This document shows, in pieces, positions 1 through 64,000 of a stretch of 64,000 nucleotides of DNA (within the stretch, counting starts at the first letter, position 1; each line of letters begins with the position of its first letter). The notes beneath the pieces are model-generated. The model ran no database searches. It was not told where the DNA came from and saw nothing but the letters and a program-made list of their open reading frames with translations. The DNA is from Candidatus Yanofskybacteria bacterium RIFCSPHIGHO2_01_FULL_44_24 (GTDB lineage Bacteria; Patescibacteriota; Minisyncoccia; 2-02-FULL-40-12; GWA2-44-9): positions 4,834-68,833 of the forward strand of contig MGJK01000012.1 of NCBI GenBank assembly GCA_001794215.1. Reading direction: 5' to 3'. A program made the translations under genes and the position numbers.

Positions 1-2
1 AG

Positions 3-1181
3 TTACAACAAAGACTCGATCTCCTTGACCATCTTGTCCTCGGAGAATTTGAAGAGGACGGTTTGGTGGGCCTGAATGCTGAGTTCCTGTCGAAGACGGT
101 CATTGCCGAGGATTTCCCGGATTCGATTAGCTATCTGATCGGGGTTTTTAGGCTCAACCATAAATCCGTTTTTGCCGTCTTCGATAATCTCGGGTACGGC
201 GCCGACGTTAGTTGCGATAACCGGAGTTTTGGCGGCCATAGCCTCTATTAATGCCCATGGGAAGCCTTCTTTGACCGAGGGCAGGACAAAAACATCAAAT
301 GCGGTGATAAATTTGGAAGCCTCCGGTATCTGTCCAAGGAGAAAGATCTTATGGCTAAGTCCGTGTTCAGCGATCATCAATTCTAACTTTTGCCTCTCCT
401 GCCCGTCGCCGATTATTATAAATGCTGTATCTTCAATATCCTTAAATTTTTCAGCCGTGAGTATGAAATACTCCAAGCCTTTGGGAGGGTAAAAATTGGC
501 GATAGTACCGACTATATTTTTGGCCTGAAATATCTTACCGGAATGGCGGGCTATCTTTTCGAATAACTTCAACCGGGCTTCTTCGCGGGGGAGGTAGGAG
601 GTTTTGTAAGTATCGAGGCCGTTGTGAATCAAGGCCAATCTATCCCTGGGAATGATCTTCATTTTCTGGGCTTGTCGAAGATCATGTTCATTGTTTACTA
701 CGATTACGTCTTTCCAACTGCTTCCGAGTTTCTCCAGCCTGACCCATAGCCATCTTTTCCATGCCGGCCAAGGGTCGTTAAAAGTCCAACCGCCTATTCG
801 ATAGATGACTTTAGGGCGAGTAGTATGGTAGCGCAGTAGCGCAGTAGCGAGGGAGCCTATAAAACCGGCCTTGGAACTGTTCAGAAAAATCGTTTCCGGC
901 CGGAAACTTTTGATCAGGTTTCTGATTTCCGAAACCGCCTTCACGTCCTTTACTGGCGCAGTTTCTCTTCTCAGAAACTTGAGGTCATGAACGGGAATTC
1001 CGTTCCGTCGAAGCTGTTCCTGAAACATCTTTCCTCCATCTTGGCCGACGGCAACGAGAATCTGATATTTCTCAGGGGTCAGCCTCCGCACAAGGGTATA
1101 CAAAAACTGTTGGGCTCCTCCCCAATCCGATTGAGTTATGACGAACAGGACTCGTTTTTTGGAATTGATTTCCAGCCCCAT
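3..1181 (-). CDS. GT4 (GT-B) glycosyltransferase
   Basis: ITQSDWGGAQ N-terminus, EGFPWALIEAMA (EX7E), TNVGAVPEII. Start placed at ATG 1181 (MGLE...) rather than ORF-track 1220, which would overlap the divergent gene. Confidence 0.9.
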   Translation of the reverse strand: MGLEINSKKRVLFVITQSDWGGAQQFLYTLVRRLTPEKYQILVAVGQDGGKMFQEQLRRNGIPVHDLKFLRRETAPVKDVKAVSEIRNLIKSFRPETIFLNSSKAGFIGSLATALLRYHTTRPKVIYRIGGWTFNDPWPAWKRWLWVRLEKLGSSWKDVIVVNNEHDLRQAQKMKIIPRDRLALIHNGLDTYKTSYLPREEARLKLFEKIARHSGKIFQAKNIVGTIANFYPPKGLEYFILTAEKFKDIEDTAFIIIGDGQERQKLELMIAEHGLSHKIFLLGQIPEASKFITAFDVFVLPSVKEGFPWALIEAMAAKTPVIATNVGAVPEIIEDGKNGFMVEPKNPDQIANRIREILGNDRLRQELSIQAHQTVLFKFSEDKMVKEIESLL

Positions 1182-1188
1182 ATATGGC

Positions 1189-1196
1189 ATTATAAT
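1189..1196. promoter_or_regulatory. Palindromic ATTATAAT, candidate bidirectional -10 element for two divergent leaderless genes
   Basis: TATAAT on + (1191-1196) lies 8 nt before ATG 1205. TATAAT on - (1194-1189) lies 7 nt before ATG 1181. Only 23 bp separate the starts. Confidence 0.55.
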
Positions 1197-1204
1197 ATAG
1201 AAAA

Positions 1205-2359
1205 ATGGCCGAAAAATCAATCACGATCTTCACTACCGCCTACAAGCCTTTTATAGGCGGATCCGAAATAGCAATTGAACAAATCAGCCGACGATTGCCG
1301 GATATTTTTTTCAATATCATAACTCCAAAACTTCGCGGTGATCTTAAGTGGGAGGAGGCCACAGGAAACGTGAAAATAAACAGGGTCGGGATTGGATGGC
1401 GACCGTTAGATAAGATGCTTTTTCCCGTTTTGGGGTTTCTACGGGCCGGCGGTTCGCCGTCTGTAGTTCATTCTTATCAGGCGTCATATGGAGGCGGAGC
1501 CGGGTGGGTTTTTAAAGTTTTCCATCCCAAATCTTTTTTTATTTTAACCCTGCAGGAGGGCAAGGATTTTGAAAAGCAGGGGTTTTTTATAAATTTTTTC
1601 AGAAATTTAATTATTAAAAAGGCCGACGCTATAACGGCGATCAGCAATTACTTGGCCGATTACGCCCGCAAGATAAATCCAAAGGCCAAGATCGCGGTCA
1701 TTCCCAATGGAGTGGACCTTGAAAAATTTAAAATTCAAAATGAAAAATTTAAAATTGAAGAACTCAAAAATAGACTAAAAATAGAAGACGGTGATAAGAT
1801 TGTCATTACCATTTCGAGGCTGGTGGAGAAAAATGGAGTGGGAGATCTGATAGAAGCGATCAGTAAGTGCAAAATCGCTAACCCAGAGCAAAGAATTAAG
1901 TTGATGATCATCGGGTCAGGATCGCTTGAGGAAAATTTAAAGATCAAAGTTCAAAAATCAAAATTACAAGACAGCGTTCTTTTCCTGGGGGATATTCCTT
2001 ACGATGAAATTCCTGCCTACTTAGCTATATCAGATGTTTTTGTGAGGCCCTCGTTTTCTGAGGGCTTAGGGAATGCATTTCTTGAGGCGATGGCGATGGG
2101 TGTTCCGATAATCGGTACGCCGGTCGGCGGTATACCCGATTTCCTTCAGGACGGAATTACAGGTCTTGCCTGTAAGGTCAGAAATCCGGACGATATAGCT
2201 AAGAAAATAAGCAGAATCTTGGCGGATGAAGGCCTGAGAAGATTGCTTGGAGAAAACGGAAGAAAACTTGTTCATGAAAGATACGATTGGGACTTCATTG
2301 CTCAAAAGTTTGGAGCAACATACAACCCTTTAATTCAAAATGAAAATATCAAAATGTAA
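1205..2359 (+). CDS. GT4 glycosyltransferase
   Basis: IGGSE N-terminus, ISRLVEKNG, EGLGNAFLEAMAMG (EX7E), TPVGGIPD. Confidence 0.92.
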   Translation: MAEKSITIFTTAYKPFIGGSEIAIEQISRRLPDIFFNIITPKLRGDLKWEEATGNVKINRVGIGWRPLDKMLFPVLGFLRAGGSPSVVHSYQASYGGGAGWVFKVFHPKSFFILTLQEGKDFEKQGFFINFFRNLIIKKADAITAISNYLADYARKINPKAKIAVIPNGVDLEKFKIQNEKFKIEELKNRLKIEDGDKIVITISRLVEKNGVGDLIEAISKCKIANPEQRIKLMIIGSGSLEENLKIKVQKSKLQDSVLFLGDIPYDEIPAYLAISDVFVRPSFSEGLGNAFLEAMAMGVPIIGTPVGGIPDFLQDGITGLACKVRNPDDIAKKISRILADEGLRRLLGENGRKLVHERYDWDFIAQKFGATYNPLIQNENIKM

Positions 2360-2438
2360 AATTCAGGTTACTCAACACTTCATTAGAAAAGTTTTGAGTT
2401 TCAATAATTTTTAACTTTGATTTTTAAATTTTAAATTT
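2332..2438 (+). repeat. Type A heptamer-repeat palindromic element (gene-less)
   Basis: A-rich arm AAAATGAAAATATCAAAATGTAAAATT, inner stem ACTCAACACTT(2370-2380)/AAGTTTTGAGT(2389-2399), T-rich arm AATTTTTAACTTTGATTTTTAAATTTTAAATTT ending at ATG 2439. Confidence 0.75.
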
Positions 2439-3593
2439 ATGCGAAGCATTTTAATTACAACCGGAATTTTCCCTCCCGATATTGGCGGGCCGGCTTCTTA
2501 CGGAAAAATATTAGCCGAGAAATTATCCAAGGATTTCAGGGTTACGCTGATTACTTATTCTTCAAAATTAAATTGGGCCGAAGATAAGAAGCTATCTTTC
2601 AAGGTGGTCAGGGTTTGGAGGAAAATTCCCAAATTTTTGAGGCACTTAGTTTACTTTTTCCAAGTTGTTTCATTGGCGAAGAAGCAAGACGTGATATTTG
2701 CCCTTAATTCTGTAAGCGCCGGAGTGCCGGGATTATTGGCGGCCAAGATGCGCAAGAAGAAATTTTTTGTAAAAGTCGTCGGGGATTATGCCTGGGAGAT
2801 CGCGGTTAATAAGAGAAAAACTTCTCTTTTAATGAACGATTTCCAAAAATCCAAAAGAAAAGGCTGGATCGGGGTGCTTCATAAAATTCAATCTTGGCTT
2901 ACCAAAAACGCCGACGGAGTAATAGTTCCTTCTGAGTATCTGGGCAGGGTCGTCAGGGGATGGGGAGTGTCTCAGAATAAGATTCACGTGGTTTATAATC
3001 AGGTAGAGTTTAAAAAATCAGAATTAACCAAGGAAGAGGCCCGAAAGAAGATAGATATATCGGGCAATATCATCGTATCAATCGGCCGGCTGGTGCCTTG
3101 GAAGGGGTTCAGGATGCTGATCAAAATAATGCCTGAACTTCTGAAAATAAATCAGTTTTTCCGCTTGGTTATTATCGGAGACGGTCCTGAAAAATCGAAT
3201 CTTGATTCGATGGTCAAGAATATGAGACTCGAGAAGAAGGTTTATATTGTTGGGCGCAAGTCTCAGTCGGAGGTGGCCGATTATTTAGCGGCCAGCGATA
3301 TATTCGTTTTGAACACCGGTTACGAGGGCTTTTCGCATTTGATACTTGAGGTGATGACGGCCGGCGTACCTGTGGTTACTACGACCGTCGGAGGCAACAA
3401 AGAAATTATCCATCAGGGGGAGAACGGATTTATGGTTAAGTACAATGATGAATTTAATCTGATCGAAGCTATCAAAACAGTTTGGCAGGTTCCGGAAATG
3501 CGCCAGCGTTTTATAGACGGCGGACTTAAAGCTTCCGGGTTGTTCAGTGTAGATTCCATGTTCCAGGAGACAGTCAAAGTCCTAAAAAGCTAA
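2439..3593 (+). CDS. GT4 glycosyltransferase
   Basis: FPPDIGGPA, IGRLVPWKG, EGFSHLILEVM (EX7E). Confidence 0.92.
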   Translation: MRSILITTGIFPPDIGGPASYGKILAEKLSKDFRVTLITYSSKLNWAEDKKLSFKVVRVWRKIPKFLRHLVYFFQVVSLAKKQDVIFALNSVSAGVPGLLAAKMRKKKFFVKVVGDYAWEIAVNKRKTSLLMNDFQKSKRKGWIGVLHKIQSWLTKNADGVIVPSEYLGRVVRGWGVSQNKIHVVYNQVEFKKSELTKEEARKKIDISGNIIVSIGRLVPWKGFRMLIKIMPELLKINQFFRLVIIGDGPEKSNLDSMVKNMRLEKKVYIVGRKSQSEVADYLAASDIFVLNTGYEGFSHLILEVMTAGVPVVTTTVGGNKEIIHQGENGFMVKYNDEFNLIEAIKTVWQVPEMRQRFIDGGLKASGLFSVDSMFQETVKVLKS

Positions 3594-3644
3594 AAGACTA
3601 AAGACTATGGCTTTATGCTCTCAGCATTAGTCATTTCACCAGCA

Positions 3645-4826
3645 ATGAAATTATTGATGATATCGGGTGATCGAAGTTTAGCTCAAGGCAAAAAGGGCGC
3701 TTTTTACAATACCTTAGAAGAACTTCGCAGGCATTTTGAAAGAGTTGTCATCATCTGCCCGCCTATCGGAAATTCAAAACTGAAAATTGTAAATTATTTC
3801 GATAATGTCGAGGTCCATCCTTCTCCGTGGCCGTTGGTATTTCAGCCTTTGTGGATTCTTCGCGAAGGCTCGCGGATTATAAGAGTTGAAAATTCAAAAT
3901 TGCCCGCCTTCGGCCAAGCCGGGGCGAGGCCGGAGAAAATTGAAAATTGGTTTATGACCGTTCATGAGTACCCGCCCTTTTATAACGGCATCGGGGCGCG
4001 GCTGTTATGGCAAAAGATAAAGGTTCCTTACCTGCTTGAAGTTTTTCATGTCCCCGGATACCCAAGATCGGCTAATTTAAAAGAGATTCTTTATAAGAAA
4101 TTAACAGGAGCCTTTATCGGTTATGATACCGCTAAGACTTCAGCCGTCAGAGTCATGAATGAAGATATGGGAGATTTTCTTGAGAAGGCCGGAGTACCGA
4201 GAAAAAAGATCAAACTCATTCCGGCTATCTATATCGATTTTGATGTTTTTAGGCCGGTGAATCTCATCAAAGAATACGACCTCATTTTTATTGGCCGGTT
4301 AGAATCTAACAAGGGAGTAGACCTATTGCTCAAAGCAATAGAATTTTCAATTTTTAATTTAAAATTTTCAATTAAATGTTTAATTGTCGGAGAAGGCTTA
4401 TTGAAAGAGGAGTTAAAATTAAAAATTAAAAATTTAAAATTGCAGGACAATGTCCTGCTTCATGGTTTCGCCAAAGATTCCCGTGAAATATCCGAGCTGA
4501 TGAATAAGTCTAAAATCTTGGTAATGCCGTCGTATAACGAGGGCGGACCCCGGGTAGTAGTCGAGGCTTTAGCGTGCGGGGTGCCGGTACTGGCATCAAG
4601 GGTCGGAATAGTGCCGAATTTGCTTAAAAATGGCTTAGGATGCGAGATTATCGACTGGAAGGCCGAAGATATTGCCAAGAAGGCGCAAGCTCTTCTGGGC
4701 GATCCTGTGAGGTATGGCGAATTCAGTAAAAACGGCCCCAAAATAGCGGCTCAATTTGAAAGAAGGGCGGCAATAAGGAATTACGCCGAGGAACTCCACA
4801 AAATAGGTCAAAACCGGACAAACTAA
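3645..4826 (+). CDS. GT4 glycosyltransferase with in-frame heptamer-repeat segments
   Basis: FIGRLESNKG, EGGPRVVVEALACG. Start taken at MKLLMISGD (3645). Confidence 0.88.
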   Translation: MKLLMISGDRSLAQGKKGAFYNTLEELRRHFERVVIICPPIGNSKLKIVNYFDNVEVHPSPWPLVFQPLWILREGSRIIRVENSKLPAFGQAGARPEKIENWFMTVHEYPPFYNGIGARLLWQKIKVPYLLEVFHVPGYPRSANLKEILYKKLTGAFIGYDTAKTSAVRVMNEDMGDFLEKAGVPRKKIKLIPAIYIDFDVFRPVNLIKEYDLIFIGRLESNKGVDLLLKAIEFSIFNLKFSIKCLIVGEGLLKEELKLKIKNLKLQDNVLLHGFAKDSREISELMNKSKILVMPSYNEGGPRVVVEALACGVPVLASRVGIVPNLLKNGLGCEIIDWKAEDIAKKAQALLGDPVRYGEFSKNGPKIAAQFERRAAIRNYAEELHKIGQNRTN

Positions 4827-4960
4827 CCGGTTAAAGTTATGAACAGATAAGCCTTTCCCCCGTATCTCTAAAAGTAATATAATTAATGCAGTGTTTTTAA
4901 CTCTTAGATTCCCCTTTTAGGCACGGATAAAACGTGCTTAGCGGTGCTTCTATGTTTTTT

Positions 4961-6547
4961 ATGGATAAGGCAACAGACAGTAAAAAAACCAGTAAATGGT
5001 CCTTTTTGGGGGTATTATTTGCCGTCTTAGCGGCATTTTTATTTTTTTCCGGCAGTGCTTCAGCCGGAGGCAACGCCATTGATACGGCCGATTATATCTA
5101 TTTTCGCATTGATACCGAAATAAATGTTTTAAATGATAAATCGGTTCTTGTTAAATGGTCATGCGGTGGCGGAGCCACCAGCGGTAGCTTGAGTATTTAT
5201 CAAGGCTCGGTTACCGATGGTACTTCATCGGACAGCGATGGCTTGGTAAATGGTATTGTTCAGATTGCTTCTCAATCGTTGGAAAATGCTGGCGCTAACG
5301 GATCTGGCTGTGATGGAGGGGAATCAATAACGGCCAGCGTTTCTCTGGGCGGATGGGTCAGTAGAACATGGGCTTCTTCCATTACTGATACGGCAGGAGG
5401 CTTTATTAACAGGGCCAGTATGGATTATACGATCGTTGTTAATGGGATAGTCGAACAATTAGGGAATACCCTAACTCTTAATGGCACCACTGCTTCGGCT
5501 ACTTACAGCGGGACGGTTGCCTCTCAATCGTACAGCAATTACAGCGGTACCTATAAGAAATATATTGCAGGATCTACCGACGCAGGAACGGTTAAGGGTG
5601 GAGCCGATGGATATGTAAATAGGACTTCTTCGGCCTTAACTATATCAGCCACAGCCTCTCAATCAGTTGACTTTGGCGCCTCTACCGATAGCGACTTAGA
5701 TGAGAGTAGCTTGTTATTCGGCCACGTTGTTACGGTGAGCGGTTATACGAACGGTTCGGTAAGGGCGGGCGACAGCTTGAGTATCGTATGTTCCAACGGA
5801 GGAGCCGGTTCTTGGTATTGTCCCGTACCCTTAGCTCATACCGGAACTACGGCGGAATATAGTTACCCATCGGGAGGTATTACTTCCCTCACCGCTACCT
5901 ATACTGACAGAACCACAGGCGGTGATGCGCAGGTTGCATCTACTATTACACCACCAACTCCTTCCGGAGGAGGATCTTATTCAGAATCCGGAACAGTTCC
6001 GGCCACCCCAGCCACTCCGGCAGTTCCGGCAACGCCTGCGACAGAGGAAACTCCAGCTGTTCCCGCAACTCCGGCAATACCGGCGACTCCAGCGACGCCC
6101 GCTTCTCGAGGTTTTGTTAGCTTGGCCGCGCTTAATCTTAAAGAAGGCGATGTCGTCAGTGCCGCGGGATCAGATGATCCGGATGTTTATATCGTCAATG
6201 ACTGGGGTTACAAGAGATTATTCTTGAATCCTGCAATATTCGGATTCTACGGGCATCTCGGAGGATTTAATAGGGTTAAAAATACTTCTTCCACGGTTCG
6301 TGATACCATGGTAACTTCCGGCTTGTTCAGGAATTGCGAAACTAATGACGCAAAAGTTTATGGAGTCGAAGCGACGGGCGAAGACGCAGGGCTTCTTCAT
6401 TGGGTGAATGTTAGCGGCGATGAAGCCGTAGCCCAAGATTCAGAATTCTTCAAGAAAGTATTCTGTATAAACGGCAACGAATTTAATTGGTACTCGAAAG
6501 GGGCAGACTACAGCTCTGTCGGTCAGGTCCCGGCCTATTCCCGCTAA
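4961..6547 (+). CDS. Secreted/surface protein with Ser/Thr/Gly-rich body, Pro-Ala-Thr linker and C-terminal globular domain
   Basis: Basic N-terminus plus hydrophobic stretch and ASA-type cleavage site; PATPA repeats at about 5993-6103; C-terminal LKEGDVVSAAGSDDPDVYIVNDWGYKRLFLNP domain. Confidence 0.75.
   Translation: MDKATDSKKTSKWSFLGVLFAVLAAFLFFSGSASAGGNAIDTADYIYFRIDTEINVLNDKSVLVKWSCGGGATSGSLSIYQGSVTDGTSSDSDGLVNGIVQIASQSLENAGANGSGCDGGESITASVSLGGWVSRTWASSITDTAGGFINRASMDYTIVVNGIVEQLGNTLTLNGTTASATYSGTVASQSYSNYSGTYKKYIAGSTDAGTVKGGADGYVNRTSSALTISATASQSVDFGASTDSDLDESSLLFGHVVTVSGYTNGSVRAGDSLSIVCSNGGAGSWYCPVPLAHTGTTAEYSYPSGGITSLTATYTDRTTGGDAQVASTITPPTPSGGGSYSESGTVPATPATPAVPATPATEETPAVPATPAIPATPATPASRGFVSLAALNLKEGDVVSAAGSDDPDVYIVNDWGYKRLFLNPAIFGFYGHLGGFNRVKNTSSTVRDTMVTSGLFRNCETNDAKVYGVEATGEDAGLLHWVNVSGDEAVAQDSEFFKKVFCINGNEFNWYSKGADYSSVGQVPAYSR
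5993..6103 (+). repeat. Coding PATPA/VPATPA low-complexity repeat
   Basis: Translation TVPATPATPAVPATPATEETPAVPATPAIPATPATPA. Confidence 0.85.
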
Positions 6548-6562
6548 AAATCTGTTCTGATT

Positions 6563-6593
6563 AAGTTAAAACCCCTGAATGGGGTTTTAACTT
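6563..6593 (+). terminator. Intrinsic terminator-like hairpin
   Basis: Perfect 13-bp stem AAGTTAAAACCCC-TGAAT-GGGGTTTTAACTT, 15 nt after the stop. Confidence 0.7.
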
Positions 6594-6627
6594 GGAAAAA
6601 TGGCAAAATAAGGGTATATTTCTAAGG

Positions 6628-8445
6628 ATGAGCAGGCTTCTTATTATTACCCAAAAAGTAGACATAAACGATGGCGTTTTAGGTTTTTTCCACGAGTGGA
6701 TCAGGAGGTTCGCCGAAAGATTTGATAAGGTCACGGTTATCTGCCTGAAAAAGGGCGAATACAATCTGCCGCCGAATGTTAAGGTCTTATCGCTGGGCAA
6801 GGAGACGTACGGCCATTATCCGGCAGTCGTCAGGCGGGCTTTGTTTTTTAAGAAATTTTATTCTTACATCCGACGGGAGAGAAATAATTACGACGCCGTA
6901 TTCGTACACATGAATCCTAAGTACGTTGTTCTCGGTGCTCCTTTGTGGAAAATTTGGGATAAAAAAATCAGCCTCTGGTATGCTCACGGCCATGTGGGCC
7001 CGACTCTTCAGTTGGCCGACAAGATGACCGATATTGCTTTTACCTCGACTCCGGAGGGCTATAGATTGAAAAGCGACAAGTTAGTCATAGTCGGACAGGG
7101 GATAGATACGGAAAAATTCAAAAATCAAAATTCAAAAATCAAAATTGATGATAGATTCAGGATTATATCCGTCGGGCGTATCACGGCCTCAAAGGATTAT
7201 GGAACGTTGATTCAGGCTTTATCCGTGCTTGGTAAGGATCTGAGAGATAAGCTGGAAGTTTCCATTGTCGGTGATACATGGACGGATAAAGACACTGCTT
7301 ATCTATCTGGATTGAAAGATAGGATAGCCGAGAAAGGATTAAGCGGAACGATAAAATTTTCTGGTCCGATTGCCAACAAAGATTTGCCGGGATTTCTTCA
7401 GTCAGCTGACCTATTCGTAAATATGGGATTGACCGGGAGTTTGGATAAGGCAATTTTGGAAGCGATGGCTTCGGGATTGCCGGTTTTGACCTGTAACGAG
7501 GCTTTGAAAAACGTTCTTGGTCTATATGCGGATAAGCTTATGTATCCGAAGGAGGATTCCGGCAAATTATCGGAAAAAATATCCTTGATGATGAAAATGG
7601 GTGGCCGCGAAAGAGCATCTTTGGGTGCCGGCCTGAGAGATATTGTCATAAGAGATCATAATATTGACGGTCTGATAGGCAAAATATCTAACTCAATCAA
7701 GGGCGTCCCTGCCAATCTAAATGTCGGTGACATTTACAACCGGCAGATAAAGGGTAAATTTGAAGGGAACTATGAGTATCATCGCTGGAAGAGCTCACCG
7801 GTCAAAAGGGCGGGGTATGAAATGACCCGGAGTTTGATTCGGGGTAATATATTGAAAAGCGGTTTGGGTTTCAGGGATTACCTTGAAGTGGGTCCCGGTC
7901 CGGGGACGTGGACGAAGATGTTTTTGGAGGCGAGTCCGAAAGCAAATTTTGATTTAGTGGATATATCCTCCGAAATGCTCAACTTAGCTAAGCAGAATCT
8001 TGCCGGTCATGGCAATTTAAGGTACATAGAGACCGATTTTCTGCGCTTCAATCCCGATAAGAAGTACGACATATTCTTTTCTTCCCGGGCAATTGAGTAT
8101 ATGCCGGATAAGGATGGTTTAGTAAAGAAAATATCCGATCTTTTGAGGCCGGGAGGCAGGGGATTCGTCATCACTAAAAATCCTAAATATTTACGGAGCA
8201 AATTGGCCGGCAGACATATCTCGGAATTTCATAAGGGCCAGATCTCTCCCGAAACATTCAGGGCCTTATTGATTGGAAATGGTTTCAAGGATGTCGAAAT
8301 TTATCCGGTTACTTTTGTTTTTCCCGTTTTCAACTCCGCCTTCATGAACAGGACGGTATCAGGGATCTTTTCTTACCAGAAATTGAATACGTTAAATAAT
8401 TTTTTTGCAGAATCCTATTTAATTAGGTTCAAGAAACCTAATTAA
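6628..8445 (+). CDS. GT4 glycosyltransferase fused to C-terminal class I SAM methyltransferase
   Basis: SVGRITASKD and GSLDKAILEAMASG (GT4); YLEVGPGPG, LVDISSEML, LLRPGG (methyltransferase). Confidence 0.88.
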   Translation: MSRLLIITQKVDINDGVLGFFHEWIRRFAERFDKVTVICLKKGEYNLPPNVKVLSLGKETYGHYPAVVRRALFFKKFYSYIRRERNNYDAVFVHMNPKYVVLGAPLWKIWDKKISLWYAHGHVGPTLQLADKMTDIAFTSTPEGYRLKSDKLVIVGQGIDTEKFKNQNSKIKIDDRFRIISVGRITASKDYGTLIQALSVLGKDLRDKLEVSIVGDTWTDKDTAYLSGLKDRIAEKGLSGTIKFSGPIANKDLPGFLQSADLFVNMGLTGSLDKAILEAMASGLPVLTCNEALKNVLGLYADKLMYPKEDSGKLSEKISLMMKMGGRERASLGAGLRDIVIRDHNIDGLIGKISNSIKGVPANLNVGDIYNRQIKGKFEGNYEYHRWKSSPVKRAGYEMTRSLIRGNILKSGLGFRDYLEVGPGPGTWTKMFLEASPKANFDLVDISSEMLNLAKQNLAGHGNLRYIETDFLRFNPDKKYDIFFSSRAIEYMPDKDGLVKKISDLLRPGGRGFVITKNPKYLRSKLAGRHISEFHKGQISPETFRALLIGNGFKDVEIYPVTFVFPVFNSAFMNRTVSGIFSYQKLNTLNNFFAESYLIRFKKPN

Positions 8446-8895
8446 ATTTTTACTTTTTAATTTAGAATTTTTACTTGATTCATAATGGCCAATTTTAAAA
8501 ACAACTACGATTTAGAAGAGAGGGTTGCCAGATTTGGCGAGGAAATAATTCTTTTTTGCCGAAGAGTCAAAAAAGATCCGATAGTCTTGCCCCTCTTGGT
8601 TCAGTTAATAAAATCAGCTACCAGTATCGGCGCTAACTACATGGAGGCCAATGGAGCCAGCTCGAGAAAGGATTTTGCCAATAAGATCTACATAGCCAAA
8701 AAGGAAGCCCAGGAAACCAAATACTGGCTGCGTATGCTCTCGGTTTATTATCCAAATGAATTAGAAAAACTTCAGAAATACCGGCAAGAAAGTCACGAGT
8801 TCACTTTGATATTTCACAAAATTGTCCGTACCATTAAAGATAAAGATTCCAAGGAACCGGATGCAATAAAAATTTTAAAGTAAAAATTAAAAATT
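8445..8895 (+). mobile_element. Type B palindromic cassette enclosing a four-helix-bundle gene
   Basis: Left arm 8445-8473 and right arm 8867-8895 are reverse complements at 26 of 29 positions; one of the three differences is a G.T wobble. Confidence 0.6.
8485..8883 (+). CDS. Four helix bundle protein (23S rRNA IVS-protein/Avd-like family)
   Basis: YDLEERV...QLIKSATSIGANYMEA...SRKDF...IAKKEAQETKYWL signature. Confidence 0.92.
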   Translation: MANFKNNYDLEERVARFGEEIILFCRRVKKDPIVLPLLVQLIKSATSIGANYMEANGASSRKDFANKIYIAKKEAQETKYWLRMLSVYYPNELEKLQKYRQESHEFTLIFHKIVRTIKDKDSKEPDAIKILK

Positions 8896-8898
8896 CTT

Positions 8899-9468
8899 AT
8901 GGTAATCGAACTATTCGGTCTGCCGGGGGCGGGCAAAACAACTTTTGCTAAACAGTTAGAAGCTGACGGCTTTACCGTGGTTAAGATAAGGACCAAGAAA
9001 GAGCTTCTTTATTTTAATTTTGTCCATTTAGTCCGTCATCCGATCAGTTCGCTGATGAACGCCATCTTCATTTTAAAAAATTCACCTAATCCCGGACTGC
9101 GCTATTATAAATTCATGAATTTTTTCTTAGATATGAATGCCCGCTACGAAAAAGCTCGATTGTACGGCAAGGCAGTTTTGGATCAGGGATATTTTCAGAA
9201 TGTCTTATCGGTATTTGAGAATCCGATGAGTGCCGAGATTATGAAGAGGTATATAAAGCATCTTCCTAAGCCGGACAAGCTGATCGTTTTAGACATCTTA
9301 GCCGAGGAGAGTTTAAAAAGAGCGGGGGAAAGGGGATATTACTCGCGCGAAAGATTTGGTGATGAATATGTCGAGAATTGGAGAAAAGTAGTTTTGCAGA
9401 ATTATGATTTGTTCAAGAAAGTCGTAGGGGATTTGGGGGTAGAATATGAAATCGTGAGTAATAATTGA
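8899..9468 (+). CDS. P-loop NTPase / nucleotide-kinase-like protein
   Basis: Walker A GLPGAGKTT, AVLDQG, PKPDKLIVLD (thymidylate-kinase-like fold). Confidence 0.75.
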   Translation: MVIELFGLPGAGKTTFAKQLEADGFTVVKIRTKKELLYFNFVHLVRHPISSLMNAIFILKNSPNPGLRYYKFMNFFLDMNARYEKARLYGKAVLDQGYFQNVLSVFENPMSAEIMKRYIKHLPKPDKLIVLDILAEESLKRAGERGYYSRERFGDEYVENWRKVVLQNYDLFKKVVGDLGVEYEIVSNN

Positions 9469-9602
9469 AAATTCAAAAATAAAAATGCAAAATTATCGAA
9501 GCTCATTTAGCAACAAAATGAGCAATCCAAATTTTAAACTTTTTAATCAATTTTCAATGATAATAATTCTAAAATTTAAAATTCTAAATTAAAAATTTTG
9601 TA
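9466..9602 (+). repeat. Heptamer-repeat palindromic element (type A left part, possibly composite with type B)
   Basis: AAAATTCAAAAATAAAAATGCAAAATTATCG, inner stem GCTCATTT(9501-9508)/AAATGAGC(9516-9523), further AATT heptamers up to ATG 9603. Confidence 0.7.
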
Positions 9603-11885
9603 ATGAAGCTTGTCTATATCACCAACGCCAAAATACCTTCAGAAAAGGCTCGTAGTTTGCAGATTATGAAATCATGCGAAGCTTTTGCCACGCAGAACGA
9701 GGCCAATATGCGAATGAATGCCGATGATGCGGATAGGGGTCAAAAAGTTGAAGTCGAGCTTGTTTTACCAAGGCGGGTAAATGCGCCGAAGGATGACCCT
9801 TTTAATTTTTACAGCGTAAAAAGGATTTTCGGGATAAAAAAGATTTTTAATTTCGATCTGTTCGGTCTTTCTTTCGTACCAAGAAAATTTGCATTTTATG
9901 TCCAATCGCTGAGCTTCGGTCTTTTCGGAGCGGTCTACCTGTCGATTTTTTACGGTAATAAAACAGTTTTTTACTCCCGTGATTTCGCCACGCTTTTCTT
10001 TCTGTGTTTGTTCGGGTTCGATCCTATTGCGGAAGTTCACGACTATCGTTCGTCAAAGTTCCGATGGGATGTGAAATATGTTTTAAAAAATTCGAGAAAA
10101 GTTATTGTTAATTCGGAAGGAACGCTCGAGCAACTAAGAAAGCATTATGAACTTGATGCGTCGAGAGTCTTAGTTGCACCCAACGGGGTTGATTTAGAAT
10201 TCTTCAGTATTAAAGAGTCGCAAGATGAGGCGAGGAGAATTTTGAATATTCCGCAAAACAAGAAAGTCGTTGCCTACATAGGCCGTCTCGAAACTGTTGG
10301 TCAGGACAAGGGCGTCGGTACTCTGCTGGAGGCCTTTAATATACTAAATACAAAATACGATATACCAAATACACATCTTCTCATTGTCGGCGGTCCATAC
10401 CATTTAGTTGAAAAATACAAAGCAGAGGTTAGGAATCAGCATAATATTACCTTCACCGGCCAGGTAGAGTATCAGAAGGTTCCTCTGTACCTAAGAGCGG
10501 TTGATGCGGTTGCGATCCCTTTACCGAAAAATCAGCACGCAATTACAACTTCGCCGATTAAACTTTTTGAATATATGGCCGCCGGAAAAGCTATCGTTGC
10601 TTCGGACTTGCTCTCGATAAGACAATATTTGAATTCGGAAAATGCGGTATTCTTTGATGCGGAAAATTCCGAAGATTTAGCCGGAAAACTCAAGGCCGTT
10701 TTAGGTGACGGTATATTACGCAATAAAATCTCTAAAAATGCGTTACAGGATGCCACCCGATACTCTTGGATTTCTCGTGCTCAGAAAATTATTAATTTCG
10801 CTGTCAGTAAAACTTCAGTACATACACTCAAGGCCGTTCTCTATTTCGGCGATTTTGATCCCAATTATGCCCGCAATAGCGTGATCATTAAAGGACTTCA
10901 GAAGAATGGCGTAGAAGTTTTATTGTGCAATGACCGGACGAAGGGATTCAAAAAATACGTGAATTTGGTCAAAAAATTCATAGATTTGGATAAGCGATTC
11001 AACTTAGTTATCGTCGGTTACTCTGATTCCCGCTTCATGGTTCCCCTAATTAATATTTTGACCCGGAAGAAGGTAGTTTGGGATGCCTTCTACTCTATCT
11101 ACGATAACTGGATTTTCGATAGAAAGTTGGCCGCACCTAATAGTATGAAGGCGAGTTATTATTGGACGATGGACTGGTTTTCTTGTTGGCTTTCCGATCT
11201 CGTCTTATTAGATACGCAGGCCAACGCCGATTATTTCATTAGAACTTTTAATATGTCCCGCGATAAAGTAAGGCGCGTTTTTATCGGCGCAGACGACGAA
11301 GCATTATATCCAAAAAAGAAAACAATATCAGACAAGTTCATCGTAGAATTTCATGGTAACTATATTCCCGTTCACGGCTTAGAGTATATTATAAAAGCTG
11401 CTAAAATATTAGAAAAACATCAGGATATTATGTTCTATGTCATTGGTGGAGGACAAGAGCACGGTAAAATAAAGAAATTAGCCGAGGATTTACGAGTTTC
11501 CAATATAACTTTCATGGATAAAATGCCTCAGTACATGATCTCTGAGTATATAAAGGAGGCTGATGTTTGTTTGGGTCTTTTAGGAAATTTGGATCGCGGA
11601 GGCAGGGCAATCCCAAATAAGGTCTACGAGGCTTCGGCGATGGAAAGAGCAAGTCTGAATATGGATGGTCCGGCTATTCACGAGTTATATACCGATCGGG
11701 AAAATATACTTTTGTGTCATGGCGGAGATTCTCAGGATATAGCTGATAAAATCTTAGAATTGAAAAATAATCCTCAGCTGAAGGATCGCATAGCTAAAAA
11801 TGCCTACCAGTTATATTTGGCCAATGGAACCCCGAAGACAATAGGGGATCACTTGATTAAGCTGATCGGCCGATTATTATTTTAG
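9603..11885 (+). CDS. Double-domain GT4 glycosyltransferase
   Basis: Two GT4 modules: SPIKLFEYMAAGK and IPNKVYEASAM. Confidence 0.88.
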   Translation: MKLVYITNAKIPSEKARSLQIMKSCEAFATQNEANMRMNADDADRGQKVEVELVLPRRVNAPKDDPFNFYSVKRIFGIKKIFNFDLFGLSFVPRKFAFYVQSLSFGLFGAVYLSIFYGNKTVFYSRDFATLFFLCLFGFDPIAEVHDYRSSKFRWDVKYVLKNSRKVIVNSEGTLEQLRKHYELDASRVLVAPNGVDLEFFSIKESQDEARRILNIPQNKKVVAYIGRLETVGQDKGVGTLLEAFNILNTKYDIPNTHLLIVGGPYHLVEKYKAEVRNQHNITFTGQVEYQKVPLYLRAVDAVAIPLPKNQHAITTSPIKLFEYMAAGKAIVASDLLSIRQYLNSENAVFFDAENSEDLAGKLKAVLGDGILRNKISKNALQDATRYSWISRAQKIINFAVSKTSVHTLKAVLYFGDFDPNYARNSVIIKGLQKNGVEVLLCNDRTKGFKKYVNLVKKFIDLDKRFNLVIVGYSDSRFMVPLINILTRKKVVWDAFYSIYDNWIFDRKLAAPNSMKASYYWTMDWFSCWLSDLVLLDTQANADYFIRTFNMSRDKVRRVFIGADDEALYPKKKTISDKFIVEFHGNYIPVHGLEYIIKAAKILEKHQDIMFYVIGGGQEHGKIKKLAEDLRVSNITFMDKMPQYMISEYIKEADVCLGLLGNLDRGGRAIPNKVYEASAMERASLNMDGPAIHELYTDRENILLCHGGDSQDIADKILELKNNPQLKDRIAKNAYQLYLANGTPKTIGDHLIKLIGRLLF

Positions 11886-12598
11886 TTGATTTTCTATTAA
11901 TTTTTTTTATACTTTCTATATGTTTGTACGCAAAAATAACTGCCGTATTTGCGGAAGCTCTGATCTTGTGAGCGTACTCAATTTAGGCGATCAGCCACCG
12001 GCGAATGCTTTTCTAAAAAGAGAAGACTTTAAAAGCGAAAAGGCATATCCTCTTAATGTTTACTTTTGTAGCGGATGTAATCTTTTGCAACTAAGAGACA
12101 TAGTTTCCCCGGATATTTTATTTCGGGATTATGTTTATGTTTCTTCAACTTCACGCAGTTTTGTTGAGCATTTTGAATCTTATGCGGCGGATGTAGCTAA
12201 AGACTTTGATGTAAAAAACAAATTAGTTATCGATCTGGGAAGTAATGACGGTGTATTATTGAAGCCCTTTAAATCCTTAGGCGCCAAAGTTCTTGGGATT
12301 GATCCGGCAATCGAAATTGCCCGAAAAGCAACCCAAGAGGGAATTGAGACTTTGCCGGAATTTTTTACACCCGACCTCGCTAAAGACATAGTTGCTAAGA
12401 GGGGTAATGCCAAAATAATAAGCGCGAACAATGTCTTCGCTCACATAGACGACGTTAAGGCTGTCTTAGAGGGAGCTGATATCTTATTATCCGGTGACGG
12501 GGTCTTTGTCGCTGAGTTTCCTTACTTAGTCGACTTTATTAATAAAGGCCTGTTTGATACGGTTTACCACGAACACCTTTCTTATTATGGAGTCAGGC

Positions 12599-13978
12599 AG
12601 TATTTTCCAATCCCTAAATGACACCCAAATATCTTATCATATCTTTGCCGAAATTTGTTTAAAAATCTTTAATCTTTCTTCTTGTAATCTCTTAGCTGAC
12701 TCGAAATGGGTCAGCTTTTTTGGTTCTGTTTCTAGTGATTCTCTAGTTATTCCTGGAACAAGATATTCTTGAAGATTTTTTATGGTTAGTAATTTCTGAC
12801 AGGGAGTAAGATATTCTTTGTATTCTTTTTTAATCTTACCTTTTTCATCAATTTGATCCTCAGAAAAAGCGCAATGCCGATGGAAATTAAGATGAGGATT
12901 CAAATATTTTCTCAGGAACTCATTAATCAATATGGCATGTTTCTTTGGTATGTGCGTATAGCCCATAGTCTTTCTGATGACGGCTCCATTCTTACCTTCC
13001 GCTAAAGCATTGTCATTGCTGTGTCTGGCCCTTGATTTAGTCTGACAGATATTCAGTTTGTTTAGAAGATTAGCCACCACCTTGTTAATATATTCCGATC
13101 CGTTATCGGAATGGAAGTTGATGACTTTAAAAGGAATTAGGCTAAGAAGTTCTTCCAAGACTGGAATTAAATGTTGTTCGGATATTGTTTCTACGCAGCC
13201 GACAAATTCCCATTGGCTTATCTCATCTACGATATTAATGTAGTATACTCCCTTTTCCTTGTCTAAATCACCTTGGTGAACCGAATCTATCCTCAGATAA
13301 CCCGGTTTACCTTGATTATCGGGTTTTCTCCTCTCTCCGATAGGAATAGCCGTTTTCTTGGTTTTAGTGTAAACCAGGACCCGACTGGTATATATCTTCG
13401 TCTTTCTGAGATTGTAGATATGGCTTTTGGATATGTGGCTTAATTTCTCAAACTTATCATCGCCATAAATCTGATACATATCCTCAAGACATTTCTTGAG
13501 AGCATAGCCATTAGGATTTTCAAAGGCTGAAGCCACGTCAGCCAGCAACCTAATATCGGGAACTTCATAAAAGGTCTGAAAGGCATTTTGAGTCCTTTCT
13601 TTTACAAAAACTTGGCCGGTATCTTTCTTCCTTTTGATTAATCGATCAACCTGGCTATCAGAATATCCGCTTACAGATTTAATATATTCTTTGATAACCG
13701 CTTTATTCTTTTTCGTCTCGGAAGAATATCTAAACTTTCCGAGTGTTTGTCCGATCCACTCGTAAGTCTTGGCCTTACCGGCAGTTCTCTTAAATTCAGC
13801 ACATTGCGAAAGTTTTACAAACTCTCTAAGCTGTGCCAGGCTTGTTACTGACTCGTCGTTCATATCCATAGTCATATATCGGCATGATACGACGAGCCAT
13901 TCACTTAAGGGAGCTTTCGGCTCCTTTCTGTGTTGGAATGACCCTTGATTTGGGTGTCATTGTGCGTTGGACAAGACT
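12599..13978 (-). mobile_element. Insertion sequence (rve/DDE transposase, IS481/ISNCY-like), 1380 bp
   Basis: Imperfect terminal IRs of about 32 bp sharing AATGACACCCAAAT/ATTTGGGTGTCATT; flanking direct repeat GGC (12596-12598, 13979-13981). Confidence 0.88.
12637..13875 (-). CDS. DDE transposase/integrase core protein
   Basis: PGYLRIDSVH, FHSDNGSEY, DNALAEGKN (D-D-E). Confidence 0.9.
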   Translation of the reverse strand: MTMDMNDESVTSLAQLREFVKLSQCAEFKRTAGKAKTYEWIGQTLGKFRYSSETKKNKAVIKEYIKSVSGYSDSQVDRLIKRKKDTGQVFVKERTQNAFQTFYEVPDIRLLADVASAFENPNGYALKKCLEDMYQIYGDDKFEKLSHISKSHIYNLRKTKIYTSRVLVYTKTKKTAIPIGERRKPDNQGKPGYLRIDSVHQGDLDKEKGVYYINIVDEISQWEFVGCVETISEQHLIPVLEELLSLIPFKVINFHSDNGSEYINKVVANLLNKLNICQTKSRARHSNDNALAEGKNGAVIRKTMGYTHIPKKHAILINEFLRKYLNPHLNFHRHCAFSEDQIDEKGKIKKEYKEYLTPCQKLLTIKNLQEYLVPGITRESLETEPKKLTHFESAKRLQEERLKIFKQISAKI

Positions 13979-14528
13979 GGCCCTTGAAAGTGCTATTTGA
14001 TAATTGTAGGATGAGAATGTTTGACGTCCAAAGGGTAAACTCCCATGGCGGTTCGTTGAGGATTTTCGTATGTAGGCAGGATGCCGCTTATCCTACCAGA
14101 TCTTCTGTCGATGAGCTGGATAACCTCGAAAGGAGTCTAAGGCTTGATTCAGTCGAGACGTATATCAATTTCGAAAAAAGAGTTAATGAAAATCGACTTA
14201 AGCTTCAGGGCCTTCTTCGCGGGTTGAAAAAAGATGGCCATAAAATAGCTGCCTACGGAGCGCCTGCCAAGGGGAATACGCTTTTGAATTATATGGAAAT
14301 CGGAACCGACTTGTTGGAATATGTTGTCGACGATAGTCCCTATAAGCAAGGGTTATATACGCCGGGAATGCATATTCCGGTTGTAAGTTCTCAAAGCTTG
14401 GAGAATAATCGACCCGACTATTTGTTTATTTTAGCCTGGAATTTCGCGGAACAAATTATGGTTAAGTGCTCGGATTTTAGAAACAAGGGAGGAAGGTTTA
14501 TATTACCCGTGCCTGAGCCAAAGATTAT

Positions 14529-15599
14529 ATGAAACACCCCATCGTACAGGAGGACATAGACGTCATAGTTTCGGCCATAAAAAAAGAGGCAAAACAGCTT
14601 GAAGGGAAAAGGATTTTAATTACCGGAGGAACCGGTTTTTTGGGTAACTACTTTCTCTCGGTCTTTTACGATTTAAATAAAAAAGTGTTAAAAACCCCCT
14701 GCAAAGTTATAGTCATCGATAACTATATTACGGGGGACAAGAAAAATATACTTGGATTAGAAAAGAGTTCTCACTTTAAGTTCATAGAACATGATGTCCG
14801 GGTTCCTATAAAAGTTTCCGGGAATATCGATTATATAATTCATGCTGCCGGGATAGCTTCCCCGGTTTATTATATGAAATATCCTTTGGAGACTATCGAA
14901 GTTGCCACCAAGGGAACGCAAAATATGCTTGAATTGGCCCGCTTGAAAAAGGTTAAGAGCTTTTTGTTTTTCAGTTCAAGCGAGATATATGGTGATCCTC
15001 ACAAGGACCATATACCTACCCCTGAAAGTTACCGAGGCCATGTTTCTTCGACGGGTCCGAGATCTTGCTATGATGAATCAAAAAGACTGGGTGAAACTCT
15101 ATGTATGACCTATAGTAAAATTTATGGTGTACCGGTCAAAATAGTCAGACCGTTTAATGTTTATGGTCCCGGCATGAAGCCTAACGACGATAGGGTTCTG
15201 CCTAAGTTTTTAAGCCATGCATGTATGGGGAAATCACTGCCCATACATGGCAAGGGACTTCAAACCAGAACGTACTGCTACATAACCGATGCCACGGTCG
15301 GATTTTTGAAGGTATTGTTATCGAAGGGAAGCGGAGAGGTGTATAATATAGGGAACAATGAAGGAGAGATTAATCTCGTTGACTTAGCCAATGTTGTCAG
15401 CGGACTTTTTGATAACAAAGTATCGGTAGTCAAAATTGATTATCCCTCTGCCTATCCGGCAGATGAGCCTAATCGAAGATGCCCCAGTATAACTAAAGCA
15501 AAAGCAAATCTTGGATTTGAGCCCCAAATGGAATTAAAAGACGGAGTAAGTCGGCTTTTGCAATGGTATAAAGAAACTTATCCCAATCTCAAGGCTTAA
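14529..15599 (+). CDS. NAD-dependent nucleotide-sugar epimerase/dehydratase (UDP-glucuronate decarboxylase-like)
   Basis: ITGGTGFLG, IASPVYY, SSSEIYGDP, YDESKRLGE, RPFNVYGP. Confidence 0.85.
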   Translation: MKHPIVQEDIDVIVSAIKKEAKQLEGKRILITGGTGFLGNYFLSVFYDLNKKVLKTPCKVIVIDNYITGDKKNILGLEKSSHFKFIEHDVRVPIKVSGNIDYIIHAAGIASPVYYMKYPLETIEVATKGTQNMLELARLKKVKSFLFFSSSEIYGDPHKDHIPTPESYRGHVSSTGPRSCYDESKRLGETLCMTYSKIYGVPVKIVRPFNVYGPGMKPNDDRVLPKFLSHACMGKSLPIHGKGLQTRTYCYITDATVGFLKVLLSKGSGEVYNIGNNEGEINLVDLANVVSGLFDNKVSVVKIDYPSAYPADEPNRRCPSITKAKANLGFEPQMELKDGVSRLLQWYKETYPNLKA

Positions 15600-15601
15600 A
15601 T

Positions 15602-16456
15602 ATGAAAGTCCTTATTATCGGAGCGGATGGTCAGTTGGGTAGCGATCTCTTAAAAATATTCAAATCTTCCCAAAACGAGGTTGCCGGTCTTTCTCGCGGA
15701 GATGTTGATATTAGTCGATCGGCCGATGCGGAGTCTGCTATAAAAAAAATAAAGCCGCAGATAGTTATAAACTGCGCCGCCATAGTTGATACCGAAAGAA
15801 ACGAGCTCTTTCCCGAAGAGGCTTTTTTGGTCAATTCATTGGGAGCTTTTTACGTCGCAAAAGCCGCTCAGACTATCGGAGCCACCGTCGTTTATATAAG
15901 TACTGACTATGTTTTTGACGGATTAAAGAAATACTTTACGGAAAAAGATACTCCAAACCCACTCAATGTCTATGGCTCTTCCAAGTTAGCCGGTGAATAT
16001 CTTACAAAAATAGCGAATCCTAAAAACTATATAATCAGGACAAGCGCTTTGTTCGGAAAGGGCAAGGGGCCGAAGGGAAATTTCGTTTCAAGGTTATTAG
16101 ATAAGGCAAGGTCAGGAATGGAGATCAAGATGGTTAACGATCAATTCACCTCGCCCACGTACACCGTAGACTTAGCAAAGACTATCCAGAAAATAATTAG
16201 GAAAAAATTACCGTATGGCGTATATCATATAACCAACCAGGGCAGTGCTTCTTGGTACGGATTTGGTAAAGAGATAATAAAGTTAATGAAAATTAATTCT
16301 AAGATTGTAGGGATAAAAACTGACATGTCGTCCAGCGGGATCAAGAGGCCCATGTATAGTGTCCTAATAAATCACAATCTCAATCAAAAGAAAATTAGTC
16401 TACCTTCTTGGCAAAATTCTCTCGCAAGGTACCTCAAAGAGGAGGATCTCATATAG
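15602..16456 (+). CDS. rmlD: dTDP-4-dehydrorhamnose reductase-like
   Basis: GADGQLG, ISTDYVFDG, PNPLNVYGSSKLAGE, DQFTSPT. Confidence 0.85.
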   Translation: MKVLIIGADGQLGSDLLKIFKSSQNEVAGLSRGDVDISRSADAESAIKKIKPQIVINCAAIVDTERNELFPEEAFLVNSLGAFYVAKAAQTIGATVVYISTDYVFDGLKKYFTEKDTPNPLNVYGSSKLAGEYLTKIANPKNYIIRTSALFGKGKGPKGNFVSRLLDKARSGMEIKMVNDQFTSPTYTVDLAKTIQKIIRKKLPYGVYHITNQGSASWYGFGKEIIKLMKINSKIVGIKTDMSSSGIKRPMYSVLINHNLNQKKISLPSWQNSLARYLKEEDLI

Positions 16457-16529
16457 AGTAATCAGGTTGAATAAGGCCATATTTATTGTATAATTAACAG
16501 AGCTTAGCCCTCTCTATGATTTCGATTTT

Positions 16530-17561
16530 ATGAGGATAAATTTTCTATTACCGCATCTTAAACCGGCCGGGGGAGTCAGTGTTTCTCTTACCTTTGGCCA
16601 CAAATTAGCCGAACGAGGCCATGACGTGATTGCTGCAATTGAAAACAGCAGTTTTTTATCGCGTCTTTATAGGAATTTTTTCAACGATCACCCGTTACTA
16701 CCCCGGGGATCAAAGTTGCGATTGAAGATGGTCAGAAGTTTTAAGGATCTTCCCGACGCAGATGTCTGGATGGCTGATTCCTGGAAGTCTGCCAAAAAAT
16801 TATATAACCTGAAAACAAAGGCGGTTAAATTTCAATATATTCAGCATGACGAAAGGATGTATCACGGCGACCCCAAGGTCGTAGAAGAAGTTTTTCGTCT
16901 GCCGCTGATTAAATTTGTAAATGCAACCTGGCTTCAGAGGATGCTGAAAAGAGACTTCAATTACGAGGCCGAAGTCATGTTTAATTCAGTTGATTGCGAT
17001 CTTTTCAATCCAAACAAAAGAGACAGAAGACCGGACGACGGATTGATTAAGATACTATTGCTTCATCATGATTATGGATGGAAGAATTCGAAGGAGGGAG
17101 CCCAGATAGTTATGGAGCTGAAAGAGAAATATCCCAATGTGAGATTGGTTTTATTCGGAACAAGGGCCAAGAATATAGATTTACCGCACGATGAGTACCA
17201 TTTTAATGTCTTTGGAGAGGACTTAGCCCGCCTTTTTGCCAATTCGGATATCTTTCTCGGGGCTTCGATAGATGATAGCCGACCCCTGCCCCATAGATGG
17301 GCGATGGCTTCCGGGTGCGCTTTAGCAACGTATGACAATGTAAGCTCCGATGACTATGCATTTAACGGCGAGAATTCATTAGTGGCCGAAAAGGGGAATC
17401 GGGAGGATTTAAAAAATAAAGTCGAAGAATTGATCCGAGACTCGGAGTTAAGAAGACAAGTTATCCAAAGTGCGCTTGTATTTGTAAGAAAGCTGCCGAC
17501 ATGGGATGAGATGACCGATAAATTAGAGAATATATTTAAAAAAGGACTAAATCAAACATGA
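16530..17561 (+). CDS. GT4-like glycosyltransferase
   Basis: AGGV N-terminal motif and GT-B layout; the EX7E motif is degenerate (DSRPLPHRWAMASG). Confidence 0.75.
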   Translation: MRINFLLPHLKPAGGVSVSLTFGHKLAERGHDVIAAIENSSFLSRLYRNFFNDHPLLPRGSKLRLKMVRSFKDLPDADVWMADSWKSAKKLYNLKTKAVKFQYIQHDERMYHGDPKVVEEVFRLPLIKFVNATWLQRMLKRDFNYEAEVMFNSVDCDLFNPNKRDRRPDDGLIKILLLHHDYGWKNSKEGAQIVMELKEKYPNVRLVLFGTRAKNIDLPHDEYHFNVFGEDLARLFANSDIFLGASIDDSRPLPHRWAMASGCALATYDNVSSDDYAFNGENSLVAEKGNREDLKNKVEELIRDSELRRQVIQSALVFVRKLPTWDEMTDKLENIFKKGLNQT

Positions 17562-18172
17562 TACTGATTACCGGCAGTACTGGCTTCATTGGTTCTCGAC
17601 TGGTCTCATTTCTTTCTCAGAAAGGATACGAGATCAAAGAGGTAAATGAGGAAATAACCGATATCGAAAAATTAAGACCCCATTTTAAGGGCGCAGATTT
17701 TGTTGTGCATTTGGCGGGCAAGAAACCCAACAGTGAAACTGTCGGAAAATCCAACGATACATTTCTGGTTAATGTCTTGGGGACCATGAATGTGGTGAGG
17801 CTGTGCTTAGAAAACAAGTCGAAGCTGATTAATATAAGCTCAAGTGCCACTGAATCGGAGTACGGCATAAGCAAAGTGGTCGCCGAAGAACTGGTCAGAT
17901 CTTATGCCAAGTCTCAGGGCCTAAAGGCAATTACCATACGTCCTGCCGGTATTTATGATGAAAACGATAAAACCGTTCCGTATATAAATAAGAACTATCC
18001 CCTCGGCCATTTAGTCCGTGATATCGAATGGATAATAAAAAATCACAACTTTGATCAGTATAAGGTTTATGAAACCCGAAATTTTCAGCAAAAAATTTAC
18101 TTCATTCGAAGAAAAATCAACGCGGTAAAAAGAAGAGTGAATAAACTATCGTCATGGCTAAGGTTTCAGTAA
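17558..18172 (+). CDS. Short NAD-dependent epimerase/reductase (SDR)
   Basis: ITGSTGFIG, VVHLAG, YGISK (YxxxK). Confidence 0.8.
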   Translation: MILITGSTGFIGSRLVSFLSQKGYEIKEVNEEITDIEKLRPHFKGADFVVHLAGKKPNSETVGKSNDTFLVNVLGTMNVVRLCLENKSKLINISSSATESEYGISKVVAEELVRSYAKSQGLKAITIRPAGIYDENDKTVPYINKNYPLGHLVRDIEWIIKNHNFDQYKVYETRNFQQKIYFIRRKINAVKRRVNKLSSWLRFQ

Positions 18173-19035
18173 TTATTCCAACACATAACCGGCCCGAGCC
18201 CCTCTATAAGGCGGTCAGTTCGGTTTTAAACCAGACCTACAAAGACCTCGAAGTAATTGTAGTTGACGGGGGCTTGGATAGAAGGGCAGAGGAGGTCGTT
18301 CGGGACCTTAACGACCCGAGAGTCGCGTATATTAAAAGCGACAAGGATTTAAATGGCAGCGAGGCGCGGAATATAGGCATAAGGAGGGCCGGTGGCGAAT
18401 TTATTGCTCTTCTCGACGATGATGATGAGTGGCTCTCGGAGAAGTTGGACATACAGATGAAAGCATTCGAACATACTCCTCGAGAGGTTGGCTTTTGTTT
18501 TTCGGCGGTTAAAAATGTTTACGACAATAAAATTCAAGACACCAAAGTGCCATCAGGAATCAGGGATTATTTTGAGGTTGTTTTAGCGAGGCTGAAAGGA
18601 TTTCTTAGCGTCACCCTTATTGTTAAAAAATATGTCCTTGAAGATGTCGGTTATTTTGATGAGCGGCTACCAAGTCATCAAGAAACGGAACTGGTGTTGC
18701 GAATTTCCAAGAAGTATAAAGGTTTGGGTATCAATCAGCCCCTTGTCTTAGTCAGCATGCGTAAGGGGTATGAGAAAGTGGGCTTTGATATAAACAAGAG
18801 AATAGTCGGCCGTGAGATTATAATTAATAAATATATGGAAGATTATAAGAAGCGGCCAGTTATTTTTGCCGGGCAGTTATTCAGGCAGGGCTTGCTTCAT
18901 AGGAGCAATGATCAAATGACCAAAGCAAGAGATTATTTTAAAAAGGCTTGGGATACTGATCATAGGCCTCTTTATATCCTGCATTATCTTAGCTTGATAG
19001 GCGGCGGAAGGATTTATCGATGGTTTAGAAAATAA
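18154..19035 (+). CDS. GT2 glycosyltransferase
   Basis: VSVIIPTHNR, ARNIGI, LLDDDDEW. Confidence 0.92.
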   Translation: MAKVSVIIPTHNRPEPLYKAVSSVLNQTYKDLEVIVVDGGLDRRAEEVVRDLNDPRVAYIKSDKDLNGSEARNIGIRRAGGEFIALLDDDDEWLSEKLDIQMKAFEHTPREVGFCFSAVKNVYDNKIQDTKVPSGIRDYFEVVLARLKGFLSVTLIVKKYVLEDVGYFDERLPSHQETELVLRISKKYKGLGINQPLVLVSMRKGYEKVGFDINKRIVGREIIINKYMEDYKKRPVIFAGQLFRQGLLHRSNDQMTKARDYFKKAWDTDHRPLYILHYLSLIGGGRIYRWFRK

Positions 19036-19042
19036 CTGAATA

Positions 19043-19175
19043 CAATTACTCTAATTTCTAATTGATCTAATTATTCTAATCAATTCCCAATTTTTTAAAT
19101 GTCTAAATCCTAAGGTTTTCGTTATTACGATTTATTTAGGTCAATTAGGTTAATTAGTATAATTAGGTTAATTTT
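19043..19175 (+). repeat. Type D 9-mer-period palindromic element (gene-less)
   Basis: Left arm CTAATTTCTAATTGATCTAATTATTCTAAT, right arm ATTTAGGTCAATTAGGTTAATTAGTATAATTAGGTTAATT; lies between stop 19035 and ATG 19182. Confidence 0.65.
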
Positions 19176-19181
19176 TTACCC

Positions 19182-20993
19182 ATGATTAAAAAAATTGCCC
19201 TCATAACTCCAATAAACGGTGACTGGGCCTACGATAGCTATATGGCTTTGGATGGGCTTATTCAGTTAAAGAAAGAGAAGCCCGATATTGAGTTTTTCAT
19301 TTCCTCAGATCCTTATAGAAAACATCCTTTTCCGGCAATCGAGTATGCTCTACCTAAAAAAGAATTTATCGAATTTGCAAAAAATGCCGATTTAATTTTG
19401 TTGTTCTGGTGCAAGAAGGATACAGATTCTAAATTGGCTGAAGAGATAGGGGAGTGGAACAAAACTGCCTATGTTGACGGTTCGGAATGGGGAATGAATA
19501 AGGGCCGGGACTTTGCGGTTCAGCGCGAGGTATTGTCGGGTGAATACAAAGACTGGGGACGGATAGATGATAAGATGCTCAGCCTGTGCCCTCTCTATTT
19601 CAGGCGAGAAAAGCCTTACATAAAAGGAGTTACTCCTTTGCCCTATGGTATAACTTCCACTTTCACGAAATATTATGAGCCGGCAAAGCCGAAAGATATA
19701 GACTTTTTCTGTGTCTGGGGACAGGACGAGTATCCTTTGACAAGAAGGTACGCCGAAGAGATTTTGGTTGATTTTTGCAAGAAGAACGGCTTCACTTATC
19801 ATGTTGAGAAAACCAAAAATCGCGACGAGTTTTATGAAATATTGTCCCGATCAAAGGTAGGGGTCTCGATAGGCGGCGGGGGATATGATACGGCTCGATT
19901 CTGGGAGATCTTGGGCAATAACTGCCTCCTTTTGACTGAAAGAATCGATATTTTAGAACCGGACAGTAGAGAACTCGACTACGAGAGAATCTATCAGTTC
20001 AATAATTTGTACGATTTTAAGTACCAGCTTGAAAAAGTAGCCAAGTTTTTAAGGGAAGAATATGCCAAAACGGATCTTCTACCGGAATATCAAGAGATTA
20101 TGTCCAAGCACTCGTCCAAGGCCCGGGTCTTAAAATTAATCCAAGAAGCCGAAGTTAAACTCAAAAAAGACGAAGAAAATGGGAAGCTTTGCAGTATAGT
20201 CGTATCTTCATTCGACGGAAATGCCGACATCTGGGACCCCTTCTTTACCCTCTTTTTTAGGTACTGGCCAAACTGCCCTTATCCTGTTTATTTAATAACC
20301 AACCGCAAAGAATACTCAGATAAAAGAGTAATTACGATTAAAGTAGGAGATGACAAGGGTTGGGCCACCAACATTCGTAATGCCCTGAAAGACATATCTA
20401 CGCCGTATGTCATAAACTTGATGGAAGACTTTTTAATAGAAAAACCGGTCAACAATCGATATATTCAATCTCTCGTTGATTACGCGAGCTTAAATAAAAT
20501 AGCCTACATACGCCTATTGCCTAACCCCGGACCTGATAAATATTTTCTAAACGACCTTAGTCTTGGGGAAATAGACAAAAAATCATCTTATAGAACCTCT
20601 CTTCATGCTGCTATTTGGGGTAAGAAAGTCTTCTTGGATTTATTAGTTGACGGAGAGAATCCTTGGAATATGGAACTTGAGGGATCGAAGCGATCGCAAG
20701 CTATAACCGAGCCGTTTCTCAGTGTTAAGGAGGCTGTACTCTACTATTATCATCGCACGGGGGTTATAAGGGGAAAGTGGATGTATGATGCGGTAAGGCT
20801 CTGCAAGCGAGAAGGCATTAAAGTTGATCTTAAGAAAAGAAGAATAGACTACGGCTGGAAAATTAATTCGATGTTCGATCAGATCAGGAAACATCCTTTG
20901 TTAAAAAGAGTTGGATCTATTCCCGCTCTGGGCTGGATTATCAAGAAAACATCGCGATCTCTTGTTGGTTTGATCAGTAATCGCGGATCCTAA
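19182..20993 (+). CDS. Putative two-domain glycosyltransferase
   Basis: N-terminal half with SRSKVGVSIGGGGYDTARFWE (GT-B-like C-lobe); C-terminal half CSIVVSSFD...YWPNCPYPVYL...LMEDF (GT-A-like, common in glycan loci). Confidence 0.6.
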   Translation: MIKKIALITPINGDWAYDSYMALDGLIQLKKEKPDIEFFISSDPYRKHPFPAIEYALPKKEFIEFAKNADLILLFWCKKDTDSKLAEEIGEWNKTAYVDGSEWGMNKGRDFAVQREVLSGEYKDWGRIDDKMLSLCPLYFRREKPYIKGVTPLPYGITSTFTKYYEPAKPKDIDFFCVWGQDEYPLTRRYAEEILVDFCKKNGFTYHVEKTKNRDEFYEILSRSKVGVSIGGGGYDTARFWEILGNNCLLLTERIDILEPDSRELDYERIYQFNNLYDFKYQLEKVAKFLREEYAKTDLLPEYQEIMSKHSSKARVLKLIQEAEVKLKKDEENGKLCSIVVSSFDGNADIWDPFFTLFFRYWPNCPYPVYLITNRKEYSDKRVITIKVGDDKGWATNIRNALKDISTPYVINLMEDFLIEKPVNNRYIQSLVDYASLNKIAYIRLLPNPGPDKYFLNDLSLGEIDKKSSYRTSLHAAIWGKKVFLDLLVDGENPWNMELEGSKRSQAITEPFLSVKEAVLYYYHRTGVIRGKWMYDAVRLCKREGIKVDLKKRRIDYGWKINSMFDQIRKHPLLKRVGSIPALGWIIKKTSRSLVGLISNRGS

Positions 20994-21068
20994 AGGTTGA
21001 GGTTGTTATATCCTCAAATTGTGGTACCATATGGCCTGAATGGTGTCCTTTTACAATAAGGAGCGGAG

Positions 21069-23027
21069 TTGCTGATCAAAAAGAAACGCAACATCTATAT
21101 GTCTCAGGTTAATTATCGATATGGAGATAACGCATTTTTACCATACTCAGTGGCCGTGCTACAGGCTTATGCTCAGGCTGAAAGCGAAATAAGAAATAGT
21201 TTTACATTCAAAGAGCTCATATTCCTTAGAGAGGATCCGGATCAGGTTGCTCGCAGAATGGAGAGCCCGTCTATATTAGCCCTCTCGTGCTATATGTGGA
21301 ATTGGGAATGGCAGAAACTGTTAGCCCAAGCAGTAAAAGCTTATTACCCCGACTGCTTAGTTATTATGGGCGGGATTCATATTCCGGAAAAATCTGATGG
21401 GTTTTTTCGAGAGTATCCCTATGTGGATCTGATTATCCACGGAGAGGGCGAGGTAACCTTTACCGCCGTTCTTCTTGCTTTTCTTTCCGGTGGAGGGTTC
21501 GAGTCCATGCCGGGAGTTAGTATCAGAAGGCCTGACAATTCGACCCTTAAAACATCTCTGCCGAATCGTATAAGCGATTTATCTAAATTGCCGTCACCTT
21601 ATTTGACCGGAGTCTTTGACTCGATTATAGATTTGCCGTTTCTCTGGAATGCCAGCCAAGAAACAAATCGTGGTTGTCCGTATCCATGCACCTTCTGTGC
21701 CTGGGGTCCGGCATATCAGCAAAAAGTTTGGCAGTTTAGCGAAGACCGAATAATTGAAGAATTAGAATGGTTCGGCCGGCATAGGATCGAATATATCTTC
21801 AATTGCGACGCCAATTGGGGAATTTTTGAAAGAGATTTGGAATTGACGCGAAAAATGGCTGAAATTAAAGCCAGATACCAAGGATATCCCAAGAAATTCA
21901 GGATGTGTACTGCTAAAAACAGCAATGATCGGGTTTTCGATATCAGCAGAATTCTTGATCGGGCCGGAATGAACAAGGGAGCGACGCTCAGTTTTCAAAG
22001 TATGAATGATACGGTCTTAGAGGCTGTTAAGCGCAGGAATATTAAGATCAAAGATTTTACCTCATACATGCGCCAGTATCGCGAGGCCAAGATAGCCACA
22101 TATACCGAGTTGATCATGGGATTGCCATGTGAGACATATACAACCTTCAAAGAGGGAATTGATAAGCTTATAAATGCCGGACAGCATAACGGTTTGAATA
22201 ACTATGTTTGCCTGATGCTTCCAAATGATGAGATGAGTGATCCGGATTATGTCCGTAAGCATCGGTTGGGGTGGGTGAAGATGCCTATTCTTCTTGCCCA
22301 CAGTACTCCAGGGTCGGATCCGGTCCAAGAGTATCAGGACGTTGTTGTCTCGACTAACTCCATGCCCGTAGAGGATTGGGAAAGAATTTTTATTTTCTCT
22401 TGGGCAGTGCAGTCATTTCACTGTCTCGGCCTGACTCAAACCATGGCTCTATTCTTAAGGAAACAATTTGGTGTTCAGTACAGTGTTTTTTACGAAAAGT
22501 TAATTGATTACTTTTCAAGTCGTCCTGAAACCCTTTTGGGTCAACAGCTTGTAAGAGTGTCCGATATAGTTTCCGGATCGATTCAGGGCGGAAGATTAGA
22601 TATGGTTATGCCTAAATTTGGCGAGATCTACTGGCCGCTAGAAGAGGCAGCTTTCCTCAATTGTGTTACTGACAAGGAAACATTCTATCGGGAATTGGCT
22701 GGGTTTGTAGATGATCTTTTAGGTCAATCCGGACGATCTGTCGATCGGACTTTACTGAGCAATCTCCTTTCTTATCAGAGGGCTCTTGTCGTGGATCCTT
22801 ATTCAGATGGCGAGTTTAGCGTTAATTTAGAATATGATCTTCATGACTACTTTGCCAAGGCTTACTTAGACGAAGAAGGCAAGCTGGCCTTAGCATCTAA
22901 TCGACTGGTCGTAAAACCATCAGTAGTTTTTAAAGGAGATTTAGTTTCTTATGCCCGAGAGATTGTCTGGTATGGTCGCAAGGGCGGTAAATTCTATCAT
23001 TCGGATGTTGAGGTCGCTCGCTTATAG
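21069..23027 (+). CDS. Cobalamin-binding radical SAM protein
   Basis: B12-binding segment LSCYMWN...IMGGIH...HGEGEVTF; ETNRGCPYPCTFC (CX3CX2C); TTG start with AGGAG upstream. Confidence 0.9.
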   Translation: MLIKKKRNIYMSQVNYRYGDNAFLPYSVAVLQAYAQAESEIRNSFTFKELIFLREDPDQVARRMESPSILALSCYMWNWEWQKLLAQAVKAYYPDCLVIMGGIHIPEKSDGFFREYPYVDLIIHGEGEVTFTAVLLAFLSGGGFESMPGVSIRRPDNSTLKTSLPNRISDLSKLPSPYLTGVFDSIIDLPFLWNASQETNRGCPYPCTFCAWGPAYQQKVWQFSEDRIIEELEWFGRHRIEYIFNCDANWGIFERDLELTRKMAEIKARYQGYPKKFRMCTAKNSNDRVFDISRILDRAGMNKGATLSFQSMNDTVLEAVKRRNIKIKDFTSYMRQYREAKIATYTELIMGLPCETYTTFKEGIDKLINAGQHNGLNNYVCLMLPNDEMSDPDYVRKHRLGWVKMPILLAHSTPGSDPVQEYQDVVVSTNSMPVEDWERIFIFSWAVQSFHCLGLTQTMALFLRKQFGVQYSVFYEKLIDYFSSRPETLLGQQLVRVSDIVSGSIQGGRLDMVMPKFGEIYWPLEEAAFLNCVTDKETFYRELAGFVDDLLGQSGRSVDRTLLSNLLSYQRALVVDPYSDGEFSVNLEYDLHDYFAKAYLDEEGKLALASNRLVVKPSVVFKGDLVSYAREIVWYGRKGGKFYHSDVEVARL

Positions 23028-23031
23028 AAAG

Positions 23032-23052
23032 AACCATGGATATACCATGGTT
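23032..23052. terminator. Hairpin between convergent genes
   Basis: AACCATGG-ATATA-CCATGGTT. Confidence 0.45.
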
Positions 23053-24021
23053 TTATTTTTTAATTTGTTCTCTATTCTTAAAGTCATAATAAAGTTTCAG
23101 CCAGTCCAGGAAAAAAATAGAAGGATATTTTTTGTTTTGAAAACGTAACGAGCGGTATTCAAGATGTCTTTGATGTTTACGCCAGTATAAATCTAAATGC
23201 GAAGGGTCGATAATTATGCAATATCTGGCAAAATCTTCTAAGGTATCTTCCATCGTAAATTTAACTTCCCGGCCGATTGTTTTTAGAAAAGTTGTAAAAA
23301 GATGGTTCTCGGGGCCTCCGAAGGAAAGAGGTTTTGTTAGCAGGTCAATTCGCCAATAAGCAGTCATATCTTTAATATGACCGAAGAGGAACTCATCGGA
23401 TAAGTGGTATAACTGAGATCCTAAAGCCTCTGTCCCCAGAGCTATTATGCGGTTTTTTAAAAAAATATTTTGTTCTTGAGAATTTTCCGGGGGGTAGAAT
23501 CTTGTTAGGTTATGCAAATGATCAATGATTTTTGGAGCATATATGCGCTGGTCATTTCGAGTGTTAAGTATGTATTCCACGCCTAATTCCGCTGCTTTTT
23601 CTATTCCTGCAATCGTAGTCGTAATTTGAAAATTAAGATGGAAAGGCCCGGCTATCGAGGGTTTTCTAACGAGGACAACTTCGGCACCTGCTTGGTAAAT
23701 TTTCTCGAGATAAGCCGGCTCCTCGTCATTCCAGGTGGATACCACAATAGGTACTTGAGGGTGAAGCTTTTTGTAGGTTCTTACGGTTTCAAGGGTAAAA
23801 TCATTGGGCTTAATAATTTCTCCCCTTATCAATATTGCCGTTTTGGGATTGACGACAGCGATGCCCATATTAGCTTTTACTTCTGAAGCTTTGACTGGTC
23901 TAATCCGGATGGTTATAAATTTACCCCTTGAATTCTCAATGAAATGCAAAATAGACACTGCGAGCTTTTTTATATAAAAAACTAATTTAATTCTGTATTT
24001 AGTTGGCGTTAAATAACTCAT
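23053..24021 (-). CDS. WavE-like polysaccharide synthesis protein (paralogue 1)
   Basis: TAILIRG, IVVSTW, NFQITTTIAG, LNTRNDQR, YHLSDEFLFG. Confidence 0.75.
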   Translation of the reverse strand: MSYLTPTKYRIKLVFYIKKLAVSILHFIENSRGKFITIRIRPVKASEVKANMGIAVVNPKTAILIRGEIIKPNDFTLETVRTYKKLHPQVPIVVSTWNDEEPAYLEKIYQAGAEVVLVRKPSIAGPFHLNFQITTTIAGIEKAAELGVEYILNTRNDQRIYAPKIIDHLHNLTRFYPPENSQEQNIFLKNRIIALGTEALGSQLYHLSDEFLFGHIKDMTAYWRIDLLTKPLSFGGPENHLFTTFLKTIGREVKFTMEDTLEDFARYCIIIDPSHLDLYWRKHQRHLEYRSLRFQNKKYPSIFFLDWLKLYYDFKNREQIKK

Positions 24022-24142
24022 TTGGCGGAGTATCTTGGCAAGTATTATTCATTAAGATATCAATATTTTCGTATCTTAGCAATATTAAAAAAACTGGAGA
24101 ACGGTTGACCATCCGCTAAAGTATAGATAGAATAAAACTGCC

Positions 24143-24589
24143 ATGGTTTTAATATCGCATCGGGGCAATATTAGCGGTGAAAATCCGGAAAGGGAGAACA
24201 GTCCCGGGTATATTATAGAGGTTTTGACCCGAGGCTATAATGCCGAAATTGATGTAAGGCTTATTGATGGTATTTTTTGGCTTGGTCACGATGCTCCCCG
24301 ATATCAAATAGAGGAGAGCTTTTTGGAAAATGACAAATTGTGGTGTCATGCGAAGAACTTCGCGGCATTGGCAAAAATGCAGCAAAATAAAAAAATACAT
24401 TTTTTTTGGAATCAGGAAGACAATTTTGCCCTGACTTCAAAGGGGTTTATCTGGACATATAAAAGCAAAGAAATTTGTCCCGTGTCTGTGCTGGTTAAAC
24501 CGGAAGTACTGGGGATAACCGATAAAAAAAAGTTGCCGGATTGCTATGGCATTTGCTCTGATTTCGTAGCCAACTTTAATGAAATATAA
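24143..24589 (+). CDS. Small glycerophosphodiester-phosphodiesterase-like protein
   Basis: LISHRGN, EIDVR, LGHD, WCHAKN, GICSD. Confidence 0.7.
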   Translation: MVLISHRGNISGENPERENSPGYIIEVLTRGYNAEIDVRLIDGIFWLGHDAPRYQIEESFLENDKLWCHAKNFAALAKMQQNKKIHFFWNQEDNFALTSKGFIWTYKSKEICPVSVLVKPEVLGITDKKKLPDCYGICSDFVANFNEI

Positions 24590-25190
24590 AGCTATAATTT
24601 TTGATTTGGATGGCGTATTGGTCAATATGCCTGCCGCTCACTTTGAGGCGCTAAACTGCGCTTTGAGTTTGTTTGGAGTTGCCATTGAGAAGGACGAGCA
24701 TTATAATTTTTTCAACGGGCTTCCTACCAGAAAAAAACTCGAAGAACTTGAGCGGAAGAACCGTCTTCCTGTTGGTTTACGTGAGTTTATTAACAGGATT
24801 AAGCAGAATTACACAAAAGATCTCATTCCGTCATATTGTGTTCCCGATTATTCGAAAATCATTCTTTTACGGTACCTCAAGGGACAGAATTATAAATTGG
24901 CATGCTGCTCAAATTCAATCAGTGAAACCCTCCACCTAATGTTAAAATCCGCCCATTTATTCGATTATTTTGATCTGATCCTGGGAAACGACGAGGTTAC
25001 CAACCCTAAACCGGATCCCGAAATTTATTTAACTGCCTTCAGGCGCTTGCAGGTTAAGCCAAGCGAATGTATTATTGTGGAGGATGCCCCTCATGGCATT
25101 GCGGCCGCAAAAGCCAGCGGGGCCAAGGTTCTTCAGGTTAGAAATACCGAAGACGTAAACTTATCTTTATTTTACAGCGAAGGCATTTAG
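24579..25190 (+). CDS. HAD-superfamily phosphatase
   Basis: FDLDGVL, CCSNS, KPDPEIY, VEDAPHG. Confidence 0.9.
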   Translation: MKYKAIIFDLDGVLVNMPAAHFEALNCALSLFGVAIEKDEHYNFFNGLPTRKKLEELERKNRLPVGLREFINRIKQNYTKDLIPSYCVPDYSKIILLRYLKGQNYKLACCSNSISETLHLMLKSAHLFDYFDLILGNDEVTNPKPDPEIYLTAFRRLQVKPSECIIVEDAPHGIAAAKASGAKVLQVRNTEDVNLSLFYSEGI

Positions 25191-25213
25191 TTGCTCTAAG
25201 CTATCTATAGTTT

Positions 25214-25957
25214 ATGCTTAATATTGTTATTCCAATGGCCGGCAAGGGCTCAAGATTTCAGGAGGCAGGTTTTGTGTTTCCAAAACCGCTTATTGATGTG
25301 AAGGGGAAGGCCATGATAGAGCTGGTTGCAAGCAACCTCCGTCCCAGGTGTGCACACCGATTCATATTTATCTGCCAGAGAGAGCATGCAGAAAAATACG
25401 ACCTCCATAATATTTTAAAAAGTGCGACAAAAAATAAATTCGAGATTGTTCAGCTTGGAGGGATGACTCAAGGCGCTGCCTGCACGGTCTTAACCGCTGC
25501 GCAATATATCGATAACGATGATGATCTATTGATCGCCAACTCGGATCAGTTTATTGATTATGATATCAATGATTTTATCAATCGAGGACGCGCTAAGGGT
25601 GATGGATTAATCCTGACTTTTAAATCAAGTCATCCAAAATGGAGTTATGCGCGAGTCGACAGGGCAAGCAGGGTGGCGGAAGTTGCGGAAAAAAAAGTAA
25701 TCTCCGACAGGGCTACCGTGGGGATATATTATTTTAAGCACGGAAAACATTTTGTTGCCGCTGCCCAGGAGATGATTGCGAAAAATATAAGGTACAACAA
25801 TGAATTTTATGTATGCCCGGTTTTTAACGAGCTGATTTTAGGAGGGAAGCAAGTATTTACCAGGAATATATCTGTCGAAAAAATGCATGGCCTTGGTACG
25901 CCGGAAGATCTCAACGCATTTCTCCGCAAGCTGGATAGCGGTATCGTAAAAGTATAA
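25214..25957 (+). CDS. Nucleotidyltransferase-fold protein (BcbE-like)
   Basis: IVIPMAGKGSRF...PKPLI, TQGAACT, IANSDQ, NNEFYVCPVFN, GLGTPEDL. Confidence 0.8.
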   Translation: MLNIVIPMAGKGSRFQEAGFVFPKPLIDVKGKAMIELVASNLRPRCAHRFIFICQREHAEKYDLHNILKSATKNKFEIVQLGGMTQGAACTVLTAAQYIDNDDDLLIANSDQFIDYDINDFINRGRAKGDGLILTFKSSHPKWSYARVDRASRVAEVAEKKVISDRATVGIYYFKHGKHFVAAAQEMIAKNIRYNNEFYVCPVFNELILGGKQVFTRNISVEKMHGLGTPEDLNAFLRKLDSGIVKV

Positions 25958-25966
25958 TATTATGAA

Positions 25967-27781
25967 TTACGATGCCGGCGGCAAATCTGCGTAAGCGTTT
26001 ACGTTTTTATGCATTCTATAAAAATATGAATTCTGGTCGGCCAGTAAATCTCTTGGCGACCCTTCTTCTATCACTCTTCCCTGATTAACAACAATAAGCT
26101 TGTCGGAGTTTGTTATTGTCGAAAGTCGATGAGCTATTATTACTATGGTGATCTTGCCTCGTAATTGACTGATAGCATTTTGGATGAGGGCCTCCGATTC
26201 ATTGTCTATGGCGCTTGTAGCCTCATCCAAAATCAGTATTTTGGGTTTTCTTGCCAGCGCCCTAGCTAAAGATATTCTTTGTCTCTGTCCTCCGGAAAGC
26301 TTCAGACCCCTCTCTCCAACCAAAGTTTCAAATTTATCCGGCAAATTCTGGATTGTTTCATAAATGTCAGACATTTGGGCGGCTTCTACAACGTCGCGCC
26401 TGGACATTGAGTCATCGTAAAATTTTATATTATTCTCAATGGTATCATTTAGGAGAAACGTATCTTGGGGGACATAGCCTATGTTTCTTCTCCATTCTGT
26501 TAAGTTGACGGTAGAAATATTTTTATCATCCATCATAATTTCGCCTGCTCCCGGAATAAAAAGACGAAGAATCAGATCAACAAACGTGGTTTTTCCGGTT
26601 CCGGAGGGCCCGACAATACCAGTTATCTCCCCCCTCTGTATAGAACAGGAGATATCTGATAGTATTTTCTTTTGCGCATCATATGCAAAGCTAACATGAT
26701 TAAATTTTAATGCATGTTTGAAATCAAATCTCTCCCCATTTTCGTATATCTCCCTGTTGTTGCTTGTGACTTTTCGGTGTTCTATGACTAACTCAAGGAA
26801 AGGGAGCTGGGTGTTAATGCTCTGAATTTGACCCTGGGCGGATTCTAAAAAATTAAACATGCGTTGAATAAGATAAACTACGACTGTGAACGAAGCGATG
26901 CTGAAACCGGGCCTATGGTACGAAAACATAAATAAGAATGCCATGAATATCAGTCCGAGCGGCTCAAAAAGGGCATTGGCAAAAATTCCGTAGGTTAATG
27001 CCTTTGTTCTCGCATTCATTAATTCCTGAAAATAGTGACGGCCCCTCTCGATCACCTTATCTTCAGAAGATGTAGTCTTGATTATTTTAGCCCCGATCAT
27101 ACTTTCGCCTATATGGTGGCTTGCTATTTTATAAACATCGGCGATCCTTTTCGAAAGCTGACGCGTTCTAAAAAGTAACGGTTTAAGGCCGACAAAGATT
27201 AAGGCACCAGCAAGTATCGATAGTATCGTGATCGAAGCCGATACATTGAAGGCCACCAGACCGTACATGATAAAGCTTGTCATCGCGATCACAAAGGAAG
27301 TGAGAAGGTTCAGGATTCCTGCGCTTTGGCCCGTATCGCTTAAGATCAATCTTTCCAGATGGCCGATTTTTTGATTGATCAAGTATGGCCAAACGGCCCG
27401 AATGGTGTCTTCGAGTAAGATAGTCCTCGTTTCTTCTTCGTATTTTGCGGTCATTCTCTCATTCGTAAACTTAATCATAAATAACGTTATAGCTTTTAAA
27501 ATAAAAAGCGTGACTATGAGCATTAAAAGAAATGGCAGTGTAAGCGGAATGTGGAGAAAATTTAATAAATGCGCGACGATTTTATTTATAAAATCAGTTC
27601 CCTCGATTGTCTGATTTGTAAGCAGTGAAAAAATCGGGATTATGACGCTGATTCCCAAACTACCCAATAGTCCGGTTACAAAACCCAAGACTATCATGGT
27701 TGCAAACGCAATTTTGTATTGCCTGAAGGACTCCCTGATCAGTCCAGCGGCGCGTCCTATTTTATTGAGGTTTATGATCAT
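25967..27781 (-). CDS. ABC exporter (fused TMD+NBD; MsbA/PglK-like)
   Basis: N-terminal TM helices, GPSGTGKTT, LSGGQRQR, ILDEATS. Confidence 0.92.
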   Translation of the reverse strand: MIINLNKIGRAAGLIRESFRQYKIAFATMIVLGFVTGLLGSLGISVIIPIFSLLTNQTIEGTDFINKIVAHLLNFLHIPLTLPFLLMLIVTLFILKAITLFMIKFTNERMTAKYEEETRTILLEDTIRAVWPYLINQKIGHLERLILSDTGQSAGILNLLTSFVIAMTSFIMYGLVAFNVSASITILSILAGALIFVGLKPLLFRTRQLSKRIADVYKIASHHIGESMIGAKIIKTTSSEDKVIERGRHYFQELMNARTKALTYGIFANALFEPLGLIFMAFLFMFSYHRPGFSIASFTVVVYLIQRMFNFLESAQGQIQSINTQLPFLELVIEHRKVTSNNREIYENGERFDFKHALKFNHVSFAYDAQKKILSDISCSIQRGEITGIVGPSGTGKTTFVDLILRLFIPGAGEIMMDDKNISTVNLTEWRRNIGYVPQDTFLLNDTIENNIKFYDDSMSRRDVVEAAQMSDIYETIQNLPDKFETLVGERGLKLSGGQRQRISLARALARKPKILILDEATSAIDNESEALIQNAISQLRGKITIVIIAHRLSTITNSDKLIVVNQGRVIEEGSPRDLLADQNSYFYRMHKNVNAYADLPPAS

Positions 27782-27789
27782 TTTCGAGG

Positions 27790-29580
27790 TCAGTCTTTTA
27801 TATGATAAGCTTTGTAAAAATGAGAACTTTTGTTCTTAAGCAATTCCTCCGGTCTTCCTTCTTCGATAATTCTGCCTTCCTCGAGCACCATCAGCTTATC
27901 CGCATTGGTGATAGTGCTTAAGCGGTGGGCAATGACTAAAATAGTAACCCTGCCCTTTAGGCCGCTAATTGCTTTTTGTATCAAAGCTTCTGATTCCGTA
28001 TCTACTGAACTTGTGGCTTCATCAAGGACGAGGATTTTCGGATTTCTTGCCAATGCCCTGGCCAGGACTATCCTCTGTCTTTGACCCCCGGACAGTTCAA
28101 TACCCCTTTCTCCCACTACGGTTTGAAATCTATCGGGAAGTTCAGAAACGAAATCGTATATGCTGGCCATTTTAATGGCCTTAATAATTTCCTCATGAGT
28201 TACGGTTTCGTCATAGAATTTGACGTTGTTCTCTATGGTGTCATTTAAAAGGAATATGTCTTGAGGGACATAACCGATGTTGTTTCGCCACGCCTTGAGA
28301 TCTATCTTCAGTATATTTTTACCGTCAAGCAGTATTTGGCCGCCGTCCGGTTCTAAGAGCCGTAGCAAGAGGTCTACGACAGTTGTTTTCCCTACTCCCG
28401 AGGGTCCGATGATCCCAACCACCTCTCCTTTTTGAATTGAAAAATTTAAATTCTTTAAAATTTCTCCTGAGCGAGGGTATGAAAATTCTATTCCCTTAAA
28501 CTCAAGAGACTTGTTAAATTCGAAATCATCAGTGCCACGATTTACCTCCACGCTATTCTTTGCAATAGTTTTGTATTCCGCCGTACTTTCCAGGTAGGGA
28601 ATCAATCCGTTAAATCCTTGCATTTGGCTTTGGGCCGACTGGATAAATGAAAACATTTTTTGGATTAGATAAACGACAACGCCAAAAGCAGCGATATTAA
28701 ATTCAGGAGTCCTATATGTGAAAATAAACAGAAGCCCCACGAAAGCTATGCCGGTAGGTTCGAGAGATTGTCCTAAAGAGTAGGTGTAAAAACTCATCTT
28801 TATTCTTGCCCTTCTCAACTTGTCGAAATAGTGGAGGCCCTTACTTATGACCCTATCCTCGGTTGAGGTGGCCTTCACTATCTTAGCGCCTATGATATTT
28901 TCTCCGACATGGTGGGCAACCTCCTTAAAGGTAGCACTTATTTCTTCTGAAATTTTCCTGGTCTTAAAAAATAACGGTTTGAAGAGAAAGAAAAGGATTC
29001 CTCCGAAGCCCATGGTCATGAGCGTAACGGTAGACGATATCTTGAATGCGACAAAGGCGTAGGCGATAAAGCTGGTCGCGATTAATATACTTGAACTTAC
29101 TTGGTTCAAGAGCGATGCGGCGTTGGATATATCAAATAAAAGCACCCTCTCAAGATAGCCAGTTTTTTGCTCCATTAAAGACGGCCAGTCGGCTTTCAGG
29201 GTTTTTTCGAACAGATCTTTTCGGAGATCTTCTTCGAGCCGGGCGACTAATTTTTCAGTATTGTATTTTGAGAAAAACTGGGTCAGGGCCTTTAACGCAA
29301 AGAGAGCGACCATAAAAGCGATCAAAAAAGCCGGCGTTAACGGAATATGAAGAAAAGAAAAAGACCAGGCTACGTTTCTTGTAATAAAGTCTGTGCCCTC
29401 TACGGCGACGTTAGAGAACAATGAGAATAGGGGAATAACGACGCCTATTCCTATGCTTCCGGCCAAACCGTTCAAAAAGCCAAGCAGGATGGTCAGAATA
29501 AGGCCGGATTTATACGGTCCTATAAGATCCTTACTTAATACAAAAATGTATTTTATTTTTTGGAAAGTATTCAGGCTCAT
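27790..29580 (-). CDS. ABC exporter (fused TMD+NBD; MsbA/PglK-like), tandem paralogue
   Basis: GPSGVGKTT, LSGGQRQR, VLDEATS; collinear with the neighbouring exporter. Confidence 0.92.
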   Translation of the reverse strand: MSLNTFQKIKYIFVLSKDLIGPYKSGLILTILLGFLNGLAGSIGIGVVIPLFSLFSNVAVEGTDFITRNVAWSFSFLHIPLTPAFLIAFMVALFALKALTQFFSKYNTEKLVARLEEDLRKDLFEKTLKADWPSLMEQKTGYLERVLLFDISNAASLLNQVSSSILIATSFIAYAFVAFKISSTVTLMTMGFGGILFFLFKPLFFKTRKISEEISATFKEVAHHVGENIIGAKIVKATSTEDRVISKGLHYFDKLRRARIKMSFYTYSLGQSLEPTGIAFVGLLFIFTYRTPEFNIAAFGVVVYLIQKMFSFIQSAQSQMQGFNGLIPYLESTAEYKTIAKNSVEVNRGTDDFEFNKSLEFKGIEFSYPRSGEILKNLNFSIQKGEVVGIIGPSGVGKTTVVDLLLRLLEPDGGQILLDGKNILKIDLKAWRNNIGYVPQDIFLLNDTIENNVKFYDETVTHEEIIKAIKMASIYDFVSELPDRFQTVVGERGIELSGGQRQRIVLARALARNPKILVLDEATSSVDTESEALIQKAISGLKGRVTILVIAHRLSTITNADKLMVLEEGRIIEEGRPEELLKNKSSHFYKAYHIKD

Positions 29581-29588
29581 TAAAATAT

Positions 29589-30524
29589 TCAGCTGTTTTT
29601 AAGATACCAGTTCAGGGTTTCCTTGAGGCCGTTTTTTAATTTTATCTTAGCCGTAAATCCGAACTCCTTTTTGGCCTTGCTAATATCGATTGCTCTGCGG
29701 GGTTGGCCATCCGGCTTTTCTTTATCCCAGATAATTTTATTTTTGTAGTCCGCCACTTTGGATATAAGTCCCAGTAATTCCTTGATTGAGATTTCTTGCC
29801 CCGATCCGATATTGATCGGTTCCGGTTTATTGTATTTTGCCGTAGCTAAGACTATCGCTTCTGCCGCATCGTCGACATAAAGAAATTCTCGAGTAGCTTT
29901 GCCCGTACCCCATGCCTGAAGGGGCTTATTATTTTTCTTGGCCTCAACTATTTTGCGGACAAGGGCGGCAACAACGTGGCTTGAGGCGGGATCAAAGTTA
30001 TCGCCGGGGCCGTATAGATTCTCGAGGAGAAGGTGTATCGAGTTAAATCCGTATTCCTGTCTGTAGGCTTGGCCTTGTACCAAAACAGCCTTTTTCGCTA
30101 TTCCATAGGGAGCATTGGTTTCTTCGGGGTAGCCCAGCCAGAGATCTTCTTCTTTGAACGGTACGGGAGTAAATTTAGGGTATTCACAAACAGACCCGAT
30201 CATTATAAATTTCTTAACACCGGCCCTATGCGAAGCTTCCATCAGGTTGACTCCCATACTTATATTATCATAAAAGGCCTTTGCCGGATGTTCTTTGTTA
30301 TAGCCTATTCCTCCGACTATTGCTGCGCAATGGATTACGATATCTTGTTCGGCCGTCAGCTTCTCACAGTTGCTTAAGAGTCGTAAGTCGTAATCTTTTG
30401 AGCGGGGGATCGTTATATTTTTTTTCAATACTCCTGCCCGTACTAAGCGATCAGCAACCCGTCTACCCAAAAAACCGGCTCCACCGGTCAGCAATATTTT
30501 TTTATTTTTAAAATAATTATCCAT
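29589..30524 (-). CDS. fcl: GDP-L-fucose synthase family epimerase/reductase (probably ColC role)
   Basis: GGAGFLG, VGGIGYN, GSVCEYPK, NLYGPGDNF, SSHVVAAL, WGTGKATREFL. Confidence 0.88.
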   Translation of the reverse strand: MDNYFKNKKILLTGGAGFLGRRVADRLVRAGVLKKNITIPRSKDYDLRLLSNCEKLTAEQDIVIHCAAIVGGIGYNKEHPAKAFYDNISMGVNLMEASHRAGVKKFIMIGSVCEYPKFTPVPFKEEDLWLGYPEETNAPYGIAKKAVLVQGQAYRQEYGFNSIHLLLENLYGPGDNFDPASSHVVAALVRKIVEAKKNNKPLQAWGTGKATREFLYVDDAAEAIVLATAKYNKPEPINIGSGQEISIKELLGLISKVADYKNKIIWDKEKPDGQPRRAIDISKAKKEFGFTAKIKLKNGLKETLNWYLKNS

Positions 30525-30532
30525 TTTGTTTG

Positions 30533-30976
30533 TTATTTAAATCCCGCTGATGCAAGAACCTCGCGAACGTATTTAGGCCATTGCTTATCTATGCGTGAAA
30601 ACCACTGAATGGTCGAATGCTGGCTATCCGGCCGAGTATTACCCGCTGATTTTATTGTAACGGCGTGTATGATATTAATATTGTGGCAGGGGTACTTGAA
30701 GGCGCTGTCGGGGAAAAATACTTCGTTTACTGTCAGGAAGCGGATCTTTGTAATCACACTTGTCGATAATCCGGTTTCTTCTTTTATTTTACGCATTACA
30801 GCGTTTAATATTTTTTCATTTTTTAAAATTCTTCCACCGGGAAACCACCATTTATTTTTTGCCGGCGCGTTGGCTCTTTTGCCGAGCAAGAATTTGCGCC
30901 GATGGATTAAAATAAACTCCACGCATGTAATGGGCATTGTCTCAACAATTTTCTTGTACGAAGCCTTGCTGATCAT
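30533..30976 (-). CDS. gmm: GDP-mannose mannosyl hydrolase (Nudix)
   Basis: LLGKRANAPAKNKWWFPGGRILKNE...RKIKEETGL, DSQH; gmd/fcl context. Confidence 0.8.
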   Translation of the reverse strand: MISKASYKKIVETMPITCVEFILIHRRKFLLGKRANAPAKNKWWFPGGRILKNEKILNAVMRKIKEETGLSTSVITKIRFLTVNEVFFPDSAFKYPCHNINIIHAVTIKSAGNTRPDSQHSTIQWFSRIDKQWPKYVREVLASAGFK

Positions 30977-30986
30977 TAGCTCTTTG

Positions 30987-32159
30987 TTATCTTACCAACG
31001 CGGTAATTATTTTGAGATCCGAGTTAGTCAGTTCAGGATTATTGCCGAAATAAAATCCATTTCTATGCGCGAATTCGGCATTGGGACAGCTTGATGTTTC
31101 GGTTTGATCCCGATTATGTTTCTTAAAAAATGGCTGAAGAATCATACTGCCGCCGACAATGGGTCGAATTTCAAGTTTATTTTTTAGCTTTTTAACGAGC
31201 CTGTCGTGATCTCCTTGCGAGCGGCATAATACCGGAAAGGCAAAGTTCGAGACCATGTCTATATGGGAGTGGCGCAGAGGAATAAAGGCCCTATTGGCGT
31301 AGATTGTTTTAGCTAACTGAGTAAAGTTTTGATTTCTTTTTTGAATTATTTTATCTATGTGACGGAGCTGTTCGTTGCCCAAGAATCCATTGATTTCTGT
31401 CGGGCGCAAGTTATAGCCCAAATCATAAAATGTATATTGGGCATGGAACTGCTTTACTCTGTGTTTAGCCCTTAATTCCTCTTTTTCTTCCTCTTCTAAG
31501 TGTCTATCCCAACCGTGGGCTCGGACTATTCTGAGCATTTTAGCCAAGTCTTTATCGTCAGTGCAGACCGCCCCGCCCTCTATAGTTGACATATGATGAC
31601 CTACGAAGAAGGAAAAGGTACTGGCTAATCCAAAATTTCCTAACTTCTTACCCTTATATACAGTACCCAGGGCTTCACAATTATCCTCGATTAGGATCAT
31701 ATTTTGGTCTTGGCAGATTTTCTTTATTTGGTCTATGTCGTGGCAAAAACCGAGAAGGTTCGTTATAAAGAGTGCTTTTAGACCTTTGTTTTTTAGGGAC
31801 TCAGTTACTTTCTTGCTGGATATATTCAGAGTATCCAGTTCAATGTCTATGGGTACGGGCCTTAGTCCAAGCTGGATCAGCGGCATTACGTTGGTAGCCC
31901 AAGTTAAAGCAGAGAAACCGACCTCGTTGCCCGGCTTTAGTTGGCCGGAGTTCAATAGTGCCTGAATAAGCGCCAAGTTAGCCGAGCTGCCGCTGTTAAA
32001 GAAGATACAGTACTTTCTACCCTGGTACTCGGCGAAATTCTTTTCAAATTTTTCACATTCCGGTCCGAAGCTTAGTTGACTGGTTCGGCCGATGAAGTTA
32101 GTGAGCTTATCTTTTGTCTCTCTCTCCCGGTAGAAGGTAGATTTTATCAGTTTAATCAT
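30987..32159 (-). CDS. colD: PLP-dependent GDP-4-keto-6-deoxy-D-mannose 3-dehydratase-like
   Basis: [30 protein letters not shown] (His where aminotransferases have Lys), RAHGWDR. Confidence 0.75.
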
Positions 32160-33178
32160 ATTTTTATTCCTTCATTTCTTAGATCCGCCTCTACCATGAT
32201 TCTAACCAAGTCTTCAAATTTAGTTTTGGGCTTCCAGCCAAGAATCTTCGTTGCCTTAGTCGGATCGGCCTTAAGGACATTAACTTCTGTTGGCCGATAA
32301 TAGCGCGGATCAATCTCGATGTATTTTTTGTAGCTACCGAGACCCGCCACTTGGAAGGCGAGCTTCACGAATTCTTTTACCGAATGAGTTTCTCCGGTCC
32401 CTATGACATAGTCGTCTGGTTTGTTTTGCTGAAGCATTAGCCACATTGCTTCGCAATATTCAGGAGCATAACCCCAGTCTCTTTTGGCCTCCAGATTGCC
32501 TAAATATATCTTCTTATCTTTTCCGGCTACGATTCGAGCTATGCCCCGGGTTATTTTTTTGGTCACAAAAGTTCCTCCTCGTCGGGGGCTTTCATGATTA
32601 AATAGTATTCCATTGGAGGCGAATATATTGTAGGCCTCCCTGTAATTTACGGTTGTGTTGTAGGCAAAAACCTTGGCGACAGCATAAGGACTTCTGGGAT
32701 GAAAAGATGTATTTTCGTTTTGCGGCGGAGGAGCGGAACCGAACATTTCAGAACTGGATGCTTGGTAGAACTTCACTTTTTGTCCGGTGTCATGTTGGTA
32801 GTCCTTGATTGCTTCTAAGATTCTGAGAGTTCCAAGGCCGGTTATGTCTGCTGTGTATTCCGGAATATCGAAAGATACCCTCACATGAGATTGCGCACCC
32901 AAATTGTATATTTCCTGGGGCTTGATTGAGTAGAGCAGTCTCCTTATAGTATTTGAATCCGCCAAGTCCCCATAATGAATTATTAATTTTGGCTTCTTCT
33001 CGTGAATATCTTTGAGTATGTGTTCTACGCGTCCGGTAATGAAAGTACTGGAGCGTCGCATGATTCCATGAACCTCGTATCCTTTTTCAAGTAAAAATTC
33101 AGCTAAGTATGAGCCGTCTTGTCCGGTAATCCCAGTTATTAGAGCCACCTTGGCTTTCTGGTTTTTCTTCAAATTCAT
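32156..33178 (-). CDS. gmd: GDP-mannose 4,6-dehydratase
   Basis: [47 protein letters not shown]. Confidence 0.95.
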
Positions 33179-33269
33179 AGCTAAATTTATATCAAATTTT
33201 AACGTCTTAGTAAAGTTGTTTACGTGCTATGGCCATTGCTGTATCATTTAAGCTATAATTGTCAAAATA

Positions 33270-34034
33270 ATGAATAAATCAAACCAAGATCAAATTAACG
33301 CTACTTGGCGGGATGCTTGGGTAAAAGAGCGGGGGGTTTCGGGTAAGAAGATCTTAGGAAGCCGATTGTCCGTCGAAAGCTATAAAGTCGTCAAGAAATA
33401 TATTCCGGCCGATGTCGGTTCAATTTTGGAAATAGGGACGGGGAGCGGGAGGTTTGCCGTAAGATTTGCTCAGGATTTTCCGAAAGCAAGAGTCGTGGCT
33501 ACGGATATTCTGGAGGAATCTCTTTCCGAGGTCCGGAAGCTATCAAGCGAGCTTGGAGTGGGCAATGTCGAGACAAAACAGGAAGATATTTTCGGACTAT
33601 CATTTTCTGACGGAAGTTTTGATGTGGTTTTTTGTGATGCGGTGATCCAGCATTTACCCGAGTATGAGTCGGCAGTTAAAGAAATGGTCCGAGCGGTTAA
33701 GCCGGGAGGACTGCTGATTGTTTCGGTGGTTAACTTCTGGAATCCCCATACTTTCAATAAATTTCTTCTCGGGAAAAAGTACGAGTATGGCTTTGAAAAA
33801 TCTTTTACCCGTCGAGAGCTTAGGGATATTTTTAAAAAATATGGATTAAGCATTGCGGGAGAGGATGGATTTTATCCGGCTTATGGGATCGCAAGACTTA
33901 AGCGGCGCTATCGGATCTTCGGGCCTATCAGCGGAATTGCCGATAAAGTAGTCAGATTATCTGATAAAGTTTCTAACCGGTTCGTATCGAGGTATTTTGG
34001 ATTCGAGATTCTTATTGTAGGCCGGAAGGTTTAA
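33270..34034 (+). CDS. Class I SAM methyltransferase
   Basis: ILEIGTGSG, FDVVFC, EMVRAVKPGG. Confidence 0.88.
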   Translation: MNKSNQDQINATWRDAWVKERGVSGKKILGSRLSVESYKVVKKYIPADVGSILEIGTGSGRFAVRFAQDFPKARVVATDILEESLSEVRKLSSELGVGNVETKQEDIFGLSFSDGSFDVVFCDAVIQHLPEYESAVKEMVRAVKPGGLLIVSVVNFWNPHTFNKFLLGKKYEYGFEKSFTRRELRDIFKKYGLSIAGEDGFYPAYGIARLKRRYRIFGPISGIADKVVRLSDKVSNRFVSRYFGFEILIVGRKV

Positions 34035-34066
34035 AACAGGATTTGTCTGAAAGCGATAAACAGAAG

Positions 34067-34391
34067 TAATGAGGGCGCGGCATAAAGTCACTCCGCCTTG
34101 GCTTATTCGAGGCACGCCAATAAATTCCGCTCGCCCCTTATCTATCTTCAGCACGCCTCCGTCCCGCCAGCGACGGGACTCAGCTATGTTCGCCCCGCCC
34201 CTTCAGAACCATGCAAGGGGCGGGGTCTCAAATGCTTCAGATAGACAAGGGGCTTCGCCTTAGTTTTTCGTAAATCCCTTCAATAGGTTAAAGCCTCGCT
34301 TAAGGTTTTAAATAGAAGCCTGCGCAAATCTCCCAATATGCCGGCCGGGGCTTCGCTTAAAGTTGGTTTTGTAAATTCCTTATAGGGTTAA
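34067..34391. ncRNA. Putative structured intergenic RNA or repeat element
   Basis: Nested stems 34141-34153/34233-34245, 34161-34166/34174-34179, 34193-34203/34215-34225, 34095-34100/34108-34113; imperfect direct repeats 34249-34291 and 34347-34391. Confidence 0.4.
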
Positions 34392-34475
34392 CTAATCTAC
34401 CCTCGGTAGCTATCGTTGATTTAATTAATTATTTCCTGTAACATCACAATGAATAAATCGGGAGGAGCTTAAACC

Positions 34476-35738
34476 ATGAAAATACCCAATCATGATGCGC
34501 CAATCGGCAGGATGGACCGATGTCAGATATGCGGCTCGGCCAACCTTTTTGAGGGTATAGATTTAGGCCATCAACCTCCCTGCGATGCTCTTTTAACAAA
34601 TAAAACGATCAACGAGCCGGAGATTTATTATCCTTTGCGCCTAATGATATGTTCCGACTGTGGACTCGGTCAGCTTGACCATGTCGTGGACGGGAAAATC
34701 ATTTATCCCGCCGACTATCCTTATAGGGCCGGAATTTCAAAGCCTTTACGGGATTATCTGCTGACTTATGCCGATGATGTGGTTACGCGGTTGAATGTTC
34801 CGCAGAAGGCCCTATGCGTTGATATAGGCTGTAATGACGGGACATTGCTCACCGGATTTCGGTCCCATGGCATGCGTACGCTTGGCGTTGAGCCGACAGA
34901 TATGGCCAAATACGCCCGGAAAGAAAACAAAATCACAACTTTGCAGGAGTTTTTCACTGAAGGCGTTGCCCGACAAGCAGTTAAAGAATACGGGAAAGCT
35001 AAGGTGGCAACAATGACCAATGTTTTTGCTCATATGGCTCCGTTGGGTAAAGTGATGCGCGGTATCGACAGACTACTGGATAAAGACGGAATGTTTGTTA
35101 CCGAGAGCCAGTATCTTCTTGATGTCTTGGATCGCAATCAGTTCGACCAGGTTTATCATGAGCATATCAGGTTATATAGCCTGAAGTCGCTGACCAAGCT
35201 GTTCCCGTATTATGGAATGGAAGTTTTCGATGCCGAGAAGCTCTCTTCCCGCGAAGGAAGCATCCGTGTTTATGTGGCGCGTAAAGGTGTGCGTCCGGTC
35301 AGTTCGAGGGTGGGCAACCTGCTTGCTCTTGAAGAAAGTCGGGGGCTGTTTGTGCCAGCGGTCTGGGCTCAGTTCCGGGCTCGGGTTAGTGAATGTCGTG
35401 AAAGATTTCTCGATTTAGCCTATAAGGCCAAGAACCAGGGGTTGAGATTTGTTGCCGATTCTTGTCCCGGACGCGGTGCGGTCTTGGTTAATTATTACGG
35501 TTTAGATAAAACCCTGATGCCATACATAGCTCAGCTTCCGGAGTCAGAAAAGGTTGGAAGGTATCTTCCCGGCACCCATATTCCTATCGTGGCTAACGGC
35601 ATTATTCTAAAAGAGAAGCCGGACTATGTGGTCATTCTCGCATGGCATTACGCCGATTTCATCATGAAGAATTGGCGAGCCAAGGGCCTGAAGTCGAAGT
35701 TTGTTATTCCGCTTCCGGATCCGAGGGTTATAAGTTAA
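34476..35738 (+). CDS. NDP-hexose C-methyltransferase (intact)
   Basis: CQICGS, DIGCNDG, YHEHIRLYS, EGSIR, VILAWHY. Confidence 0.88.
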   Translation: MKIPNHDAPIGRMDRCQICGSANLFEGIDLGHQPPCDALLTNKTINEPEIYYPLRLMICSDCGLGQLDHVVDGKIIYPADYPYRAGISKPLRDYLLTYADDVVTRLNVPQKALCVDIGCNDGTLLTGFRSHGMRTLGVEPTDMAKYARKENKITTLQEFFTEGVARQAVKEYGKAKVATMTNVFAHMAPLGKVMRGIDRLLDKDGMFVTESQYLLDVLDRNQFDQVYHEHIRLYSLKSLTKLFPYYGMEVFDAEKLSSREGSIRVYVARKGVRPVSSRVGNLLALEESRGLFVPAVWAQFRARVSECRERFLDLAYKAKNQGLRFVADSCPGRGAVLVNYYGLDKTLMPYIAQLPESEKVGRYLPGTHIPIVANGIILKEKPDYVVILAWHYADFIMKNWRAKGLKSKFVIPLPDPRVIS

Positions 35739-35752
35739 TTAAAGTGTCCCCC

Positions 35753-35779
35753 AAGAGCAGACTGATTAGTCTGCTCTTT
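35753..35779 (+). terminator. Intrinsic terminator
   Basis: AAGAGCAGACT-GATT-AGTCTGCTCTT followed by T. Confidence 0.7.
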
Positions 35780-35906
35780 GATTTGTCGGGTAGTGAATGT
35801 TTGAGATGCAATTTTCTAAAGAAAATTGCCACGGCAAAGCCACTCAAACATCTACTACCTGACGATTTGAAAAAGCATGTATTTAGGGTATATTAACCAT
35901 AGGATC

Positions 35907-36052
35907 AAATCCGAATAGCGAAACAAGAAATTCGAAACAAACAATAAGCCCGAAGCTTTTAGAGGGTGGCCGGTGGGCGTGCGGGGTATTCAAATGTTTG
36001 GAGTTTCGATCTTCGATATTGTTTCGTATTTCGAAATTCTAATTTCTAATTT
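35907..36052 (+). repeat. Type C heptamer-repeat palindromic element (gene-less)
   Basis: Left AAATCCGAATAGCGAAACAAGAAATTCGAAACAA, right TTCGATATTGTTTCGTATTTCGAAATTCTAATTTCTAATTT; ends 6 nt before ATG 36059. Confidence 0.75.
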
Positions 36053-36058
36053 AAGTAG

Positions 36059-37156
36059 ATGATACCCTTTTTGGATCTAAAAAGTTTGAATGCTCCAATG
36101 AAGAAAGAACTCATGAAGGCTATTGAGAATGTTTTTGATTCCGGCTGGTATATCTTGGGCAGACAGTTAATCTTATTCGAAAAAGAATTTGCCAAGTACT
36201 GTGGAACCAGATATGCGGTAGGGGTGGGCAACGGACTCGATGCGCTCATTCTGATTTTTCGTGCCTACAAAGAAATGGGAATCATGAGAGAGGGCGATGA
36301 GGTCATCGTTCCGGCCAATACCTACATTGCCAGCATACTTGCCGTTACTGAAAACAGGCTCAAGCCGGTTTTAGTTGAGCCTGATCTGGCGACGTACAAC
36401 ATCGATCCGGATCTGATTGAGGAGAAGATCACCGATAAGACAAGAGCGATCATGGTGGTGCACCTGTATGGACGGGTCGGATATTCGGATAAAATTCGAA
36501 AAATTGCTGATAAATATAATCTAAAAGTAATTGAAGACGGAGCTCAGTCTCACGGCGCCGAGTACAAGGGGAGAAAATCTGGAAATTTGGGAGATGCCGC
36601 CGGACACAGCCTGTACCCTTCAAAACCCTTTGGTGCCTTAGGTGATGCGGGGGTTGTGACCACTAACGATCCTAAGTTGGCGGAGGTGGTCAGCGCTATA
36701 AGAAATTACGGGAGCTATAAAAAATACTACAACCGTTACAAGGGCGTTAATAGCCGTTTAGATGAACTGCAAGCCGCGGTTCTTTCGGTTAAGTTAAAAT
36801 ATTTAGACAAAGATAATGACGAGCGCAGGAAAATAGCCGACCTTTATCTGGAGAGTATTAAAAATAAAAAGATTGCCCTACCTCAAGTTAAAGATAAGAA
36901 ATCCCATGTCTGGCATCTTTTCGCTATCAGAGCAAAAGACAGAGAGCAATTTGCCGAGCATATGCTGAAGAAGGGGATCGAAACCCTCATTCATTACCCG
37001 GTCCCGCCCCACAAACAGGAGGCATTTAAAGAATGGAAGAGTCAAAAGTATCCGATAACCGAAGAGATACATGATACGGTTATCAGCTTGCCCCTTTATG
37101 GAACGATGACTAAAAGGCAGATAGAACAGGTGATTGAGGCGTGCAACGCATTCTAA
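36059..37156 (+). CDS. DegT/DnrJ/EryC1/StrS sugar aminotransferase (FdtB/QdtB-like)
   Basis: [43 protein letters not shown]. Confidence 0.92.
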
Positions 37157-37270
37157 TTCTAATGAAAAATTCAAAAATCAAAGTGTAAAATTATTGTAAC
37201 CCGTAAAACCCCTTGATTTTTACGGGTATCCTGAATTTTTAATTTTGATATTTACATTTTAAATTTTGGT
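37157..37270 (+). repeat. Type A heptamer-repeat palindromic element
   Basis: Fills the whole stop-to-ATG gap; inner stem ACCCGTAAAA(37199-37208)/TTTTACGGGT(37218-37227). Confidence 0.85.
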
Positions 37271-38224
37271 ATGAAGAAGATAGCATTTGTTGTCGGAGTT
37301 TTTCCAGCCGTGTCTGAAACCTGGATGATCAATCAAGTCGCCGGTGCTTTAGATCGGGGTTTTGACGTGGATATTTATTCTTTTGAACGTCAGGACGAAA
37401 AGAATGTGTCCGATGTTTATCGTAAATATAAAATGTCTGAGCGGACGAGGTATATAGGGATGCCCGAGAACAAAATCGTAAGAATCGCTTTGGCTCTGCC
37501 GAAAATTATCAGACTTTTGTTAGTTTCTCCGGGAACTTTATTCAAAAGTTTGAATGTCGGGGAATACGGCCGGAATGCCCTATCTCTGAAATTTCTTTTC
37601 TGGTCTGAAGCTTTTGCCGGCAAAAAATACGATCTTATCCATCTCCATGACGGAGTTATAGCCGCTCGGTTTTTGACCATAAGAGATATAGCCGGAATCA
37701 AGGGTAAACTGCTGACCTCCTTCTATGGACAGGACGTGAGCCGGAGGGTAAAAGAAAATCCTCATATTTACGACAGGCTCAAGAAGACTGATTCGGAGTT
37801 TATCGTCATGTCGGATTATATGAGAAAACGCGTAGTAGATATGGGGTTTGACGAAAAAAGAGTTCACACCGTGTCGATATTCGGGATTGATGTTGACGCG
37901 CATCCGTTTAAGGAGAGGACAATTTCTCCCGGCGAGACATTCGAAATTGCGGCGATGGGCCGGTTTGTGGAGAAAAAGGGATTTGACGACATTCTAAGGG
38001 CCTTAGCCATCGTAAAGCAGAAGGCGAATAGGAAGTTTCATTTCAGTTTTATCGGAGGCGGAGAACTTGATCAAAAGCTTAGAAAAATGACCACAGACCT
38101 CGATTTGGATGATGTCGTCTCTTATAAAGGATACATGAAGATAGAAGATGCAATGAAATATTTAATGGGTATGCATCTGTACCTTCAGCCGTCAAAGATG
38201 GCGTCTGACGGAGACCAGGAATAA
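37271..38224 (+). CDS. WcaL-like GT4 glycosyltransferase, N-terminal part (ends ...SDGDQE)
   Basis: FPAVSETW, SFYGQDVS, MGRFVEKKG, QPSKMASDGDQE-stop. Confidence 0.8.
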   Translation: MKKIAFVVGVFPAVSETWMINQVAGALDRGFDVDIYSFERQDEKNVSDVYRKYKMSERTRYIGMPENKIVRIALALPKIIRLLLVSPGTLFKSLNVGEYGRNALSLKFLFWSEAFAGKKYDLIHLHDGVIAARFLTIRDIAGIKGKLLTSFYGQDVSRRVKENPHIYDRLKKTDSEFIVMSDYMRKRVVDMGFDEKRVHTVSIFGIDVDAHPFKERTISPGETFEIAAMGRFVEKKGFDDILRALAIVKQKANRKFHFSFIGGGELDQKLRKMTTDLDLDDVVSYKGYMKIEDAMKYLMGMHLYLQPSKMASDGDQE

Positions 38225-38338
38225 CCTAATGAAAAATTTAAAAATCAAAATGTAAAATTATTGTAACTCGCGAAATTAACCGACTTTTGCGAGTATCCTT
38301 AATTTTTAACTTTGATCTTTACATTTTAAACTTTTTAG
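38225..38338 (+). repeat. Type A heptamer-repeat palindromic element inside the split GT4
   Basis: Close relative of 37157-37270; inner stem ACTCGCGAAA(38266-38275)/TTTTGCGAGT(38285-38294). Confidence 0.85.
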
Positions 38339-38617
38339 ATGACCACTTCTGTCCTACAAGCCCTTGCTACCGGTCTTCCATGCATCACCACTAATCACGG
38401 TGCCTTTAACGAGCAGATAGTTGATGGCAAAAACGGTTTTATGGTTCCGGAAGGAGATTATATGGCATTAGCCGAGAAGGTACTGTATTGCATGGATCAT
38501 CCGGAGCTATGGCCCGGTTTTGGTCGTTTTGGCAGACAACAGGTTCGGGATCGCTTTGATCTAAATTCTCTAATGGATAGGCAAGTTCAAATTTATAATA
38601 ACCTTTTAAGTAAATAA
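38339..38617 (+). CDS. WcaL-like GT4 glycosyltransferase, C-terminal part
   Basis: MTTSVLQALATGLPCITTNHGAFNEQIVDGKNGFMVPEGD continues the GT4 fold from just after the first catalytic Glu. Confidence 0.75.
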   Translation: MTTSVLQALATGLPCITTNHGAFNEQIVDGKNGFMVPEGDYMALAEKVLYCMDHPELWPGFGRFGRQQVRDRFDLNSLMDRQVQIYNNLLSK

Positions 38618-38619
38618 TT

Positions 38620-39618
38620 ATGGACGAGGTTAATATTTTAAAAAAATATATTGCTGAAATGGAATCTTTACCTTGTAATCTTTGCGGTAAAAATGAGACT
38701 CAAATTATTTGCGGCAAAGAAAGATTCGGCCTGGATATAAATACGGTTGTCTGCAAAAATTGCGGTTTAATTTATTTAAACCCCCGACCGGCCAAAGGAC
38801 AATATGAAGAAATGAATCGGGCCGATTACAGGATTGCGGTTGACGGGACAGATGCGGGTAATAATAAGTTATTCCAAAATCAATACAATTATTTTTTTAA
38901 AAATGCCGCCTTACTATGTCGGAAGAATATTGGTTTTCAGCCTCAAAGTATTCTCGATGTAGGGTGCAGTTGCGGCGGGGCCTTAAAATGTTTAGGCGAA
39001 ATTTATCCTTCGGCAAAATTGTACGGACTTGAACCGATAGTAAAGCACGCCGAATATACAAAGGAAAAGACCGGAGCAGAGGTGTATACCGGAATTTTAG
39101 AGAACTGGAACCCGGGCAAAAAATTTGATGTCATACTATTCTCCAAGGCGCTCAACCATACCTTGGATCCCAGGGGAAATTTGGAAAAAATAAAAAGCTT
39201 GTTATCTGAACGGGGGGTCTTGATCTTAATTATTCATGACCCGATGAACCCTTTATTGGCTTATCCGATAGAATATGTTTCAGAGATTTTGCATCCCTTC
39301 ATGTTTTATAGGGAGTCCATCAAATATTTTCTGGACCAAGTCGGATTTAACATCATTAATTACCGGGACGGCAGATATGTAAGTCCGTCAGGGAGAGAGA
39401 TGAGGAAGTTAAAATTTCCTAAAATGATTATATTTGCAAGAAGCGGACGGATAGGAAGCAATAAAACCGTAAAACCGAATTACCTCGAAACGCTAAAAAT
39501 GATCGCCGACAACAGCAGTATAAGGTTAAAATATGGACACATATATCATCGATGGCAATCTCCTAACTTAGCGATGAGGTTTTATCGGAAAGGTCTTAAA
39601 ATGATTGGATTGTGGTAA
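38620..39618 (+). CDS. Class I SAM methyltransferase with N-terminal Zn-ribbon
   Basis: CNLCG...CKNCGLIYLNPRP, ILDVGCSCG, LNHTLDP. Confidence 0.85.
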   Translation: MDEVNILKKYIAEMESLPCNLCGKNETQIICGKERFGLDINTVVCKNCGLIYLNPRPAKGQYEEMNRADYRIAVDGTDAGNNKLFQNQYNYFFKNAALLCRKNIGFQPQSILDVGCSCGGALKCLGEIYPSAKLYGLEPIVKHAEYTKEKTGAEVYTGILENWNPGKKFDVILFSKALNHTLDPRGNLEKIKSLLSERGVLILIIHDPMNPLLAYPIEYVSEILHPFMFYRESIKYFLDQVGFNIINYRDGRYVSPSGREMRKLKFPKMIIFARSGRIGSNKTVKPNYLETLKMIADNSSIRLKYGHIYHRWQSPNLAMRFYRKGLKMIGLW

Positions 39619-39652
39619 GTTTTTGAAGCTTCGCCTAAAACAGTCCCATGGT

Positions 39653-40615
39653 CTACGCAACGGGTGTCTGTCGGTTTTTGTAATTATTATATATTTTTAG
39701 CCAATCTAAGAAAAAAAGAGGCTGATGTCTTATGTGTTTGTATCTCGGAGTCCGGTATTCCATATGCCTTTCATATTTATGAAAGTACAAATCTGCGTAC
39801 AGAGGGTCGATGATTACGCAGTATTTGGCGTAAGCTTCATGGGAGTCTTCAATGGTCCACAAGATATCTCGGCCAATATTTTTCAAGAAAGTAGAGAATA
39901 GATAGCCCTCCACGCTGGAAAAGTTCTCAGTATCTTTTTTAACTAAATTAATCTGCCAATACCGAACCATGTCTTCAATATTGCCGAAAAGCAGCTCGTC
40001 TGATAAATAATACAGCTTGGATCCTCCGGATCTTGCTCCCAAAGCCGCCAGGCGTTTTTTCATAAAAATTCTTTGAGAATTTTCCGGCGGGAAGTATTCT
40101 AAGAGATTGTGCAGGTATTCAAAAAGACCCGGAGAGTACATGCGCTGGTCGTTCCTGGTTTTTAAAACATACTCGGTTCCCAATGCTTCTGCTCTTTTGA
40201 TACCCGCTATCGTGGAAGCAATTTGAAAGTTAATGTTGAAAAATCTTGCAGGAGCGGTTACTCTCGGTTTTTCACTTAAAACAATCTCCGCATTTTCTTG
40301 GCGAATTTTATCAAGATAGGCCGGATCCTCATCATTCCACGTCGATACTATGATCAGAACTTTAGGGTGAAGCTTTTTGTAGATTCTTACGGTTTCAAGG
40401 GTAAAATCGTTAGCCTTAAGAATTGGACCCTGCATTACAATTGCCGTTTTCGGGTAGCTGCCGATTATTTTGGAATTGCTTTCAATCCCGGAAGCGTACA
40501 TCGGCCTGGCATGAAGAGTCATAAACTTGCCTTTAGTTTTTTCTACCCAATTTAAAAAGAATAAAAATATTTTTTCTTTTTTACGAAGTACCCTAAGCGG
40601 CAATAAAAATTTCAT
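39653..40615 (-). CDS. WavE-like polysaccharide synthesis protein (paralogue 2)
   Basis: TAIVMQGP, IIVSTW, NINFQIASTIAG, LKTRNDQR, YLSDELLFG; collinear with 23053-24021. Confidence 0.75.
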   Translation of the reverse strand: MKFLLPLRVLRKKEKIFLFFLNWVEKTKGKFMTLHARPMYASGIESNSKIIGSYPKTAIVMQGPILKANDFTLETVRIYKKLHPKVLIIVSTWNDEDPAYLDKIRQENAEIVLSEKPRVTAPARFFNINFQIASTIAGIKRAEALGTEYVLKTRNDQRMYSPGLFEYLHNLLEYFPPENSQRIFMKKRLAALGARSGGSKLYYLSDELLFGNIEDMVRYWQINLVKKDTENFSSVEGYLFSTFLKNIGRDILWTIEDSHEAYAKYCVIIDPLYADLYFHKYERHMEYRTPRYKHIRHQPLFFLDWLKIYNNYKNRQTPVA

Positions 40616-40856
40616 TTGATTTGAGGCGCTATTTCTTCAGTATATCTCGGATATTCACAGGCAGTCAACCCAAGCTAAATTTTAATGCGCGGGTTTTGTT
40701 TTCGTAGTGAAATAGAATTGCTGAGGTGGTCGGATTGAGCTTCAGCGAGCGGCCGCTTGTTGGACAACTGGTCTTCGACAACCAAGATATTACAGTGATA
40801 TATTGTTAAAAAGTCAAGTCTTTATTTTTTTAGTTAAATATGATGTACTTTTATCT

Positions 40857-41393
40857 ATGGGAAATAAAAACGAGAAACCAAAGAACTTTATTATCGATGT
40901 AGACGGCGTCTTAACTGATGGCCAGTATTACTATACCGACAAGGGGAAGGTTATGAAAGTTTTTGGTCCCGATGATCACGATGCCCTATTGTTAATAAAA
41001 CCCCATCTGAATATTTGCATGATTTCGGGCGATAAAAGAGGGTTTGAGATTACCAGAAAAAGAATCGTGTCAGATATGAGGTTTCCTCTATGGTTGGTAA
41101 GTACTTTTGAAAGGGTTGAGTGGATCAAGCGTAAATTCAATCCCGAACAGACTATATATATGGGCGACGGTATATTTGACGGATCAGTTTTCGATGAAGT
41201 TGCGTATGGTATCGCGCCGGCCAATGCATTTTATAAAATAAAAGAAAGGGCGGATTTCGTAACTTTCTCGCGAGGCGGCGACAGTGCGGTGGCAGAAGCT
41301 TGCCTTCATATAATGGAGAAATTCTTTAAGCCTATCGACCTGAAGAATATAAAGATTAACGAAGCGGGTGTTTGGCGGAAGAAGAAGCAGTAA
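40857..41393 (+). CDS. KdsC-like HAD phosphatase
   Basis: IDVDGVLTDG, KVFGPDD, YMGDGIFD, GGDSAVAEA. Confidence 0.8.
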   Translation: MGNKNEKPKNFIIDVDGVLTDGQYYYTDKGKVMKVFGPDDHDALLLIKPHLNICMISGDKRGFEITRKRIVSDMRFPLWLVSTFERVEWIKRKFNPEQTIYMGDGIFDGSVFDEVAYGIAPANAFYKIKERADFVTFSRGGDSAVAEACLHIMEKFFKPIDLKNIKINEAGVWRKKKQ

Positions 41394-41529
41394 TAATTAT
41401 GCACTGGAAAAAACCTACTCACAGTGCTAATGTTAAAAGTATAAAGAATTTTTAAGGAAATAGGGAGGATCGGCGTCATAAAATTAGATGACGGCTCGGT
41501 CCCCGAAATCCTATTTCTTGCGATTCATC

Positions 41530-43131
41530 ATGAACTACAAGGTCTGTATTTTGGCTGCGGGCATCGGTTCTCGCATGGGGAGCTTGTCAGACCACGTTAA
41601 TAAGGCCATTCTACCCGTAAATTATAAGGGTGTTATTTCGCATATCATTGAGAAATTTCCTAAAGATGTCGAAATAATAATCGCCGTAGGCCATAAGAAG
41701 GAAACTATTAGAAATTACCTATCCTTAGCTCATCCGGATAGGCTTCTGACCCTTGTCGATGTAGATAAGTACATGGGTCCGGGTACAGGGCCGGGATATT
41801 CTCTTTTGCGGTGCAAAAAATTCCTAAACTCTCCTTTCGTTTTTTTTGCAGCCGATACTTTAGTAATCGAAGATGTTCCTTTACCCGACAAAAATTGGTT
41901 CGGAATCGCTCCCGTTAAAGAAACGGAGAAATATTGTACCGTCAAGATTAAAAATAACTTAATTTGCCAACTGGATGACAAAATCAAAACCGATAATCGT
42001 TTTGCCTTCATCGGTTTAGCAGGTATTAAAGACTACCAAGATTTTTTTTCAGCTTTGGAAAAGGATAAAAATTTGATTGGCGGCGAAGTTCAGGTTTCAA
42101 ATGGGTTCAATAAATTGATCGAGAAAAAACTGGTGCCGATCGGCTTCACTTGGTTTGATACGGGCGCCCTCAACAGCTACGCAGAAACTAACAGAAATTT
42201 TATGGGCGGTGATAAAAAATTTGATTTCAGCAAGGGAAATGAATTTCTTTATTTTATCGATGACAGGGTAATTAAGTTTTTTGCCGATGCCGAAGTATCA
42301 AGCAACAGGTATGCCAGAGCGAAAAAAAGTTTATCTGAATTTTGTCCGGAGCTTATAGGCTTGGAAGGCGGTTTTTACAGCTATAAAAAAGTTGACGGCG
42401 CCACTCTCTATAGCGTTCTTAACACGAAAATCGCAAATGACTTTTTCAATTGGGCATACCATAATCTGTGGCAACGAGTCGAGTTACCCTCTGCGGAAAA
42501 AAAGGAATTTTTATCAACTTGTCAGAGGTTTTACTATGATAAAACCGAGAAAAGATTGCAGGATTTTTATAATAAGACGGGCTTGCAGGATACCCCAAAC
42601 AATATAAACGGGACGGAAACCCCGTCATTGAAAGAGCTGTTGTCTCAAATAGACTGGAAATATATTACCGACGGCATTCCAACCAATTTTCACGGGGACC
42701 TTCAGTTTGACAATATTTTGGTTGCCAACAATTCCGGTCCCGATGCCAAGTTTGTTTTATTGGACTGGCGGCATGATTTCGGGGGACTTACGCATGCGGG
42801 GGATATTTATTATGACTTGGCCAAGCTTTACGGAGGTACCATAGTGTCCTACCAGCTGATGAAGGACGGGATGTTTTCTTTTAACATGAGCGGTTCGGAC
42901 GTTTATTACGATTTTTATACTAAAAGCAATCTTAACGATGCCCGAGACGAATACGAATTATTTCTAAAAAGTCATGATTTTGACTTAAATAAAATCAAGA
43001 TCATTACCGCACTTATTTTTTTGAATATGTCTCCATTGCACAATGACCCTTTTGACCACATGGTGTACTATCTCGGCAAAAACATGCTTTATAAGACCCT
43101 TAGGACCGTCAATTATGGAAAAAGAGCATAA
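41530..43131 (+). CDS. NTP-transferase fused to choline/aminoglycoside-kinase-like domain
   Basis: ILAAGIGSRMG...NKAILP, WFDTG; FHGDLQFDNIL, LLDWR, YDLAKL. Confidence 0.82.
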   Translation: MNYKVCILAAGIGSRMGSLSDHVNKAILPVNYKGVISHIIEKFPKDVEIIIAVGHKKETIRNYLSLAHPDRLLTLVDVDKYMGPGTGPGYSLLRCKKFLNSPFVFFAADTLVIEDVPLPDKNWFGIAPVKETEKYCTVKIKNNLICQLDDKIKTDNRFAFIGLAGIKDYQDFFSALEKDKNLIGGEVQVSNGFNKLIEKKLVPIGFTWFDTGALNSYAETNRNFMGGDKKFDFSKGNEFLYFIDDRVIKFFADAEVSSNRYARAKKSLSEFCPELIGLEGGFYSYKKVDGATLYSVLNTKIANDFFNWAYHNLWQRVELPSAEKKEFLSTCQRFYYDKTEKRLQDFYNKTGLQDTPNNINGTETPSLKELLSQIDWKYITDGIPTNFHGDLQFDNILVANNSGPDAKFVLLDWRHDFGGLTHAGDIYYDLAKLYGGTIVSYQLMKDGMFSFNMSGSDVYYDFYTKSNLNDARDEYELFLKSHDFDLNKIKIITALIFLNMSPLHNDPFDHMVYYLGKNMLYKTLRTVNYGKRA

Positions 43132-44125
43132 AATAGATTCAACATTGGGTATCGGTCCTATGAGCTCAGAGGTGATTGAGGCCGTGTTTAGGTACTCTAA
43201 CTACTACCGCAAGCCGCTCATGCTCATTGCATCTAAAAATCAAATTGACTGGCGGGGCGGGTATGTTAATGGCTGGAAGACCGAAAATTACAAGTCTTTT
43301 ATAGACCAGATGAGACAACAGTACGGTTTGGCCAAGGTTTATATTTGCAGAGATCACTGCGGTCCCGGATTTAACGGCGTATATGATCTTGACGATACCT
43401 ATAAAACTATCGAAGACGATATCAAAAACGGCTTCGATCTTATTCATATCGATTTTTGCCATTTTCGAGGAAGCAAAGATGAGCAGTTCGAAGCATCAAA
43501 AAAGGCAATCGAGCATTGCCTTTCCCTAAAACCAGATATTTTCCTGGAAGTAGGCACTGATGAAAATGCCGGCGTTAGTTATAATCTTTCAAACGCCGAA
43601 GAGATTGAAAGAGAGATGGATTTTTTTAAAAGTTTTTGTTCCCCCGATTTTTACGTGGTGCAAACCGGAAGCCTGACAAAAGAGATAAACCAGGTTGGAA
43701 AATTCAACAAACAATTCGTGGAAAAAATATCCAGGATTTGTTCTGACAAGGGGATGAGCCTGAAAGAACATAACGGAGATTATCTGGACAAAGATCAGCT
43801 GGCATTGCGCAAGGGGATTGTCAACGCCATTAACATAGCTCCGCAACTCGGCGTAGTGCAGACAAACTTTGTTTTGAGCAGATGTTTAATGTACGGAATA
43901 GATTTCGGAGACTTTATCAAGGAGGCTTATCATGGCAAGAAATGGCAGAAGTGGCTTCATGGCAGCGACGACAGCAACAAATTTTTATGCTCTTTAATTT
44001 CCGGCCATTACCACTTTACATCCGATTCTTATAAGAGAATAATAGAACAATTAGGCCGAGTCGAAGATATCAGGGAATTAATAATCAATGAATTGATGAG
44101 CGTAATAGATCATTATGAAATATAA
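43115..44125 (+). CDS. GatZ/KbaZ-like TIM-barrel protein (tagatose aldolase subunit / ketose-phosphate epimerase family)
   Basis: GIGPMS, LIASKNQID...GGY, CRDHCGP, LIHID, EVGTDE, KEHNGDY, NIAPQLG. Confidence 0.65.
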   Translation: MEKEHKIDSTLGIGPMSSEVIEAVFRYSNYYRKPLMLIASKNQIDWRGGYVNGWKTENYKSFIDQMRQQYGLAKVYICRDHCGPGFNGVYDLDDTYKTIEDDIKNGFDLIHIDFCHFRGSKDEQFEASKKAIEHCLSLKPDIFLEVGTDENAGVSYNLSNAEEIEREMDFFKSFCSPDFYVVQTGSLTKEINQVGKFNKQFVEKISRICSDKGMSLKEHNGDYLDKDQLALRKGIVNAINIAPQLGVVQTNFVLSRCLMYGIDFGDFIKEAYHGKKWQKWLHGSDDSNKFLCSLISGHYHFTSDSYKRIIEQLGRVEDIRELIINELMSVIDHYEI

Positions 44126-44504
44126 GTTTCCAAAAATTGTCAATAAACCGTGGGGCAGGGAGGTCTGGTTAGAGTTAAATAAAAATTATTGCTACAAAAG
44201 GATTTACATCAACAGAGGCTTTAGAACCAGTTTTCAGTTTCACCGGAAGAAGATGGAAACCAACTATATCATCAAGGGTAGGGCTGAAATTTGGCTTGAA
44301 AACGATCGCGGCGTTGTTTTGAAAAAAAATATGAAAAGCGACGATTTTTTTACAGTTAAACCGCCCCGAAAGCACAGAGTGGCTGCAATAACCAATCTGG
44401 TTCTTCAGGAGGTTTCTACCCCTGAAGTCGACGATGTTGTCAGAATCAACGATGATACCAATAGGCCCGATGGTAAAATTAAAAGCGAGCACAAAAATAA
44501 ATGA
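44115..44504 (+). CDS. Cupin (mannose-6-phosphate-isomerase-type)
   Basis: KPWGREVW, TSFQFHRKKMET, HRV, EVSTPEVDDVVR. Confidence 0.8.
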   Translation: MKYKFPKIVNKPWGREVWLELNKNYCYKRIYINRGFRTSFQFHRKKMETNYIIKGRAEIWLENDRGVVLKKNMKSDDFFTVKPPRKHRVAAITNLVLQEVSTPEVDDVVRINDDTNRPDGKIKSEHKNK

Positions 44505-44788
44505 ATCCCGTTAGAGCCAAAATGTACTACCATGTCTATGTATTACAAAGCACAAAGGATAGGCACTGGTATACAGGCTTTACGGTGGATTTACGGAAGC
44601 GCTTGAAAGAACACAATGAAGGAAAGTATGAGTCGTGGACAAAAGGCAGAGGACCATTTGAATTAATATATTATGAAGCGTCTAAAAACAAACAAGATGC
44701 TAAAAATAGAGAAAAATATCTTAAAACTGGCATGGGCAAGCGCTACCTCAAAAACAGGCTTAAGCGCTTCCTGGCTCTAACGGGATGA
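44501..44788 (+). CDS. GIY-YIG nuclease family protein (start may be ATG 44522)
   Basis: YHVYVLQS...WYTGFTVDLRKRLKEHN...IYYEA...AKNREKYLKTGMGKRYL. Confidence 0.9.
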   Translation: MNPVRAKMYYHVYVLQSTKDRHWYTGFTVDLRKRLKEHNEGKYESWTKGRGPFELIYYEASKNKQDAKNREKYLKTGMGKRYLKNRLKRFLALTG

Positions 44789-44792
44789 ATCC
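44501..44792 (+). mobile_element. GIY-YIG mini-cassette with 15-bp inverted repeats and ATGAATCC duplication
   Basis: ATCCCGTTAGAGCCA (44505-44519) / TGGCTCTAACGGGAT (44772-44786); ATGAATCC at 44501 and 44785. Confidence 0.65.
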
Positions 44793-46497
44793 AAATCTTT
44801 CTAAAATCTGCGTACGGCCGGATGACAGCATCAAGGCGGTGCTGGATAAATTAGTTTTGCATAAGCCAGCCCAAACCAAGCTTCCCGGGGGGATTGTCTT
44901 GATTACCGAAAAGGATGGTAAGTTAGTCGGTATTGCTACTGATGGCGACATTCGAAGAGGACTTGCTGGAGGAGCAAAAATGGAAGATCGGATTTCCGCT
45001 CTGATGAACGGTAAGCCCTTTGTCGTTCAGGGTCCGACAACGAGCGAAGCGATACTCTCATTGGCTTCGGAGAAAATAAGAAAAGAAGGGCTCCATCGCG
45101 ACCGCTTAAGCAAAATTATCATCGTCGATAAAGATAAAAAGGTTTTAGATTTAGTCTCTTTTTATGATTTATGGAGGAAAAGCGATGTAAGGTTCAGGCA
45201 GATCGGAGTTGTCGGTTTGGGATATGTGGGCTTGACGCTCGGTGTTACCTTGGCCGATTTAGGGTTCAAGGTCATTGGTTTTGATATTGCTCCCGCGGTT
45301 AGGAAATCTTTGCAGAGAGGCAAGCCTCACTTCTACGAAAACGGCCTGGAAAGAATGCTTAAAGACAACTTAAGCAAGAATTTAAGGATTGCAAGTAATT
45401 TCAAAGGAGCCAATAATTGCGATGTATATTTTGTTTCTGTCGGCACTCCCTTAGACGGTAATAAAAAACCGAACCTCAAATATTTGCGTAATGCCTCAGA
45501 AAGGATCGGGAAGGTGCTGAAGGAGGGAGATTGCGTGATTTTACGCTCGACTGTTCCGGTCGGCGCGACCAGAAATTTTGTAGTGCCGATTTTAGAGAAA
45601 CTTTCCGGACTTAAGGCCGGTGACGGGTTTTTCGTCTCATTTGCCCCTGAAAGAACCATAGAGGGCAAGGCTCTTGAGGAATTGAGAAACCTTCCTCAGG
45701 TAGTTGGAGGAATTAATCGCGTAAGCGCCGATTTGACGGCGACCCTTTTCGGCCATATGACCCATTCGACGGTCTTGGTGGACTCTCTGGAAGAGGCAGA
45801 GACGGTTAAGCTTATCAACAATACTTATCGAGATGTTACCTTCTCCTTTGCCAACGAACTGTCCCTGATTTGCCATCGTTTGGGCATCGATACTCACCGG
45901 GTGATCGAGGCTGCTAATCGTGGATATGCAAGAAGCAATGTCCCTTTGCCTGGGCCAGGAGTCGGAGGAGCGTGCCTTGAAAAGGATCCATTTATTTTTA
46001 TCGAAAGCGCCAAAACCAAAGACTACGATCCGTTGCTGGTAAGGCACGCCCGATCGGTAAGCGACTTGATGCTCGATTTTATTACCCGGGAGATCAAAAG
46101 GTTCTTGGCCGGAAAACCAAATCTGCGCAACCCCAAGGTATTTATGATGGGCTTTGCGTTCAAGGGTCAGCCTGTTACCTCCGATATCAGGGGTTCGTAT
46201 TCGGTTAAGCTCGCAGATCAACTGAAGAAGAATATTCCGAATATCCATGTTTATGATCCTGCGGTTAGGCGGGAAGATATTCTGAATCATGGGCTCAGGT
46301 ATGCCGGCGACCTTAAAACAGGATTTACCGGAGCGGACGTGGTCGTGGTTATGAATAACAATCCGGCGTTTGGAGAAATAGACATAAGAAGCGCTCTCCA
46401 GTTGACTAATAAGCCGGCATTTCTATTTGATACTTGGGGAATATATAATAGAGAAGACGTGGCCAAAGTCAAAGGAGTGGAGTATAAGAGGTTGTAA
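44785..46497 (+). CDS. CBS-domain-fused UDP-sugar 6-dehydrogenase (WecC/UDP-GlcNAc dehydrogenase family)
   Basis: N-terminal GIATDGDIRR (CBS); VGLGYVG, LRSTVPVG, APERTIEG, KLINNTYRD, GVGGACL, GFAFKG. Confidence 0.88.
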   Translation: MNPNLSKICVRPDDSIKAVLDKLVLHKPAQTKLPGGIVLITEKDGKLVGIATDGDIRRGLAGGAKMEDRISALMNGKPFVVQGPTTSEAILSLASEKIRKEGLHRDRLSKIIIVDKDKKVLDLVSFYDLWRKSDVRFRQIGVVGLGYVGLTLGVTLADLGFKVIGFDIAPAVRKSLQRGKPHFYENGLERMLKDNLSKNLRIASNFKGANNCDVYFVSVGTPLDGNKKPNLKYLRNASERIGKVLKEGDCVILRSTVPVGATRNFVVPILEKLSGLKAGDGFFVSFAPERTIEGKALEELRNLPQVVGGINRVSADLTATLFGHMTHSTVLVDSLEEAETVKLINNTYRDVTFSFANELSLICHRLGIDTHRVIEAANRGYARSNVPLPGPGVGGACLEKDPFIFIESAKTKDYDPLLVRHARSVSDLMLDFITREIKRFLAGKPNLRNPKVFMMGFAFKGQPVTSDIRGSYSVKLADQLKKNIPNIHVYDPAVRREDILNHGLRYAGDLKTGFTGADVVVVMNNNPAFGEIDIRSALQLTNKPAFLFDTWGIYNREDVAKVKGVEYKRL

Positions 46498-46972
46498 AAA
46501 AACTCGAATAACGAAATTCGAAACTCGAAACAAAACCAGAAAATTAGAAATAAAATCATGAACGAAGCTAAAAAACCTTATGATTTGGAAGAGCGGTCTT
46601 TACTGTTTGCTAAACGAGTTAACGGTTATGTGCGTAAATTGCCGAAGGATACTCCTAATTTTGAAAACGGAAAGCAATTGGTCCGTTCTGGTGGTTCAAT
46701 CGGAGCTAATTATATCGAAGCTAACGAGGCTATGAGTAAGAAAGATTTTAGAATGAGAATCAAGATATCTAAGAAAGAGGCCAAGGAAACTGTCTTCTGG
46801 TTAAAGTTGACTCAACCGACTTCAGAACAAATAAACGAAAAAGACGATTTAGTAAAAGAAGCTGGCGAGTTGATGAATATTTTAGGCGCTATCTTGGTTA
46901 AATCTTAGTTTAGGAATTTATAATTTCGATATTCGACATTGTTTCGGATTTCGATATTAGGATTTCGAATTT
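46498..46972 (+). mobile_element. Type C palindromic cassette enclosing a four-helix-bundle gene
   Basis: Left AAACTCGAATAACGAAATTCGAAACTCGAAACAA, right TTCGACATTGTTTCGGATTTCGATATTAGGATTTCGAATTT; arms match the gene-less copies at 35907 and 54461. Confidence 0.6.
46558..46908 (+). CDS. Four helix bundle protein (23S rRNA IVS-protein/Avd-like family)
   Basis: YDLEERS...QLVRSGGSIGANYIEANE...SKKDF...ISKKEAKETVFWL. Confidence 0.92.
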   Translation: MNEAKKPYDLEERSLLFAKRVNGYVRKLPKDTPNFENGKQLVRSGGSIGANYIEANEAMSKKDFRMRIKISKKEAKETVFWLKLTQPTSEQINEKDDLVKEAGELMNILGAILVKS

Positions 46973-46979
46973 ACATAAA

Positions 46980-47702
46980 TTGTATAAACAGTATAAAGTA
47001 TTGGGTCTTATTCTTGCTCGCGGAGGTTCCAAGTCTATTCCTAAGAAAAATATTAAACTGCTTGGAGGCAAGCCTTTGCTTGCCCATACGGTTGAAAAAG
47101 CCAAAGCCGCCAAGTACATTGACCGGCTCATCCTTTCCACTGACGATAAAGAGATTGCCGATGTCGGCAGAAAATACGGAGCCGAAGTTCCTTTTACGCG
47201 ACCGGCAGAATTAGCCGAAGACAGCACGACCGACTATCCGGTTTTCGTTCATGCGGTTGAGTGGCTTGAAAAGAACGAGAATTGGAAGCCCGATTTTGTC
47301 GTTCACTTACGGCCGACTCATCCTTTTCGTAAAACTTCAGATATCGATAAAGCCGTAGAAATGCTCGCCGGTAATCCGGAAGCCGATTCTGTTTGGACCG
47401 TTGGGCTGCCTCCGGTGACGCCGTACAAGATGTTTTTGGCCGAAGAAGGCCAATTTATTAAACCAGTCGTTACTATCCCCGGAGTAGATGAGGCGTATAA
47501 TCTTCCTCGTCAGAAACTTCCCAAAGCCTACAACCACTATGGCCAAGTTGATGTTATGAGGCACAATACGTTGATGAAAAAGAAATCAATGTGTGGGAAA
47601 AATATCTTACCTCTTTTCCTTGAAGGAGAATTAGTTGATTTAGATACTCTATTCGATTGGGAGTTCGCGGAGTTTCTAATGAAAAAAGGGAAGATCAGAT
47701 AA
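46980..47702 (+). CDS. neuA: Acylneuraminate (nonulosonate) cytidylyltransferase 1
   Basis: LARGGSKSIPKKN, LSTDD, RPAELAED, LRPTHPFR, DLDTLFDW; TTG start. Confidence 0.88.
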   Translation: MYKQYKVLGLILARGGSKSIPKKNIKLLGGKPLLAHTVEKAKAAKYIDRLILSTDDKEIADVGRKYGAEVPFTRPAELAEDSTTDYPVFVHAVEWLEKNENWKPDFVVHLRPTHPFRKTSDIDKAVEMLAGNPEADSVWTVGLPPVTPYKMFLAEEGQFIKPVVTIPGVDEAYNLPRQKLPKAYNHYGQVDVMRHNTLMKKKSMCGKNILPLFLEGELVDLDTLFDWEFAEFLMKKGKIR

Positions 47703-47772
47703 TTTTTTACTTTTTAATTTTCAATTTTATAATCAATTTTTAAAATTAAAAATTCTAAAATTAAAAATTTAA
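47703..47772 (+). repeat. Type B heptamer-repeat palindromic element (gene-less)
   Basis: TTTTTTACTTTTTAATTTTCAATTTT ... AAAATTAAAAATTCTAAAATTAAAAATT between stop 47702 and ATG 47785. Confidence 0.7.
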
Positions 47773-47784
47773 CTTCTTTATAGC

Positions 47785-48792
47785 ATGATTATTCTAATTG
47801 CCGAATCAAATTATTCTCCGGAAGCGGTAAAAGTCTATAAAACCTTAGGGGAGGTTTACTTTTGGTTTCCCGGTAGTAGAAGTTCCGATGGTGACAAAGT
47901 CGCTAAAAGCGTGTCGGAACTTTCACAACCGGACAGGGACCGATTCTTAAGCAAGATAGATATAATAGTTATTCGGCTTATGCTCAATGTCAGAAAAGAT
48001 TTGATTGACCGGATGTCGAATTTGAAAATAATCGCTACTTCCACGACCGGCCTTAATCATATAGACGTGGATTATGCCGAAAAGAGAGGAGTCAAGGTCA
48101 TATCTTTAAGGGGCGAAACGTTGTTTTTGAGAAATATTCCCTCTACCGCCGAAGAAACCTGGGGTTTACTATTGGCTTTGGTCAGGAATCTTCCCTGGGC
48201 TTTTGATGATGTAAAAAACGGAAACTGGACGCCGAATAAATGGGTGGGCCATCAGCTTATGGGTAAAACAATCGGCTTGTTAGGCCTTGGTCGTTTAGGC
48301 AAGATTGTGGCCGAATATGCCGTCGCTTTTAAAATGAATGTGATTTCCTACGATCCGGCCGTAAGCCAAAAGGAAATGAAGAAATACGGCGCCAAAAAGG
48401 TTGCGATGGACTATTTATTTAAAAATTCAGATATTGTTTCTTTGCATGTGTTGTTGAATGATGAAACTTACGGTTTGGTTAAAGACGATCATTTAAAAAT
48501 GATGAAGCCGACGGCTTATCTGATCAATACTGCCCGGGGCGAGCTGATTGAAAAAGGAGGACTGGAATCTGCCCTTGAAAAGAAATGGATTGCCGGAGCG
48601 GCCATTGATGTCATGTGGGACGAAAAGGACGATAGCGGGCATTTAAAAGATAATAAATTAATGGAATATGCCAAGAAAAATACCAATCTCATCATCGTTC
48701 CCCATATCGGCGGAACGACCTATGATGCCACCCGCATTACTCAGGATTTTATTGCGGAATTAGTCAGGAAAAACTGCAAGAAGAGCGGCTAA
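47785..48792 (+). CDS. D-isomer-specific 2-hydroxyacid dehydrogenase (SerA-like)
   Basis: TGLNHID, GLGRLG, INTARG, AAIDV, PHIGG. Confidence 0.88.
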   Translation: MIILIAESNYSPEAVKVYKTLGEVYFWFPGSRSSDGDKVAKSVSELSQPDRDRFLSKIDIIVIRLMLNVRKDLIDRMSNLKIIATSTTGLNHIDVDYAEKRGVKVISLRGETLFLRNIPSTAEETWGLLLALVRNLPWAFDDVKNGNWTPNKWVGHQLMGKTIGLLGLGRLGKIVAEYAVAFKMNVISYDPAVSQKEMKKYGAKKVAMDYLFKNSDIVSLHVLLNDETYGLVKDDHLKMMKPTAYLINTARGELIEKGGLESALEKKWIAGAAIDVMWDEKDDSGHLKDNKLMEYAKKNTNLIIVPHIGGTTYDATRITQDFIAELVRKNCKKSG

Positions 48793-48801
48793 AATACTTC
48801 G

Positions 48802-49557
48802 ATGGAAAAAAAATCAATACAGGAAATACTCCAGCCACAATACAGTTACCGTACCGTTGAGGACAAAATATTTTTTATTGATCCGCCGTCCGATGTAAAA
48901 ATACATTATCGTCCCAAAGAACGCTGGTCAAGCTGGCGAAAGGCGAACTTTGCTTTTTATGAGGAATATTTAAAAAATGTTCCCTCGGGAAAACTACTTG
49001 ACATCGGAGCCGGTCAGACAGAATTCAAAGACCTCTTGCTCAAATATGATTATATCGGTCTTGATTTTTATCCTCATGAACATGTTCAGATAATTACCGA
49101 TATTACGAAACAGCTTCCTGTAAAGGACGGATCCGTGGATATTATTATTCTGTCCAACGTTTTAGAACACACCCCCGAGCCGGAATTATTGGTTAAAGAA
49201 TGTCTTAGAACGTTGAAAGCGGGCGGACTGTTGCTTGGAACTGTCCCATTTCTGGGCGTAGTTCATCAAGGACCCTATGATTTTTACAGGTATACAAACT
49301 ATATGTTGGAAAGGTTTTTAAGCAACTTCAGTTCTTATAAGGTCATGCCTTTAGGGAAAATGTTTGATGTAAATAAAACTTTTACAACCGTCTTTTTTAA
49401 TAATATTTATCGTATACAGCCGTCTTTAGGCAGAAAACTACTTTTTAAAGTTATTTGGAAAATAATAAGGCTTTTGAATTCTTTAGCCTTTTCCATATCT
49501 CCCTTTTCTTCAACAAACGAATATACCGAAGGATATGGATTCAGGGCGGTTAAATAA
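48802..49557 (+). CDS. Class I SAM methyltransferase
   Basis: LLDIGAG, SNVLEHTPEP, TVPF...HQGPYDFYRYT. Confidence 0.85.
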   Translation: MEKKSIQEILQPQYSYRTVEDKIFFIDPPSDVKIHYRPKERWSSWRKANFAFYEEYLKNVPSGKLLDIGAGQTEFKDLLLKYDYIGLDFYPHEHVQIITDITKQLPVKDGSVDIIILSNVLEHTPEPELLVKECLRTLKAGGLLLGTVPFLGVVHQGPYDFYRYTNYMLERFLSNFSSYKVMPLGKMFDVNKTFTTVFFNNIYRIQPSLGRKLLFKVIWKIIRLLNSLAFSISPFSSTNEYTEGYGFRAVK

Positions 49558-49572
49558 TCGGGTATTCCCGCA

Positions 49573-49600
49573 TTGACATCTCAAATTTTCTCGATACCAT
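49573..49600 (+). promoter_or_regulatory. Sigma70-like promoter
   Basis: TTGACA-16 nt-TACCAT upstream of 49634. Confidence 0.45.
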
Positions 49601-49633
49601 TGATCAAGAACATAAACAGGGCGAGGTAAAATT

Positions 49634-50065
49634 ATGGCATTGGATTCAAATAAATTCGTACATATTAAGAGGGCAGAGATAGATAAGGCTCTTTCCGTTG
49701 ATTCCGTTGCAGGCAAAAGAATGATTCCGCCCTTCAATGGGTTTTCTGAGCGCCCCTTTGGGATTTTAGAAGATCATCAAGTTAAGGATGGTCTCCCCGA
49801 GATCCACACTCACGAAGAGGATCTTTGGATTGGCCTTGAGGGCGAGGCGATTTTTACTCTCGGGGGCGAGCTTGTCGAACCATATTTCAAGAAGCTTGCT
49901 GACGGCAGCGAGGATGAGCGGGAGATTAAGGGGAAGAGTATCGCGGGCGGTACTGAAGTGATAGTCGGTACTGGCGATGTTTTGTGGATTCCGGCCGGTG
50001 TTCCCCATATGCACACCGCATCAGGAACGGCCCGACTTCTCATCTATAAAAATCCAAAAAGATAG
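49634..50065 (+). CDS. Cupin domain protein
   Basis: EIHTHEEDLW...GDVLWIPAGVPH. Confidence 0.82.
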   Translation: MALDSNKFVHIKRAEIDKALSVDSVAGKRMIPPFNGFSERPFGILEDHQVKDGLPEIHTHEEDLWIGLEGEAIFTLGGELVEPYFKKLADGSEDEREIKGKSIAGGTEVIVGTGDVLWIPAGVPHMHTASGTARLLIYKNPKR

Positions 50066-50078
50066 CCAATAAGCGAAG

Positions 50079-50103
50079 GCCGCCGGAAAATCGGCGGCTT
50101 TTT
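50079..50103 (+). terminator. Intrinsic terminator
   Basis: GCCGCCG-GAAAAT-CGGCGGC-TTTTT. Confidence 0.75.
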
Positions 50104-50121
50104 AGTTGTGACGGTTTACGT

Positions 50122-50150
50122 TTGACAGAACTCAAAAATATTGATATCAT
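50122..50150 (+). promoter_or_regulatory. Sigma70-like promoter
   Basis: TTGACA-17 nt-TATCAT with extended TG; AAGGAG(AGG) ribosome-binding site before ATG 50187. Confidence 0.6.
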
Positions 50151-50186
50151 CTGGACACTTTGATCGTTTAAAACGAAGGAGAGGTT

Positions 50187-51137
50187 ATGCAGGTTGGCGA
50201 GAGGTGGATGCGCTGGACATTAGCAGAGGCCGGAACCAAGACTTCTACGAAGCTTCTGCAGAAAGTTGTCGGAGTAACGGCGAGCAGTTGGATCAATGCT
50301 GTCTTTGCAACGACAGTCATTTCGATTGTGCAGGTGTTAGTAGGCTTGTCGGTGGTGACAAGGCAGGGCAAATCCTTGTTTCCCGGTGTTTCTCAGGTTA
50401 CGCTTTCGTGCGCTTTTGGTTTTGTCGCTTTCGTGATGACGACTCTATCTTTCGTGGTCTTTGTTTTTAACGGGGATATTGGAGTTAATACTTTTATCAT
50501 CACTCTTTCCATTGTTCCGGGAGCGATCATTGATCGGGTCTTTTTCGGTCACAAGCTCAATTTCAGGCAATGGATGGGAGTGCTGATGGCTATCTTTGCC
50601 GGCTATGCCGTTCTGGATTTCCCGTCTCTATCGCAAGCGTTCAAAAGTCCGACTTGGGTTTGGCTGTCTCTTGCCACTGCGCTTTTAGCGGCCGTTAATC
50701 AGGGAATCACCCAGAAAAACAAAGCCGTAGATCCTTTTGTGAAAAACTTTTGGGGCGGATTGACCACCTTAATCTCGGGAGTCGTGAGCTTGCTGATCGT
50801 CGGATCCCTGAGTGTTTTCACTGATTTTTCCGTCAGTATGCAGAAGATTTGGTTGATTTCCGCTCTGATGGGCTTTATCATCGTCGGCATGTGGAGTTTC
50901 AACCTCCTGAGCTATAAGGGCGGAGCCAGTATCGCTCTAAAGAAATTAGTCATGAACGGGTCTTATCTTGTTACGGCAATGCTTGGCGGAGTACTGATTT
51001 TCAACGAATCATTGACTGCGGGCAAAGTTTCTGGAATCTTGTTTTTCTTTATTGCCTTTACCTTGATGGACAAAGGAACCTGGGAATTTGTTAGGAAATC
51101 CTTGGGAAGAAAAAACGAGCCCGCCAACGTCGTTTAA
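50187..51137 (+). CDS. DMT/EamA-family membrane transporter
   Basis: About 10 hydrophobic helices in two repeats ending FFGHKL and IFNESL. Confidence 0.8.
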   Translation: MQVGERWMRWTLAEAGTKTSTKLLQKVVGVTASSWINAVFATTVISIVQVLVGLSVVTRQGKSLFPGVSQVTLSCAFGFVAFVMTTLSFVVFVFNGDIGVNTFIITLSIVPGAIIDRVFFGHKLNFRQWMGVLMAIFAGYAVLDFPSLSQAFKSPTWVWLSLATALLAAVNQGITQKNKAVDPFVKNFWGGLTTLISGVVSLLIVGSLSVFTDFSVSMQKIWLISALMGFIIVGMWSFNLLSYKGGASIALKKLVMNGSYLVTAMLGGVLIFNESLTAGKVSGILFFFIAFTLMDKGTWEFVRKSLGRKNEPANVV

Positions 51138-51144
51138 TGATTTG

Positions 51145-51167
51145 AATCCTCTATCAAGAGGATTTTT
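51145..51167 (+). terminator. Intrinsic terminator
   Basis: AATCCTCT-ATCA-AGAGGATT-TTT. Confidence 0.6.
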
Positions 51168-51232
51168 GTTCTCTTTACATGCACGATTATTTGTTGTATT
51201 TATAAAGACAGCGAAGTTTTAAAAGGACGAAA

Positions 51233-52345
51233 ATGAAGTTGAAAGATTTTGCCATCACCAATTTTGCTTATGGAAACGGGCCGTATCTAAGGACTACTGA
51301 ACTGGCTCTGTCTTTTAACGACAGGCTTGAAGAGGCCGGAGAAAAAAGATTCGGTATTATTGTTCCCTTGGTTTACGGTGATAAGCAAAAAAGGATTATG
51401 TCTGAAGATTTCGGGACCCGCATGGACGAAATAGTGCTTGATCCGGAGCTGGGAGCGATCCTGAAGGGCGTTTTCTACGATGGGGGCTCTTATTTGGAAT
51501 CTCTCGGGGGGTGGGTTGATAATTTTGAAAAAACTTCGGAATCAATACATAGGTATCTTAAAAATAAATATGGCGATAGCATTGTCGTGGAACTCAATCG
51601 TTCGCCCCGGGTCCGGTATGATATTGCGCCTTCGTATTTCACGTCTTTTGGTTTCATCGGGGAGATATTGGAGAGAATCGGAGAGATCAAGGGTTTGGCG
51701 ATTCCCGAGGGGCTTCTGAATGCCGGTATAAAAACCGCCGGATTGGCCGAGAGCGGCCATAGAATTCACTGCCTCGCTTATCCGGCAACATTCGCACATC
51801 TCAAAGACAGAAGTCCTCGTTGCAAAACCGAAGTCGAAGTTCCGCCCATCATGCTTCCGCCCGCAGTTAATAACGATAACGTCGAGAGAGGCATATACAT
51901 AACGGTAAGCGGAATTGCCGGATTAGGCGATCTTTATGCGAATGCCGGTAAATTCGGTGCGAAAATTTATACCAACAATCCCGATCTTATTCCCGGTAGT
52001 ATAAAGGCCTCGCCCCGCATTATCCCGAACAAAAACATTCTGTTTCAATTTGCCCGTTCCGGCTGGGGCTCAGTTTGGCTATCAATGATTTCCGGGACGC
52101 CTTTAGTCGTTCCCGCTTTTGACTTGAACGACGATCCGGAAATATATTTCAACAATAAGACGATAGAACAACTTGGCATCGGAATAATTTATCGGGGTCA
52201 GCCAATCGAGGAAATACTGGAAGGATGCGCGGAAGTGAAGAAAAACAGCGTTAAGGTTTGCGAGGAGGTCAAGAAACGCTGGGGAACCTTGGATGGCAAT
52301 CGGTATTGCGCCGGATTGTTTGTTAAGGACCTTCTCGGGAAGTAA
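51233..52345 (+). CDS. GT-B fold protein of unknown specificity
   Basis: YGNGPYLR N-terminus, ARSGWGS...GTPLVVP...PEIYFN and terminal DG...CA resemble MurG/PseG-like folds. Confidence 0.5.
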   Translation: MKLKDFAITNFAYGNGPYLRTTELALSFNDRLEEAGEKRFGIIVPLVYGDKQKRIMSEDFGTRMDEIVLDPELGAILKGVFYDGGSYLESLGGWVDNFEKTSESIHRYLKNKYGDSIVVELNRSPRVRYDIAPSYFTSFGFIGEILERIGEIKGLAIPEGLLNAGIKTAGLAESGHRIHCLAYPATFAHLKDRSPRCKTEVEVPPIMLPPAVNNDNVERGIYITVSGIAGLGDLYANAGKFGAKIYTNNPDLIPGSIKASPRIIPNKNILFQFARSGWGSVWLSMISGTPLVVPAFDLNDDPEIYFNNKTIEQLGIGIIYRGQPIEEILEGCAEVKKNSVKVCEEVKKRWGTLDGNRYCAGLFVKDLLGK

Positions 52346-52365
52346 ATATTACAAATTCATTATGC

Positions 52366-52398
52366 GGGCCGTGTCAAGATTGATACGGCTCTTTTTTT
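52366..52398 (+). terminator. Intrinsic terminator
   Basis: GGGCCGTGTCAA..TTGATACGGCTC-TTTTTTT. Confidence 0.7.
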
Positions 52399-52411
52399 AT
52401 TGTATTGATAT

Positions 52412-53221
52412 ATGGTGGCCAACGAATTATTTGAACAAAAGTGGAGCGAGGCTTTGAAGGGAAAAAAGGGAGAGGAATTCTCCATCTTCGTTCCCAAAGG
52501 AAAAAAACCGCAGACCCAGCGTCAGTTTAATTTATATTATTACTACCGCCTTATAGAGCGGCTGATTAAAGGCCGGAATTATAAGAATAGCATCGAATTC
52601 GGATGCGGCAGGGGAACCATCTCTCTTTATCTAAATCTCTACGGAGGTCTCGACGTTACTCTTTTCGATGTGGATCAGGGCGGGGTTGATTTAGCCCGGG
52701 CTAATTTTGACCTTCACAGAGCCAAGGGTTCTTTTTTTGTGGCCGATAGCGCCAAAGTTCCCATTGCTGATGACAGTTTCGATATTGTGGTGACCATGGG
52801 CTTGCTTGAGCACCTCACCAACTATATTGATAGTCTGAAGGAAATGTACAGAGTCCTTAAGCCGGGAGGAATCATGATATCGATGAATGTACCTAAGAAA
52901 ACATCCATTCAGATTTTGAACAAAATTTATAGAAAGATTCTCGGCGCAGTTAATAAGAAAATAGAGCTGAAGCTGGACTATTTCCGCATAGAAGAAACCC
53001 CGGCCGGGTTCCAGCGTACTGCCGAATTTGTGGGGTTCAAAAATTGTTCAATAATTCACGCCGATCCTCTTCCGCTTTTTACTCCCGTTGCAAAGCCCAT
53101 CGAAAGAACCTTGGCCGTTCTTTATAGAAATTTTATGGAGTTTCGCAAGCTATTTAAGTCTGAGCCGATGGAAACGGGAAGGAGATTGTCGAGGTGCCAT
53201 TTTCTTATAGGCTATAAGTAA
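52412..53221 (+). CDS. Class I SAM methyltransferase
   Basis: IEFGCGRG, FDIVV..GLLEH, EMYRVLKPGG. Confidence 0.88.
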   Translation: MVANELFEQKWSEALKGKKGEEFSIFVPKGKKPQTQRQFNLYYYYRLIERLIKGRNYKNSIEFGCGRGTISLYLNLYGGLDVTLFDVDQGGVDLARANFDLHRAKGSFFVADSAKVPIADDSFDIVVTMGLLEHLTNYIDSLKEMYRVLKPGGIMISMNVPKKTSIQILNKIYRKILGAVNKKIELKLDYFRIEETPAGFQRTAEFVGFKNCSIIHADPLPLFTPVAKPIERTLAVLYRNFMEFRKLFKSEPMETGRRLSRCHFLIGYK

Positions 53222-53322
53222 AATTTTTAATTTAGAATTTTTAATTTTCAAAATTGGCCGTTAAAAACCGATTATAAAATTCCTGCCTGCCGGTAGGCAG
53301 GTTAAAGTAAAAAGTAAAAATT
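53222..53322 (+). repeat. Type B palindromic element (gene-less) with nested GC hairpin
   Basis: Arms TTTTTAATTTAGAATTTTTA and TTAAAGTAAAAAGTAAAAATT nearly identical to the 8445-8895 cassette arms; CCTGCCTGCCGGTAGGCAGG at 53282-53301. Confidence 0.8.
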
Positions 53323-53332
53323 GATATCAAGC

Positions 53333-54475
53333 ATGAATGGTTTTAATATTAAAACCCCTTATAGTAGTAGGAGGATAGGCGATAACGCCCCTACTTTTGT
53401 TATAGCCGAAATAGGTAAGAATTTTATCCAGACCAAAAAGGAGAAATCGGTTAAAGAATATCTGAGGAACGCCAAAGAACTGGTAATTTTAGCCAAAAAA
53501 TCCGGAGCTGATGCGGTTAAATTCCAAACCCATAATGTCGAGGATGAACAGCTCAATTTAAAAATAAGAGCCCCGCACTTTAAGGGCGATAGGTACGAAT
53601 GGGTTTCGAGGAATACCAAGGCTACACCGGTTAAAGAGTTTTGGATTCCGCTCAAAGAATTCTGCGATAAGGAAGGAATCACATTTTTCTCTACGCCCTG
53701 CAGTTTAGGAGCCGCAAAGATATTGTCCTCCCTGGATGTGGCTCTGTGGAAAGTCGCCTCTTGGGATATTTTGGATTTTGTTATGCTCGACCATATCAGA
53801 AAAAGCGGCAAACCGGTTATTATTTCCGGCGGAGCCAGTACGGCCGAAGAGATAGACAGATCAATCTCTTATATCCAGGAGAAAAACAAAAATCTTGCCT
53901 TGCTTCATTGTGTTTCCAAGTATCCCTGTCCACCCGAAGAGTTGAATTTGGGTACGATCGGTTTTTTTAAGAAAAGATACGATGTCCCCATAGGTTTTTC
54001 CGATCATTCTTTAGGCATCGAGTCTACCCTGGCCGCCGTTGCCCTGGGAGCTAAGGTGATAGAAAAACATTTCTCCCTGTCCCGAAGCTTATGGGGGGCC
54101 GATCATAGATTTTCCATGACTTCGGCATCGTTTGGTAAAATGGTTACAGAGATAAGGAAAATAGAGGCTAATCCCGGTGCGGCTCAGAAATATTTAAATC
54201 ATGAGAAAGTAAAGCCGAGCCTGAATTTTTCCGGCAAGGTTATCAGAGACGAAGAGAAAAGCATGAAGGCCGTATTTGCCAAGGCTCTTTTTGCCGGACG
54301 GGATATTCCGGCCGGACAAGTTATAAAATCTGATATGTTATACTCAATGAGACCCGGATTGGCGGTCGGAGGACTTCAGCCACTCCACTTCCATATGGTA
54401 GTCGGTCAAAAATCAGCAAAAGATTTGAAGAAGTTCGAACCGATAACGTTAGAAGTTGTAAAATCCGAAATCTGA
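53333..54475 (+). CDS. neuB: N-acetylneuraminate-synthase-family (nonulosonate synthase) 1
   Basis: IAEIGKN, GADAVKFQT, HCVSKYP, GFSDHS, IEKHF, C-terminal SAF domain. Confidence 0.88.
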   Translation: MNGFNIKTPYSSRRIGDNAPTFVIAEIGKNFIQTKKEKSVKEYLRNAKELVILAKKSGADAVKFQTHNVEDEQLNLKIRAPHFKGDRYEWVSRNTKATPVKEFWIPLKEFCDKEGITFFSTPCSLGAAKILSSLDVALWKVASWDILDFVMLDHIRKSGKPVIISGGASTAEEIDRSISYIQEKNKNLALLHCVSKYPCPPEELNLGTIGFFKKRYDVPIGFSDHSLGIESTLAAVALGAKVIEKHFSLSRSLWGADHRFSMTSASFGKMVTEIRKIEANPGAAQKYLNHEKVKPSLNFSGKVIRDEEKSMKAVFAKALFAGRDIPAGQVIKSDMLYSMRPGLAVGGLQPLHFHMVVGQKSAKDLKKFEPITLEVVKSEI

Positions 54476-54601
54476 AATCCGAAATTCTAAACAAAGCCCG
54501 AAAATCAGAAATCCTAAATCTGAGATGGTTTGATAGTTTTCTTTAGTTTCAATATTCGATATTGTTTCGTTTTTCAACATTCGATATTCGAATTTAAATT
54601 T
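54461..54601 (+). repeat. Type C heptamer-repeat palindromic element (gene-less)
   Basis: AAATCCGAAATCTGAAATCCGAAATTCTAAACAA ... TTCGATATTGTTTCG(54555-54569)...TTCGAATTT. Confidence 0.8.
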
Positions 54602-54608
54602 CTTAGGC

Positions 54609-55922
54609 ATGAAGATCCTCATAAGTATCCCAAGTCCCGAATATTACAGGAACTATATTACTTCGCCGGCGCTTTCGGAAATAATCGAAAGCTGTTATTT
54701 TATTGTGCCCAAGAAAATGGCGGATAAGGATTTCGGAGTGCCTAAATCGAGGGTTGCGGTCTATGATTATCCTGCCGACAAAGAAGTTCTGCACAAACAT
54801 TTATTTCATATCAATACAGGAAAGTTTGAATCTCGAAGCACTTCCCTGAAGTTCAGATTTATGAGACTAAGCAAAAGGAGCCAGGTTCTCTATCGTATTC
54901 TTGGATTGCCGGTTATTTATGAACTGACGCGATTTTTCATCCTCTCCCGAGCGGACGATAGACGGTTATTCTCTGTAATTAAAAGCATTCAGCCGGATGT
55001 AATTTTAATGCCTTCAAGCGGGTACGAGGGGATTACTTTTGAAATTATAAAGACAGCCAAGAAGCAGGGGGTACCGACTTTGATGCTGGTAGATAACTGG
55101 GATAATTTAGTGAGCAAGACCATTTTTACCTATAAGCCTGATTTTCTTTCGGTCTGGGGACCGCAGGCGGTTAAAGATGCCGTTGAAATTCATGGAATAC
55201 CCAAAGAAAGGATCTTTCCGATCGGAACGCCGAGGTTTTTCAATTATTTCAAGAACAGATCAGAGTATCCGTCACCTTACCCCTTTAAGTATGCACTTTT
55301 TGCCGGAAATTCAACGGGTTTTGATGAGCTGTCTGCGCTTAAAAAACTCGAAGAATATATCGAGAAAAATAATTTAGATCTCAAGATCGTTTATCGGCCC
55401 CACCCAATGAGGCAGAAAAGGAAATGTCCGGATAATTTTGTTGAGAGCGAATTCAAACATGTTGTACTGGATCTCCAGGCCAAGGAATATTATAACCGGG
55501 AAAAATCCAAAACCCCTTCTGATCTTCCTGATCTGGATTATTATCCCCGGGCCTTGGCTAATATGGAGTTTATGATCTGTCCGTTATCAACCATGTTGAT
55601 TGAGTGTCTTCTTTTTGATAAGCCAGTTTTTGTTTTGGCTTATGATGACGGGATACATTTCGTAAATCCTAAGAACTTGTATAAATATTGCCGACACTTT
55701 GAGGGGATCGAATATCTTAGAAATCTCGAAATCATTCACGAGTTCGAAGATCTAACCAGGGTGTTTACGGTTGATTTTTCCAAGAAAAGAATGGAGAAAG
55801 AAATTCCTTTGAGTTATTATCTTTCAGAAAAAACACGGCACTATCCGCACCATGTGAAATTACTGGTTGAGGATATCAATGCAAAATTCAAAAATAACCT
55901 GCGGGTCGGCCCGCAGGAATGA
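54609..55922 (+). CDS. GT-B protein, CDP-glycerol-phosphotransferase/sialyltransferase-like
   Basis: DNWDNLVSK, VWGP, IGTPRF, YRPHP, STMLIECLLFDKP. Confidence 0.6.
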   Translation: MKILISIPSPEYYRNYITSPALSEIIESCYFIVPKKMADKDFGVPKSRVAVYDYPADKEVLHKHLFHINTGKFESRSTSLKFRFMRLSKRSQVLYRILGLPVIYELTRFFILSRADDRRLFSVIKSIQPDVILMPSSGYEGITFEIIKTAKKQGVPTLMLVDNWDNLVSKTIFTYKPDFLSVWGPQAVKDAVEIHGIPKERIFPIGTPRFFNYFKNRSEYPSPYPFKYALFAGNSTGFDELSALKKLEEYIEKNNLDLKIVYRPHPMRQKRKCPDNFVESEFKHVVLDLQAKEYYNREKSKTPSDLPDLDYYPRALANMEFMICPLSTMLIECLLFDKPVFVLAYDDGIHFVNPKNLYKYCRHFEGIEYLRNLEIIHEFEDLTRVFTVDFSKKRMEKEIPLSYYLSEKTRHYPHHVKLLVEDINAKFKNNLRVGPQE

Positions 55923-56009
55923 AAAATTATCGTAACCCGCAAAACATAGTTAGCTTTGCGAGTGTCATTAATTTTTAACTTTCATCTCTACGCTTTAATT
56001 TTCCGTACT
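55877..56009 (+). repeat. Type A palindromic element with nested GC hairpin, overlapping the 3' end of the upstream CDS
   Basis: AAAATTATCGTAACCCGCAAA...TTTGCGAGTGTCATTAATTTTTAACTTTCAT; CCTGCGGG-TCGG-CCCGCAGG at 55898-55917; ends at ATG 56010. Confidence 0.8.
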
Positions 56010-57221
56010 ATGAATCCGCAACTTCTTCAAAAGTCAGATAACAACGAGAATGTCTTTAGAGTTACGCTACCTTACGACTTCCTTATGCCGAATATCAACC
56101 ATGACGAGCCGGCTTTAAAAAGGAAGGTAATTTTCTGGGGGACGTGTTTCGGACAACTGCCGAAAGATCTGGATATCGAGCGCTACGTCACGATGGTTAA
56201 TAAATGTCTGGATTATGTTCGGCAAGAATGTCGCGGTTTCGAGCTTTATTACAAACCGCATCCTGCCGAAAAAGACGAGTTCAAGCTGCTAAATTTAGAA
56301 TCTTTTACGTTGCTTAGCGATCCTGCCGTTGGAGAGGTTTTTTTGTGGAAAAATTGGGATCAGATAGCTTATTCGTTCTCAGTTATGTCCAATGCCACCA
56401 TATCAGCTTATGATTTCGGGATAAATTCCTATGTTTTTTACAAACTTTTTGATTCGGTTTTGGGTAGAGCTTCTTTTGAGTCTTGTGAATGGTTTTTTCA
56501 AAGTATGCCAGAAGATTTTTTTATTAAAGATTTAGGCCAGGGACTTAAAGGAAACAGGTCTCTTCTCGGAAAGGACGATTTCTTAGAGAATAAAATGAAA
56601 AATATGTTAAACAACAACAAAGAGGGCAGAATCTGGTTTATTATAGTTGAACCAGCGCTGATTACTGCCATGGTATCGCTTGTAAGCTTGATTAAACAAC
56701 TGGATCCGGCCAGAAAAACTGGACTGATTATTTCGAAGCAGAAACGGTGGAGAGCGGTAAGCATCGATGAATTCAAAAAATATTTCGATATAATCGCGGT
56801 ATTTCCAAAAATTTCCTATACTCTTAAGCTGAGTCGATTATTCGAGGCCATAAAAACAGCCCTTCAAATTAGAAGATTTGATATTAAGCCGGAAGACATC
56901 TTTATGGGGCTATCTCATAATTCTTTGGTCGAAAACTGCTTTATTTCTTATTTTTCGGAAAACAAAAAAATCGCTTTTTTTTCGGATATTTATTTCGATA
57001 TGATGTATAATTTAAGGTATGCCACCTTTTTTGCTAATAGTGATTTTAAAACAAAATTGGCGAGCAAACTTTGGGGCTTGGTTTTCGAGCCGTTGTTGGG
57101 ATTGTACCGGACCATTTATCTTCAATATGGTGACGGTCGGGTTTTGAACATAACCAGATATCGAAAGCCGATGGATAGAATATACGATGAAATATATTTG
57201 GCTCATCTGCAAAGAGGATAG
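56010..57221 (+). CDS. Sialyltransferase-like GT-B protein with apparently permuted domain order
   Basis: YYKPHP and SVMSNATISAY (normally C-lobe motifs) lie in the first half; a Rossmann-like N-lobe (RIWFII..., DIFMGLS) lies in the second half. Confidence 0.5.
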   Translation: MNPQLLQKSDNNENVFRVTLPYDFLMPNINHDEPALKRKVIFWGTCFGQLPKDLDIERYVTMVNKCLDYVRQECRGFELYYKPHPAEKDEFKLLNLESFTLLSDPAVGEVFLWKNWDQIAYSFSVMSNATISAYDFGINSYVFYKLFDSVLGRASFESCEWFFQSMPEDFFIKDLGQGLKGNRSLLGKDDFLENKMKNMLNNNKEGRIWFIIVEPALITAMVSLVSLIKQLDPARKTGLIISKQKRWRAVSIDEFKKYFDIIAVFPKISYTLKLSRLFEAIKTALQIRRFDIKPEDIFMGLSHNSLVENCFISYFSENKKIAFFSDIYFDMMYNLRYATFFANSDFKTKLASKLWGLVFEPLLGLYRTIYLQYGDGRVLNITRYRKPMDRIYDEIYLAHLQRG

Positions 57222-57243
57222 TGTGTAACTTATCAATATTCGT

Positions 57244-58212
57244 ATGTATACGAGCTATACAAACAAAATCGCCCACGGAATAATGTTTCATCACTTTCAC
57301 GGACGGAAGCATTATAAAGGGCAAGGTTCTTTATCGAGGGAGGGTTTCGAAAGTATTTTGAACTTTATAGGAATTGACCGGATACTTAGTCCGGCCGAAT
57401 GGCTAAGGCGGCTTGATAGCAATCGTTTACAGCCCTCGGATATCTGCATCACATTCGACGATTCTTTAATGTGCCAGTTTGATGTTGCTTTGCCAATTCT
57501 GGAGAGGTATAAGCTTAAGGCTTTTTGGTTTATTTATTCCAATGTCTTTGAAGGGCAGATAAACAAACTCGAGGTTTATCGAGCCTTTCGTTTAAAGAAT
57601 TTTAAGCATGTTGACGAGTTTTATGATGTTTTTTTAGAGAAGGTTTTTGTCTCTGAATTCGGAGAAAAAGCTAAAAAAGCAATAAGCCCAAGCGATTTAC
57701 GGCGCTACCAAAAAACCTTTCCGTTTTATTCACCGAACGACATCAAGTTCAGGTTTATCAGGGACAGGGTATTGCAACCAAGCGACTACGAGTATATAAT
57801 GGACGGCATAATAAAAGATCGTGGTGTCAAAATCGGAGCATTAACCCGAAACTTGTGGATGTCGAACGAGAATTTAAAATACTTAAGTGACAAAGGCCAT
57901 GGTATCGGACTTCATTCTTATTCTCATCCGACCAGGTTAGCCGGACTGGCATATAAAGATCAGCGGATGGAGTACGGTAAAAATTACGAGCACATAGAAA
58001 GCATTACGAGCAGACCGCCATTGGTCGCGGCTCATCCGGTAAATTCTTATGATCTGAACACCTTCCGAATTCTTGAAAAGTTAAATATTCGTTGCGGCTT
58101 TAGATCCAATATGTTTCCAGGAGAGATAACGGGGAAAATAAACGGCCATAAATACGAAATGGCCAGGGAAGACAGCGCCAATATTATTAGGATGATGGAA
58201 AAAAGTAAATGA
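57244..58212 (+). CDS. Polysaccharide deacetylase (CE4/NodB-like)
   Basis: IMFHHF, ITFDDS, IGLHSYSHP, AHP. Confidence 0.82.
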   Translation: MYTSYTNKIAHGIMFHHFHGRKHYKGQGSLSREGFESILNFIGIDRILSPAEWLRRLDSNRLQPSDICITFDDSLMCQFDVALPILERYKLKAFWFIYSNVFEGQINKLEVYRAFRLKNFKHVDEFYDVFLEKVFVSEFGEKAKKAISPSDLRRYQKTFPFYSPNDIKFRFIRDRVLQPSDYEYIMDGIIKDRGVKIGALTRNLWMSNENLKYLSDKGHGIGLHSYSHPTRLAGLAYKDQRMEYGKNYEHIESITSRPPLVAAHPVNSYDLNTFRILEKLNIRCGFRSNMFPGEITGKINGHKYEMAREDSANIIRMMEKSK

Positions 58213-58231
58213 AATCGAAATCGCAATATCC

Positions 58232-59365
58232 ATGAAAATAAACAGTCATAATGAATGGGATAAGCTGAAAGAAATAATAGTCGGGCGGGCAGAAGGCCAT
58301 GCCCCGCTTGTTTTTCCGCACGGCTTAGTTTCTCCCGAGTTATTGGAAAAATCTGTCAAATTGGCTCGCCAAGCTTATCCCCAGTGGCTAGTTGATGAAA
58401 TTAGCGAGGACTTGGAGGGGCTTTGTGATGTTTTGAAATCTTTCGGCGCCAAGGTTTATAGGCCCGACCTTTCTCATAATAATAAATTGTTTACAACTCC
58501 ATACTTTTCTGCGGTAGGCGACCATGTTTATAATATGAGAGATCTTCACTTGGTAGTCGGCGATAATGTCATTGAGTCGCCTTCGCAGGAGCAACACAGG
58601 TATTTTGAGGCCATGGGCCTGTATCCTATTTGGTATGAGTACTTCAAAGCAGGGGGATTTAAATGGATCGCCGGTCCTAAGCCGCGCATTCCCGGAAATC
58701 ATATGGAAGTCTATACCGTTCAAGGTAAATCTCAGTACGATGATGGCCAGAAATATACTCGGCTTACCGAAGAGGAGATCTTATTCGAGGCCGCTAATAC
58801 TTTGAGAATGGGCCGGGATCTTTTATACCTTGTTTCAAGATCCGGCAATTACCTTGGCGCCAAATGGCTTCAGAGCGTTTTAGGGAGCGATTATCGGGTC
58901 CATACGACCAGTGAAATTTACCGTTCAAGCCATATAGATTCTACCGCCATGGCATTGCGTCCCGGTTTGGTTATGCTCAATGCCACTCGAGTTGATTCAG
59001 AAACGTGTCCTGCGGTTTTTAAAAAGTGGGATAAAATCTATTTTTCTGACATTGTTCCCACGCCGCAAAGAACACTCGATATTCATGAGAAAGTCAGGAA
59101 ACCGGTTCATATTGAATTAGAAAAATTGGGAGTAAAATCAGGCCTGGGATCTATCAGTTCTCCGTGGATAGGCATGAACTTTTTGTCCATAGACCCCAAT
59201 CACGTAGTAGTTGACAAGATTCAGGTGCCTTTGATGAAAATTCTTGAACAGCACGGTATCACGCCGGTACCCATATCTTTCAGACACTCTTACTTTATGG
59301 GCGGTATTCATTGCAGTACGCTCGATACGGTTAGAGAAAGCAAACTTGAAAGTTATGGCGATTAA
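58232..59365 (+). CDS. Amidinotransferase (glycine/inosamine-phosphate amidinotransferase family)
   Basis: NSHNEWDKLKEIIVG, MRD, LFEAANTLRMGRDL, SGNYLGAKWL, HIDST, WIGMNFLS, GGIHCSTLD. Confidence 0.9.
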   Translation: MKINSHNEWDKLKEIIVGRAEGHAPLVFPHGLVSPELLEKSVKLARQAYPQWLVDEISEDLEGLCDVLKSFGAKVYRPDLSHNNKLFTTPYFSAVGDHVYNMRDLHLVVGDNVIESPSQEQHRYFEAMGLYPIWYEYFKAGGFKWIAGPKPRIPGNHMEVYTVQGKSQYDDGQKYTRLTEEEILFEAANTLRMGRDLLYLVSRSGNYLGAKWLQSVLGSDYRVHTTSEIYRSSHIDSTAMALRPGLVMLNATRVDSETCPAVFKKWDKIYFSDIVPTPQRTLDIHEKVRKPVHIELEKLGVKSGLGSISSPWIGMNFLSIDPNHVVVDKIQVPLMKILEQHGITPVPISFRHSYFMGGIHCSTLDTVRESKLESYGD

Positions 59366-59380
59366 ATTCAATATAAAAAT

Positions 59381-60586
59381 ATGAGTACAAAATACAAAAA
59401 AATTAAACGAGTTGAGGCGGCTACCCAGAAAACATTTAGGGAAGAAATCCCCTCTATTTATTTTTCTGATAAATCCGAAAAAGAATTTCAAAGATATTCG
59501 AATAACGCGTTGTACACCTATCGAGATTTATTTAAATTTCCACCGAAAATGTTTTCCAATGCGGATCTTATTGATTTTGGCGGGGGTACGGGAGAAAATA
59601 CCGTCACATTAGCCAGATGGGGTGCGAATTGCACGCTTGTAGACATGAACGACAAATCGTTGGCCATAGCCAGACAGGTGTTTAAGCGTTATGCCAAAAC
59701 AGGCAAACATAAATTTCAGCTCTCATCAATATTTGATTATAAATCATCTGCTAAGTATGACATTGTCCATTGTAGGGGAGTTCTAAGCCATACTGCCGAT
59801 AAAGAAGGGGCGTTTAAAAAAATTGCAGGATTTCTTAAGCCCGGCGGATTTCTGATTTTCGGAGATCCCAATAAGGCCGGAGGGTTTCAAAATATGCTTC
59901 AGCGTTTCGCCGTCTATTATCATTCCAAATCAAAGGATGATATGGTTCGGGTAAGTGAAAAACTATTCAAAGAAGATATTGATCGAAGCCAGTCATTTAT
60001 CCCTCGGACTCGAAGGTCAATAATATTTGACCGGTGGGTCATTCAAAACCAAGACGATCCATCCGTCGACGAGGTTATGAGCTGGCTGGGGGCTAATGGT
60101 TTGACCTTGTATTCAGGTTATCCGCCGTTCTCCTTCCCTTTGATCGGAGATTCCGTTCATCACCAACCCAAATTCGACATTTCGCAGGTTCAGGGGTTAG
60201 CTACTATTGCCGAAACTACCTGGTTATTGCAAAGGTACGGCGATCAGGAGAATATCAAGGACTTAAAAGAAGGTTGCTCGGAATACGCCAAGAGGTTTTC
60301 TGATTTAACCAGCTATGTAGCAAATTTCAATTCTAAGTCTGCGCTTGATAAGGCTATGTTTAATAAGTTGATTGACGCCGTCGATGCTTCTTTTAGCAAC
60401 GTATCGGTTTTAAATCCGCTGAAGGTTCGATTGTCAGAATTTACTATTGAAGCAAAACGGTTTGTACATTTAGTCCAGGCGTCTAATCTGGATGAAATCA
60501 GGAAATATATACTCTCCTGCAAGCACCTGTTTAAGGGTGCCTGTGGCGTTCGGCACGTAGATTTCATTGCTTATAAGAACGAATAG
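59381..60586 (+). CDS. Class I SAM methyltransferase
   Basis: LIDFGGGTGE, YDIVHCRGVLSHT, LKPGG. Confidence 0.85.
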   Translation: MSTKYKKIKRVEAATQKTFREEIPSIYFSDKSEKEFQRYSNNALYTYRDLFKFPPKMFSNADLIDFGGGTGENTVTLARWGANCTLVDMNDKSLAIARQVFKRYAKTGKHKFQLSSIFDYKSSAKYDIVHCRGVLSHTADKEGAFKKIAGFLKPGGFLIFGDPNKAGGFQNMLQRFAVYYHSKSKDDMVRVSEKLFKEDIDRSQSFIPRTRRSIIFDRWVIQNQDDPSVDEVMSWLGANGLTLYSGYPPFSFPLIGDSVHHQPKFDISQVQGLATIAETTWLLQRYGDQENIKDLKEGCSEYAKRFSDLTSYVANFNSKSALDKAMFNKLIDAVDASFSNVSVLNPLKVRLSEFTIEAKRFVHLVQASNLDEIRKYILSCKHLFKGACGVRHVDFIAYKNE

Positions 60587-60591
60587 ATATC

Positions 60592-60783
60592 CACGGCCTA
60601 ACGGCCGTGATACCCCATGTCTTCGATTTATTCTCGGGATTTGCTTTGGAAAAGAAATTCGGGGTCTATATAATTGCTTCCTCCGCCAACTGGGCGGATC
60701 CGGGTCTGACTTCATCCTCGTGCTAACGCCCGAGGTTTTCGTCGGATCAATTATAAAAAGATGAACCTATGGCGCCCCATAGG
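60592..60783. other. Cluster of GC hairpins, possible IS200/IS605-type non-autonomous remnant
   Basis: CACGGCC-TAAC-GGCCGTG (60592-60609), CCTCGTGC-TAAC-GCCCGAGG (60716-60735), TCCGCC/GGCGGA, CCTATGG/CCATAGG. Confidence 0.35.
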
Positions 60784-60881
60784 GAGCGTACTTCATATTT
60801 TTTTACCATCTATGGCGTCCTATGTCAATATAGCCATAAGCTTAAATATATTGTACATTAGTTTAGTTAATTTAACTCACG

Positions 60882-61589
60882 ATGCCATATAGATCTCAAA
60901 AGATCTTAGTGATTATTCCGGCGCGGGGAGGATCAAAAAGGTTACCCGGTAAGAATATAAAGAAGATCGGCGGAAAGCCGATGATTGCCCATGCGATCGA
61001 AGCGGCCAGGAAATCAAAATATGTCGACAGGGTAGTCGTTTCGACTGATGATAAGGCAATAGCCAGTATTGCGAAAAAATATAAAGCCGAAGTGCCATTT
61101 GTGCGTCCGGCCGAACTTGCCTCTGATACGGCGCCAACCCTCCCTGTTTTACAGCACGTTGTTAAATATGTTGAGGAAAATGATAAATTCAAGCCGGATT
61201 TAGTTGTTCTGATTCAGCCGACAAATCCGCTTGTCAGATCTGAAGATGTGGACGGAACTATAGAAACTTTATTCAAAACCAACACTAATTCCTGCTTTTC
61301 TGTTACTGAAATAAGTCAGAGGCCGGAATGGATGTATAGGATGGATAATAATCCCGCAGAACTTTTTCTAAAAGAAGAATCTGGCCCGACGAAAAGATCA
61401 CAGGAACTTCCCCGACTGGCTATCATAAATGGCACGGTTTATGTAATGAAATACGAAACTCTTATGACAAAAAATAAAATACGGGATGGCAATACGAGTA
61501 TTTATGTGATGCCCCGGGAAAGATCGGTGGATATTGATGATAAGTTTGATTTCGAGTTGGCAAAGTTTTTGTTCCAGAGAAATAAATGA
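60882..61589 (+). CDS. neuA: Acylneuraminate (nonulosonate) cytidylyltransferase 2
   Basis: IPARGGSKRLPGKN, VSTDD, RPAELASD, QPTNP, NGTVY, SVDIDD. Confidence 0.92.
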   Translation: MPYRSQKILVIIPARGGSKRLPGKNIKKIGGKPMIAHAIEAARKSKYVDRVVVSTDDKAIASIAKKYKAEVPFVRPAELASDTAPTLPVLQHVVKYVEENDKFKPDLVVLIQPTNPLVRSEDVDGTIETLFKTNTNSCFSVTEISQRPEWMYRMDNNPAELFLKEESGPTKRSQELPRLAIINGTVYVMKYETLMTKNKIRDGNTSIYVMPRERSVDIDDKFDFELAKFLFQRNK

Positions 61590-62626
61590 AAAAAATTATA
61601 AAAATTGGAGATAAATTTATTGGAAAAGGTTATCCGGTTTTTGTGATGGCTGAGGCCGGAGTCAACCATAACGGCAAATTAGATCTGGCGCTTAAACTTG
61701 TCGATGCGGCGGCCGATGCCGGAGCCGATGCGATAAAATTCCAAACATTCAGGGCGGAAGAGGTTGTTATAGCCGAGGGTGAGATGGCCGAATATCAAAA
61801 GAAAAATACGGGCAAGAATCAAAGTCAGCTCGCAATGCTTAAGAAATTGGAATTTCAGGAAGAATGGTATCCCAAAGTTATAAAAAGGTGTAAAGAAAGA
61901 GGCATAATATTCCTATCAACTCCTCATGGCGGTTTTGCTTCCGTCGATCTTCTTAATAAGTTTAAAGTCCCAGCCCTTAAATTCGGTTCAGGAGATTTAA
62001 ATAATCTGCCGGTATTAGAATACGCAGCTCGTCTGAATAAGCCGATAATTTTGAGTACGGGGATGGGGAATATGGAAGAAATTAAAGAAGCCGTTAAAAC
62101 CATAAGCAAAAAGGGGAACGATAATCTGATAGTTTTACACTGTACTACGAATTACCCCTGCCCTTTGGAAGAGGTGAATCTAAATGCCATGAAAACCATA
62201 GAAAAAGAAGTTGGTGTTATGACCGGATATTCTGATCATACGGCCGGGTATGATACGGCGGTCATGGCTGTGGTTATGGGTGCACCGCTTATAGAGAAGC
62301 ATCTTACTCTTGATAAAAAAATGAATGGGCCGGACCATAAAGCATCGGCGGATCCGAAAGAATTCAAAGAGATGGTGATGAAAATAAGAAATGTCGGTAT
62401 TGTCATGGGTCAAGGTAAAAAAGAGCCAACTGTATCCGAACTCAAAATGTTGCCATTAGTCAGAAAGAGCGTGGTGACACTGTCTGATATTAAGAAAGGG
62501 GATCTGTTCACCGCTCTTAACATAGGGATCAAAAGACCTGGAACCGGTCTTGCACCTAAATATCATACAGAACTGATCGGCTCAAAATCTAAGAAAGATA
62601 TTAAAGCCGGCACCCTCCTTGACTAA
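61586..62626 (+). CDS. neuB: N-acetylneuraminate/legionaminate synthase 2
   Basis: AEAGVNHNG, GADAIKFQTF, HCTTNYP, GYSDHT, IEKHLTLD, KRPGTG. Confidence 0.92.
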   Translation: MKKIIKIGDKFIGKGYPVFVMAEAGVNHNGKLDLALKLVDAAADAGADAIKFQTFRAEEVVIAEGEMAEYQKKNTGKNQSQLAMLKKLEFQEEWYPKVIKRCKERGIIFLSTPHGGFASVDLLNKFKVPALKFGSGDLNNLPVLEYAARLNKPIILSTGMGNMEEIKEAVKTISKKGNDNLIVLHCTTNYPCPLEEVNLNAMKTIEKEVGVMTGYSDHTAGYDTAVMAVVMGAPLIEKHLTLDKKMNGPDHKASADPKEFKEMVMKIRNVGIVMGQGKKEPTVSELKMLPLVRKSVVTLSDIKKGDLFTALNIGIKRPGTGLAPKYHTELIGSKSKKDIKAGTLLD

Positions 62627-62680
62627 TCAGCATTTTTATATTACTCTAAGCGGCAGCAAATTGAAAACGGGAGAAATAAA

Positions 62681-63823
62681 ATGAAAAAAATAGCATATAT
62701 TTCAGGTACTCGAGCGGATTTCGGGTTGATGACACCCGTTCTATGGGCTATTGAAAAGAGCTCAAGATTGAATCTTCAAGTTTACGCTACGGGCATCCAT
62801 CTGATGAAAGATTTTGGTTTTACCTTTAATGAAGTCAGGAAAGAATTTCCTAGAGTGAAAAAAATAGAGGCAACCTTTAAATCGGACGACAGAATTGGAA
62901 CTGCCGGTTTCACCGGGGAGTTTATGGGCAGATTTGTGGAGACTCTGGCTGAAGACAAGCCTGATTTTCTCTTGGTTCTTGGCGATAGGATCGAGATGCT
63001 GTGCGCCGCTGTTGCCTGTCTTTACCTCAGGATCCCGGTCGGCCAACTTCACGGAGGAGATAGGAGCAGTACCGTTGATGAATTGGCTCGCCATGCAATC
63101 ACTAAGCTTTCGCATATTCACTTTCCGGCGACCGTAGATGCTGGTGAAAGAATAAAGAAGATGGGTGAGGATGATTGGCGGGTACATGTTGTCGGCGCCC
63201 CGGCTTTAGACATTATTTTGAACAAGCAGTTGCCTACGCGGGAGGAACTATTTAAAAAACTCGGGCTGGATCCGAAAAACAACGTCATTTTAGTCACCCA
63301 ACATCCGGTGAGCGAGGAAATAGAAGATGCCGGATTCCAAATGGAGGAGACTCTATCGGCGGTGAAGACATTCAATCTGCCCGTGGTTGTGACTTACCCT
63401 CATGCCGATGCCGGCGGAAGAAAGATTATCGAGGTTATAGATCGAGAAAAGGGCAATTCTCAATTCCGAATTTTTCCTAGCCTGACTTATAAAGATTTCT
63501 TAGCTCTTGAAAGAGAGTGTGCGGTTTGGGTCGGAAATTCCAGCGGGACGATGATCGAGTCATCTTCTTTTCAAACCCCCGTAGTTGAGGTGGGTGAGCG
63601 TCAGAAGGATAGGGAACATGGCGATAATTTGATAAAGGTCGGATATGACCGCAGAGCGATATCGGCTGCGATAGATAAGTCGCTGAACGACAGAGAATAC
63701 CTGCTCAAATTAACCAAGATAAAGAATCCTTGGGGCGACGGAAAGACCGGTCCGAGAGTCGTTCAAGTGCTCGAAGATTTAAAAATCGATTCCAGATTGT
63801 TGAATAAGCAGATCAGCTATTAG
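62681..63823 (+). CDS. neuC: Hydrolysing UDP-N-acetylglucosamine 2-epimerase (NeuC/LegG)
   Basis: GTRADFG, TGIHL, LGDRIE, HGGD, RHAITKLSHIHF, GNSSG, WGDG. Confidence 0.92.
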   Translation: MKKIAYISGTRADFGLMTPVLWAIEKSSRLNLQVYATGIHLMKDFGFTFNEVRKEFPRVKKIEATFKSDDRIGTAGFTGEFMGRFVETLAEDKPDFLLVLGDRIEMLCAAVACLYLRIPVGQLHGGDRSSTVDELARHAITKLSHIHFPATVDAGERIKKMGEDDWRVHVVGAPALDIILNKQLPTREELFKKLGLDPKNNVILVTQHPVSEEIEDAGFQMEETLSAVKTFNLPVVVTYPHADAGGRKIIEVIDREKGNSQFRIFPSLTYKDFLALERECAVWVGNSSGTMIESSSFQTPVVEVGERQKDREHGDNLIKVGYDRRAISAAIDKSLNDREYLLKLTKIKNPWGDGKTGPRVVQVLEDLKIDSRLLNKQISY

Positions 63824-63830
63824 CAAATTA

Positions 63831-63852
63831 AAAGGAGCCTATAGGCTCCTTT
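63831..63852. terminator. Bidirectional intrinsic terminator
   Basis: AAAGGAGCCT-AT-AGGCTCCTTT between convergent stops. Confidence 0.75.
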
Positions 63853-63856
63853 GTCG

Positions 63857-64000
63857 TTATTGGGCGACCGATACGATGAACTCGGCGGCTCTTTGGGCAT
63901 TCTTGCCGTCGAGCTTGAAGTTATTTTCCTGATTTTCTCTCAGGCCTAAGTTGTTCTGGAATGACTGCTCGAGAAATTTCCTGAGTTGGTTCCGATCGGT
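63857..64000 (-). CDS. Partial CDS (C-terminus), possibly GT-B fold
   Basis: Open frame TDRNQLRKFLEQSFQNNLGLRENQENNFKLDGKNAQRAAEFIVSVAQ-stop running off the window edge. Confidence 0.55.
   Translation of the reverse strand, partial: TDRNQLRKFLEQSFQNNLGLRENQENNFKLDGKNAQRAAEFIVSVAQ

Follow-up and report, generated by a model that had tools for sequence, protein, structure and literature searches.

Judging from their sequences, the repeat elements of the 64-kb stretch of DNA analysed here (the window) belong to a mobile family that takes three forms: a four-helix-bundle (4HB) gene between inverted arms of five repeat units, gene-less hairpins, and single arms. These elements are gained and replaced at orthologous sites, pair a gene type with a repeat type, stop at five repeat cores, insert in frame into genes, overwrite coding DNA without changing its length, and occur in rRNA. 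We hold with about even confidence that the family is selfish DNA and that its pentameric protein likely reads the five units.

The first-pass annotation had described long palindromes at gene junctions of the window. Periodic arms were found at 12 of 12 listed junctions (Table 1), 11 with period 7 and one (19043) with period 9. The two genes lying in loops are four-helix-bundle genes, as had been claimed: both match TIGR02436 far above the cut-off of 24 bits, and the predicted structure of the 46558 protein has four helices (pLDDT 94). The outer 3' arm always ends 0–10 nt upstream of the next start codon (12/12). The 5' arm was said in most cases to begin at or overlap the upstream stop, which is true of eight of the 12 elements (within −7 to +7); it begins inside the upstream gene in three (2331, 54459 and 55877) and 168 nt past the stop in element 35907. 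The arms of the gene-less type B and type C copies do match the 8485 and 46558 cassettes, respectively, and the grouping of gene-bearing and gene-less members in one system is supported. Folding is uneven: the z-score against dinucleotide shuffles, calculated on the whole element for gene-less copies and on the arm-to-arm duplex for gene-bearing ones, ranged from −0.4 to −5.3 in the former and was −3.0 or lower in five of ten, and at many junctions the stem is weak and has interruptions. A Shine-Dalgarno sequence precedes only 1 of 38 element-preceded ATG starts, which agrees with its reported absence, but such sequences are uncommon at the other co-directional ATG starts too (117 of 598). The first-pass annotation overlooked seven arrays within glycosyltransferase genes of the window.

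Table 1. Repeat elements and associated genes of the window.
Position	Strand	Feature	Remark
1722..1758	+	single array in frame, GT4 gene	variable loop
1932..1965	+	single array in frame, GT4 helix	length unchanged versus orthologues
2331..2438	+	type A hairpin, gene-less	5' arm codes last residues of upstream glycosyltransferase
3585..3607	+	short single array, further type	spans stop codon
3764..3797	+	single array in frame, GT4 gene	
4337..4374	+	single array in frame, GT4 gene	
4410..4441	+	single array in frame, GT4 gene	helix position as for 1932
7108..7146	+	single array in frame, GT4 gene	
8442..8476	+	type B cassette, 5' arm, period 7	overlaps upstream stop
8485..8883	+	4HB gene (TIGR02436), type B cassette	132 aa; 72.3 bits
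8864..8897	+	type B cassette, 3' arm	overlaps 4HB gene end; next ATG 1 nt on; duplex z −4.1
9462..9602	+	composite, gene-less	type A 5' arm, shared middle arm, type B 3' arm
10341..10373	+	single array in frame, further type, GT4 gene	
19043..19174	+	type D hairpin, gene-less, period 9	best match: 4HB cassette L018 of congener G001
35907..36056	+	type C hairpin, gene-less	2 nt before start
37160..37267	+	type A hairpin, gene-less	fold z −5.0
37271-38224 and 38339-38617		halves of split GT4	around 38227 hairpin
38227..38336	+	type A hairpin, gene-less	in coupled junction of anciently split GT4
46498..46534	+	type C cassette, 5' arm	begins at upstream stop
46558..46908	+	4HB gene (TIGR02436), type C cassette	116 aa; 69.6 bits
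46917..46975	+	type C cassette, 3' arm region	duplex z −3.5
47700..47775	+	type B hairpin, gene-less	
53219..53322	+	type B hairpin, gene-less	20-nt palindrome nested in 3' arm
54459..54600	+	type C element, gene-less	5' arm supplies upstream stop
55877..56002	+	type A element, gene-less	20-nt palindrome nested in 5' arm

Gene and repeat unit go together beyond the window. A flanking array was found at 169 of 179 distinct 4HB genes, on both sides in 125, compared with 29 of 339 control windows; the link recurs at 79 of 80 loci taken from GTDB, which span more than ten phyla. Where 7-mers lie on both sides (106 genes), the two units are reverse complements of each other in 70 cases, versus a mean of 3.3 and a maximum of 10 after shuffling. 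An RAT core accompanies 35 of 41 clade I genes and an AG core 105 of 128 clade II genes. Close proteins from different genomes have matching units in 40 of 268 pairs, distant proteins from the same genome in 2 of 89. On these sequence comparisons, the unit tracks the protein clade and not the host. Gene and arms travel together; part of the pairing may therefore be co-inheritance. The arms of 51 of 56 gene-less elements match those of some cassette, which bears out the proposed tie of arm type to a particular 4HB cassette, and only 4HB genes are enclosed by these arms in this genome. Across 79 Patescibacteria, array load rises with 4HB count (rho 0.54, kin being treated as independent), with median array hits of 0, 2 and 59 for genomes with 0, 1–2 and 3+ 4HB genes. 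Six of 33 genomes that lack a TIGR02436 match nevertheless hold 15–158 array hits, and a broader profile gave no match in four of five array-bearing genomes of this kind; three genomes with 3+ 4HB genes have 0–1 hits for the one array pattern tested. A literature search returned no published account linking 4HB genes and heptamer arrays.

As expected of mobile elements by the first-pass annotation, orthologous junctions occur both filled and empty among relatives. Empty ribosomal-protein junctions measure 1–15 nt, and element types at these junctions differ between genomes. In three congeners, the nusG-rplK junction is empty, holds a 4HB cassette, or holds a GxxExxY-like cassette; junction 2331 is empty in relatives but occupied in G001 by a gene cassette of type D. 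Whole gene cassettes also change location. A TA at both ends of the insertion, as a target-site duplication would leave, fits nusG-rplK and 38227 (compared with L159), but pairing of TTA with the stop codon would look the same. Within genes, 53 arrays in MnmA, TsaD and GT4 orthologues comprise 35 that lengthen the protein, 15 that leave it within 2 aa and 3 that shorten it. A 22-aa GT4 segment is overwritten in four genomes, by two unit types and with zero length change, and length-neutral coding copies show no target-site duplication.

Could the elements be domesticated translational control? Pentamers would bind cognate mRNA arrays, open or block the stem by the start and tune operon coupling, much as TRAP acts on the trp leader repeats. 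The short distance from 3' arm to start codon (median 6 nt) and the near-absence of Shine-Dalgarno sequences at these starts fit this idea, as do single arrays directly before ATG in relatives and the array that precedes every 4HB start surveyed; MacGregor suggested such a role for TAACTGA repeats (PMC4679880). However, we judge it unlikely. The element type at a given junction varies randomly between congeners and is often absent, and arrays persist in gene-free genomes. The proposal that each hairpin is regulated by its cognate protein is weakened because this assembly, 99% complete, contains no gene cognate to type A, the commonest here, or to type D. Selection for a hairpin specific to the RNA strand, another earlier suggestion, was not detected at mRNA junctions (109 G-U versus 93 A-C pairs, p=0.29), and arrays within genes lie in both orientations, in line with a stop-codon filter. 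The lack of strand bias fits entry at the DNA level.

Genome-wide counts bear on how the arrays arise. Strict period-7 arrays number 124 across the 971 kb of the genome, against 1 and 0 in two order-4 Markov controls; the genome also has 56 paired junction elements, 42 genes with in-frame arrays, and seven TIGR02436 genes. The glycan-specific role first assigned to the elements does not hold up: the window (6.6% of the genome) contains 18 of 192 arrays, a 17-kb ribosomal-protein cluster contains another 18, and array density is higher at ribosomal-protein junctions than at this glycan locus. Junction placement is partly survivorship in packed operons. Runs of AAWY cores at period 7 number 123, 54, 3 and 1 for 4, 5, 6 and 7 cores (Markov 1, 0, 0, 0). 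Of 70 intergenic arrays, 43 are 30–34 nt long, as are 34 of 54 in coding DNA, and the ceiling at five cores holds in intergenic DNA too, where there is no frame constraint. The free copy number and decaying tail of slippage are thus not seen here; they are partly seen outside Patescibacteria, where many arms run past five units (the mode is still 4.5, with a tail reaching 17). Polymerase slippage at AT-rich seeds, with the 4HB tie due to hitch-hiking on a horizontally moving cassette and a protein that never touches the repeats, would account for this lengthening in some phyla and for several coding insertions of +7 aa (three units), and slippage has been suggested in print as the cause of excess heptamers (PMC4692102). 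Yet we consider it improbable given the sharp ceiling, repeat periods of only 7–9, units confined to those also flanking 4HB genes, the length-neutral overwriting, and near-identical 110-nt copies that have loop and tail in common at non-homologous junctions.

The claimed kinship with rRNA intervening sequences proved correct: in the 23S rRNA of this very genome, four loop tips carry hairpins of the same types, and gene-bearing copies lie inside 16S and 23S of relatives. An rRNA helix-tip location was found for these four gene-less copies and for L031 and L036. In the window, none of the 12 elements lies inside rRNA, all being between or inside protein genes, and there is no Rfam match; a terminal stem does enclose the S23p/IVP ORF at 8442-8897 and 46498-46975. 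The Coxiella 23S intervening sequence has heptamer repeats ahead of an ORF for this protein, and RNase III cuts it at the first of these repeats (PMC4990558); IVP ORFs occur in insertions of CPR 16S and 23S rRNA (10.1101/2024.02.27.582315). The hairpins might accordingly exist in mRNA for RNase III cutting or excision, processing operon transcripts. This genome encodes RNase III, and the four 23S copies have 9 G-U versus 3 A-C pairs, a small sample. We find this explanation improbable, with junction stems often weak, no strand bias at mRNA junctions and single arms unable to form a stem. Excision and re-ligation, suggested earlier, is not needed at 38227 because the downstream half of the split glycosyltransferase has its own ATG, exactly like hairpin-free homologues (15 of 19 split homologue loci). 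Cutting of the hairpins may still follow from their presence.

We searched for candidate movers. IS630-type DDE_3 has no match in the genome, and the one Y1 transposase (a single PF01797 match) lies away from the loop genes. No transposase with the same ends, as expected for a MITE, was found in a survey that covered the IS630-type family and the genes enclosed by these arms, which are 4HB genes only; a REPIN-RAYT identity was rejected since the cognate genes are TIGR02436 and not HUH (Y1) tyrosine transposases. Two reverse transcriptases, on C5 and C19, are away from the seven 4HB genes, which lack the layout of a diversity-generating retroelement (DGR): adjacent reverse transcriptase, template repeat and variable repeat. 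Solved homologues 2RLD and 2GSC have five chains each, a number equal to the ceiling on repeat cores, and by homology the window proteins likely form a homopentameric ring. The family is homologous to Avd (PMC10053308), whose pentamer touches an RNA stem-loop with all five protomers and holds flipped bases in crevices (10.1101/2023.10.23.563531). Retro-mobility, in which the pentamer loads array RNA on a reverse transcriptase in trans and cDNA replaces or extends target DNA, would suit this homology, the retrohoming-like overwriting and an array just before the reverse transcriptase start of this genome's DGR, but is very improbable given that array load is unrelated to reverse transcriptase (rho −0.12; found in 8 of the 30 array-rich genomes and 19 of the 49 array-poor ones), that the array-rich single-contig genomes G092, G043 and G085 have no candidate, and that coding arrays lack strand bias.

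On our preferred reading, that of a selfish mobile family, each subunit of a five-membered ring would read one repeat core on single-stranded nucleic acid, a putative contact that would set the five-unit length and promote copying of arms to new sites. The protein would be needed for spread. Entry would occur at short look-alike seeds, either the TA of a stop codon or one repeat-like unit in a gene, with host enzymes probably performing the annealing or replacement step. Insertions may be tolerated as arm pairing would put the stop and the next start ~2 and 6 nt from the stem base; this is close to native spacing, so the AU-rich stem would be opened by terminating ribosomes. Within rRNA, it would extend the loop tip and be clipped by RNase III as in known intervening sequences. 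Through the arm ahead of the 4HB start, the protein may damp its own synthesis. More tentatively, the family could be transposase-less mobile DNA in which each pentamer wraps a ~32-nt five-unit single strand of its own type and delivers this "stamp" to anneal at short look-alike seeds, inserting into or overwriting the chromosome. If so, pentamers would have written most long bacterial heptamer repeats and short rRNA intervening sequences as well as junction hairpins and low-complexity loops in Patescibacteria proteins, and the protein-to-repeat code would be readable.

The family reading joins three loose ends: an orphan pentamer family, the bacterial heptamer excess, which the literature consulted does not explain, and the question of where short rRNA intervening sequences come from. 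It would account for both the excess and the orphan protein. A ring that writes repeats into DNA would be a new mutational force on Patescibacteria operon junctions and housekeeping proteins and a natural source of orthogonal ring-repeat pairs for RNA or single-stranded DNA binding. For annotation, array-coded loops in MnmA, TsaD, PolA and GT4 enzymes would be element footprints, not adaptations.

Several known systems resemble the family. TA-targeting MITEs (Correia, ERIC, RUP) are gene-less hairpins co-transcribed beside stop codons, and the gene-less copies share the marks of MITEs: terminal inverted repeats, no coding capacity, dispersed copies, and filled and empty alleles. However, dozens of unrelated arm sequences occur within this one genome, where no IS630-type transposase was found. 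Cyanobacterial STRR are heptamer repeats, as are Xanthomonas GGGAATC, Nostoc (PMC4692102) and Beggiatoaceae TAACTGA (PMC4679880) repeats. The latter two papers describe ~four units as commonest, 70 inverted pairs, locations within 50 nt of a stop or start, and copies in ribosomal-protein operons and ORFs. They read the heptamers as G-quadruplexes, slippage products or S1/Csp/Csr protein sites, and their main texts leave the 4HB family unmentioned; in the supplement, however, XCC0516, whose product is solved as the pentamer 2GSC, has a repeat of four units that overlaps its start. The Avd protein of DGRs is homologous, forms a pentameric barrel and uses all five protomers to bind RNA; neither a reverse transcriptase nor a template or variable repeat is linked to the genes described here, and there is no correlation with reverse transcriptase. 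The 23S intervening sequences of Coxiella and Leptospira (S23p/PF05635/TIGR02436) place the same protein family inside a terminal stem, whereas most copies here are located elsewhere than in rRNA, namely at mRNA junctions and within genes. In the intervening-sequence papers (PMC4990558, 10.1101/2024.02.27.582315), the repeats are incidental or unmentioned, and a gene-less or single-arm family, a gene-unit code and a five-unit cap do not appear. The REPIN-RAYT system, as described by Bertels and Rainey (2011, PMC3116915), likewise has several gene copies per genome, each with its own flanking inverted-repeat type, many gene-less doublets and singlets per type, and lateral gene movement; type-specific inverted doublets, around the gene and dispersed without it, are found here too. 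In contrast to that description, the gene here is not an HUH/Y1 transposase, the arms are tandem arrays rather than short palindromes, copies insert into genes in frame and may overwrite coding sequence, and whole gene cassettes relocate.

The window (C12:4834-68833), part of a 971-kb assembly (G000; 20 contigs, 99% complete) whose named homologues indicate Patescibacteria, carries a long series of glycosyltransferase and nucleotide-sugar genes. All twelve junction elements proposed by the first-pass annotation were found at their window positions (12/12), and profile matches identified both loop genes as TIGR02436 four-helix-bundle (4HB) proteins. The arms measure ~31-34 nt and consist of degenerate 7-mers, one pair being 9-mers; fold strength varies (z -0.4 to -5.3). 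Pairwise arm scores returned the same types A, B, C and D. Gene-less copies of types B and C matched gene-bearing cassettes as claimed, B that of 8485 or L042 and C that of 46558. The best cassette matches of types A and D were L016/L035, from relatives, and L018, and neither type has a cognate gene in the G000 assembly. Seven single arrays within window glycosyltransferase genes were additional to the earlier account. Two GC-rich palindromes lie within array arms (see table); similar palindromes also occur in arms elsewhere and in the 23S helix-45 insert. Rfam matched nothing in the window, and the GxxExxY and DDE_3 families had no match in G000.

Coordinates of features in the window and elsewhere in G000
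Feature	Location	Coordinates	Remark
GT4 gene compared with orthologues	window	1205-2359	
Coding array	window	1932	
4HB loop gene	window	8485-8883	
Methyltransferase-like gene, two parts	window	11920-12621 / 13945-14532	split by transposase gene
Transposase gene	window	12637-13875	IS481/IS3-like
WcaL-like GT4, two halves	window	37271-38224 / 38339-38617	
Small gene between inverted repeats	window	44501-44788	inverted pair CCCGTTAGA / TCTAACGGG, which ends at next ATG
4HB loop gene	window	46558-46908	
20-nt palindromes	window	53278-53302, 55896-55918	GC-rich
4HB gene L003	C3	8588-8908	broken by in-frame TAG
Diversity-generating retroelement L093	C5	32286-34717	template repeat 33702-33840
4HB gene L048	C8	47300-47842	C-terminal extension, 8-mer arms
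23S rRNA gene	C11	1-3400	long insertion with open frame

Genome-wide, a strict detector found 124 period-7, 25 period-9 and 8 period-8 arrays, versus 0-1 per period class in two Markov controls. Paired arms occupy 56 co-directional junctions, where the stem begins a median of 2 nt past the stop and finishes 6 nt ahead of the start (starts come from our own caller, 934 genes, some being shifted by a few codons). Of these 56 elements, 15 matched a gene of G000 itself, 36 a foreign gene and 5 none. A glycan-specific role did not hold: 18 of 192 arrays fall in the window and equally 18 in a 17-kb ribosomal-protein cluster, and elements also sit at rpl/rps, atp, frr, grpE, ftsE, nusB and sodA junctions. 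Another 62 arrays lie in frame within 42 genes, among them those we take from their sequence to be PolA, SecA, UvrC, MnmA, TsaD, LepA and tRNA synthetases. G000 encodes seven 4HB genes, six of them intact, and each intact gene has its own arm type. Bacteroides thetaiotaomicron likewise matches TIGR02436.

Several loci deserve mention in their own right. Besides the interrupted L003, several other genomes have a second 4HB gene carrying a single TAG or TAA. Arrays occur inside the coding sequence of L048, and just downstream its leader and initial codons appear again. At the ribosomal-protein junctions of C11 (L078), six type A copies share a GCGAAGC-like tail, with 1-4 nt separating it from the ATG.

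The same element types reach rRNA. Four gene-less hairpins sit at loop tips of the G000 23S rRNA, near Rfam model positions 283, 583, 690 and 1218; we assign 583 and 1218 to helices 25 and 45, where intervening sequences are classically found. Their stems hold 9 G-U versus 3 A-C pairs, numbers too small for testing. The long insertion of this gene, with its frame, resembles an intron encoding a LAGLIDADG homing endonuclease.

Are arrays and 4HB genes linked beyond G000? In 30 relatives, nearly all 4HB genes lay between a 5' array and its 3' complement; two of these loci sit in 16S and 23S rRNA. In one subfamily, 79 of the best 80 of 593 GTDB loci (more than 10 phyla, by record title) had an array on one or both sides, against 10 of 153 control windows. 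Pooling gave 206 matches, reduced to 179 by removing partial and duplicate proteins. The link to 4HB genes claimed earlier was borne out: a flanking array accompanied 169 of these 179, on both sides in 125 (control, 29/339). Where 7-mers flanked both sides, the 3' unit was the reverse complement of the 5' unit in 70 of 106, versus 3.3 in shuffles. A RAT core marks 35 of 41 clade I genes and an AG core 105 of 128 clade II genes. Of 89 pairs of distant proteins within one genome, 2 had a unit in common; of 268 pairs of close proteins from different genomes, 40 did. Thus, the repeat unit tracks the protein tree, co-inheritance of arm and gene contributing; both effects are combined here.

Orthologous junctions exist in filled and empty states, as the first-pass annotation anticipated. 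Across the ribosomal-protein operons of 28 relatives, a junction is either 1-15 nt long or filled, and the filling unit type differs between genomes. Among three congeners, nusG-rplK is empty in G030, holds a 4HB cassette beginning at the stop codon in G021 and another cassette in G024 (L413, contig C33), whose gene within inverted repeat arms we recognize as presumably GxxExxY-like. Near-identical 110-nt copies with common loop and tail occupy non-homologous G000 junctions. Contigs from 4 of 14 DNA runs, searched for three elements, contained no clean empty form, which is not evidence of absence; the only arms recovered belonged to other organisms, their sharp ends falling at 38227-38228 and 37265-37267.

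Array load follows gene number. Of nine genomes lacking a 4HB match, eight had 0-1 array junctions; the ninth, G022, had five. In 79 further Patescibacteria, the array count correlated with 4HB gene number (rho 0.54; five AAWT cores alone, AG-core arrays lying outside the correlation), with median matches of 0, 2 and 59 for genomes with 0, 1-2 and 3+ genes. Exceptions were 6 array-rich genomes among the 33 that were gene-free and, among the 25 that were gene-rich, 3 with 0-1 matches. A broader 4HB profile gave no match in four of the five array-rich exceptions checked (G104, G082, G112 and G063; 37-158 array matches), whose arrays may be relics, reflect assembly gaps or answer to another cognate protein; the fifth had one weak match adjoining its reverse transcriptase (RT).

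The small window gene between inverted repeats presumably encodes a GIY-YIG nuclease. Gene-less elements sharing its ends occupy junctions of ribosomal-protein genes in G001, G004, G005, G009, G010 and G012; gene and elements form another cassette-plus-MITE family that lives in the same way. Elsewhere in the window, the transposase gene splits the methyltransferase-like gene.

The arrays top out at five units. In the strict period-7 set, 73 of 124 arrays have ~4.5 units, and exact AAWY cores at period 7 form 123 runs of four, 54 of five, 3 of six and 1 of seven. Intergenic arrays measure 30-34 nt in 43 of 70 cases (at least 38 nt in 3) and coding arrays in 34 of 54 (at least 38 nt in 2). The reading frame is thus not the cause of the peak, because both classes peak alike. 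The solved 4HB homologues 2RLD and 2GSC are each made up of five chains; by homology, the window proteins are predicted to be pentamers, and their structural neighbours are assigned on the same basis. Residues Q40, S47, N51, E54 and E77, numbered as in the 46558 protein, are invariant. In the related Avd (10.1101/2023.10.23.563531), all five protomers of the pentamer touch an RNA stem-loop, whose flipped bases sit in inter-subunit crevices. The 4HB ring might likewise read five cores. Our leading reading, on which we are evenly divided, is a selfish mobile family that needs its pentamer to spread, the pentamer recognizing five repeat units. Translational control by the pentamer is the least improbable alternative, though still unlikely. 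Shine-Dalgarno sequences are absent at 37 of 38 element-preceded starts and uncommon at other starts too.

Arrays also overwrite coding DNA. The 53 arrays located in MnmA, TsaD and window-GT4 orthologues include 35 that lengthen a loop, 3 that shorten it and 15 that leave protein length within two residues. The segment corresponding to the window 1932 array is 22 residues long in every array-free orthologue, and in four genomes arrays, of two unit types in all, occupy this segment without altering its length. Such length-neutral replacement is not expected from target-duplicating transposition and suggests annealing of a short strand with seeds on both sides. Slippage would make tandem repeats, yet a single step is unlike length-neutral overwriting, and we consider this origin quite doubtful.

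Could the hairpins serve mRNA processing? G000 has an RNase III gene, which makes incidental cleavage plausible. The proposed sense-strand RNA hairpin found no support, however: junction stems showed no G-U excess over A-C (109 vs 93), and no sense-strand bias appeared in relatives' stems (40 vs 39). Coding arrays, in both orientations, showed no strand bias (13:17, 32 ambiguous; expected 0.44, given the stop filter). Processing as the hairpins' purpose is therefore very unlikely.

The 38227 element bears on excision with re-ligation. It lies inside a split WcaL-like GT4 whose EX7E motif is cut directly behind its first Glu. All homologues among the matches listed (120/120) share a terminal GD[MQN]E-type motif, and this common end first raised the suspicion of an intron or ribosome hop. 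Among 80 fetched loci, inspected by eye, 19 were split, with a C-terminal ORF within ~15 nt in 15 and none directly downstream in 4. An array hairpin was present in 0 of the 19 and most ORFs were coupled, so both possibilities were rejected. The common end and the hairpin-free coupling argue that the split is old, the hairpin a later guest and splicing unneeded. The C-terminal ~92 aa form a separate ORF in those 15 loci, and the subfamily is a conserved two-chain or half glycosyltransferase; a viral-contig scan for the split GT4 gave no match.

RT-driven mobility is the least probable reading, array count being uncorrelated with RT in the survey of 79 of 100 phylum genomes (rho -0.12, all Patescibacteria; G120-G140 left out). 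The retroelement L093 combines a variable-repeat target gene with an Avd-like frame in antisense and an RT; a heptamer array of four units lies ahead of the RT start.

Taken together, the first interpretation is supported as to a gene-bearing/gene-less system with rRNA kinship and an arm-gene tie, and is not supported as to the glycan role, the strand-specific RNA hairpin and re-ligation. In Coxiella, heptamer repeats precede the S23p ORF of a 23S intervening sequence, RNase III cutting at the first (PMC4990558). IVP ORFs occur in CPR 16S and 23S insertions (10.1101/2024.02.27.582315, the accessible text of which lacks the word 'repeat'). For Xanthomonas, Rehm et al. (PMC4692102) report 186 GGGAATC sets, four units being commonest, with 70 inverted pairs, near stops and starts; in the supplement, one set overlaps the start of XCC0516, the pentamer 2GSC, which the main text never names. 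MacGregor describes TAACTGA repeats ahead of start codons (PMC4679880), and a term search there returned no four-helix-bundle family. Within the open-access literature, we found no link between this gene family and arrays. The 4HB-array family includes ORF-bearing rRNA intervening sequences. Closest in organisation is REPIN-RAYT (PMC3116915); the family works like that system, but no transposase of the kind that defines REPINs and MITEs was found for it.
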